Shown here in pieces: positions 1 to 64,000 of a stretch of DNA of 64,000 bases. This stretch comes from Iphione sp. A-MEVVRFRX5 (lineage: Eukaryota): the NCBI GenBank assembly GCA_976226885.1, contig OZ320317.1, positions 59,830,001-59,894,000 of the forward strand, in the 5' to 3' direction. The position numbers and the translations under genes are program-made. Numbering within the stretch: the stretch's first letter is position 1; each line of letters begins with the position of its first letter. The notes beneath the pieces were generated by a model. The model did not search any database. It worked only from the letters and a program-made list of their open reading frames with translations, and had not been told where the DNA came from.

Positions 1-1720
1 ACAATTAGTATTTCAATAGGCATTTCAAAACGAGAAGGAAATACTGACAGTCCAATAGCTATCCCTCTGTGACAAACATCGTGTTCAGGCCCTGACTGCC
101 ACAAGCAATCCTATCAGCTGTTTGACTCCTCGTCCACAGAAAGGTTAGGGACGGGACCGACTGCTCAGGTTGCCAGGCAACAGGTGCGCCACGACGCCCC
201 AAATACACGGGCTGTCTTTTTCATGATATTCGGTCGGTTTTCTCGGTTATTTTTAACACTTAAAGGGGTCAGTTTAGGTCCTAGTCTGAGGACTGGGGGA
301 CGGGAGAAGGAGGGGGTATCTGGGTAGCACCCGCCTTCTTCGGCAGTGCAGTGATTAGCTTTTCTTATGTTAATTGACCTGTCTGAGACAGATGTCGTCT
401 GCTAATGGTATACCTAAAATAAGACGCACGGGCAAAGGAGGTGGAGGTCCTGGGCAGCTACTTCAGCTCATGGGAGCGCCGGTGGTAAAGGATGGAGTGT
501 GCCACCCACAGTTATTGTGTCACATATACACCTCGTGTATTCACCAAACGGAAAACATCAGCCAATGGCGTCGTGCTGCTAAGATCCAGGAAGTCTAACA
601 CATAAGTTTTGTACAGGCATAGCGACATCGTGGTTGCACGTTTATGCTATCAGCATATATATATATGCATATTTATATATTCCAGTGTGTTCAGTCTCAA
701 ATGTATATTGATCCTTACATGTCCAAGGCTTGTTCAAATAAAACCTTTTTGTTGTTTGGAGATGCTGACCCTTGAATAGGCAATTATCAATTCAGTGCTT
801 CATTTATAACATTTAAGCTCCACTGTTTCATGCTTGTTTGTGATCTCGGTAAAGCTACGACATTCCTTTGTATATATTTATAAATATGTACCTGAGAAAT
901 CAAGAATTGTTAAATTTGTTCAGAACAATGTCTGGTGAATTAAGAAAATAGCTGAAAGGCAACACCGACATGCTTTAGAGGAAATTGGGGAAATCTTTCT
1001 ACCTTCATGGTATCAAGACTGAAGGCCAGAAGAGGAATGAATACTTCCAACCGTGCGAAACACATCGACTTCACCCATTTCAACGTTTCATTGCAGATCA
1101 TATGTTTGTACACAGTGTTGTTAAATAGAAAGACTTCTCTTGGGCAAAGAAGCGAGCTTGCATACCTGTGCCGTTGCTGGCCATGTCTCCAGCGGGAAGT
1201 TGAAATGTCGTCTGATAATTCAGTCCCTGGTAGATAATGTCACGTGATTTACCCTTATCCACACTGTAATTGACTTCGTATCGGATTGGCAGGTCCTGTG
1301 GATTCAAAGATACATAAAGTATTTCAACAGTGATATGAAAGATCAAATGTAGATTAGTTTGAAAGGACCAGTCGTGTCTGAAACATTATTTGTCCGTGAT
1401 AATACATATATTTGTTTCATGTGCTTCGAGAGGAAACTGAATATCATCGATGGCTAGATAAATTCTAAAGATGATACATTTAGAACGCCGCATAAAAATA
1501 GATGGAAAAATTCATACTTGCGATTTATATTGAGACACATTGAAAGCAAAATACTCGACAAAAAGAATCCTTCAACATCTATTAAATGCTAGCATAAACA
1601 CGCGAAATAGCTGACAAGATAAAATGGTAACTAACAGTTCATAACCAAGGTCATCTACGTGAAATAAAATGTTCACTGCTGGATGGGTAGTTTCTTCGCA
1701 GCTGTTGTCGACACACTTAC

Positions 1721-1888
1721 CTTCCCCAACCCTAACCAATATCAAAAGCTGCACAATATCTGTAAAACACCACAACGCCGATCTTTTAAGATTTATTGTT
1801 ACGTACACGTGTATCTGATATGCCTGGTTGAACACGTTCCCGGCAGGCAGCCAATTGAATACGTCTACACCGATAACGTACATTATTT
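1721..1888 (-). CDS. Possible further REJ exon (IMYVIGVDVFNWLPAGNVFNQAYQIHVYVTI...)
   Basis: Acceptor TTTTTAG, strong donor AAG|GTAAGT, 168 nt, open, phase 1 to 1. LPAG...Y.I.VYV.I fits the REJ LP.G motif. It needs an unlocated phase 0-to-1 exon upstream, and its C-terminal half fits poorly. Confidence 0.4.
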
Positions 1889-1929
1889 CTAAAAAGTCCA
1901 CACATATTTCATAAAGGCACACCAATCCT

Positions 1930-2480
1930 CACGAGCCCTCCCCTCCCCTTCCCCTCCCTGCACGGGCATCATACTACGTCCCTTTCCTCCCGCCTAGATA
2001 GCCAACGCGCGCACGTCGGGCCGCCCTCCATGACCACTAAGCCGGCACTACTCTAAAGTGTCGCTGTGGCCAGTTTGTCGCCGACTCTGGCGGCGACACG
2101 GCGCGAGCGGGCGCGCTAAAATACTTGCCGCCCGCCTGGAGTGGATGATAAATCATTTTATGCGCGGGCGGCCTACTCGTAACCTCAATATGTCGACGCG
2201 ATGGCCGAGTTATGTATCCAGGTGCCATGATTAAACAGCGGCTCGACAAACAGGCCGAGCTGCATTTACAACCCCTGGATAAACGCCGCCCCGCCCGCCG
2301 CCTGACTCTTTTATTGCGTGAGCGCGAGGGTGCTGCGCGCTTTGGGATTTTCATTACAACAGCAAGTCAAACATGGCGGACGGCGAGGAGGGGCTTGGTT
2401 ACCAGGGGGCAGCCGAGAGCACACACTCTGCACCTGGCGGTCGCCCCGCGGCTCTAATGGAGGATCGAGTGGACGTGGGT
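1930..2480. promoter_or_regulatory. CpG/GC-rich island with GC boxes, a small hairpin and a YY1/Kozak-like AAACATGGCGG
   Basis: CpG-dense against AT-rich flanks. CCGCCCCGCCCGCC near 2285. 8-bp inverted repeat 2076-2083 / 2091-2098. AAACATGGCGG at about 2369-2379. Confidence 0.4.
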
Positions 2481-3199
2481 GACGTCACCTGTCACCATGG
2501 TGACATGGACTCAGCTGGATCTCTTGACTTTTATTGATGACCTATATATAATCAGGGTCGGCGGCTGGTTTGCCTCTCCGTTTACTCTCAAGAAACACCT
2601 CGCCAACATTTCTTTTCAAGATACCGAAAGCATACTGGTTAAAGACCAGGCGTCACTATATGTAAGTACACCGGCTAAACGGAAAAATATTATACTATAG
2701 CAGTTTCGAGCCTGTGTACATTTGTACAAGCACGGCGCACATGTCCAAACGCCGCATACGCAATGTCCTGGGTTAAAGTCCTCTTTCTGTATACTACTAC
2801 AATACTGAGTTATGTGCAGTTTAGCGTCAGAACTTGGGACCCCCCCCCCCCCCCCTGACAACCAGTAAAAGCGTCCCCTTTGAGGGAGTGTCTCCAGTCC
2901 TGAATAGTAACACATATACCAACAATACAATGTTGTTCCCGCCAAAGAAGTCCCTAGCTCGATGATGTCCCCGGCCTTAGGTGTCACTAGTTATGACATT
3001 CTACTGTACTCTTATAGCAGAGCGTATATAAATCAGCAGCCAAGGCTTCGAGAGTGACACCTACCCAGTGACCATTGGTAACTTTTGTCAGTGGGGTGCA
3101 ATTATTTTTTTGCTCCTTTCTAGGTGGTCTACCTATTTCCGGACGAAGTTTATCCGTTTGGAGAGGCTGTTAACTGCAAAACTGCATATCTTCCCTCTG

Positions 3200-3550
3200 C
3201 TTCGCCTCCTTTTTCGTCCTTTTTCCACACACCTGCTCCCATTCACTCATTCTCTAGTCTCCTCTAATACCATGCTCTCTATTCCTCTTTGTCCCTTTCT
3301 CCCCTCTATACTTTTTTTCTTCCTGCCCTCTCTTTTAATCTTTCTTTCCATCCTAAGAAAAGCACTATTTTTCATTTTTCTTTTCCTATCAATTCGTTGT
3401 CCTTTCCATGTCTATATTTCTCCATTTTTGTCTTTCCTCTATCCATTTTGTTTTCCTTCCTCCTTGTCTTTCTCTTCCTCCTTTCCTATCTTTCTCTTAT
3501 CATCTTACCCTCGCTTTTTCTCGTGCCCTTTTCTCCCCTTTTTTCTCCCA
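3200..3550. repeat. Polypyrimidine (CT-rich) low-complexity tract
   Basis: Nearly all C/T on the plus strand. Explains spurious ORFs 3068-3574 and 3289-3663. Confidence 0.85.
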
Positions 3551-6500
3551 AGTGTCAACAACGAAATCATGTGAGTCAATGTAATACTGAGGCAGGTGAC
3601 CCATATGATCAACATTTAAAACAAACCATAAGGATCGAACCCTTACAATATTGCATCTTTTAAAATCCCAAGGTTAATTTTGCCATCTAAAAAATACTGT
3701 CACATAAGCACAGAACAATATAGCTGTCTTAAGGACCAGGATCTTATCAATTTTTAACAGAATACACAATATCACCGTACAGAACATAAAGACAACATAA
3801 AGATAAACAGCGAGCGGTGACTGCTGGGCTGACATGTTGCATGAGTTTGCAAAAAATCAAATTTCAGAAAATCGGTCCCATAATCTTGCTCATTAATAAA
3901 TTGATTAACTCGTTGTGTAAAATGAAGTAGCTTTTTTTATTGATGAGATATATGAAATCTGATAAGAAAGCCACATTGAAATGTCTTTCGTTAGTAGTAA
4001 CTGTTTCATTTTACATTGGTCTCATTCACATTTAATGTAGGTAAGGTATCAATTTTAATGTGAGACAAAGTACAGATTTGTAATTTTTCTTTTATGCTGT
4101 GTGTCATTTCAGCTGAAAAATTATGGCCTGTTATTTTCAAAAGGTGCCCATTTAAGCTTGCCAATTTTACAGTCAGTTAAGATGGATCGACATTCGTATT
4201 ATCCACAATTTCAGTCTAGTTGTAAACATATTAATACACTACAAGGAATCCTACGTTTAGCGGATATTGCTGGAATATTCAGCTGATTTCCGTAATAAAG
4301 GGGGAACACCAGTACAGCAGGACTTTATTTCTCCTGAAAGAAAGCTTTTGCGAGAAGCAGTTACCAAGTGTGTTTCTTTTAATTAGCGGTCTCACAACAG
4401 GCACAGGCTGCTGTTAATTGTGCGAGGCCATCTGTGACTTGAGAGAGTGGTCAACTCTAAGAACATTTTCTTCCTTGGAACAGTTGTTTTCCAGAACAAT
4501 TTGGCTTTTGCACCTACCAAAAGAATGCTATATATGAGTTAGACATAGGATATTAGGATTCAAAACAGACTACTGCTGATACAAGTCGTGATTTAAGGAT
4601 TGAATGTTATACTAAAATTCCACATGAATAGCACCCAGGCGAACTGTTCTTTGAATAATTTGTTCCAAAATAATTCGTCTGTGCACCTGAGATACTACTG
4701 ATGGTGTCTGTGTCTGATGACAAACCAGGAGGCTTGGAGGGAAGATGCGTTTAACTTCAAGCACATATCGTCAAATTACTGCCGCACCTTGACGCGACCG
4801 TTTAGAAGATTAAACTGTGCATATTTAGTATGTAGAACTGGTGTCAAAGTGGCCATGGACAAGGCATTTTGATTAGCACATGCAGACAAAGCTGCTCACG
4901 TATAAAAATAACATGGGTAAGAAATCATAGTGTCTGACGTGAATCTGTTGCCTTCTATCACAAATATGTCTACAGGAGTCTACAGGAGTACATGTACATT
5001 ACGGAGTACATGTACAGTGCGGCCACTCCTGATTCACATTTAGACAGTTCATATAAGAGAGATGCCCTCTTTATGTGTTTCAAACCAGGTCTTCAGGAAT
5101 CTGGCTGCATCCCAGTGTGTCCTCTTCAGTGATCCATCCGCGCATAAAGATTAAATTGTATAATATCGCATGTATTCCATGTACATGTATTATCTAAACG
5201 GTCAATATTGTGATGTCTCCTCAATATATCAGCGAAGTCAACAGCTATGTACCTGACCACTTATTATTAAGATTTGGGCAGAAATGTAAATGAGGAGTCA
5301 CAGTCTTTCCCGGTTGGTCAGTAATCAAGATGGAGGATGAGGGCAGAATCACGAAGGGCTGCTGGAGGTGAGAGAACAGACCGATAGAGTCTATAGCAGA
5401 GGCCGGGATAGGACTCGTGCTGCTTTGGTCAAGATTTGGCCCACCGCTCGGGGTTGGAGGGCAAGGCCAATAGAATCGGACATGAAAGTGGGTCAACGGA
5501 CGAACAACGTGCGAGATGCAACACCAAGAGTAGACATGCCCAGTCACATGGTCAGCATTCCAAGAGGAAATTGTCACGTGACCACCATTGCTGGCCCAAT
5601 TGCAGGCCCGTTTATGTCGTTCTGCATTCGATGTCGTTAGCTCTTGTAGCCCGCGCCAGTCTGGGTATGGATCAATTGATTTAACGTGCGGGCACTCAAC
5701 AAGGAAACACAAGAGGGACGTACTCTGCATGCAGCAGGCGGGACCGACCAAGAAGAACATGGCGGGGCCCGGCCCACCATTGAGCGGGCCCTAGAGGCGC
5801 GTTTAGCCCCGTCAGCCTGCTGACCCCTTGACCCGCACACAAGAGGACCGCGGGTTCTCAAACAGCCATCATTACTGGCGAAACCGACACAAACACGCCC
5901 ATCAAACGCGGCTATATCACCCATATAGTGCTCGTATTAGGTGGCGTCAGTGTTCGTTCTTGGAATGGTTACAACGGGGGACTAGTTGATCATGTTGGAT
6001 ACGTCCTGTAACACATCTGCGCCACTCAGGCAAGCTCACTGAATATTACAGAAGAATATAGTCTCATAGTCAGGCATTAACGTAAGCTCCTCTGATATGC
6101 CTTTACACATATGGCACGCAGGACGCTGAGGAGGGCGAGGCTGGATAGTGTCAGTGTAATACATTGTGGTGTGCATGTAGAAGTATGAGTCAACCGTGGA
6201 GACGAGGTCTTCAACAGGTTTGCTGAAAGTCTCCCTTATACAAGAGTGTATCAGATTCTCCTTCACAAAATCTCTATAGAAGGAAATACCTTATTAACTT
6301 GGATGGATCTAAAGCTAACAGAGGAGGGCAAGCCCGCGAGGTTCTAGTAGTATACAGTACAGCCAGTAGGCGTCAAGGCTGTTTCACGTTTAGAGATGTA
6401 GATGTTGGAAGGCAGGCGGGGGGGATCATTTCATAGCAGAGTGGAAGAGGGGGGATAGGAAAGGGGAAGGTGGAACTAATTGGGAGAGGGGTTGGTAGTA

Positions 6501-8466
6501 GGGAAACGTCGTACGTCGACTTGATGCCCTCCTCAAAAAAAATACAAGCTAAGCCGGAGGACATCGGTCTTCCGTTATCAGCGACGATCTGTTCAGCTTG
6601 CTTCCGAATGTCTTTCATTTGCATATTCATTTGGGTATTCATGAGGCGTCCAGCGGACGCACTATGCGGGGTGTGGTTGAGGAGGCAACAGATGCTATCG
6701 GCCACCACGTTGTGATCGTTCTGTATTTTCTTCCACGAAACGATGAGCGGGTTCCGTTGACAGTTGGTGCCTCGCATCCCAGGAAGTCGACAACGACCAC
6801 CCCGATTCTCTCAAGACGACACAGATTTTCTTTACATAGGACGTCTTGTACGTGTTCATCCATGTGTGCGTGTGTGCAAGTGTACGCGAATGTTGGGCAG
6901 GAAGTAAGCCCCGTTTAACTTATCTGCGTGATCATTTCGTGTGTTGTCCCGTTTATCTTGCATGTTGCTTAGAGTATGCAAGAGTACATCTGAATGGGGC
7001 ATTGTATCAGAGATATTTCTTAGAAATATGAACTTCACAAGCAATGGTCGCTACAATCGAATTTTCAAACAGGAAGTCCCAGTTGCCAGGAATCTAAAAA
7101 AATAGACTACTACAAATAGCATTTGTCCTCTGGCCTAATTTATTGTTGGTTATGTTACCAATAACTATTACTTCATAACATGATACCTAAGAGAGTACTA
7201 TTCGAAGATGCATGTAAGCTCGGGCTTGGATTAACAAATTATTATGTTTTATTAGCAAGGGGCAAGGTTGAAAACACAGAGAAGCACCGAAGTTTACCCT
7301 ATCACCTTGCCCTACCTGCTAGTTTTAATACTATGGCTTACCATGTACTGGTGGATCATCATGCCCCAATCACGTATTTACATCCATATCTCATAAACTA
7401 CTGTAAAAGATAGTATATCTACGAAGTCATGCAGGCTAGGAATGTTTATTTATTACACATAATGCAGAAAACGTGTCAGCAAACATTAAAATGGGTCGGT
7501 TTATCTTCCCACCCATCTCATGTTGAGAGGTCTTTACCTAGCCAATAATTCCCACCTAGAACCGCTATCGCAATGTCAATAAAGGTCTCCCTACACCAGT
7601 CCAAAGGGGACAGGCCATGGTAGGTACACCACATGGTCCTACCATTAATTTTTCAGTATTTAATTAATTATATGCGTCGTCCTCGTGCACCTCTGTTTAT
7701 CAACCAGAACTAAAAGCATCCCATTTGCATGAGAATGCCCACGGCACTATAACAACCGATATAGCATATCCTTCAGTTAACTGCCTGTATCTGGGTATAT
7801 GCATATATATGTACATACATATGTCTAGTGTGTGCAAAGGTAAGGTAGTCTGGATAATATAGATTGCTCTATTTTCTGCGAGGTGACGTACATGTAATAA
7901 ATTACATATTTAGGAGGGCTGCTTGCAGCCTTGAATATTGTCGGAGCTGCCACGCTGGTGTCGACATGTGACAGGCGTATTTTAGTATAAATCAAACAGC
8001 ACCATTAAAGGATGTCATCACCACAACGTGCTAACTTCATGGAAACCTACTTTAAATCACTTTATTTTCACTGATAGGAATCATTGTACATATATTTCGG
8101 TATAAAGCAATAAATAACCATAGAGTGATAAGCGCACATACTACTCCGGAAGGTTTGTATTATTGCTGCAGACTCCCGTGTAAACCACCAGTTTTTGGAC
8201 TATCACTTCTTAATACTTTGACTCTGTAGCATTCAGACTTACACCTACGTCCCATCGCTTATGGAAACCTCCCGATTGTGCAGATTGATTATGTATGGTC
8301 CTGTTTACCTATTTGTAACCAGTAGATTAGAGGCAGTCGCGTTCGATTGTTTTCCCTATTCTCGTTTCAAGTCAGCCGCCTCACACTCATTTCTCTTTCG
8401 TTCCCTGCATTCTGAAGCCTCTCCTTCCATTCTTATCATTCATGCAATGCCGAAATTCATACTCAC

Positions 8467-8606
8467 GGTATCATTCCATTCGAGGCAGATAACCTTGAAG
8501 ACTGTATCCATCTCCAGGCCCTCCGAAGGGCGAAGGTAACACCGGCCTTTGATGGGGTTCTGGTTCACACGTACATACACCAGGGCTTCGCCTTCTCGCC
8601 CGCTCT
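8467..8606 (-). CDS. Exon: REJ (ESGREGEALVYVRVNQNPIKGRCYLRPSEGLEMDTVFKVICLEWNDT)
   Basis: Acceptor CTTGCAG, donor ACC|GTGAGT, 140 nt, phase 1 to 0. P..G.C...P..G....T.F...C..W.D motif. Confidence 0.92.
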
Positions 8607-11600
8607 CTGCAAGCATCATGCGTGAAACACATATAATAAAGAGCAAACAAAGACAGCCCGCATTCATTGATGTATAAGCCCCCCCCCCCCCCCCGCTTTT
8701 TTATACTAGGCAATATTCCTTGAAATTTGGGGTCAGGGCTGAATGATATTCTCGCCCAAACTATTACTTAAAAAATTGTTATAGTTTTGCTGTATAATTT
8801 TCATCTCTTCCACAAGCCGTACAACACAAATCTTACTGTTACTCGGTAATATTTAACATAGTGAACAAGAGCCACAGTAACGTATAGATACGAAGGTGCA
8901 TAGGAATAAGCGAAGTCGTGTAATATTCACGTCGTAACCAGGGAAAAGAAAATAAAAAACTGTTGTCCCACAGTTCCTCGTGGCCAAATGAACTTCAACG
9001 TCCTATGATTGTTACACGGTTGGGTTATATTTTCTTAAATGGCCTGTCATTACGGATGTGGTCACTCCTACTGAAGATCGGTCCGTATTCTTTGCCTAAC
9101 AAATGTTTACCATGCGGTGTTGTTTTGTTCTTGGGGTATGGGGCGGCGGAAGATCTCTACCATGGGGTTTGCTAGGTGAGAACAGGTAGGTGGACTGGAC
9201 AGTTGGATTAACAGCAGTGCATGGCTGGAGAGAGGAAGGGGGAGGGGACTGGGGTTGGGGGGAGTAGGGGGTGGTTGGACTCCTGCTGGAAGGTGAGTGT
9301 GGTCGGGGATGGTTTCTCACCTGGGTGCTTGACGAGGCACTTGACCACGTACATACGGCCCTGATGCAGTACCCCAGGTCTGATGACGAGCGCCTGTTTG
9401 TCGATGCCCGTTGTGGTATTTCCCGGTGACAGGAGGACCTCACGCCGAAGCTGACTTACGATATGCGGCAGGGCACGCTGCTTTATCTTGGTGTCTGTGG
9501 CCGGGTCTACTCCGGGGCCGCGCTCTCCGGTGTTGGTGCCACCCTGGTCCGGCGACCCCACACCTTCAGCAAGAGAATACCCAGAAATAACAACTGTTAA
9601 ATTGAAGGAGTGATTTTCAGTTACAAATTCTCCGCTGTCGATAAAACCATGCATACAATCGTCGTACAAACATTCGAATGTTCGGCTATAATAAGTGTGT
9701 GCGTATTTATGTCGCCGCAACGATGAAAACAAAAGCTGGGTGTACTGGATATCCAGATGCACGTCGGGGTTATACCAGAACACAACATAAGATGTGAACA
9801 AATTCGACTTTAATTATCTCTCGATAATACTTTATATGTCCAGTTATAGAGCAGCAGCAATGAAACCCAAGGCGAACCCTGTATCTAACGCGGTAATGCC
9901 ATTAGTATATTAGTTAATTATAGACCTCCTCGACCCATGGTTGCTTCCTACACTGTGGACATCAACATAGACGAGGCGATGCAACTGACATCACAAATAA
10001 CACGGTCTGTCCGAATGACCGTAACCTGTGGTATATTACCAGCTAGAAATGGATGAGAAACTGTCTGCGGTAGCTCCTCCACGACCATATAGCACGCGAA
10101 GTAGACTGCTCAGGTTCACTGCACTATCTGGCTTGATAACCACTCCCAGGAAAGGGAAGCCAAAGCAAAGAATAATTTTTTTTTTTTGGGGGGGGGGAGG
10201 GGGGGTCACGACACATCGACTTTGCCTCGTTTCATACACGAAAGAATCATTTCTGACATGATTAAGTTAACTGTTTACAAATACAGAAATTGCGTGTCGG
10301 AGATATTCCTCGCTTTTTTAGGGTTCTTGATTCCTTGGGTGTAATTACTGACGAGCTAACATTTAAAACTAAACCCTTAAGTCCCATGCATAGCCCCACT
10401 TTCCCCATGCCCCACATACTTCTTAGGTAACTATTTCTTTTTTCGTTCATGAAGAAAAAGAGGGCGTCTTTCGATGTAATACGGGTAATGTTGCCGACAA
10501 AGAAAGGACTCTGGCTAATCAAAGCCGAAGGGCGGTGGGAGAATCTAGAAATTTACAGCTGTCGAGGTAGTATTGAAAATGCCATTCGTCAGAATTGATG
10601 ATGTCTGTTATCGTTAATAGTCCGACTTATTTGCTTACTTCCTAATATCGGTAGGATTCATGGATGATTATATGGGAGCTATTAAATTTCTGCAATCACT
10701 GCAATTCCCGAACTGATTGAAATTAGATTCTCTTATTTTGTCCTTCGTGCAGACAAGGTAGTGTTCCTTATTTGTGACTGTAATTTTGTAATTACCTAGT
10801 CCTATTATTAATGAAGTGATAGGCGAAGTTCAAATACCATACTAATAATTTTCACAATCTATCACTAATACACTCATAATGAAAATGTGTTAAAACTGAT
10901 CAATATGTAAATGTTTGGTTTCGAGAATTCGTTTTCTGGATATAAATTTGGGCATAATCTGACATTTCCACTACGGTTCGGTTGCATACTTCTTTTCTTG
11001 ACTGTGGCTACCTCATCTTAGTATTTCCTCTTTCGACCAATTCAGTGAACATTTTTATTACTTGTCTAGCCAATAGAGAAGGAGTTGTACATGCTGAAGC
11101 ATTACTACATGTATATACCTTCAGAATGGCACCAGCCAAAGCATATGTCTAATTCCACTGTAGCACCACAGTCCACCTGCACTCCTAACAAGGCCACTCC
11201 CTGCCCATGAAGACAGTCAGCATACCCACAGACCCAACTCAGTGGAGCATAGAGTCCCTGAAGGTAGGCCCCGTCACACTAAATCATTTAAGGGATAATA
11301 ATTCTACCTGTGTAAAACATTTGCAGATCTTTATTGGTGTAATATGACACTTCAGTCCATACTAACTGTCCTTGTGTAGCGGTATGTATTCGTCATGTAC
11401 ATATATCTGACAGAATGCACCACTGGGTATTGATGTCTTTGGGTACATTAGTTGTAACCATATAATCATGCCTAAGGTGTATGTGGTAATACATATTTGG
11501 GGACAAATAATAGTCTCCTACATATTTCTCTAGTTTAACAGGCCTTAACTTCTCCTCACATACTGCAGTTGATGTTTTGCTCTGACCACCATCATAGCAG

Positions 11601-14600
11601 TAATAGAATAATGGGGGAATGTGTGTTATTCTTATTTTAATGTGGCTACACAGTGAAGTAGTATATTGCTGAGAACACTGTGCCAAATGCATTCCCTGGT
11701 GAGCTTGCTAATGTCTCCATAGGACATGTATGATATTAACTGTTGGTCATGGTGCCGTGTAAGTTTACCACCCCAAATTACATCCCCTGAAAATGCAGCC
11801 AAGTTAGTGGAAAAAATAGACTAACAAATAGGATCAAAAGTTACCAAATTAGTAGATATTTAATTACCACCTGAGCAATAGTTATTACCAGAGGGGCAGA
11901 TCTGCACCAAGTGACCCAGTGTGTCAGGCTACAGAAAATCGACATAGCAGCCCGGCATTCACTGACCAGGTGCATCACGTCTGGAAAACCGTAGACTCAC
12001 TCCTATACGTTACGCACAAGTTTGGTCAAAGGCCACTGAATGAATATATACTAAATATAGAGGGTGAAAAAAGTATATTTCCTGACTTTTAATGATCGCA
12101 CCAGAGTTGGAGAGGAAAACTTGTCTCAAGTCCGTAACTTAAGGTGTCACCTAATTAAGGAGCGCCTTTTGATGCCAATTCCCCGCCTAGCAAAATATCA
12201 GAGTAAGACAGAATTATCACATCAATGGTGATCCAAGGCTTGGAATAAGTTTCTGCGTACCACACAGGGCTATAACTGCACCCGCAGCAAAACAAGCGTG
12301 GACAATCTAGTCAGTACATGTAGTTCTATACCTAATAATCATGACTTCATGGAATTTCACAAATAAATGAATGTAACAAGACAGAGTTCTTTTGGGGTCA
12401 ATAGGTCGCTTTAAGTAGGGGCATATCATACAACATTTTAAAGGTAAACAGCCCTACTTTATTTTGACATTATTGTTTTGTTTCCATTGAGGACCCTATG
12501 ACAACTAGGCTACGCTAAAGAGCCAATATTACACCAGAAAATTTAAACAAATTCACGGTATTATGCAAAATATGTATATGCATAGAAATGATTAAATATT
12601 GTTTTATAACTACCTGGAATTCGCCATAACTCATTTTTATATTCATGACCAGCATCAAACACATATGCACACACAATGAAAAAACAGGGATATTCTGTAC
12701 ACATTCACTGTTAAAATAAATAGGCACATACCAATTATCAATATTTAACTAATTAACGAAACATATTAAGAATCAGTAAAAAAGTGTTTGTATCTCATGA
12801 AAGCGATTGATGGTACAACATGACCAGCACCTGTCATATAACCTATTATGTTTTGGATGCCCTACTTATTTGCAGATGGCAGGGATAACGAGTATGGTCA
12901 AAGCATCAAATACTGGCTAAAGAAATTTAACTATAATGAAATGTAAGTCTGTCTGCACAATGTGCTTGACAAAACTAAGAAATATGGGTTACAACCTTTG
13001 CTACTTTATACCTGAGAGTTTAAATATTAAAATATGTTTGTCAGATCCTCCAAAGGACCTTACTACATAATTAAAGGCTTCAGTTCATATGAAGAAACTG
13101 TTAAATCTACCTAGGAGGAAAAAAAGGTTTCCAAATCTACAAAACCGAAAATGGTTTACAGGATACACTTTGAGGCGTCCATTAAGGTCTTCATAGTAAC
13201 AAAATCTCATGTGTATGTGTACATTTGGTTGTCTAGTCGCAATCCATCTCACTTTCCTTTGTTCTCTTATCAAAATACAATCACAATATTCAGACAGTTG
13301 TATCCGGCTTACCATCACATGATTCTTAATGCTGATTTTAATCATATACATAGCATATCATATGGCAGAACCCTACTTATTCGGCCTAATGTATCTTAAC
13401 TGTAACCGTGGTCTCTTTCATGAGGTGACACCTGAATGAGTGTTGCTTAAATGCACTGAAATAGCTGCTCTAATGATTGAGATGACCTTTAGGTGAGGTT
13501 CCACCATGCCTTGGAAAAGGTTGCAATTGATGGCATTCCTTTTTCATTTGTGTTATAGATCAGTTCATATGTACAATAATTGTTTTCACAGGAAGATTCA
13601 CTAGATCTGTAATTTTCTGATTTAAAAGCATGGAGTTTTAAGCATATTTAAAAATTTCCTTATTAAGGACCTTATTCAGAGTCTCAAATAATGTTTATTA
13701 GAAAAGGTCAAGGAATATTATAGGAAAACAAAATAAAGAAATGGAAAATACAGAAACACCCTGCCCAATGTTATATGAGACGTATACTCTAAAAATGCAT
13801 TTCACCTGATGGCCAATACGGGGTGTTGTTATCTGTCAGGTTTCAGGGCTCACCATAAAAAAACGTCTAGTACATGTTAAGAGAATAATTATAATGTGCA
13901 CAGTTTCTTAAGTATCACAGCTGGCTTAAAGATGATAAGTCAAACTATGAAGACTGCTTATAATAAAAGGACATACATCATAAAAATTGACAATAATTGC
14001 GTGCCTAGAAACAAATAAAATACAATTAGAACCGTGCATCTAAATTGGCATAGGAAATCCAATATTAGTTTTAATAAAAGAAGTCCACCAATTCATTGAG
14101 GGATTACAACCGGAACGCCAACACAATTAATTATATGGGTAATTTGGAAAATGAATCTTAGTGGAAATTCTTTAATTTGGATTAGAATCAGTAATTTTAG
14201 GGGAGTCATTTTCTGAAATAGTATTTGAGACCTAATTTCAGTGCTCTTTAATGAAGACAAATTTCCATCTGTTATTGCAAAGGCCACAAATGGGCCTACC
14301 TTTATCAACGTAATAATGTACATTATTTATGGGACGCAATTATATTACCAATACAGAGTGCCTCGCGTAGGGGTAGTAGTCCTTATTGAAAAACAATACT
14401 CGTTATAATCTGTTCGTTCGGTAGTTCTGTAATTGAAAGTATGGCAGACGAAGCATGGTTTCCCAAAGGAGTAGCAAATCCATAAATTTGAACGGTTATG
14501 AGATGCTGCATCATCAAGGCATTCAATATTACTTGTTGGAGAGCGGGAAAATATATGAATTGATTTAAGCATGTTTTGTGCATCATATGCCATTCATAGG

Positions 14601-17600
14601 TTTTCATGCTTCAATGGCAAATATCCATTTAAGGTTTGGAAGGTTGTATTTCCGATTTAGCATGAGTCAATTTTCGACGATTTAGCTCAAGCAAAATATT
14701 AACCGAGTGCCAACTTAAAATAAACTTCCAGTCAATATACCTACAGATGATTCTCATACCCGTAATACTATAAACTAGCTCTAGTCTGTATTTCTATCAA
14801 ATAATTAACCAAAGCTTTACAGTGCATACACCTAACATGGTCGTGCCTGTTTAACCTTTTGTGTTGAAGTTTTCGAGAGCACAATACCAGCCCTTAGAGT
14901 TATGTAGATAGCTCACCTCAAGGAAAGACCCAAAATCAGGACAGATCAGGAATCAGGATAACTGCGTCTCGAATTGTCTATTTGAAAATGGACTAGAAAT
15001 CAGGACAAGCTACAAATCAGAACAAATTATCATGGTGCCAGACCTCTCCTAAATTCTGATAATACAAAGGGTATTGGAGCACGCATGGTGTATTGGTGGT
15101 GCTACCTAACCTCGATGTGACAAAAGGAATATGTGTGAAGCCCAGATACTTTGATATACCTTTTGAATGAAAATATGTACCATATTTGGGACAATGTTTC
15201 ATGCCCCGTTAAAAGTAGGTTCCTTTGTTACTTAGAATGAGGAATGTCATACACCAAAGCCAGAAAACAAAGGCTTAACTTGCTGTTGTCCCAACAGATT
15301 GCTGGGGTAAGGAGTGTCCGTCAACTACTGCCGAGTCCGATAACATAAACTGATTATAAACGTGTATTACAAGAAAACTGTTGGATGTGGTAGACCTGTG
15401 TATATGTATTTGCTTTATGTTCCTTACAAGTGTCCTAACACCCAGCATAACTAGAGACAAAGATAGATTACTATCTATAACGCGTATGTTGAACATCATG
15501 TATGTACACGTGTGTGAGTTCATTTATGACTATTTTCTTTGGTTTGACATTCTACCTACATGTATTAGAATAGTTGTCGACAAAAGAATTATTTAAAGTG
15601 AACATATATTCACGGTGAGTCGCACCACGCTGGCCATAGTGATGTCTCCCATTTTTACCTCTATACAAGCACTTATATAGAAAGAAGTAATTAGGCAAAA
15701 TTGAAATATTAAGTAGTTCTTCAAACGTACATAAATACAGAAAGAATTTCAATCTTAAACGGAAACGCGTGGAAATATTTATAACATCGGTTGGACGAAC
15801 AGTCCGTTTCAAGGGAACCTGTCTGTATGCACACCATGGAATGAACGGCTGCGGGCGGATGTGGCATCGATTAAATCAATCGATCTAAGGCTGATCAATC
15901 ACTGAAGGTCGCAGCAACCGACATTAAATGTCCACATATTAATCAAATATTCGGCCACACTTCATGCGCTGGAAACTTTTATATTTCTGGCATTCCTTTG
16001 CAGTTCATTGTCCTTGTGCAAAAATCTAAGCACATTAAATCGGGACTTTTTGATGCGTTGGTCTTCTCTGGATATTCAAAAAGCTCTACGGATAGCGATC
16101 TTCCCAGAGGTATGCAATTAAGTATCGAATAAATCAATTCGTTTTCAGAAAACAATTTTTTCGCTCAATTTGTTTCTTCTGTTGTGCATCGTGTGGAGTG
16201 GCTGAAAGTCAGCCGTGTGACAATGCAGGGTAAAGTATGAATAGACCTGTACTTGTTGGTTCCACTTGGTGGATATGGTTACCCGGACACGCTGGTTGAC
16301 ACGAGTGAATGTATTTCTAGATCATGTTTCTAAACATAGCGGATGGTAGGTTAGGTGGAATGGAGGAGAGGTAGTAATCAATGTCTACAGGTAGTGAGTG
16401 GAAATCTCCTCAGAAAGTACGTTATAAGAATGGTCATTACTTGGCATACGGCCACTTAAGACAGCAACTCTTCTAGTGCTTCTATACGCTTTTAAAATGG
16501 TGTACAGGTGTAGGCTACTGTAACTGGAAAGTGGTTAAGTGTGGTCAGGTGCGCGTTCGTCCAGGCGTTCTGCATAGGCTTCGCGAAGGTGTGCTGTACG
16601 CGATGCCATCTATTTGACTGTTGATACTTGGGTGAAATCGTGTTATGTGTATGAATGTATTTATAAGGATTTTATGTGCGTCTGTATGGATTCGCAAATT
16701 TATGCATGGTGAAGCATTTCAACTGAACGACACCATTTAGATTGAACCATGCGGAGAGAACTGCAAGATGGTGTGTCGGGCTGAATTATCGAGGGAAGGG
16801 ACGTGAGGCGTTCTACACTTAATCCCCTCTCACACCTGATCGGCAAAGCTCATCAAAAGGTGGCAGCACACAGGTAAGCCGCTCCGATACCACCGCTCAT
16901 CCAGGTGTGCTAATAACCAGATCGATGGGCTCCAAGTCACACGGTCACGTGATCCTGGTTGTTATGTAACACTTGTTCTCCGTTGCTAAGGACCTCTGCC
17001 TGCGTAGGCGCTGGTTTTACTTCCGCTTACTGCCATTGGTAAACCGTTAATGCTCGCGCACGCGCACTCCGTTCCTGAGGTGTTTACTTCCGGTGTGCGC
17101 ATTTCCTGTAGGTGGCAGCACGGTAGCGCATGCGCACTGAAGACCACATCAAAGCGAAGGGGCCATGTCACCCATCATTGTCAGCCTAATGCAGATCTAT
17201 TTCGGGATTAAGTACGACCGTGTAGCCGGGCTGTTGGTTATTTATGTTCAATGAGGTGTAATTCCTTGATTTACCGCAACGCTGTAACGTGGCGGCCATA
17301 ATGACTCAGCACGTTTGGATCGACCTCGAAAATGCCACCAAGCGAATGGCAGCTGCAGTCAGCCGTGACGTCATAATTGACAAATAACCAACCGCAAGCA
17401 GCTGTTTGACATCCAGAAGAGTGATTTGCAAGAGCACAATGTCACTGGACGACAATGGGAAATCAAAGCGACTGAAGAGAAATGAGGCAACTGTGACACG
17501 TATGACCTCAAGTACGACGGCATAAATAAAACAATATTTATCTTGGCTATTCGATAGGAATAAAGCATAAACACTTTCATGAAATGTGGTTTACATGGAA

Positions 17601-20600
17601 TGAGTGAGATATGATTTTCATCCCGGTGTGACAAACACGACAGAGCCACGGAAATGTTCACGTAAGCTGGCTACTAGAATTTCTATTTCAGATGACGAAA
17701 CACTAAGCCAATAGTGTATGACTGCCAATAAGCGGACATAATCGCGTATACTAAGTATCGGTAGGTGTTACGGTATTTGATGAGGCAGCATTAATGCATC
17801 ACTAACATACCATAAGCGCTCTTTTAGAAACTAACACTTGGCATCTTTTATCTAATGCTCTCATAATCAATAAAAAAAATTACTGCTAATCGTGACAAAA
17901 CGTGCGACTGAAAAGATATAACACCAATTTCTCAGTTCAAAGGGAATGCAAGTGGCGAAACTAACAGAACTTGCTGCTACTTTTTCGAATGCAAAACGTG
18001 TCACCAAAATTATACTGGATCAGCCAAAGTGTAAACAGCCATTCAATTATCTTTGGAATAAAATAATATGATAAACATACTGATGACAGCCTGATGTTTC
18101 ACTTTGTCATATCATTAAGTACTGGTTCAAATATTATGTTTAGCTTGTCATTGTATGCGACTGGAGTCGTTACAAAATATGGTCATGTCGAATGTAGCGG
18201 TTGCCATTTCGTAGCCTGATATATATGTATGTCTCATGTTCTCCTGTTCCCTGTGACTAGTCACATCTCCCACCGCCCAACCTTTAACTTTGACAGATCG
18301 CTTGCTTGCGTGTGAGTCCTTTCTTGAGGCTTGTTGCCGCAGTTAAGGCTGCTTTAGATTGGCCTTGGCTTTGGTAGAGGAGGCCGGAGGGTGGGATGGA
18401 ATCAAAGGTTTCCACTGGCTCAAGAAGACCGAAGTGTGAAGCAACAGACTGCACACTGATGGCTGCTATGTGGCCTGAGATGCCTTCATCGAAGAAGACT
18501 GATGGGATTTGTACCATAGGAAATGAGGGGCCTTAGTCATGGGAGGCAGCCGGAGGAGGAATCACTGTGACTGCAAGTGGCTAATGGTTCCTACTTCAAG
18601 GCTTTTCACATCCTCCACTCTGGTAGGAACCGCGTGATGGTATTACAAGGTTTTATTATTGCATAATTCCAATTGTTTACTGGCACTACAAATCAAGTTC
18701 GATATGCGGGATATGACCCCTTATCTCATTCATGAATACGAAAGAACCGCCAGATATCAAAACTTGCTGTACTGTAGTGTTATGACACATATGCCTCCAA
18801 CAAATATAGTACATGTATATATTTAGAACACGCCATCACCTTATGAGATGTTATCCACACATTTGGAAGTAGCCAGAGGAATTCTGCCCCAGCATCACAC
18901 AGAACTAACAATGCAAAGGTGTCACTCACATAAAAGGGGGAAATACCGAAAATAATAATAATGATAATGATGATGATCAATTTTATTTCCAGTTTATGAA
19001 AATGAATTCGTACATGCAAATTACTGGTAAGACTGTTGTCAACGAGAGAACATTCAGTGCGAATAATCAACTTAGAATTCCACTGTTAAAGCTTTAAAAT
19101 GGCTGAATGTTAATTTTGAAAATAAGCTTCTCTTTACCCATATTCTTTCAAGGCATGCAGCGTTGATCTCACCTGTTCAAACTGCCTTTACCATACACTG
19201 CTTACAAATCGTCAATATCTAATTCGGTTTTTGCAAGCACCCAAACTCTGTTCGATTTTCCTCATATTCGTGGTTCCAACAGTAAATAGAAGACAAATGA
19301 TTCTGTTTGGCTATCTAGATAGAATCAGATAGTCACAAATTTGAAGGGCTAGGCATTCCTAGGTTACCCCGAACAAGGCTTAGGAATCTGCTTGACAGAT
19401 ACAAAAGAAAGGTGTGTGCAGTAAGGAACGAAAAAGAGACAAGGAGGCGCAGAAGAACTTCGGGAGAGCACTAGGCGACAGCAAACCATTCAAATATCCC
19501 AAGTACAAACGTAGTCTCATTGAGCAAACCTAACCGCAAACCGACATATTTATAACAATGTATCTGATGACGACGTCTCTGACTATCCGCAATATTCAGT
19601 TCCGTCAATTAAAGCGATTGTTGATTGAGAGGGAATGGGCAAGTTAAAGGTTGTGACTTACATACTCAAATGCAAGGCACACGCAGAACCACATATTTCT
19701 TAGAACGCAACACTGGCTTAAACTGGTTATCCCAGTTTTACCTGTGATTACAGCTGCTCATGTAGCTGCCTATCCGTTCGAACTCTATATTCTGCAGGAC
19801 GCATAAAGAATCTTTACCTTGTGGTCTCGGGCTAGAGCGCTAGGTAAACAGGGAAGAATGCTTAGCATTTAGCAGGATATCAGCCACTTCTGGCTTCTTT
19901 CAAGCCGAGAATGCATCCTATCTAGGGCATGGTTCATAACGCTGGGAGAAGAGTGGGGAAAGTCGACATATAGCTCGGCCAACAGAGGTGAACGTTTTAA
20001 TTTCCGGTCCAAGTCTAACGCACGGAACTATATCTGCAGCGGAGTAAGGACGGTCCTGCTCGTTCATATATGATCGCGAATTAAGCAAAGCACTCCAAGC
20101 AGTCATTGTCGACCTTCAATTATATTTACTTTGAAAAGGGCACATTCGATAGGCCTATTGGAAGGAATGAAAACGCATATCGAATGTCTTTCTGGAAAGC
20201 ACCAAGACGACATACAAATTCGACGGGCAATTATTAGATTAACTATCAAATTTCTTAGAATTGACAATTATCATGCTTTTTCGACGCTGAAAGAACCGCA
20301 GAGTGATTAGCCAGTAGTTTCCCTCCGTTTGGTGCTCCTCACAGAATTGGCCAATCAGCTTACAGTGTCTAGACGTTGTTTAGCGGAGTTTACTTCCTCG
20401 CCCGAAGTCCCCTTACTCAATCCCAACTGCAATCTCCGGCCCGGCATGCTGCAAGCACAATCCTACCACGACAGCGATCTCGGGTGGTGATGTACCGATG
20501 GCGCGCGACTGTTTGCACATTGTTGAGACTGTGCCTGCCTCCGTGTTGGTCGCTGTTTTCTGGATCCCAGCAATGGCCATCTGAAGCTGGCTGTGGGTTA

Positions 20601-23600
20601 CGCTTTTGGTAAAAGAAAGCTTTGGGAATGGAGAGAGACGGTGGGGAGTGGGATTTCGAGCAAGGGGGTGCTATTGTATATGCGTGGGAGCTTGTCATTC
20701 GTTCTGAAAGGAACATAGACGGTTAGGTCAATTTACACCGGTCTTGGCGGTCACTACTGGGCACACCTGCACACTCTCGTCCGCAACCCGCTGCGACATT
20801 TCCCACCATCAGACTATCCGCCGCCACCTAGCTTATATCCTCCTACCCCCAATGTACCACCCACCCATCGCCCACCCTTCAAGAAGTGCCCTCCCCATCC
20901 GTATTCCTGCACTTATCCACAGGCGGGCAGGCCACGCGGCGCGTCCAATATCGAATATTGAGCATGTCCCACGTCAAACTTCGACAGGGTGCTTGCTTGG
21001 CCGTTGCCTGGCAACCACAGGAAGTGTACACAGGCGACGCCTAGCGCGCCAGAGCTCGGAATAACACGGCCTGATGGGGACGACTGCGCAGCCGCCCGGC
21101 GCACACAGGAAGAAGCCCACCGCGCATTCTGATACGCATGCGCATCTATTTTGGCAGGATGGAGGGAGGGGGTGCCCGTGGTTGGGCGACTGGCGTCCGG
21201 CTCAGTGGCGCCCCCTGGACGTGGACCTCTGTTTGCAGCATATTACTCTAGTGGCGCCCCGGCCATGTTTGCGCCGCTCGGCAACCGCCAGCGGCCCCAT
21301 ACCGCCTTCTAATATCGCTCACGTTCTTTGACAATAACGCCAATTTCATCTATCAAAATCAGATAATTGGGGGCAGAGGCGGCGGTAGCTGTTCCCCCAA
21401 CCTCTCCGATGGCTTGATGTCGACCAGTGCATCCGTGGGCTGAAGCAGCTTCTCCTTGTCGTTGCCTCCCTGCCCAGCAGAACGTGGATACCTTGTTAAT
21501 CACGACCGCGGCGCCAATATTTGCCTTTAATGCGGAATGAATGTGACGAGTTTGTTGACCGATGCAACCGTGGCTTGAAGCTGGCCGCCACTTTTATTTA
21601 AACGCACCCGTGCCGACGTGATCCCGACTGAGCTGGCAAGAAGGAAGGAGAGAAGGCGGCAAAGGCATCGCCTTGCTCTTCAAACTTTCGAGTCAGAAGT
21701 CCTGTAAGCACTCGCCTTCCTTTCCTTAAAAAGGCTCGATATGAAACGTTTTAGAAAATCATGCATCGCACCTGCTGCGTGAATGCATCAGTGTTATGAT
21801 TTGCCTGTTCGGAATGGAAATATCTATTTTAAGGAAGGAGACACAAGAACAATCTCGTCAACTACTTCTGTTTACATTCAGCCCGGAACTATGGCTGTTT
21901 GATTCGGTTCATTTGGATTAATTCCTTTGTTAAACGAAAGCTAAGTACTGCCAGATAACTTGTATTTCCCTAAAATAAAATACATGTATGGACACCACAG
22001 CAATGTAATCATTCTTATATATTCTTACTATGATATAATAAACGGTTCTGATAACGCGGGCAATATCCATCTTTGGGGCCCTTTTTCGACTAGCTCAATG
22101 AAGGAAATCTAATTTCGACATTAACTCGGTGTATTGTTCTATTGCCCGATAATAGTATCCCTTTTGCAGGCTAGTCTTGTTGTAAATGTAAGCATGTGAT
22201 GTGATGGAACACCGCACCATGATGTCAGAACCTTCCAAAGTAAGACTACCCATTGTTTTCAGTTTAAGGCCAAGAGCTACAGGTGGCTTAAAAATAAATA
22301 GACAAGCAATTTTCTTATAACTTCACAGATTTATTCTATGCACTATTTGTAATTCAAATATGAAAAAAGTTGGGCTTTCAATGCTCATTTATCCAGCAGT
22401 GATCATCAAAGTGATGCTCCTCTTACCATTGAAGGCAATGGCAGAAGAGTAAAAAAGTGGTCATTCTGGAGACAATTCATATCATAAGTTCAAAACCTGA
22501 CAAACAATTTCTGTCAAAAATTATATTTAGCCTTAAATATATATATTATTCAAGATAAAAACAAAAATATATGGTTTCAAGGTTACTTTCTATACAGAAA
22601 TGGACCTGAAAAGTGTACAACTAGAAATTTTTGTAATAGGCTGAATGGCACAGAATTCATCAATTTTGACACGTTTTATGCTGTTAGTCTAAAACATGAC
22701 AAGAGGGAGAGAGGGGAGGGAAGGAAGGAGGGAGAGAGAGGAAGGGAGGGAGGGAGGAGAGAGGGAGGTAGAGAGACACACAGAGGCAGAGACAGAGACA
22801 GAGCATACTGTAGGTCTAGTTTCAACTTCATTCACCAACACAGCCAAAAACCAGTTTCTTGAATTAAGAACATTTTTCTTAAAATAAGAAATATTCTTTT
22901 GTGCATATTAGTTCATAAAATTGCCACTTGGCGCCTGCCGCTCTCGCCCTTAATTTAAAAATCAATCGAGCATGCTTACACGTGTTATTCACGGAATATC
23001 CGTAGATTCGCGTATTTGAAATTAATTCTGTGTAAAGAATATTGTGCGTTGTTCACCTTAATTTTAAACTTCAACATACAAATATAAAAATTATCCTGTA
23101 CAGATTTATGTTTAAATTCGTTTTGCGGTGTGCGGCTGATAGGTATATGTGCAGAGTGATCGATAGTGACATCAAGAGACATTTAGATCTCTGCCCAGAC
23201 ATTTTCTGGATGTACACGCTGATCATAAGACCCTGTCTATCAAATTTCCAAAGACGGTCTGGGTTTGTATACAGAATGTCTGATGTGGATCTCTTCTAAA
23301 ATGCATCATCGCACCATCATAGTCTTAGATTTGAAGGAACACGTAATGAGAACAACACAAATTGGGCGAGTAAACTGAACTGTTATACATTGTATATGGA
23401 ACTTCAATCTTGCTACACATTTGATAATCGTTTGGTTGTGTGTGTGGGGGGGGGGACTGGTACACTGCCGTCGTACTGTTAAGTCATTTTGAGTAAAAAT
23501 ATGTTAACATAATTATGTCTAAAGTCCTAAACGTAAGAATTAATGGGAGAGGGTGCCAAATAGTTCTGAACATACGTGCGTGGATATCTTGGACCTTTAT

Positions 23601-26600
23601 AAAAAATAATTAAAATAACAACCTTTCAACGATTACCTGACAAAAATTTAACAATCCTAAATTGGAAACACTGTCGACAAAAAGTACTGCGTCAAAAAGA
23701 TAGTCAAATGTCTGCTGTTCTCGAGCTCATTTCTTCAGGTTCTTTCAAAATTACCCTTTTCCCCTTGCATGAAAAAGAGCATCACTTCCTTATCTGCGGA
23801 CACATAAGAGCTCACTTCCGGCGGAAGTCATAGGAAAACGAGGCCACTTCCTGTCAACCACGGGAAGTGACGTGCCATAGCAGATGTTTTGGATGACGTT
23901 AAAATTTTGCCACTCTGAGAAAGGTATCTCCGCGGCAACGACAAAATGTTTCATGGGAGTGGGGACTCTTCCCCGTGAGACTCCTCCACCATCTGCAGGT
24001 GTACCCTGGAGGCCTTCCTTTGAAAGGAAAGATAAAGGCAGATATTCTGCTGGGAGTTACAACTCCATCAAGGTGTTACACGATGTCATCGTACACATTC
24101 CTGACCACTCAGAATTCACGTTTCGCTTCCCGAGCCTCAGTTTCTACCCAACTGCTAAGTTTATATGACGCAACCACATCAAAACGTAAGGATAGGGCGA
24201 TTCATTGAGTTATAATGTTCCATACTAAAACGTCTTGTTTACTGACTGTACGTTCTGTGTCGTAACAATCACCCGATTGTCTTACCTATTAATATTGGGA
24301 AACTTACTTTTCGAACCACGTTTACATCTCTTATTGCGAATAAAGGGAGCTTACCACAGACAGAGCCGAATTTTTCCTTGGTAACAGCTAGAGTCAACTT
24401 CGTTCTGCCAAGAAAATAAACCTGTATCGTTTGCACATAATTGTAAGATCTTTCAATATTTCATACACCACGTAGGTGCATGTACATCATTCCATTTTTC
24501 TAATAGTTGCGGTGACCAACCGGTACGAAACGAATTATTATTGTTGTTTGGGGCACCAGATCTTCCTCTAGAGGAACAGGGGGACGGAAGGTAAAGTCCT
24601 ATCTTGTAGCCAACTATCAGACCTCTTCTTTTATGGGATAGACGTTTAAGATGCACCCTATAATTAGAACATGGCGCACCTAAAGAGAATTCCGTAGATA
24701 CGGCAGTACATGTACATATTTTCAATGCTTTGACCTGGGCCCGGGTATCAAGCGGCTTGTCATGGCAGGTAGATGGCCTTGTTGCCTGTAGACACTAGCG
24801 ATTGTCTTATTACTGCTTCGTGGGTAGGATGAAAACGAATGCTCTGCCACATTCATTATATAGAGAGGTCAAGCTGGGGCGACATGAAGTCGCAGCAACT
24901 ATACATATATGCTGCTCTTGATGCGATGATTAGGTGCATGTGCCAGTCGTCATTCAGCACCAATATGCGGGCATACAGCGGATCAATGCAGAGACTAATA
25001 CCGTTATATAAGGTTACAACATTCCAATGCACTGATGAAACCCGATTATGTGAGGCTTCTCCATGTAGAAGAATAAAATGGCATGTTTGAGAAGAACTGA
25101 CTAGCCGCCAAACACATAAGCCGTTGCCTGTCAGTAAGACCTCTTTCTTTGAAACTGAAAATACCCGGGAATTATCTGTTTGTGAACACAAAGCCCATAG
25201 CTTAGATGGACGATGAAGGATCTACGCGCCTTCTATTCGGCCCGTGCAGTTAATGATGAGATTCCGGGCTCCCCATTTGAAGGTCAGCCGATATATATTC
25301 AGGCTGATATATGTGTATCGGGTTGGTATATTATCAAATATATCCACCCAACCGGTACATTATTCTAACGATCCTGCTCCTCCGGGACCAGAGGACCTTT
25401 AGCACTGCCTTCATTCAATCAGGTTGTAGTGTTCCTCACAGCGACGACAAGACCTGAACGACGCCATTAGGGCCTACGTGACACGGTAAGTTAAACTTAT
25501 TACTATCCGAATGAAATCAAAAGGTTTTACACTACTCATCAGACAGTAGTGAGGGCATGGAAAGCAGCTATTACCATACGTCAGAAGCAATCAGGGTGGG
25601 TAGAACTATCTCCCACAACCATTTTAGGATAATTTTTCAAACTTGTACACAAGATAACGATAACAGGACTTATTGCTACTTGTGAGGCTGTTGCCTTATC
25701 AGTAGTCAAGGCTGCCGGCCCATCCATCAGATCCGGGTGTCATGGCAACCAATGGCAGCGCCAAATGAATTTGAACATTGATTCATTACCTTCGATATGA
25801 TGGTCATCTATCACGGCTCGACGCGCCACCTGGCGCTAAGAAATGGCAGCATGCTGACAGTTTACATACACACCAATTGAACTTTGTCAAGCGTCCAATT
25901 AGAAACCGCTACTTTTTTACCTCCCACGAGTGGCAACTACCAACATCCTCCACTCATCTATGCATCTTCCGGTCTCAGTCGCCTACCGAGCATATTTGAC
26001 TAGTTGTCTCGAGTGAAAAGCTATTAGCATGCTCGTTAAGCGTGCTGCGCAGCAAGAAAACGCCACTATTGCTAATCTAACATTACTGACGCTGCAATGG
26101 GAAATGCTAGTGTGAATACGTGACCGCTGACAAATACATGTATAATGTTGGTATATTAAATTCATTTTAAGCACAGGTATAGTACATAATATATTACTAT
26201 GTATAATTCCAAAATGCTAAGACAAGAATTGTTTGTATAATATAGATAATAGCATTACAACTATGTAGTTGTCTGATACATCGTTCAGTTAGAGACTAGT
26301 TGAACGGTTGCTACTCTGTTTTCTAGCCTCCTATGAAGGAGTGAGTAGCACAGACCGAGGTGCTCGGCGAAGCCAATGTCATTGAGCGCGCCGCCGTGTG
26401 TTGCACGCAGTCAGGTCTACTGTAACGCGGGTGTAATGGAGCATGTCATGATCAAAGCGGTCCCCATGGCTCGTTCTTTATAAGTAGTCGTTCACATGTG
26501 CGCCCCCTGTTTACATACTGTTGCTGTGCTCACCTTTAACAATGACAACCAGCAGCTTGGGAGGAAAGCGAAACGTGGGACAGAAGTTCGAGAAAAAATA

Positions 26601-29600
26601 CAAGAGGAGGGAAAGGTAGGAAGAAGAGAGTGAAGCAGCATAGTACAAAACTGACAACGAAAAGCAATAACAATAGCCATTACCGAAAAAAACATGCATG
26701 GACGGTCGCACGAGAGATTCCTGCAGACAGAGGGCAGGCACAGACAGACAGACAGATAGACAGACAAACAAAAATGGAAATGCAGTAAATAAAATCGGTA
26801 TGGCCACAGTGCTTGTAAAAATCATTCGTTGAGAATGATACATTTGCTCAATAAAATTGAAAATCAGATAAACAGACGTAAACGTTGACGCGTTGACGGA
26901 AAAAGGACGTAATCCAAAGTATGACTTTCATAACGAAATTTGAAGTACATGTAGTTGGAAATGCATGATTTAGAACCCAGTCATAAAAACGTAATACGCC
27001 AATTGGCCGATCAAAGAGCTGACACACTGATTAGACACTCTTTCGAAACATGGGTGGATTAAATCAGACGGGAAGGGCAATTTTTAAAATTGTGGTACAT
27101 GACCTTTTCGAAGTAAAGGCAGATACGCCAATTAGGAAAGACGATCGGGCATGTATGATTTGTTTCTGTCTAGGCACGAGCGCTGAGTGATAGGAAGTGG
27201 TCGAAACACATGAAATTGTAAACCAGGAAAACGATATATTTATCATATGGTTGAAACATATGAAGATCATCAACGCTCTGAAGAATATGATACTGTCTGG
27301 AGTCCAAAATATAAAAAGTTCAGCGATGGAAAGGAAACATATCTTTTGCTACATAACTAGCAAAGAAAGAGATATATCCTAAAGTAAGTGGATAAAGCGC
27401 TTTTCAAGCATTCAGGAATAAACTTTACTCATATCAAAATGAAGATATACTCTGTCCTCCCTGGGCATCGATGGGGTTACGTCAGTGCTAAGGGTGAATG
27501 GAGCGTTAGAAAGATGTGTTTGCATATATATCGGATGGTTTGGCATCGGTTTTAAAGCGAACCCTTTCATACATCCCACATTGGATTATTGGGACGCCAT
27601 AACAGCACTGCGGGCCTTGTTAGGCGGCGAGGTATGACTCGAAGCCGCAAGGCGAACAATCCAAAGTGGGGAGATGTGCAATAAGTGTGGAGAAAAAGAG
27701 GCAAGGGAGGGGTCGTCGGGCGATGGCTGTTCGAAGACGTAACTGATACAAGGCACAGAACGGAGAAGGGTGGGGGCTAACCAGTGGGCAGGCGGCGTGC
27801 CATTAATATGGGACATTCAACAAACCCGATAGCTGCTGTGGGCGATTTCACGCCTTGTACACGCCAATAGTGCAATCTGATATCATTTCAGATGAGTCGG
27901 CGGTCGGACACGGCGGCACCGATGGCGCTTGGATTAAAGAGAACCGGCTCGCTCGCCACAAACCTTCCTGCAGTCCCCTCCTGTGAAAGCGGCTCTATTG
28001 TGAGTCGCTCTTTTGATGGCAGTGCAAGTTTAGTATTACGGCAAGGTGATGGCTGCCACCCCGGAGCCCTACCCTCCCCCCCGACAACCACTACCACACC
28101 CAACCACCAGCGATATACCCCAAGATTATCCACCACCAGAGCGCTGGGTGGGATATTCGAGCCATCAAGAAACACAAAAGATGCCATGTACACCGACGGG
28201 GCTCCCCGCGCGACAGTGAAATTACACCCAGCAGATATGTGGTTTTAGTGCAGGCGAGTTGCTCGCCCTACAAACTGCATCCAGATTAAGGAGATGAGTT
28301 GCTCCGGGGACCACATTTCCCCATGACGACCATTTATCCCTGCAACCTTAGTGTCCCGACCGCCGTTTCACAGCCGGGCACAATCAGAGAAAGAGAGAGA
28401 AGTGATTGCGCCTTTATCTGTCGGGACATCCTCAGACCAAGACGGGCTTTTATTTACCTACACACATGACCTTTGTGACGCAAAGAGACAGGAGATGATA
28501 AAATGTCTGATAACCCTTCATACTGAACTAGTGACTATGAAAAGAACAGGAAAGTGGAGGTAGGCACAATTATTAGTTAAAAAAGAAAAAAAACAAAATT
28601 TCCTTGTTTGCAGTGAGTTTATAGTGAGTGCGACGAGGCCGACACCAGTGTTCACATACAAAAAGTACATTTTCCAGTACGTGCAATAAAACACGTGCCG
28701 AACATTTTGAGCGGAAACAGCCTTAATTTTTCTTTAATAAGACAAAAACGCTCCGCGTAGGTAACTTAAGTGAAGGAAATGAAAGTGATTCTCCTAAATA
28801 TATTAGTAACCTGTCTGGGTCGAAATGTTGTGACATTATCGTTAGTCAGACTGGGCCAGGTTGCGAGGAAAGATGGAGTAGTGTAAAAACTATGTAATAA
28901 GGGCTTTAGGCTGGCTCGTGATGAAACAAGGAACACAAAGGGCCTACTTTTTCTAGCAGTAGTATACAACACCGCTGTGATGGTGAAATACTGACAGGGG
29001 GGCTCTTGGCACATACATGTATTTTGAATGGGGGAGGGCTTTGGTGGGTGGATCAGGGTGGCAGAGGGAATTATCTTCGGCTTCCAGAGGTAATCTCGAT
29101 CCGATGGACGGCGACTGATAACATCCCTAAACCTCCCTCCCCAAGGTTGCGCCTCCCCCTGCACCCTCCCCCCCCCCTCCCGCGAATAGGCTACTGAGAG
29201 ACGCAGTCTGGCGACATCATAGGCCTGCTTGTATCTTAGCAACGGTTGCCATGGACGACTGATCAAAGCACCGCCAGAGGACGGAGTGCGAGGGCCGCTA
29301 AGTGTCCGTAAAATCCACCTGCAGCGCCATTGGTATCAATGATAAGCACTGGCTGCTGGGAGAAACGCAAGCAAGCATCACTCCTACCACCCGTTCGCCC
29401 TCCCATCCATTCACCCGGGTGCCTACCCACCCGTTCCTGGGTCGCGTGGTTTATAATTTCTTTAAATGGTGATGTCTGCGCGCTCACGAATCTATAATAC
29501 CAGGCAGGTTTACAACGGATTACGTACATCTGAGAATTTCATTTTTAGGATTTAGCATGGATGACGTCTTTGACAGGTTTAGGACACAAAATAGATGAAA

Positions 29601-32600
29601 GGATGACCGCATGTGTCAAGGGAGCCGTGGTTGAAGCTCTAAAAGACACGACGGCCTGCTGTTTTCCTTTAATTATCACTCTCTAGAGACAAATACATGT
29701 TTTCAATATTTGTGACGGTAGCCATCAAACCAGGGTGTGATTACCATCTCTTCTGTGCGGCATAGTCTTTCCATACTCACGAAACAGTGGGAACAATTAC
29801 GTAGTTCATCCTACTAATGAGGCAACCGCAAGAACAATACTAGGGAATAAATGTTCAACGAGTACCACTAAATAATATTCCCTCGGTGATGGACCTAATG
29901 TTGGTGCTGTTTGCTACGATCGTCAGCCAGTCAGCACGTCTTGGGCTGAAAGCTTGCCTGTATTAGCAGTCTGTCCACGAAGGGCTGGCTGGAAATGGAG
30001 AGAGGCGGGAGGAGAAGAATGGCTGGATGAGTCCCAGGAGGACATTTCACCACTGGTCTAGTTAGATCCCTTGAGTATTTCGAGAACAAGGGCAACAGCA
30101 GCCTGAGAAAGGGGCGAATAATTGAAGCCTATGCAACATGAGGTAGCCCTTCCACCGTGGACATTGCTTTATCTTAATGCTTGACAAACTCGATCATCTT
30201 TTAATGTCATAGTGCCAGTGTAAGGTCGTGGTCATTGCACGAAGAAAACTTATCTTGAAGATCTTTACCATAGTGGCCGAAAAATAACCACAAAAGGGGG
30301 GGTGATTTCATAATACTAATGGGGATCTATTCATTCTCATGGTCTAAGGTTTGGGCAATACTATTTTAGTACGTGTAAAACCAACATCAAAACGTTATGA
30401 TCAATCCGGATCTTCAACACAGTTCAGGTACTTAGATGGCAGTCGGATGACTCAACTGTTGTGCTTCCCTTAGAAAAGACCCTTAAACACAAGGATACAG
30501 ATATTGAATATTATTATCCCCCCCCCACTTTTTAACGGTATTTATTAAACCGATTCTAGAAAAGAAAAACCTAAATTTGGTGTGAAATCTTACACCTTTA
30601 TTATAAGACCACTTTTAGAAGGAATTATGTGTACGTGCTCTGTACGATATTAATGTTTCAATTCTAAAGGTAATCAAGTGTATATGTACATTGTACATAT
30701 ATGTATGTACATGTATGTACACGTATACAGTGTACATGTATGTATATACATGTATATGTATACATGTACATGTATAGACATACATGTACGTATGTCAAAA
30801 GGTTGATGTGGCTAGATCTAACCAACAAGAATTGCTACCAGGTTCTGAGGAGCCTAAAACAGTTACCTTCCTTTAAATACTTGTTTATGTATCAGTTGCT
30901 AGATGACAAGTGGTCAGCAGTGAATCCTAGCTCCATTCTGATTGGTGAAAATCAAAGCATTGTATATCTAAAGGAGGGGGCATAAAGGTTGATCCTGGTT
31001 TCGAAATCCATCTCATCAGGCAAAGTCAAGGTGTAAATTAAGCTCAGGACATCATCTGATAAAATTTTTTTTTACATGTATGTATGTATGTATGTATGTA
31101 TGTATGTGTGGAGGTTGAGGCATATCAGTCAAAATTGTACAGTTTTTAATGGAGGTTGAGGTATATTGGTCAAAATTGTGCTGTTTTTCATTGAGCCTGA
31201 GACATATCGGTAGAAATTATGTGTTTTTTATGCAAATGATATGGAAATTAGAAAATATTTCACTCCATCTGTCATATGACAGACAGTGTCTGTCCTGCTG
31301 AAAAGGTCCATCTCTCTGTCCTACTGGTCCATGGATGTCCGTGGTCTAGAAAAAAAATTAGCATTGTTCGTTTTTGGTCCCCTGACCATGGACTTTGGAC
31401 CATGCACCTGTACACATGGAACACCCTCTATTAAAATCAGTGAGTTATTTCTTTCCCGGAGCACGGAGCATGCTCCGGAGGTAATCTAAGTAAACAAGGA
31501 ACCAGGCCTAAGGGCCGGGTTCCATACCTGCGTTGGCATCTATAAGGTATCCATTGGTATCCATGTGCGTTGGCACGCGTTTCACGTGTTTCTCTCACGC
31601 AACCTCACGGATAGGGGTCATTTGGCCTTGCATTGAGGTGTGTGAAATCTATTGTGATCTATGAAAAGGGGTAAATATGATTTTAAGAGCCATGAAAATG
31701 ATGGGAAAATGATGAGAAAGGACAAATATGATTCTAAAAGCCACGAAACTGCTGGGGAAAATGAAGAAAAGGGATGAATGTGATTCTAAACGCCATGAAA
31801 CTGAAGGGGAAAATGATGAAAAAAAGATGAATATGATGCTGAAAGTCACAAAAATTATGGGAAATGGGATGGAAAAGGACACTTAACAGTTTCACCTGAT
31901 TCAAAGACCGTCTCCTGTATACTGCTGTGCGTTTGGTGTCCGTTTGCGTTAAATTATCGGTCAGAGACCATTTATGAACTACTGGACACCAAACAGATAC
32001 CAACGGATACCAACACACACGAAAATATTGGGTACCTTTCACTGAATTCAACTTGACCATAAAAAACGGATAGGAATAGATGGGAAACGGGCGGGAATGC
32101 ACACGGACATCAACGCATGTAAGAAAACCGGTCTTAACTTTTAAGGACGGTCTTGTTGCAACCAGTCGCGAAAATCTTTGCCATACCAAGAATGGTTTAT
32201 ATGAAGAGATGGTTTTATTGCTCATTAAGTCTCTCATTTAGCGAGGCTATGGCAAGGTAAAAGTTATCAAATGTTACACTATGTAGCAAACAGAAATTGC
32301 CTACCGTGTATCAAAGTGATTACATTTACAGACACATGTATGTATGCACGTTATACAAGGTCACACCAAGAAATCCATATAGAGAGGTCCGGCAGTTCTC
32401 GACTAAATATAAGCTGCCACCAAAGCCATAATACATCCTAGCATAATACAAACTGGCCTCATTGCATGCCATTAACTGTTCCTCACTGTCGACAGAAATA
32501 CCTACAATTACCATCTATTTCGGTAATTTCGTGCCATGGGTCTATGAATTATCCGCGATACTAGGCATCACTAACATCAGTTCTACTGGCTCTCATTGAC

Positions 32601-35600
32601 GTATTATGCTGAAGGATAAAAAAAGTAACCAGATGTATCAAGTCTATTTGATCAGTGTTTCTAATTCCTTTATATCATATGTACCACTAAATCCTTTGGT
32701 TGCTTACCCAAAGCATGGCAGTTGGCGGGGCTTCATTATATGAGTACTCCTTAAAACAATGTTTGTATGCACAATTGTTTATATGCGGGGTGCATTTACT
32801 CTCCTGTTCCTTACTATTCATTAGTCGTAATTGCTCGTGTAAGACCGTCCATGCTTTCTCCGATGGAGCTGACAGCTATGTGTAGCCAAGTACCCTTTAA
32901 TGCCAAGCTGATGTCTCTTGTGTTACAGAGTCGGTTCGTGTGTATAGGCGCCGAGTGCAGTGCCTTTTAGCAGCATGCAATTACGCCTCGGAGCCGAGGC
33001 GTTTAGCGCCCACGGGTATATGTGTCTGTCGGTGGGCATACGTACCTTGTGAGCTGCCACTGCCTGCTCCTCGCCGGCTGCCGTGCCCCTCCGTCGGGCC
33101 TGGGTCCCTGGCGCTTCCCCCGCCGCCGCCACCGCTGGGCTGGCCGCCCTCGTGAGGTTCGGCGGCGCCCGGTTCGCGGCCGCTCCCCCCGCTGCTGTGC
33201 CGGCTACCGCTGTGGCCCTCCGATATTGAACCCCGCTGGGCTGATGACATCGGAGACGGGGAGGGGGTCAGACAGAGACAGAAAAGAACATGATCAAAGT
33301 CTGTACGTTTCGTTGGATGACGGGAGGCTGTGGTGTCAACGTTACTGTACAGGTAACGAGTCTGAGGGGGGGGGGGGCTGCGACTGCCACCGCCGGCGTG
33401 GATGGCCTCCTGAGTCCTTGATGGTCATAGAGGACGCAGGCGATGGGGCGCGGGGATGAGGCGAGGAGCGTCGGGGCTTTGCCATCCAGCTTGTTACAAC
33501 CGCGGCCTGCCGAAGGGCTTGTGTTAAAATTTAACGATTGCAAGTTGTAATCATTGTCATATCATGCCAGTAACGGCAGCACCGGGGTCATACCACAGCT
33601 AAGGGCACACGGACAATGGATAGCTGCATACAAGCAAAAGGGACATCACATCCAAAATTCATTCAGTACCAAAGGCAAATCAGATAAAACGGTTGCGTTA
33701 TCGTATTTGCTACACCGAAACCGCTCATTATTTACAAAACTGTTCTCATGGGACAATCTTTATCAGATAACCTCAAAGAAGACTAATTACAACTTGGACG
33801 TTTCTCAGAATACAATCTAAATATGAATGCGCTACACATACTAGACGCTTGCTGAAAAATATTCCAAGTACATGATATTTCGAAGTACCGAAAACAGTTC
33901 GACATCTGCCCTGTAATTTATCAATAGTTAAAAGCTTTTAGATTAGAGTGAAAATAAAGACGATTACGTGGTGAAGACGCCATACTCTTATACTACTTAC
34001 ACCACTTTCACTAGAATAACCACAGTGAAAGGTTTTCAAATATCCTGACGCTTTATCTGAAAGTGATTGATATTTTACATTTACTTTGATTCTGTTAGCA
34101 TTAACGTGAGAGCAACAATCCTGAAATCAATACTTTCATACAGAACCGCTTGGTCTACACGGTTAAAAATAGCTCAAACATTATGAGATCAACGTACCTG
34201 TGGCTTCCTCGAGGTTAAAGAAGCCGGAGTCTGAAAAGTGACGAGAATACCATTAGCAACAAGCAGTATTTTAGCACATGTACACATAAAATATTACGGC
34301 TTCTATAAAGACATACAAAAGTTTAGAATACATCATTTAACAACTTCAGCACTTTCCGAAACGCAAGACTAAACTGTAAGTCTACACGTGGAAGGGTTCT
34401 GATGCTATTGAAGCAATATGGAGGAGTGGGAGACTTCTGGTGTATACATAGTTGGTATGTCATGAAGGTGCTGTTTACCATTATACGCTTAAATGGTACC
34501 CTTCTAAACAAGCCGGGAATGAAGGTGCTTCAGACTGGAAAACGTTCTACTGTGATGATTGAACTATCATCGGTACACAGAGAAGAGAGGTAATGAGAAA
34601 CAGGGTAGTTACAAATATGCCACCCAAATCTATGGGAGGCGCATCGAAGATATCTACTCAGGCACATTATATGGTGAGAAAAGCTATCTTCCAAATACAC
34701 GGAGAAAATTAACCTCTACCAGCTGCGATAACCCTATTAAATTGAAAGAGATTGGAGGTCAGAGATAGGTGTAAGTTCGTATTAAAATGAGTACGTGAAC
34801 TATTCCGCTAAAACCCATTTTGACTCCTTTGGACAAGTCAGGCCAACACTGAAGACAAAGAAGTAACACTAGCCACACAACGACTATGCTATTTAACTAT
34901 CTATTAACCTGATGCACTAATTGTGGTGATTGATTAGGATTTGATTACATTACGTCCCTGTAAGGTGTGACTATGAGACTAGAGTCCAGCGCCGGACAGG
35001 GCCATCCTTAATTGTAAATGGAATTAGCTATGCTGGCCTAATCACATTACGCTAATTACTCCCGCAATTACATTCGAATGCTCAAAAAGATAACGTGTTG
35101 AGTAAATAAGAATGCTGCATACGCAACGCTAACGAAATTTATGGACAGTCCACTGGGCGATATAAATAGATTTATTATATTCCATTACAGGCATAGTAAT
35201 TTATCGACATGATGTGCGGACATACGTGTGACACTGCTTTTATGCATATCAATGAAGGACGAGACATCGCCCTGTAGGTCTGTTGTGTGCATACTGCTTA
35301 AAAGATCTCCCGCTCTCCACGTAGTCTGCCTGTACATGTACTAGTATTTGACTCATGCGCGCAGTGTCTCGGAAGAAGAAGGGAAAATAAAGGTGAAAAC
35401 TGTAATTAAAAGATCTGATGAATCTGCGTTAAGATGAACCTAATAGAAAAATGAACTAACAATATCGCGCCAGAAAAAAAGTGCAAAATATGACCGGACT
35501 GTTACAGAGCATTATAAACACCATCCGACCTATATGTTGGTGTGAATATTAATACCTCCCCTGTGGTTAATCTGCCCCTTGTGCACCGAGAATAACCATT

Positions 35601-38600
35601 TTAAAGGAGGAAGAATAGTAGTATTAGGCTACGACGTACATTAGTGTGTTGGTTGTACAGAGAGGATATCTCATTTCTTTAATCTACGTGTAGCACTTAC
35701 CCTCATTTACCCCTTCTTTCGGATTAAGTAGAAGACTATAGTGTTCTGAACGGAAGGGGTATACCAAGCGTTTAAATGAGCAACATGTGCGAAATGGAAG
35801 TATCATAGGAACACCATCACCCATCACAAAATGTAGGCATCCATATATATATACGTACATATTTATACGTATATATACATTTGTAATACTTAAGCGGGTA
35901 TGTTACTAGACATTTATTCTGATTTGATACTGTTAATAAAAGAAAACGAGCTCCTGGCATTGAAAAAACTGTTAAGCAATTTTCCCCGCCAAACAAAAAT
36001 GAGACTGCAATTTCACAGAAGTATCAAAACCAAACGACAGGGGGATATTTACACCATTCGTTTTTACGTCCTTAAGGTTATGCTATGAGCTTCAGGCTCG
36101 TAATGATGGCCGAATATGCGTCCAGGATAAACCGACATTAGAGTTTTAATACTTTATTTAGGGATAATTCTCTTTCATGGGGGAAGAGTTCTACCTTCTC
36201 TACCTTCGGATGGCTGTTGTCCAAGCAGGTCGGGTGGAGGCCCCGGCGCGGGACTCACCGACGTCGTTGTCTTGGCTGTCGTGGACAAGGTGTTTCCAAT
36301 GTCGTCTGCTGATAACAAAGAAACACAATCATTGGTACTGGTGTCATGGATCTAGTGCTCAGCCTTACGGTGGGCAGCCATTAGGGCAGTTTCAGGAATA
36401 TTCAGGGTATTCTTAAGGACAAGAGTGTGTGTGAGTGTGTGCACATGGCTGGCAGTAGCACCGTCTTGTATCATCCTTCCCGCTGCAGTCAGGTGATGAT
36501 CACATGACATTGAGTGGTTTCATTACGTTCTGCTACGGGGAAGTGAGTGTCCCCACACAAAACACGCATGCGATCGAATTGATCGCTACCCGTTTCAACG
36601 ATGACCATGTTCTTATGCTCACCATCCTTCGAGCTACCATCTTTGAGGCATGTGAAACCGTGTACGCTTGGGCTCCAATACTGAGATGAAAATAGCCTTC
36701 TACGATGGTAATAACTGCCCAGAAGATGTTGTGAGCAACTCAACTACATATCACATTACATGAGAGAAAGCATTTCCCCTCCAGACATTAGCCTTGAGGC
36801 ATCACAGTCATATTTGATCTTATTTTCTATTGATGTAACATATGAAGTCACGTGGCGTCTTACTGAAAGGTCACTTTGAAAGATCCCAATCCCAAAGTTG
36901 AGAAGAAAACTATTTGACATACTGATACTTTCCTTTGTGTTCTGCAGAAAAGCAACAAGGGGATATAAGAAATATTTAGCACAACCACTATCGAGTAATA
37001 AAAGTGAAAAGATCATATCTTTTTATTATTAAAACAAACCGCTCTCCTCTGTGCCCCCGTAGCCACGATCTTGCAAAAATTTACGTCTTTCTGAGGATCT
37101 ACCTGACGTTGATGAAGTCACGCTGACGTTAGACTGGCTGATGGTGTTGCTGTTGGGATATGTGCTGCCCTCTGCAGTGTCATTGCCTTGTTTGAAGTTC
37201 TCGGGAGGGTTGTGCGTCGTGCCGTCCGCATTCACACATTTGTGCGAGTCATAAAGCACTGGAGATCGGGAATCAAAGACGACAGAAGTAAATCAAAATC
37301 TCTTACACGGGTGGATCAACCATGTACTCTAATAAACAGTTGGTACCATATACATTCACATTGCGAAAAGCCCATCTAACCGACGTAAAAGACATCCCTT
37401 TATATTACTACCGTACATCTAGTTGCAATTCTCCTCCTGTAATCATTGTGAAAAATATGAGTCTTCTAATGTATCACCTCCGAAATGTATGCACATCAGG
37501 GATCCTGACGCCGAACTATGAAAACGGCGGGCTGTTCTTCAAGTAGATGGTGGAATTGAGAGTGTACATCTCATTCATATATCGAATGTCTGGCTACGAC
37601 GGCTAAAATCAACATAAGCTGTTCCAGATAACCTAAGTATTTATTCGTCTGAACGTTCTTGATATAATATGCTTTCATTAGTTATACTTGCACATCGTTG
37701 CGACTATAAGAGATTCAGACAGAGTATACGAAGAGTAGCATTATATGACGTAAGATACCCTATTAGATACGCGAACCATAAACGTCTTTAATAAGTCCTC
37801 CTGGGCTTAAAGAGCGATTATTATCCAGCTCATTATTTCCATCAGAATGAAACCGAACCATCAATTCGTTGTTGGCCTGGACGGTCTCAGGAGTAGTCCT
37901 CCACCAAGTCCCAGGGCCTCCTCCCTCTGCATCAACGCTGCATTCCCTACATGGCGGCGGAGGCGGCAGGGGGAGTGGGCCACATGGGAGGGTGTGGGGC
38001 CCAATTTCAAGGTGTTTACTTGCGACAATGGGCACGCACGCCGTGCACGACAGCGGATCCACAGAATCAACAACACGACTGCCGCTCCCATACCGATCCG
38101 TCCACAGTGACTGGGTGAAGTCGGCCCCATCTCCCCTTAGCCCAGGCCGACCACTACCACCTCTCGGCTCCCCAGAAACACCAGTGTTTGGGCAGACCAT
38201 TCCATGGCGATGGCTGCGGGAGTCAACCAGGAATCCAGGGTGATCACCGTCTGAAAGCCACCCGAACCTTCAATAACCCGAAACCCAGCCAGGAAAACAC
38301 CCACAGCGCTCCATTAAAATCGCAAACAAATGGGATTCATTATCTAAATGAAAACGAATCCGTCTGCGCTGATTTGAGTTTTTTTGGCCATCATTTAACC
38401 GTTGATAGCGTCTACTATCATAACCTAGTTCACTTAAGAGACGAGGACTGTTATTTCTCAACAGGAATAATGGCGGCAAAATATTTCAAATAAGGAAACA
38501 ATGGAAGATGGACAGAAGACGATGTAAGGAGGGAAAAATTAGAGCGGGAATGACAGTTGATGAAGTAGGACTGATGAAAAGAGGACCATAGCCAGCTTGA

Positions 38601-41600
38601 CAGACTGGAGCAGGAGGAGATATGGGGAGTGAGAGATAATCAATCAAAATAAAAGTAGGCAGGGTTCTCAGATGATGGCATGCCGCGAAGAACGTGTGCT
38701 AATTAAACAATAGCTGTGTAATAAAGCTGTCTTTCCGTGTGCTTGGATAAAGACAGTGGGTGACACGCCCGGTCTGTAATAAACGTAGTGCTACTAGTGG
38801 CTACTGACCCTCTATTAAGTGTAGCGAGGAAAAAAGAACTCTTTTATTTTGACCATACTGTGAAAAGACAGGAGGATCATCTATAAGGTCATGATCACAT
38901 GGTACTGTGCTGCACGCTGTTATTATCTATCACTAATTATCCCTTTAACATCTGGTAGCGTATTCATTAATGACCAACATTTACATTGTCGGAGAACCAT
39001 ATGGATTTAATGTACAGGCCAATATAAAACTAGGTCACAAGGAAATGCAATGGTGACGGGTAGAAATAATCCATGTAAGACTTTACTGGTTTGGAGGGGT
39101 ATTTCTCTTGGTAAAGAGGATGTATGGTAGCAGTAGCCTTTCTGCTTTATTTAGAATAGACTGGTCGACAGCTGATTAAACAACCAAATAGTTCCTGACC
39201 TCAATAGCAACGCTGACCTTGAGCGTTCTTCAACACGGAAGGAGAAGGTTTATACGAAGCACAGAATCCTGACTAATTTTCCAACATACTTTTACTTCCA
39301 TAGGCACTTGTGAATCTACCTACCTTCTGACTTCCCCCAATTCAAACGAGAATTTGTTTTACAGACTCTAAAATGTAGAATGGTTTTAAACTGTCAGGTC
39401 GGAAAATAAATATATCAGAATTGTGAAACAGGTAACCTTACCGGCAGGCAGATTATCTTCGCCGTGGTCCAGTTTGAAGAGGGTCCACTTGAATTGTACG
39501 CCACTGGCTTGGTAGCCTGGTGGGAGCTGTGCTTCGACCACGAACCGCTGGTCTGAATTTATGATGCCATCCTCACACTCGGCACACAAGAGGGTCACAC
39601 TGAATAAAACAAATCTGATTGTGAACATGGACTCGCACAAAACGGGGCACTGCAGCTGCTGATACGTGACGCAAGAGTATTGATCCGGCATACAGAAGCA
39701 CTTGTACCAACATTAAGCGAAAAAACCACCAAAAGACACGATGGATCGTCAATAGATTCAAAAATATTTTCATGGAAAAAGGGGGCCTTTTGGGAGTTAT
39801 TCTGAACCACGAGAATTGATATCAATGTCATCCATTCTTTGTATTATGTTCACAGAACCTATACATCAGTCAACGGTCACTTACTCTATGGTTTCCCGTT
39901 TAGTCATTTCGACCACCTGAGTGGCGGCCTTAGAGTCAGGAAGGCCCGGGCGCGAGATGGTCAGATTGAAGACGAATTCATCGTACGTGCTGTTGAATGT
40001 GTTTCCTAGCAGCCGCAGAACCGCCGACTTCGTGGCCAATCTCACTTCAGAGCTGTTGGCGAAGCATGACGTTCCTGGCTTGATCAGTTTGTAGCAAATC
40101 CAGTTGAACCTGTAACAAAAAACAACAACAAATCATAACACTGCCAGTTTAGTCCAGCGTGTCCTTCTCCTTTGCTGTGGTCTTGTTAACATCAAGTAGA
40201 ACCTGTTTATTGAATAACAAACACGAAAAATACAATGTATTCTGATTAGAACTTCCGCTGCTAAATGCAATCTAAGTGTAAACAGCTGGACTGATACATC
40301 AATTCAGAATAATCCTGCTAGAGAAGTTTGAGAGACGGCGATCTGAGTTTGCTAGGAACAAGACAACTGCCGACCCACACAGCTGAAGCTACCGCTAAAT
40401 CTATGCCCAAACCAACTCATGCTATAACCAGCCGACCCATTCACACCTGAAGACGTCGTCTCTAAACCCTCGCATACACGGCTTTATTTCATTGGAATGA
40501 TTTCGAAAGGGATAGTTTCGGATATGAAGTGTTCGACAATTAAGTTCTGTACGCAGATATATATATATATAATAACAGACAAAATTACAATTCTCTAAGG
40601 GCTGATTTCGTCATCTCTCTTCTCAGTTACAAAAGGGTAAACATAAATCTAGTATATCAAGAAAAGCTATTATTTTTAATTTGAGGCAAAGTGAACGTTG
40701 TGAAGTACAACTTATTTTCTTCTCTGAGTACTTCCAACTTAAGGTCGCACTCCGGAATTCCTGAGTATACATTAGATTTATATAAATTGTACATGCACGT
40801 TAAAAAATATTTTCCCAGAATATCAGCCTCAATTCAGGGAAATTAATTCCTCAAACCAAGAACACAGAGATAATCTAAGTGATGGGCACCACATACGAAC
40901 CAAAAATAATCCCCTGCGGTCCAGATCTATGATCCTCAATCTCATTTTTCTTGACTTACTTCAATACCTTTCCGTGGCTAATGAAGTGAGACGCTTACGT
41001 GATGTCAGTGGCGTTTGGGTAGTCTGGGTCGTGTGAGGCTGAGGCATCCATGACAACCGTATCAGTCCGCTGCACAGTGCGCATCAGACCACCCTTGATG
41101 ACGGCCAGTAGAGGCGCCGGCTTCACCTGAACACTGATAGAGCGCTCTGTATGCACCGACGTCCCCTTCATCTCCACCTACAAGATGCATCTCCATCATC
41201 ACTGCTCACAGTCACCACATAAAGCCGTCACCTCCACAGGTACATGCAGTAGCTTTCAATCTGGAGGTGACCAAGCAATAAACACACAGGCAGGTCATAT
41301 TCACCTGAAAACCATCAGTGTAGTATCCAGTATTACACAGGCCCACCACACGCAGTATTCACCCTGGAGTGGTTACTACCAATAGACCTTGTGCTCTTCC
41401 TGGAGTCATCACTGGTGAACTTCATGAAAGAAGCGACCACCTATACGTGTGGCATTCATCCAATGCTATCACTACTGATACAGTAAAGTACTGGTGGACA
41501 TCTGAAAGTCATCACTAATGGGCTATCATTCTTCACCTATTTAATCACCTCGGAGTGCCTATCACTAACACACTATGCAGTTCATTACTCAAATAATTTC

Positions 41601-44600
41601 TCTCAGAAAGATCTAAGGAAATCAAATTCACGGTATACGAACAGTGTACTCTTTGTACGCTTAAGCTTAGCCTACTATGACTGCCTTCTTGCATCTCTCT
41701 CGAATTGCTATGGTCGAACTTTGGAGTCCACACACAGGATACAGTTAATTACTGAAATCATTTCACTCATAATGATCTAAGGTAATTAAATTCACAGTGA
41801 ATGGATAATGTACTCTGTGTACGCTTAGTATACTATGAATGCTTCCATGTACCTTCCTGGAAGTGTCTAGTCTCTCCATTTGCTATGCGTACCTTTAGCC
41901 CTATGGTATAGTTGCCATGGTCCAGTGAGTAGCGGGGCAGGAAGAGAATGGGGTCACCCAACACCTTTTTCAGCGCCTCTTTTGACAGGCCCGAAGGTTG
42001 GACGTGCCGAAGACTGTCCCTTTCTTGCAGGGTCCAACTGTAGAGAGTCACTGCAGTGATGCTGCAGTTGATCTTCACCGCTGTCTCTATCTTGAGCTCC
42101 TGGCCTCGGGTCACTGTCCGCACCTTCACACTGGCAACCTGCAGCAGGTCCACGTCGGGTGGTCTGCAAGGTTCGTTCAGCACGAACACTTGCATGGAGG
42201 CCGACCTGTTGCTCAAATGGTTTTCGGCGAGCACGCTGACAACGTATTTTCCAACCCTGTAGGGTAAGACGAGAAAATGGGAGAAGTAGCTAGTATTGTG
42301 GTTAGTACATCATCTGATTGATGATGGGGCACCGCCGTTATATGGGATGGCGGGTGAACATTTTTGCAAGTGTTGGAGATCAGAAAAGAATGTTTGCTCG
42401 GGAAAATAAGGATAACAAATATGATCGACCGGGAGGAGGGGGATGTTCCAGCAAATCAATCACACCGTCTGTGTGTAAATGTCATTTACAACGTAGCTTA
42501 CCAACTTTCAAGCCTCACGCAGCCTAACGCACGCTCAGTCAAAAGACAGCCCTCAATAGTTTCAGCTTGCTCAATAAAAATACAGCCTAACGCAGCCCAA
42601 CGCAGCCTAACACACACGGACACGAAATACATTTACGGAAACCGAGCCTATCCACTGTCACCCGTTCACTCATTGAATCATTCATTCACACACACACGCA
42701 TAATCACACACAATCACACAGAGCGTCCTTCACTCACCTGGTGTAGTTGTGGGAAATGTTCTGCTGGGTGGTGACCACCTTATGGTGATCACCAAAGTCC
42801 CAGTGGTAGGTGACGTTGCTGCCTTCGTAGTGATAAACCTCAAAGACGAGCGGTCGTCCAGTGAGGGCATCGCCCCTGTGGCTCAGCTGCAGGCGCGTTA
42901 TGGGCTCGACGATCTCCACCAAAAGGGGCGCCGAGCGCCGACGGCTGACCGCATTGACGGCAATCACGTGCACCAAATACCTACATACGGGGTGAAGAAT
43001 TAGGAGTGGAACAGATAGACACATACCTTAAATAAGTACGTACTAGTGAAAGATGTAGCTGGTCACCCCTGCACCCATCCCCGCACCCAGTCCATCCCAT
43101 CCACCTCAACTCCCCAGTCTACCCCATTCAACCCCATCCCCCAAACCCCCGTCTACCCCATCCACCCCCACCCCTACTCCCAAACTCCTTCCCCCATCCA
43201 CCCCGACTCCATCCAACTTCCGGTCTACCCCATCGACCTCCACTTCCCCAACCCCCTAGTCTACCCCATTCACCCATACTCGCCCTTTGTGATCAGGGTG
43301 TGATGAAGGGTCAAATAACTGCTCTAGGTGGACGGCAGAGCTCACAAAAGTACAACCTGACTAACGAAATCTTGCCAATGGTATTCTGAGTGTAATACAT
43401 ATATATAAAAACTTTTTTCATAGAATATTGCCAGCCTCCATAAATACCCTTATATCGTTATATTGTTGTACTTCAAACTGTTATTTCAAAAGTCATTACA
43501 ATATATATTCCTTATAATGCATGTGATCTTTTTTCTCTGCATATTAAAGCTATCGGACCCATTATTAATTCTGCTTCCTACGATAGAGCATGTGGATGTA
43601 GAGAGGAAAATACCTTTATCGCTACGTCTGGTTGATACTGAGGTTATGCTTTATGAAAAAATAAAATAATGCGGTAAAGACCCGATTTCTTTAAGAAAAT
43701 CACCCTGTAGTCATTAGCTTCTAGTGCATTCCTGTCCATATAGTCAAAATGACTGACCTCCTGCAGCCGAAAATATAATCTAAACAATACTGTAATGGTG
43801 GAATTCTTGCAAAAAGACTACAGGTACCCTCTAAAATATTCTTCTGACGTAGCCGAGCCAATACTTAGTCAAAAAGAAAATAAGCAAATCTACACGGGAT
43901 ATTACGTTTCCTCTTATTTGATAGATTTTAAAGCCAATATATGATGTTCCAGAGGGTAGCAAGAGGGTGATGAACACACCTGCCCGGATGCTTGAAGATG
44001 TGCGCAGTCATTGCGTTTCCATCTTCTGGGCGGCCGTTCAGCTCCCCAAAGTCCCACGTAAATCTGGCGCCATGTTCCTCCTCCTCTTGCTCTGAACGGA
44101 CAGTAGCCTGTAAAAGGACAATACAGTGCAGAATGAGTAAAGAAACATACAGTGTATTCTAGAAACTCTCCTGGATGCAATCGTTTCAAAACAACGTATA
44201 AGGTAATTGAATAGGAGGGAAGATTAGATCATGTTTCAGATGCCGGCGCGTAATGGTTCGATGTCGCCTGCATGAGCTGGGCAGGGTTTGAGGAGGGTAC
44301 ACTATGTATGTCATTCAACACGTGTGTCAAATGAGAATAAACATAAACATGTAGGTGTATAACAATTTGCAAGTATTAAGACAGTATTAAACTTCTTCGT
44401 TTAAGTATACGGGAGCGAACTATGACCAAATATGCCTCTTGGAAACACAATCTATGCATTGCTGTACAGCATCTCTCTTAGCATATTATATATAAATACA
44501 CGTATATATAAACTGAAGTCCTTTGGAGTGACTGACTCGGAATACGTACAATAAATATGATGCTACGCATATTGGAATGGTACAGTTGCGCCCCTTCAAC

Positions 44601-47600
44601 GGTCACGGTAACGTCCAGTATACGCGTCACGACGCCTACAAGCGCTTCCAGTCTCACTTCGCCAACCAGGTTATAGCACCTGACGACAAACTGGTAGCGA
44701 TCCGGGCGGCGGTACCTGTGACGAACACTGGGACCTGGTGTGATACGAAGGGTATCACAGGAATGGGAGAGAAAAAGGTATTTTGAGTGAATACTCATAT
44801 AAAACTACAATGTAACGCTATGCACACTGCGGATAGACTGTAATCTAAGCGACAGATTGACATCAGAACACAACTACACATGTATTTTACTTGATATATT
44901 TGTAAAGCACAAAGTGGACATAGCCACTTCGTGGAGTGTCCTTAAGCGTGGAAGGAGTACGACGTTTCACTGCACAGAAAGAATATGATAACGTTTAAAA
45001 GAAAGTGGATTCCACCTACGCATGGATGGTGTAGCGAACAAGTATTTGTACGGTGCTAATCGTGGGTATTTCAGTAGATCTTATAACTAAGTTATTATAC
45101 ACAGAAAGCTCCCATGCATAGATATAGATCATATAATCCGTTTAACCCCCCCCCCCCAAAAAAAAAAAAAGAAAATGTGACGGGATGCACCGTGGTCATA
45201 GCTAGATTCTCTACAAATGTTCCTTTTCCTTGCCTCTGTTTTTGAATTGCGTCTGGTCGCCCATAGACCAGTCAAACATGATGTCACTTCCGCTACGACA
45301 GGTGACGTTCACTAGGAAGTCCTCGCCATAGGGAACGTTAAAAGGTTGTCCTTGTACCAGGCGGCAATCTTGTGGAGGGAACTGGATGTAAAATTCAGCG
45401 ATGGTTGCTGTTACGTTTCCAAGGGGATTGCTGGCAGTTACGCTAACAGGGTATACTCCCTCTGAAAAAAAGACATGATGGCTGTTAGACTCAAATTAAG
45501 TATTCCCCCGATAAAAAAGACCGTATGAATATGAGTCAAGCAAGAAAACTAATATGTTGCTGAGAGGTAACTTATGCACAGATACAAATGCAAGTCTAAA
45601 ATACTGGCGTAGACAAAACCGTATTTATACATTTACAACAGTAACAGCAATAAGTCTGAAGTTAGGTACACAGGGAAGAAATAAGGGCAATACTCGTCTG
45701 TTTCCTGCAGTTCTACTCGTTTTCAGGCCTAACCCTTTTGGCCCGATACATGCACTTCATGCATGGACCCATTAACTGAGAAACTGATTTTTAATGGTAC
45801 GGCCCTGCAGAAAATATTCCGAACATGAAAAGTGAGGCTTCTTCCTGAGAAGAGACCTAGACTATTCATATGCCCGGAGATATAACCTTCTTTTAGGAGT
45901 TACCATTAACATGTTTCATTAGGCCAAGTGGCGATGTCGACACATCTCGGAGGAACACCCGAACTGTTCAGAACCTAAAAGGGCAGAGGTGGCTGGGGAC
46001 TAACGCTATCAACACTTCACTGTTTGCCATTCGTTAATTGCTCCTGATTACTTCACTATGCAGACCAGAGAAGGGCAACCGACGCGGTGACGTCATCGTC
46101 ACACAGGCCACGTGCCCTTCTGCCTGCGCATGCGTCCGAAATGCAGATGACATTAAATAAGAGGTGTCCTTTGTTAAACACTGTCAGCCACAGTGGGTGT
46201 GGGGCTTTTTCATTCTCACTTGTTTTCAGTCGTGTTTTTTATTGGTATTTTTTCTGTCGAGGGCGGCGGATGCTGAGCGGATTATTTCAGATAATTGTTG
46301 TCCGTCGCCACTCCCACTGCCAGCTTTAGATTGGCCTCATTAATAGCAATAGGAGAAAACATGGCCACGCCGTTTAAAGGAACATCGTTTGTGCTTAGCT
46401 TTGCGGTTGCCCACAAGGCGCCAGCTCTCTTTGGGCCCCGGCGACCATTCCTATTATTAGATGACTACTTGCGGTCGCCCTTAAACTGGCCCAGAAGAGG
46501 GCTAATGGGTCACTTTGCAAGTTTTACTACTCCTATCGACACGGCCCCTTTTTCTGAGCCTTTCTTTTACCCTTGGAAAGATGTCAAGGGCGTTTGAAAC
46601 AAATTAACAAAGTGGGAGCGAAAACGAACACTCATTAAGGTAAAAAAAATATCGACACAGCTTTTTGATAGCATGCCTTTTCTAATTTGATTATAATGAT
46701 GGGGGTAAGACTTCGCCTACTTACTTTTTTGCTTTGTTTTTCACTTAGGACGCGTTTGTTTGTCGTTAGGGATACTTACAAACTTAACGTTTGATGACCA
46801 CTTTTATAGGGACGAGGATGGTGGTAAGGAACTATTTCTAGAATGCCTCCCTGAGAAAACTTCTGATGAGATAGGTTGTCTTAATATAATGTGACCCATT
46901 ATGGGCTCTGCCGCTGGTGTACACTAGAGGCAGGTAATGCCAGCACATAGTCCAGATAGGGAATCAATTAAAATTCTTTCCTTTCTTCCTTGTGGCACTG
47001 AACATCACAAGTATCCACGCAACAACGTCTTTCCAATTGGGACATCTGAAACCCAATGCCGCGAAGAAATGTGAAGGATTTAGGGGGAAAACTTCGACTC
47101 AAACGAAATGGTAATGCACTGCTCGGAGCAGGTATGTAAACATCAAAGTAGGAAATAACCAGGCATTAAGATCAAGTTCTACCTTGAGCCGTATCTTTTC
47201 TACGTTTTCCGAAAAAGCTGGCCATAGAGATTCACGATTTCTTTCACATGTACATTTGGTTTGTTACTGTTCCATGTAAATATTTTTCTCCTTCCTTTGC
47301 TGTATACCGTGCAGCATTTTTCTTTACTGGGTAAAAGATTTTATCTACCGGATAATCGGTGTGCTGTAAAGGCTATCTTGTGGTACGTTTGGCCAATCCG
47401 TAGACAGTCTGATACTTATTACGCGAGCAGAGAATGCCTGTGTAATGCTGACAGTGGTCACCTAATGCAACCCCTTCTTGGTTCCTGTTAATCAGACAAT
47501 ACTACTACATGTACATGTACCTTACAACTATTTAGGCCAGCCTCAGCATTTTAGCTGCCCCAGTCCAGACTCCATTCTAGTGCGGAGCCACAGGTGGACG

Positions 47601-50600
47601 AGGGGACGTAGACACATGTACATATGGAAGAGGGGATGTAGATACAAATGGAAAATGGGATGTAGATATTATGGTCATCCCCTGGGCATGTATCATCTGA
47701 TATATAAAAAGTACATTCCAAAGCCAATGACGATCGCACGGTACAGGGGGTCTAAGCCATTGTATGGTGGTGCACAGTATGATGGCCTGGTAATGCAGAA
47801 CACCTCCTAACTGACTACTTACCGGCTGTGTACACGTGAGTCACTTGGGCCCTGACGGAGTCGATGTGGTCCCTTTTACCGACAGACGTATAGGTATGTC
47901 CGTCCCCAAAATCGAAGACAAACGTCACCCCTGATCCTTTTTCACATCTACAATATATCAAGCAAAGAGGGTGTGATGCCCATATTGTTGATTTTCCCCT
48001 TGACCATGTTTCATTTGCTCATAGCCATTCTTAAGTTTTATTTCATATTGTAAAGCAGGAATGTCACAACGTCTGATGGAGAGCATCCTATCATTGGAGA
48101 TTTGGAAAACGTAGCCTTGATTATAGGACAAACATAAGGGAACTGCCAAGAAGCAAAACGTCCAGAACACATCAGGAAAAAAATTAAACGATGTAGATTA
48201 AATAGAGGATGGATTTCTTTCTCTATTTAAGTAATGTTCAATGTGGAAGATTCGTCCCGTCTTACATGGCAACAAAGGTGGCGGTTGCTTCGCTTCTGTT
48301 TCCGCGTGGCTGCAGCCGCGCGGCCGAGTATTCATTAGGCCCGACCAGTCGTAGGTCGCTAATAGCTTGTACAACCTGCAGGAGGTGGTCGAGATTGCCG
48401 TAGACGTAGGTGTTAATGTTGACAGCGTAGGACACGAGGACACTGACGTTGTACATGCCCACCCTGTCGACTTCGAAGCTGGCTCGGCTACTGGTACCAT
48501 TACTGAAAAGGGCAGAAGTAGGTTTACTGCAAAAAATACATGTACATAGCCGAGTTCTTTTTATGATTACGTATACCCAAATAATGTATAGTGATAACCT
48601 CTACATGTGTGTTAACTAGACATTTTATACCATATTCCCGGGGCTAATCTAAAATGGGATAATATCAAATAATATGTCTGGCATAATTTTATTTTGATTG
48701 CCTCAGCATTTCCTTTACCTTTCTACATCATGTTCGACAAAGCCTAATCCGGCGTTTTGGATAATCCAATCAAATGTCAGGTTTCTACCCGTCTGCACTG
48801 TGGCAAGCACGACAACTTCTGTTCCAAGTTCAACGATTGGCCCTTGTTTGGCGGTTAGTACGACATCGGTGATTGGCTCCTCTATGAGCACCACCTTCCG
48901 GTTGCGACGGGCACTAACGGCGTTGGAGACGTTGATGTCGGCCCGGAAGCTTCCGACGCTTGTGTAGTCGTGTGTCAAGCGGTAGATAATAGTTGGCCCG
49001 TGCTGCCCCCTGGCTGCCCTTGCCAGCTGCTCAGGTTTCAGCTGCGACGCCTGCAGCAGCTGGACTCCCGATCCGTCACCAAAGTCCACACTCAGAGTAC
49101 TCATTGGGCCTCCGTGCACTGTGAGGACAAGTGTTGCCGGCCGGCCTAACAGCGACGGTTCTGCTGTGACGTCGAACCGCCCAATTGGGTACTGGACTAG
49201 GACCGTACGGGTCAGGTTATGGGCCGACAAAGTGTTACTGACCCGCACCGTTACGTTATATGTCCCAGCTTCCTCGAACCGCCACCTCAGCTGTAACGCG
49301 GAGCAACATAGCATAACCTTTCTTTAGTTGAGGCAGTATTGTTAAGATACATGTAAAAATATGGTACATCAGGAAATGTATCATCAAAGAAAACTGTCCT
49401 ACACTGTTCCTGTTTCATAGTAAAGCAGCACCCTGACAAGAAAAAGTATACCTTCTACCAGTGTACAAGACACAAGGTATTCGACGTGAACACAATACCT
49501 TCTGGGGATATGGGAATTATACATGTATAAAGCCAAAATTTCCTGGATGATTGACCCAGTTATCAATGCAATATGTCAAGTTCAAATCCTGTAATACCTA
49601 AAGGTCCACCAGGTCCAGAGTGGTGGTAAGTTGGAAGGGAAATCTAACAACATTCAGAAGTTCCCTACCAAAGTACAGAGGAAAAGAGGAACAAGGAAAA
49701 TTATACTGCACACATGCAGCCAAGAGAAGCACAGCTCTTTTATACGTGACCCGCCAGTTCTCACGTTGCTGTATTAAAGTGATCGTTTTTAAATAAATGA
49801 AGGTCTGCACACATATAGGATTCTAATCAAACATGTCCATATTTTGACTTGCGCGCCTATCCACTGAGTGGCGATATACATCAGATTCATACATGGCTAT
49901 GTTTCCTGTCACAAAATACCGCCAGGGAAAACAGAAAATAAGCGACACTGGAGGATATCTCTACAATTTCTTATCGTTCGTAGTTATAATTCATTTTTCC
50001 CCAGAACTAGATGTCCACTTCGCAATCTGCCTGCTACTTGAAATCAAGCTCTTTTAGCCTCTATTTTGATGGGAGCGGAGGCCATGGACACAGTACAAAG
50101 CAAAGATGCAATTAAATGGGAAGCACACAATAAAGCCATGGAAATGGGCAAACTTTTTAAAGATGATAACTCCAAGTAGGAGGAGGAGGACAGAGAATGA
50201 CAGAATGAAGGGGAAAAGAGGATATGAGGTAGAATGGACGGGGCTGAGTAGACTCGTCTAGTCCTTCTGGAAGAGTCCATCAGGACCCGGCTATTTGACA
50301 CCACTTTATCTCTATTTATGTGTATGAATAGCGGCAGGGACATGGGCCAGTGGGCGGGCCCGACACCCTGCTACGACGACTGCCGCGTTAATAAATAAGA
50401 TTCTTACACAAGTTGACCTCCAGAAAGGCTCATTGATAGCGAGCGGTTAGCAGTAATGCGACCCTTTTCGTCGATCAAATCTCGGAGAAAATCGAGTTTG
50501 GAGCAGGTGTAGAACGGGTTCTGCCTGTCGGGGAAGGAGGTGGGGTGGCGTGATGGGACAGGAATGGAGAAGGGCAGAGGGCAACAGTGAGTGTAGCGAT

Positions 50601-51907
50601 GAAATGCGATGGTATTGAGGGCTGGGGGTGCCACAAGGACTAGGTCAAGGAACAAGTTTTATATTTGCATAGTAGCCGGCATGTCATCCTAGACCGAAAA
50701 TATCATAACCAGTGAGCGAGCAGCTAGTCTGAAGTCGCCAGGGATGTAGAGGACCGCGATGGGTACCTCCTAACATCATTTCATCATTCGAACGAGAAAA
50801 TACACTGTATATATACATATATTTATTGAAAATGTTAAATTTAAAGACCAAAAAAACTTTATTGAATGTAGTCAAAACTAGTGTCGTAGGCGCAACGAAT
50901 AGCCTACTTTGCAAATGACTGGTTCTTGTATATGGTGTTCATATATCAATAGGAGGGGATATTCACTTCTAGGATACGGAATGACCTGGCCTACTGACTT
51001 GTGTATTGTTTGCGCAGAAAGTGAGCAAAGTCAGTCCACAGAGCAAGGCCAACTCCCATTACTGCCTTCTTCTCTCACCCGTTTATCTCCCCTCTCATAA
51101 CTTGTTCACTTCCTCACACAAAGATACACTAATATATGACCTGTGCTTCCCCCATCAGCCAATGCTAAGCACGGCCTCTGCCCGAAGACTCCCGCCCGAC
51201 CCTTCGCGACGACTGATATCTTCTCACCTACTTGCTACATCCCTGTTCTCCCCCTCACTGGTCACATCCCGTGCGCCTAGGTATGGACCTCTATTGGCAT
51301 CTCTAGCCCTTATCCTGCAGTGCTTGCAATGTGACCGCTGGTAAATCCAGCAGAAACCAGTCACCCCTGCCAATGTTCAGGCCGGTGAGTACGGCCAGGG
51401 ACTTGGGACCTGTGTGGACGGCGACACGGTGGCCACTATCACTGGCCCCCCAACCCCCACCCCCCACCATGAAAATTCAATTCATTACTGGCGACACCGG
51501 CAGCGAGACTGGCAATTCAGGTACTCACACGACAGCCTCTCACTCTGTGGTCTCCTCCAGCTCAGAAGCGCCCATGGCCCACCCACCCCCGCACCCACCC
51601 AACCAATCTTGAATCCTTCCCTCTTCTTCCTTTTTCCCGGGTTTCTTGAGAAAGTAAAAGCAACATGGCAGGGAGGTGAAGCACTTGCCTCGTCACTCGG
51701 GCTGGGAAGAAGTGGTGGAGGTGGTGATGGTGGTGGTGGTGGTGTATGTGTGGATGGCTTTATAGGTGAGGTTATGTAAGCGTAGTTATAAACAGGCTCA
51801 TATATATATAATTTGAAATCTTTTATTTAACCTGGCGAAGGTTTATACATGTATATTCATCGTGATGCCTGCAGTGAAACTGCATCCAACAACATGGGTT
51901 TCTCTCT

Positions 51908-51961
<54 letters not shown>

Positions 51962-53121
51962 CTGCGTTGGGTAAGGTCCAGCTGCAGGGCGCTGACTGGG
52001 CCGGCCCGGCCGGATATGAAAGGCAAACCGCTTCCCATAAAAGGCGGTCTGGACAGGACGATGAAAACACTAATGCCGTGCTGAGGTAACGAGGCGGGAA
52101 AGCAAAGCGGTGAAGAGCGTCGAGGAAAAGACCGACACTGAGGCACACAGGACTTTCTAATAGGGATGTACTGAGGACAAAAAGAGCGCCACCAAGCGCT
52201 CCTTTGGTTACAACAACTAGCTGTCATGTGGGGTGGGGCGTGTGGGGGAGACATTCTCTACTAGTATGATTTCTTTTCGGTAAGCTTTCAAGCAGCTTAA
52301 GCTCTATCTCTAGGACTATAACCGATCCATGAGATATTAATTTTTTAATGTCACGTCACGTTATGACAACAATTACTGTCACTAGGTGAATTGTCTTTAG
52401 ATCGAATGTCGTAATATAAATGCATATCAGGTGCAAAATAAATGGGGCTGAATGTGCAAAATAACATACATGTAGGCCCTGAGATATATGTATGACATTT
52501 TATCAACAGCTCAGTTCAGCATTCATAGGTAAATATTCACCAAATATTCGGAGTGTATGTATATTCAAAAGAATAATATCCAAAATTGACTTCTGGCTTA
52601 CACTGGCAGATGAGATCAAGCCAATTGTGTTTTTTATGCACATCTTCTGAAACTTTCCTACCAACACATATCTCATATATATAATATTACCTCACCGTAA
52701 TATCCATCATGGTGAATACAAATATCGAGTGAAACAGGTGGTGACCCTGAAATGCGCCTTTCGGTGAATATTAATTCAATTCCAATCAAATGTTTATATT
52801 CATATCTTGAAAATACTATCAAGTTCTCCCTGTGAACACATTAACACTTACATCTGAGGTTTACATAGCTTGAGCTTCCTTCTAAAGACTTTAAAATCCT
52901 GAATGTTCTTTACATCCTCAGTAAGGCTATTCCATAACAACATACCTTGTCAAATAAACGTATTTTGATATTTCTTGGTCCTTAGCTTAAATGATTCAAT
53001 TGTCATTGATCTCCTGATCCTCCTTTTCTTTATTAGAGGAACTTGTCTCAAACAAGAATGGGTGCAGTACACGCTGTATGTGGAGGTTACACACTGTCTC
53101 TCCGTCTCTGTCTCTCTCTGT

Positions 53122-53157
<36 letters not shown>

Positions 53158-55728
53158 GCTAAAACTCACGCCTCAGGTTTTTGCTCTCAGTCGAAATCAG
53201 GTTTTTACTCTTTATCAGGTTTTAACTCCCCAAACACATCACAACTCAGGTTTTACTCCTCAAACTCACCACAACTCAGGTTTTTACTCCTCAAACTCAC
53301 CACAACTTAGGTTTTAACTTCATATGATACATCAAAAGACATCTCTCTCACACACTCTCTCCCCCTGCTGACCAGCTGAGCTTAGGTTGGAAGCACTCTC
53401 TCACTTAACCCCCACCATCCAGCAGGCAGTTAACAGCAAGACCGGCCAACCAAGCTTGTGTTGCCAGCACCCAGGGGGGTGCGGTGGAAGTGGTTAGGGG
53501 AGGACGAGGACAGCGCTGGCTCTGCTGACTGAGTGGATGGGGGTAGTGGTGGTTGTTGGAGGAGGAGAAGGATGGCTATGGCAACACTGGCAGTAAAGGG
53601 CTGGCCAGTTAAGCTCAAGTCACGGGCACTCTAGCATCCTGGTGGCTCCCACTCTGCCTCCCACCTGGCAGCCAGGCAAAACCCAAAGTACCATCAAACT
53701 CCCCCAAAGACTAAGTCAATCCTTTGCTACTGTGATGTAACAGGTCCTTGTGCCGGCTCAAACTTCAAAGAGCGAGCTAACTACATCACTAGTCCTGTTA
53801 GTAGAGGAGGTCACATCACCGCTGATGCTATGGAGCACTATTAGCAGATATGAACTCCACTTATTGTCCCTTTGTCCTGTGCATTATGCACAATAGTTGT
53901 TGCTTACACATATAAGGCAATTCTGGTATCCCACCACCTATCTTTAGCTTCCTAAAAGAAAGAGTTGTGTGCATCATGCACTTCAAACAAGGATTACATT
54001 CCCTTTGCAAGGCTTCAGGAATCGTCACAGATACTTGAAATACAAAAAAGGCCATACAGAAATGCAGGCAATATAAACAATTGAAATAACTAGAACCTTA
54101 ATCTAGATTGCAAGTATTTTGACCCTCTTGACAGAAAATAAGTTCTCACTCTTGCATTGGAACTATCAATGCGATGTTAGGGCATCATCAATTTGGCACC
54201 CTAACAACTGACATTGATTTTTCTTACTAATCTGTTTATTTAGTATTAAATCTCGATGAAAACTACTACTTTTCCAAATGGTGTGTATTCTGCCTTGCTT
54301 TCACCTATGAAAAGTCTATCTGAGTGCGTCGACCCATATACATCTTTCAAACCTCTTTTTGCATTTTTAACTGCAATACAGTAATTGTCACTTTGGATTT
54401 TTTTCTTTTTCTTGGCGGGGGAGGGGTGTGGATGGATAAGCAATAACTGTAATTTACCAAGGGGTATTCGAAGACTGTATCAGTCGTTATGCTGGGTATG
54501 GGTCCTGATTCGACTGACAGGTTGATAATCTCTCAAGCCCAATGCCGCTTAGCTGTATCCTGGTCATGCATGGACAACCCCTTAGAATGTAAGTCAGCAT
54601 GTTATTCCAAATTGAAATGAATGTCAGTTGCAAGTGCAATAGGAGTGCTGATGGATAAATGAAGGATGCTACGTATACATAACATACATATACATACGTT
54701 GGGATATAAACATGTATACACACATTAAGATAATATGTATAGTAAACTGACTCCATAAAAAATCTATATACAATAGCAATGGCCATAATGCTTAAACTGA
54801 AAGTACTTATAACAGAAAAATTGTTGAGTTTTACAATCTATATTTCCACTCAAAGTACGGATTGTCTCCAGCCAAGATATACTATATTGATAGTCGGTGG
54901 CAATGACTTTTTCAGACGACAAAATCAGCCTTGGCAGTTAAATATTACAGACATTACATTACACACAGGACGATAGATTTCAGAGAGAAACACTAAATTA
55001 CCTTGAAGGCCAATGAAGCGTTATAAGAAAGAACTCAACGTGTCAAGTCAGCTTTTATTTTTCAGGAGTTTTGATATAAGCAATGTTTTCAGGTTCTCTC
55101 CCATTAACCCGCTCTATTCTATTGTCCCTTTGTCCGAAATCCTCGAAGGACTAGCGATAGAGACAGATCGTAGATCAGTGCCCCTCGCCTCGCTCTCGCC
55201 TAGTAACGTGACTTGATCCATGTGAGATCCACGTTAAGAATAACCGTGACCTTTAGGTCCCGTGCGTAGGACCAAGGGCGTGATGAGTACGGATGGGGGG
55301 GAGGGGGTGGCACAACGTACCTGCGCCTGGAGGCACTGGTGCGACTTTTTAACGACCTGCGGTCGTATTTAGTGCCTGTTGCCTTAACTAGACAAGCTGG
55401 TGGTGATTCAGCTGTCGTGGGCCTGTCGTAACTAGCCTGGGCCACCCACACACTGTCAACGTGACCTTAGCACCCAGAGGTCATCAGACGGTCGCACGGT
55501 GTCCGCCGGCCGCACCGTCTGCAACCAGCTCACCGCAGACACGAAGGCAAACGCCCAGAGCCAAAAGCCAACTGAGTGAGAAGCTCTGCCGGTCTTTAAG
55601 ACCAATTTTATTTTAAACAAAAACCCCACTGTGCGGATCTCTTATAGCTGAGGGAAAGATTTCCCACTGGGGTGCCCTTGCTCCTCTAACTTAATTGTCC
55701 ATCTGTTTAATTCTTTCTGCTTCCCGCC

Positions 55729-55762
<34 letters not shown>

Positions 55763-58700
55763 CCTATGGATGTGTCTTCCCTATTTCCTGGGATCTCTTT
55801 TCCAAAAGATCCACAGACTGACGTACCATTACCGCCCCTGCTCCTGGTTGTAACAAGTCAGCGGACTATCCTCCAATAGGTTGACTTAAGCTCGTGCCAC
55901 CAGATGGTGCGATCAGCAGCACCTCACTTCAGTGGTTTACACAGATGCCTCGCCTGCCCTGTTTACAGGCAGCCTGCCTGCCAGTGTCCCGACCACACAA
56001 TGTAAGTCGATATGGCCTATGTATCAATCATTATTGACGCCCAGCTTGGCAAGGTCCAAGTCCTTCTTATCCTGCGACTGTACCTTCCAATATCAGCCAA
56101 CTTCCCCCCCTAGACCGTGTCACCCGCCGCCCTAGGGGATTACCCCTCCGACTTTCACCTGCTCCCCACGACCTCTACCTAATTTGTTATAGCATATATA
56201 CAGATGGAGGAGTAGGGAGTGTTTCCATTTGGGTGACCGTTGACGTCGTCTAAGACCAGAAAGGCATGCCGACTAGGTCGCTTTGATATAGCCCGCGTTA
56301 ACTTAAGGTCAGCTGAACAAGAAGCAGTGGCGCACCCATCACCAGAATTTGATGAATTTTAAAAAGACAATTCATGCTCAATGCATGACTTTGCATGACA
56401 CACCGCAATACAAAGATTCGTTTTGTCCACGTTTTCCCATGAATATCAGCGCGGGTTAAGAAATCTACTTTAAGATAAATAGCTTATACATACGCTTATA
56501 CTGAAAGACAACGAGTGCGTCTTGCAAATAGAATGCCGAAAATAGGGTGTTCTATCTTGCGGGATGCGTGGAAGGAGAATGCCACGGAGGTAACCTCACG
56601 TGTCACAGCAGGACCCTCGGCCGTGCCCTCAGAGCAATCACCTTCAGCCAGCCCCGGAGATGAAGGGTTAATGCATGCACCGTCGGCTGAATTTGAACTC
56701 GGCCACCTAGGGTGATTGGGTGAGCAATGTGGCTTCCTCGCCTTGGCACATGGCTTCTGGGAATGGCTTCACCGGAAACGATGAGCCGGCCAGTGGGTCA
56801 GAGGTCGGCGCTACAGCCAGGGAGTGGTGGACTGGCGGTGGACCTGCTTTAACTCCGGAGAATGTCAACAGGCTTGAATCGACTTGAGGGTGAGCCGCCA
56901 GTGGCCTACACGCTGTCTGACCGCCTGATCCAACAGGTCTCCGCACCAGACGTGTGCATAGTGTTAACTCTCTCGTTCAGGTGAAAAAACACATGTAGGC
57001 ACCACAGAGGCTACGGTAGGAGACAGGGCTGCTCCGCATGACATGAAAAATAACGAAGGAGAAGTTCAAGAAACAGAATCCTGCATCTGTCATACTATCA
57101 AAGCGGGAAGTAAAAGTATTACAGTTAAAATCATATTCCTTTTTGCACAACTGCATGACTACATTTTTCAGGGAAAGTTAAAATTGACCAGGTTGAACTA
57201 TAGAAATTACTGCCAACAAACTTCACCTTTTTCTGGCCTTAGGTTTTTCCTTTTGATTACTTAGGAAGATATTATAATAAAATTAAATTTGATTTCTTTA
57301 CCACTATACCATTTTCTTAATGCAATACACAGCTAGACACCGGACCTTCTAACGCAATTGACAGCTGGGTACAAAAATGTCAGTGTACAATTCTGATATT
57401 CCTTCATAAAATAGGAATGTCAGTATCCAAGGAACATGTGCAGATCTGTGATCAGCAAACACAATTGCACCTCAAAATACAGTGGTGCCCCCTTAGCCGA
57501 CAACCTCATAATGGACAATACTGCTGATATGACAGTGTTTCCAGTACCCAAATGTGAAAAGCAACAGAAAATGTTCCAATATCTGACAAATCTCAGATAT
57601 CCAACAAATTGTTAAGGAACCAAAAACGTCAGATGGGGAGGACCACTATAAAACAAACGTTTGTAAGGCCCTAGTCCCAATAAACCAGTGTAACCTAATT
57701 TCCAAAATTAAAGGTGTATTATAAATAACGAAGCATCTTTGCGGGAATGCATGATATATTGTATTCTCTGGAAGTCCAAAGTGGAAAGCAAAATTCGTCA
57801 AGTGGGCATGACGTCACAGTGGCTGATAAGGCAGGTACCCTTACCCATATACATGTATAGGTTAGGTTACCCAGTATGAAGGTAAAGGTAGCGGGTTTCT
57901 CAATGTTTATGCCCATAATAATTATTTGGCAATGATTTCTCAGTTAACACTGATATTATAATGAAGACACATGTAGAACTACTTCTAGATTAAGTGCATA
58001 TATCAAAATTATCATTAGTTTGTATTCACCAGGCCTTAGCGTTTACATTAAATGTGTAGGTATTCTCTGATTATCACCCACTGTTCACCTCTGCAGTATT
58101 TTTGCTAAATGGAATCTATTGGATGAGTATTTTAATCTATACACTATTTACATTAAGGGTTAATTTATACATTTTTCACAATAAAACCATATGATGCTGT
58201 TTAAATTTGTAAGAAATCAGCTTTGACAACTGTTTGTTTACATGCTACTCACTGCAAGTGCCCTGATTCCCCACTCTAAGAATACTGTGTGTGCAAAACC
58301 AGGACAAAAGGTCTCCTGGTGCGAATATCCAAGGTTCAGACAACTGCATGCCCACATCGCCCAGGCACAGTCTTATGAACTCCTTGCTCATGTCAGTATA
58401 TCTTTTATTAATCGTACATACCTCTTTTGTATGGACTTTCCACAAGATAAAGTGGAAACGAATGCCTGTTCTTTGTTAAATATTTCATTAAAATCTTAAT
58501 ACATAAATAAATATTTTACCTTTCGCGAGAACAAAAGCAAATATGGGTCATATTAGTTTTCGTGGGATATTTGATGTAGTAACAGTCATGAAGATATATG
58601 CACGGAACTACTGCACTATTATGATAATTTGTCAACCAGGAAAACGCACGGTTTGATGCAAATAATTTCTGCAGTCCGACCCTGGTCAAATTTTTAAAAA

Positions 58701-61700
58701 ATTTTCCTCAAGAAAGAAGTTATGCAGTTGTGTTGCATCCGATACATTTACTATGTTTATATAATCTTAAACCCTATCCACACACACTGAGTTCCAGACA
58801 GCTTCACAATTGCAAGGTCACATTCTACTCTGATCTCTTTTATACAAAGGGAGGAACTTGAATCCAACCATAGGAGTAATTAACTAAGGGACACGGCGGC
58901 CTGTTCTGCACAGATTTCTATGGAAATTCTAAACTTCCTTGTCGGGGAGTGTGCTTCATTTACGAGTTTTGCGATGCCGAATATAAAGTAACTTTTTTAC
59001 TACTATAGATAACACTTTCAACTGCTTTCACGGCGTCAAGTAACCAGTAACCTTTTGTGGTTAGGAACATTAATGGAACTGATACTTTATGCGATATACA
59101 TGTACTTGCCGATAGATATGCCTTATTTTTGGTATGAGTCTCGAAAATGCTCTAAATTGAAATGTGTATTGATAATACTGGTCAAAAACTAGGATAAAAG
59201 AATACTTACTGACCTCACAGAACAATTTTTAAAAATTCCCCTCGTTCCCAAAATAGATTGAAGTCAGTCTTTGTAGAAGGGATCGATAAATCTAGCATCC
59301 ATGGAAACCTTTCCGAGGCTTCGTCGACTGTGACGAATCGTGGTAAGCCATGCATTCATATGTGACCTAATGTCAGGCCTTCAAGTCATTTATCAACTGT
59401 CTCTATCGAAATGCATGCTTTCCGATCGTATAAGCTCATATTGCAGTCAATATATGTACAATGTCTAGAGTCCAAGACGGCCGAATAGTTTAGTCTTACA
59501 GGCCCGCAGCCAAGGGGGTATCGGGGGTATCGTCCGATACCCCCCACAAAAGCCGGGAGTTTCACCTCTCTAGGCCTACAGCCAAGGGTGTATCATGAGA
59601 AGGAAGTAGGGAGAGAGAGAGACTGACAGACAGACAGACACAGACACAGAGAGACAGAGACAGAGGACAGAGAGTGTCATTTTGCTAATGTGCGCTGAGG
59701 ATAGGAGCCAGACTACAAGGATGTATTAAAACATCCGTGTTGTGTCAAAAGACAAACACGCAGTGCTACTTTTTTAGACAGTCTTATTGTCCATGTTCAC
59801 TGGGTAGGGACAGTATAGTAAAACTTTTTTTCGATAACACACCCATAGATCGACGTATATTTATACCTCCTCTATTTTTATGTCTGAACTACACTATGGA
59901 AAGTAAAATACGACACGTTTTTCTCATTTTCGATGATCCTTTGCCAACAGTACCAGATGTGTTAAACGCATTCTAAAGGCTTACTAAATCATTAAAACGA
60001 TGTTGTATCACAAGCAGCTACATTGAATCATATCTCCGAAAATCTTTCACCAAGGAAAAGCCCCTTTTATGACGTCCCAACATTCGAGAGATACAATCAG
60101 ACCGTGCGAAGTTTGGATACATTCCTAACTTCCCTTGACAAAAACTTATATGTACAATAGGCCACAGGAATGTATTACTCAAACAACCTGATGTTGAGGA
60201 CAACATAATTATAAGAGACTTACTTTTAATAACCAACGAATCTCAACAATACAGAAGGTTTCAATTGCGGCGTAGAATTTTTGTTAATCAATAACACAAC
60301 ACAATATATTCCAAGGATGTAATTAGCACCAGAGGTATGACGCAATAAATAAGTTTGTTGACCAGCAAAGGTCAAAGGTAGACCAGGATCCAGAACCTTT
60401 ATCGCAACCAATAAGTCATTACAAAACAACGGACAAAAGTTTTACTCCTACTTTACGAACAGTTCTGACATGCTGATTGACTTTTAAAATGCATTCCTTG
60501 GCATAATGGGCAATTTATTTTCATTTGATTGGCAGATTATGTGCTGTAACTACAGCAACTAGGGCTGGAACTGACCGTAGAAGACTTGCCTGGGTGGTTT
60601 TACGATGCAAGGCCAAGGGTTGAGGCCACAGGTCGACTAGATTGGGCATGGAGGATAAGTTGTAATTTGAACTGGTTAATTTGACCTTGACGTGACCTTG
60701 ACCTGACCTGTTCCGGTACCTGGGACCTCTGGCCTCGTAATGAAAGGCCAATTAGACTGCAGCCTGGATGTGAGGAGAATCTACTGGCGTCTTACTTACT
60801 GGGTCGGGCCAGGGGAATCCTTATCGTCCCATAGACAAGGCTAATCTTCACTGCGATGACTTCCAACGGAAAGGCCGGAATTGAAATGCGGTGCTCATTC
60901 AGGGGAAAATAATTTTGTCAGGCGTACTGGCGGGGGGTCGCTCCACCTATGACAGTGTGTTTTACTTGTCATTAGCCGCGTGTAAATGGACCAGGCGTTG
61001 GTGACAGGTGCACACGGGCAAAAAAGCATGCCAGCAGGTAGGGCGCGTTACGCGGGCCAACAACACGCCGGGAGAGAGGGGGGCCTACGAACGGTGGGAG
61101 GCACAGAGAGACAGACAGCGGCAGAAGGCGGGGGGAGGGGGTTGGATGTGGACGAAGGCAGGCGGAGGGCGAACGACGATTGGCAGACTGCATGCAAATT
61201 GATGAGCGGCTCGGCTGTCACGGGCAGCGCTCGCCGTCTTAAATCGTTATTAGAAGTGGCATTCTGACAGCTCCCGGCCGCTCCCCCTGACACCGGCAAT
61301 ATTAGTAGTGGGTGGTAGACCTGCAGGCTTTTCGGTCGCTTCTTCTCAGCTCTCCCCCCAGCGGTCGGCCCGTGGTCCCTCGTACCACCCGCCCTGTTTA
61401 ACACGGTAAATTGTATGCCCACGATACTTCCAAAGTTAAAGTTATTGCATCATCACGATCCATGAGACGGCTAGCCATGAATCCTAAATGTTTACAAAGT
61501 TCACAGATCGTTTCTGTCTGATGTCTGTACTATCTATGCATTATGACTTTTGCAGGTTCGACTCAAGTTTCCTTAACAACAGACTATGGGTAATCTACCC
61601 TGGTACTCACCTTTTCATCCGGAGTAATGGCTACTAGCCTATCGTTGACTGACCACTCGTACAGTATGTGGGAACCTGCCATGTGCTTCACCTCTAGAGT

Positions 61701-64000: not shown

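Follow-up and report, generated by a model that had tools for sequence, protein, structure and literature searches.

A PKD1L1-type gene of Iphione sp. with a probable low-complexity loop in its REJ module

Identity of the gene

The window, i.e., the whole 64,000-nucleotide stretch of Iphione sp. DNA that we analysed, carries on its minus strand part of a gene in which tandem PKD (Ig-like) repeats stand immediately upstream of a REJ module (Table 1). The PKD repeats match Pfam PF00801 at 49323-48718 (E 6e-15) and the REJ module matches PF02010 at 41177-40998 (E 2.6e-13), with weaker REJ matches at 42309-41836 and 9813-9211. Homology searches, run exon by exon without a joined spliced protein, gave a collinear tblastn chain along seven homologues. 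The best matches, from Tubulanus, Acanthaster, Lingula, Haliotis, Elysia, lampreys, a caecilian, an eel, and a mole-rat, are named PKD1L1 by their sources. Most of the long matches that were looked up bear this name in NCBI or UniProt, and one fish PKD1 stands far lower in the list; by these names, the gene stands nearer to PKD1L1 than to PKD1, PKDREJ, or PKD1L2/3. Judging from the best matches and a shared insert, and without a tree, the gene is a partial invertebrate PKD1L1 orthologue.

The closest known proteins are those of Tubulanus polymorphus (XP_074659507.1), Lingula anatina (XP_023931767.1), Elysia marginata (a partial protein), and Geotrypetes seraphini (XP_033786352.1). In PKD1L1 of other animals, too, the PKD repeats precede REJ and the insert lies between the same conserved blocks, but the folded exons of the window gene are only ~30-45% identical to theirs, and the second CxxC pair that other PKD1L1 carry before the W motif is absent. 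To our knowledge, the PKD1L1 ectodomain is poorly understood. The GPS/GAIN, PLAT/LH2, and 11-TM channel-like C-terminal part would lie downstream of exon 1295-1166, beyond the window start. When the left-right axis is determined in vertebrates, PKD1L1 acts with PKD2 as its polycystin partner (PMC4894641).

Exons flanking and probably forming the insert

Both exons flanking the insert are confirmed and match PKD1L1 of a nemertean, a brachiopod, a starfish, molluscs, and vertebrates, and the two anchor peptides named in the initial annotation were recovered on the minus strand at 39470-39493 and 9382-9438. The upstream exon has tblastn matches to PKD1L1 proteins of several species and is bounded by the acceptor ...ttattcag and the donor G/gtaagg. 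The downstream exon matches Tubulanus and Lingula PKD1L1 with a tblastn E-value of 1e-9 and, weakly, Pfam REJ at profile positions 263-309; its first 27 codons are still rich in G/S/T/P, and the remainder forms the conserved REJ strand region (T-T-T-G ... R-P-G-V-L). The mixed phases previously ascribed to the folded-domain exons are borne out by six neighbouring exons, and a G occupies position +5 in all eight confirmed donors of the gene.

Table 1. Exons of the PKD1L1-type gene around the insert and the large intron, listed in the direction of transcription
Feature	Coordinates	Strand	Length	Phase	Remarks
Folded-domain exon	42980-42738	-		2 to 2	
Folded-domain exon	42256-41893	-		2 to 0	
Folded-domain exon	41177-40999	-		0 to 2	
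Folded-domain exon	40109-39885	-		2 to 2	
REJ exon upstream of insert	39599-39442	-	158 nt	2 to 1	CxxC and W motifs
First insert exon (candidate, well supported)	37258-37040	-	219 nt	1 to 1 (candidate)	K-C-V-N-A-D-G Cys motif, then N/S/T-rich
Second insert exon (probable, weakly supported)	36308-36204	-	105 nt	1 to 1 (candidate)	T/P-rich
Third insert exon (candidate, moderately supported)	33240-33046	-	195 nt	1 to 1 (candidate)	S/G-rich; starts with I-S-E-G...R motif
Intron	33045-9564	-	23.5 kb		Without homology-supported segment
Exon downstream of insert	9563-9321	-	243 nt	1 to 1	
Folded-domain exon	8606-8467	-		1 to 0	
Folded-domain exon	1295-1166	-		0 to 1	

Between the flanking exons, three candidate exons take ranks 1, 3, and 5 among 799 segments; all three have the expected strand and follow the expected order. 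Sequence comparison makes the 219-nt candidate a well-supported insert exon. It matches residues 946-1016 of Elysia PKD1L1 (BLASTP E 0.006), starting directly past the equivalent of the upstream exon, which ends at residue 940, and it is the top insert-profile match among 2691 six-frame segments. With this exon in place, Trp and Cys lie 22 residues apart; in the homologues the distance is 18-23. The Cys motif, written as a regular expression, occurs six times in the six-frame window and is insignificant alone.

The 195-nt candidate, moderately supported as an insert exon, comes first in three tests of composition or motif, including rank 1 of the 799 segments and rank 1 of 57,849 16-mers with a motif PSSM; the plain PSSM that picks it has near-ties from microsatellites. 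An insert profile without composition correction aligns 33253-33059 to profile positions 174-227 with an E-value of 2e-05, collinear with the 219-nt exon at positions 10-74. The candidate is also the most GC-rich island of the interval, the DNA around 33.0-33.4 kb being GC-rich and open in all frames, and a composition-corrected short-motif HMM failed to pick it out. The 105-nt candidate, weakly supported as an insert exon, is rank 5 of the 799 segments and rank 4 with the insert profile.

Neither the 105-nt nor the 195-nt candidate has composition-adjusted BLASTP similarity to the homologues. The shuffle z-scores of the exon peptides against the homologue inserts are mostly below 3, so that similarity in sequence order is weak except for the Cys piece, and the resemblance of the 105-nt and 195-nt candidates to homologues is compositional. 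The candidate exons have a GC content of 0.52-0.76 against 0.39-0.51 in their flanks, forming islands like those of the confirmed exons. In Pfam searches, no candidate exon had a match reaching the curated score cut-off, and a copy-number check against the species' own genome gave self-matches only, alike for the candidate exons and for control intron pieces, and is uninformative. A protein search with exon 9563-9321 for junction-spanning, transcript-derived fragments gave no candidates, and one with Elysia residues 860-1168 returned only the query itself.

Together with the first 27 codons of the downstream exon, the three candidates would give an insert of 197 aa with a G/S/T/P fraction of 0.52 and one Cys, which fits the family and supports the initial description of roughly 200-300 aa of G/S/P/T-rich sequence interrupting the REJ module. 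A possible fourth exon of 231 nt (38250-38020, minus strand), also listed in that description, was judged not to belong to the main transcript: its acceptor and donor are weak, it is missing from the top profile matches, and its inclusion would lengthen the distance between Trp and Cys from 22 to ~99 residues and add three Cys, against one in most well-anchored homologues.

The insert in PKD1L1 homologues

Between the anchor exons, the insert measures 135-557 aa in ten well-anchored homologues, with a G/S/T/P fraction of 0.30-0.55 and, in most of them, exactly one Cys; the conserved Cys is present in nine of the nine homologues aligned at that point. Other PKD1L1 have, as the window gene probably does, a G/S/T/P-rich insert at the identical position, the Cys 18-23 residues past the Trp, hydrophobic-x-E-G motifs, and a G/S-rich tail. 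As a PKD1L1 feature, the long low-complexity single-Cys insert between the W-motif and T-T-G strands of REJ is derived in the present analysis and is not a published definition. A vertebrate PKD1L1 insert at the same REJ position, as mentioned in the initial annotation, was seen in the caecilian, frogs, sturgeon, eel, lamprey, and naked mole-rat. The accompanying claim that PKD1 lacks it held for the one PKD1 examined, that of the pipefish Syngnathus, which shares the REJ blocks, with the W motif and then the T-G...L-x-L-x-P strand recognisable, but has ~20 aa between the W motif and this next conserved strand and no low-complexity insert. The REJ module of PKD1 comprises four predicted FNIII-like subdomains (PMC3677617). 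In teleosts the REJ span is ~440-470 aa in Pkd1 and ~580 aa in Pkd1l1 (tables of PMC5318412), which agrees with the insert lacking in PKD1.

In the AlphaFold2 model of Elysia PKD1L1, the pLDDT is below 50 at residues 940-1107 and 85-93 at residues 1111-1160, and the conserved Cys motif falls in the low-confidence part. The insert is thus predicted to be disordered in the sea-slug homologue, with confident folds on both sides, as a disordered loop within REJ would have it.

Depending on the species, the loop has between one and about 25 hydrophobic-x-E-G repeats. In many lineages, including Tubulanus, Lingula, lamprey, caecilian, frog, and eel, it also has an R-x-K/R-R site of the proprotein-convertase type, whereas the candidate exons of the window gene contain no canonical site of this kind. 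Our literature search found no paper on this REJ insert or on cleavage inside it.

Exon boundaries and skipping

Every intervening exon had been described as phase 1-to-1 with a length divisible by three. Open AG..GT candidates of this form do exist (the three in Table 1 and the rejected 231-nt segment), but strict symmetry is not established, and rival boundaries score better. In the interval, the minus strand has 454 open phase 1-1 AG..GT segments of 90-300 nt and the plus strand 304, so by themselves the phase 1-1 candidates are no more than chance would give; support for the putative insert exons comes from homology, not from phase. Exons for extracellular linkers that were inserted into a phase-1 intron usually show phase-1 symmetry, which, so far as it is real here, is no evidence of regulated skipping.

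On a rough splice matrix, the 219-nt exon has a good acceptor at 37258 and a poor donor at 37040; the donor is weak at every candidate position, the alternative phase-1 donors being 37103, 37085, and 37067. The 105-nt candidate has a very good acceptor, a tandem cag/cag of the NAGNAG type, and an ambiguous donor: 36204 is weak and of phase 1, the internal GTGAGT at 36259 strong and of phase 0. The 195-nt candidate has a good donor at 33046 and an acceptor at 33240 (phase 1) or 33235 (phase 0). It is possible, although on balance rather unlikely, that the same insert has asymmetric boundaries, with 36308-36260 (phase 1 to 0) joined to 33235-33046 or 33361-33046 (phase 0 to 1), in which case single exons could not be skipped freely. 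Donor 36259 (TCG/gtgagt) scores 4.6 and is among the best 0.7% of GT sites; 36204, which lacks the G at +5 found in all eight confirmed donors, scores 1.0. Acceptor 33361 scores 4.3 (top 0.5%) against 2.4 for 33240. This chain, however, rests on the same rough matrix; moreover, the profile alignment of the 195-nt region begins at 33253 and not upstream, and the sequence before that point is hydrophobic and contains two Cys, a make-up seen in no homologue's insert.

The initial annotation went further and took the exons as independent phase 1-1 cassettes, included or skipped in combination, so that the length of the loop in a mechanosensor ectodomain could be tuned. We consider this unlikely. 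Its arithmetic is sound: phase 1 suits every candidate exon and the two flanking junctions, and, since every candidate exon and exon 39599-39442 end in G, every skip combination is in frame without a stop. The tandem acceptor of the 105-nt exon, the weak donors of the 219-nt and 105-nt exons, which are typical of alternative exons, and a four-fold variation of insert length between species also fit. Against these stand the chance abundance of phase 1-1 candidates, which the initial annotation had moreover selected for, and the higher scores of the 1-to-0 and 0-to-1 boundaries. In seven annotated isoform pairs from five other species (six of PKD1L1-type genes and one of fish PKD1), the differences lie only outside the insert; these automatic annotations hint weakly at constitutive use of the insert exons. 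The first insert exon carries the family-wide conserved Cys and, as this residue is present in all nine aligned homologues, its skipping is unlikely to be neutral. The mucin-like stalk exons of CADM1 (PMC5385562) resemble the proposed skipping mechanism in being small exons for an S/T-rich extracellular linker; their alternative use is documented, whereas that of the insert exons is a proposal, and the CADM1 stalk stands next to the membrane, whereas the loop of the window gene would lie inside a folded module.

A probable constitutive loop of the PKD1L1 family

We think it likely that the gene is a PKD1L1 orthologue whose REJ module bears a loop of ~200 aa encoded on three small exons and serving as a constitutive flexible spacer. 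The G/S/T/P-rich exons are most likely an ordinary feature of the PKD1L1 family, a floppy loop of the REJ module. Across Bilateria, proteins of the PKD1L1 type carry a long loop of biased composition between two neighbouring strands of an FNIII-like part of REJ. A short single-Cys piece comes first in this loop; a mucin-like stretch rich in S/T/P is next, then at least one hydrophobic-x-E-G/A motif, in many cases with basic residues after it, and last a G/S-rich tail. The loop in the window would be encoded by exons near 37258-37040, 36308-36204, and 33240-33046 together with the 27 codons noted above. Such a loop would most likely project from a folded REJ subdomain as a flexible, probably glycosylated spacer, used constitutively.

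A long insert, predicted to be disordered, occupies one fixed point of REJ in PKD1L1 from nemerteans to mammals, while the one PKD1 examined lacks it. With its conserved Cys and recurring E-G motifs, the insert offers a simple diagnostic for the PKD1L1 clade and a defined region for questions of glycosylation, cleavage, or tethering. For the window itself, the outcome is mainly a corrected gene model: the insert interrupting REJ is supported, and is family-wide in PKD1L1, but the 231-nt exon and the strict 1-1 symmetry are not supported, and the splice-tunable loop remains an idea.

It is doubtful that the loop is more than a spacer, namely an ancient, bilaterian-wide regulatory element with conserved short motifs (the Cys, the hydrophobic-x-E-G repeats, and in many lineages the R-x-K/R-R site); if it were, cleavage or ligand binding in the loop, possibly with skipping, could control whether the left-right flow sensor releases or tethers its PKD-repeat ectodomain.

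Very improbable is a species without the insert, with a single 29.9 kb intron from 39442 to 9563 and the candidates as chance open frames in GC-rich islands: direct splicing would be in frame, low-complexity matches easily arise by chance, and the scores of some segments on the plus strand come close, but this junction would yield a stretch of 27 aa devoid of Cys, against at least 135 aa in the ten well-anchored homologues and a Cys in all nine aligned there, and the Elysia match of the 219-nt exon at the right place and the ranks, strand, and order of the three candidates also speak against it. With the likely three-exon loop, the intron that follows gave no tRNA or Rfam match in 9564-32999, and its large ORFs had no Pfam match reaching the curated score cut-off. 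The insert exons had been described as spread over 30 kb; three candidates do lie in 37258-33046, and most of the 30 kb would be taken up by the single 23.5 kb intron.

A Predicted Disordered Loop in the REJ Module of PKD1L1

The G/S/T/P-rich insert that interrupts the REJ module is most plausibly the disordered REJ loop typical of the clade, here in a PKD1L1 orthologue and encoded by three small exons with one long intron. The feature is real and was correctly located by the initial annotation. On the minus strand, the two peptides that it quoted occupy 39470-39493 and 9382-9438; the window contains no N. PKD domains and REJ were matched by Pfam on the exon translations, and tblastn of the matched homologue proteins gave a collinear exon chain along the minus strand of the window. 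With exon 42309-41836 as the query, an exhaustive HMMER search matched 74 proteins, and polycystin-1-like protein 1 is the source name of most of the long matches that we looked up. These long matches come from invertebrates (Tubulanus, Acanthaster, Lingula, Anneissia, Haliotis, Elysia, and Saccoglossus) and vertebrates (lampreys, caecilian, frogs, eels, sturgeon, bichir, platypus, opossum, and naked mole-rat).

The two exons flanking the insert served as anchors, the phase of the upstream one following from its acceptor and its terminal G/gtaagg, and the neighbouring exons were derived by chaining open frames with homology support and compatible phases. The phases of the six neighbouring exons bear out the mixed phases claimed for the folded-domain exons.

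Anchor, neighbouring, and candidate insert exons on the window
Exon	Position	Strand	Length (nt)	Phase	Splice sites and frame
Neighbouring	42980-42738	-		2>2	
Neighbouring	42256-41893	-		2>0	
Neighbouring	41177-40999	-		0>2	
Neighbouring	40109-39885	-		2>2	
Upstream anchor	39599-39442	-	158	2>1	acceptor ...ttattcag, donor G/gtaagg
Candidate	38250-38020	-	231	1-1	AG..GT, open
Candidate	37258-37040	-	219	1-1	AG..GT, open
Candidate	36308-36204	-	105	1-1	AG..GT, open
Candidate	33240-33046	-	195	1-1	AG..GT, open
Downstream anchor	9563-9321	-	243	1>1	
Neighbouring	8606-8467	-		1>0	
Neighbouring	1295-1166	-		0>1	

The upstream anchor exon keeps the first CxxC (C-A-E-C), and the second is replaced by ...E-A-Q-L-P-P-G-Y-Q-A-S-G; the homologues have two such pairs upstream of the W motif, which carries the conserved Trp of this exon. 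With the second pair missing, the disulfide pattern in this REJ subdomain may be different.

The Insert in Homologues

With each insert delimited by both flanking exons, ten well-anchored homologues have inserts of 135-557 residues with a G/S/T/P fraction of 0.30-0.55, and exactly one Cys in most cases. Judged by eye, the homologue inserts share a common order of four parts: a Cys 18-23 residues C-terminal to the conserved Trp, usually as C-x-x-x-[DN]-G in invertebrates; an S/T/P-rich stretch; at least one copy of a hydrophobic-x-E-G/A motif (the E-G motif), with R-x-K/R-R next in many species; and a G/S-rich tail. Most vertebrates have two copies of the E-G motif, Haliotis has three, Limulus six, and Acanthaster about 25 in the form of heptads. 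The Acanthaster insert (~557 aa) is enlarged at residues about 2065-2290 by these tandem G-S-F-E-E-A-G-type heptads, which look like an amplified form of the motif present elsewhere once or twice. In the PKD1L1 inserts of nemertean, brachiopod, lamprey, caecilian, frog, and eel, the first L-E-E-G-type motif is directly followed by R-x-K/R-R, a site type typical of proprotein convertases; the candidate exons of the window showed no such site.

In contrast to these PKD1L1 inserts, only about 20 residues separate the W motif from the next conserved strand in pipefish polycystin-1, and in published domain tables the teleost Pkd1l1 REJ span exceeds that of Pkd1 by about 120 aa (PMC5318412). The homologue inserts and these two comparisons thus support the suggestion of the initial annotation that vertebrate PKD1L1 has a low-complexity insert here and PKD1 has none. 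The literature searched yielded no paper describing a PKD1L1 REJ insert.

Candidate Exons of the Insert

The 29.9 kb interval has 454 minus-strand and 304 plus-strand candidates of 90-300 nt that are open, AG..GT, and phase 1-1, other phases giving comparable numbers; these properties alone mean little as an argument for an exon. The 219-nt candidate is the best match to a profile of 24 homologue inserts among 2691 six-frame segments (profile positions 10-74), and its K-C-V-N-A-D-G sits 22 residues past the Trp. It matches the Elysia protein (BLASTP E 0.006) from residue 946, the equivalent of the upstream exon stopping at 940. The 195-nt candidate ranks first of 799 segments when similarity to seven inserts is summed, first of 57,849 16-mers with an E-G motif PSSM constructed without the window sequence (near-ties being microsatellites), and first with the insert profile with composition correction off (E 2e-05, aligned stretch 33253-33059). 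It matches profile positions 174-227, collinear with the 219-nt exon; no other spot of the interval is as GC-rich, all frames are open there, and its resemblance to the inserts is essentially compositional. The 105-nt candidate has an excellent acceptor and ranks fifth in the seven-insert similarity and fourth with the profile; a search for specific similarity to homologues found none. The candidate exons, like the confirmed ones, form GC islands within AT-richer introns.

The 231-nt candidate is not supported: its splice sites are weak, the insert profile does not match it, and its inclusion would disrupt the conserved distance from Trp to Cys and bring in three further Cys. Between the first insert exon and the REJ exon upstream of it, a GC-rich island (about 0.61) holds a 168-codon open frame (37766-38269, minus strand), which has weak splice sites and neither a Pfam nor a homologue match. 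With the three supported exons, the G/S/T/P-rich insert would have 197 residues, 52% G/S/T/P, and one Cys.

Splice-site scores came from a rough scoring table and are usable as a ranking only. In this ranking, donor 37040 of the 219-nt exon falls below all confirmed donors, with better phase-1 donors at 37103 and 37085. Within the 105-nt exon, a consensus phase-0 donor (TCG/gtgagt, 36259) scores well over donor 36204, and the 195-nt region has phase-0 acceptors at 33235 and 33361; an exon chain with asymmetric phases 1>0 and 0>1, instead of strict 1-1, is therefore a live rival. Open 1-1 candidates of the lengths proposed in the initial annotation do exist, but the sequence does not establish strict symmetry for all of the exons. 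Direct splicing of 39442 to 9563 would likewise keep the frame (junction codon GGT), yielding 27 residues and no Cys, far short of the family range.

Predicted Structure and Isoforms

The Elysia fragment was modelled with AlphaFold2 from a 35-sequence alignment. The PKD and REJ parts are confident, residues 1111-1160 form four strands (pLDDT 85-93), and residues 940-1107, the insert with its Cys piece, have pLDDT <50. This prediction, which the initial annotation had proposed as a check, fits a disordered loop that exits and re-enters a folded subdomain. Four FNIII-like subdomains are predicted at the start of the PC1 REJ (PMC3677617); the Pfam REJ profile coordinates would put the insert roughly in the third.

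Annotated isoform pairs of Anneissia, Geotrypetes (two), Haliotis asinina, Haliotis rubra, Leptobrachium (two), and Syngnathus PKD1, a weak substitute for transcripts, showed no difference in the insert, every difference lying outside it. A splice-tunable loop is currently unsupported.

Other Features of the Window

Among the GC islands of the long intron, the one at 20400-21300 (up to 0.66 GC per 200 nt) ranks second in strength. Frames are open on both of its strands, and a C-R-N-T-D-G match at 20911 (minus strand) is at chance level. Pfam, tRNA, and Rfam searches of this island gave no match; it may represent a CpG island, an unannotated exon, or an old repeat. The long intron also holds a 52/103-nt tandem repeat in four copies (31661-31879), and a simple-repeat tract at 62800-63200, read as (S-V-R-P)n or (G-R-E-G)n, lies near an upstream PKD exon.
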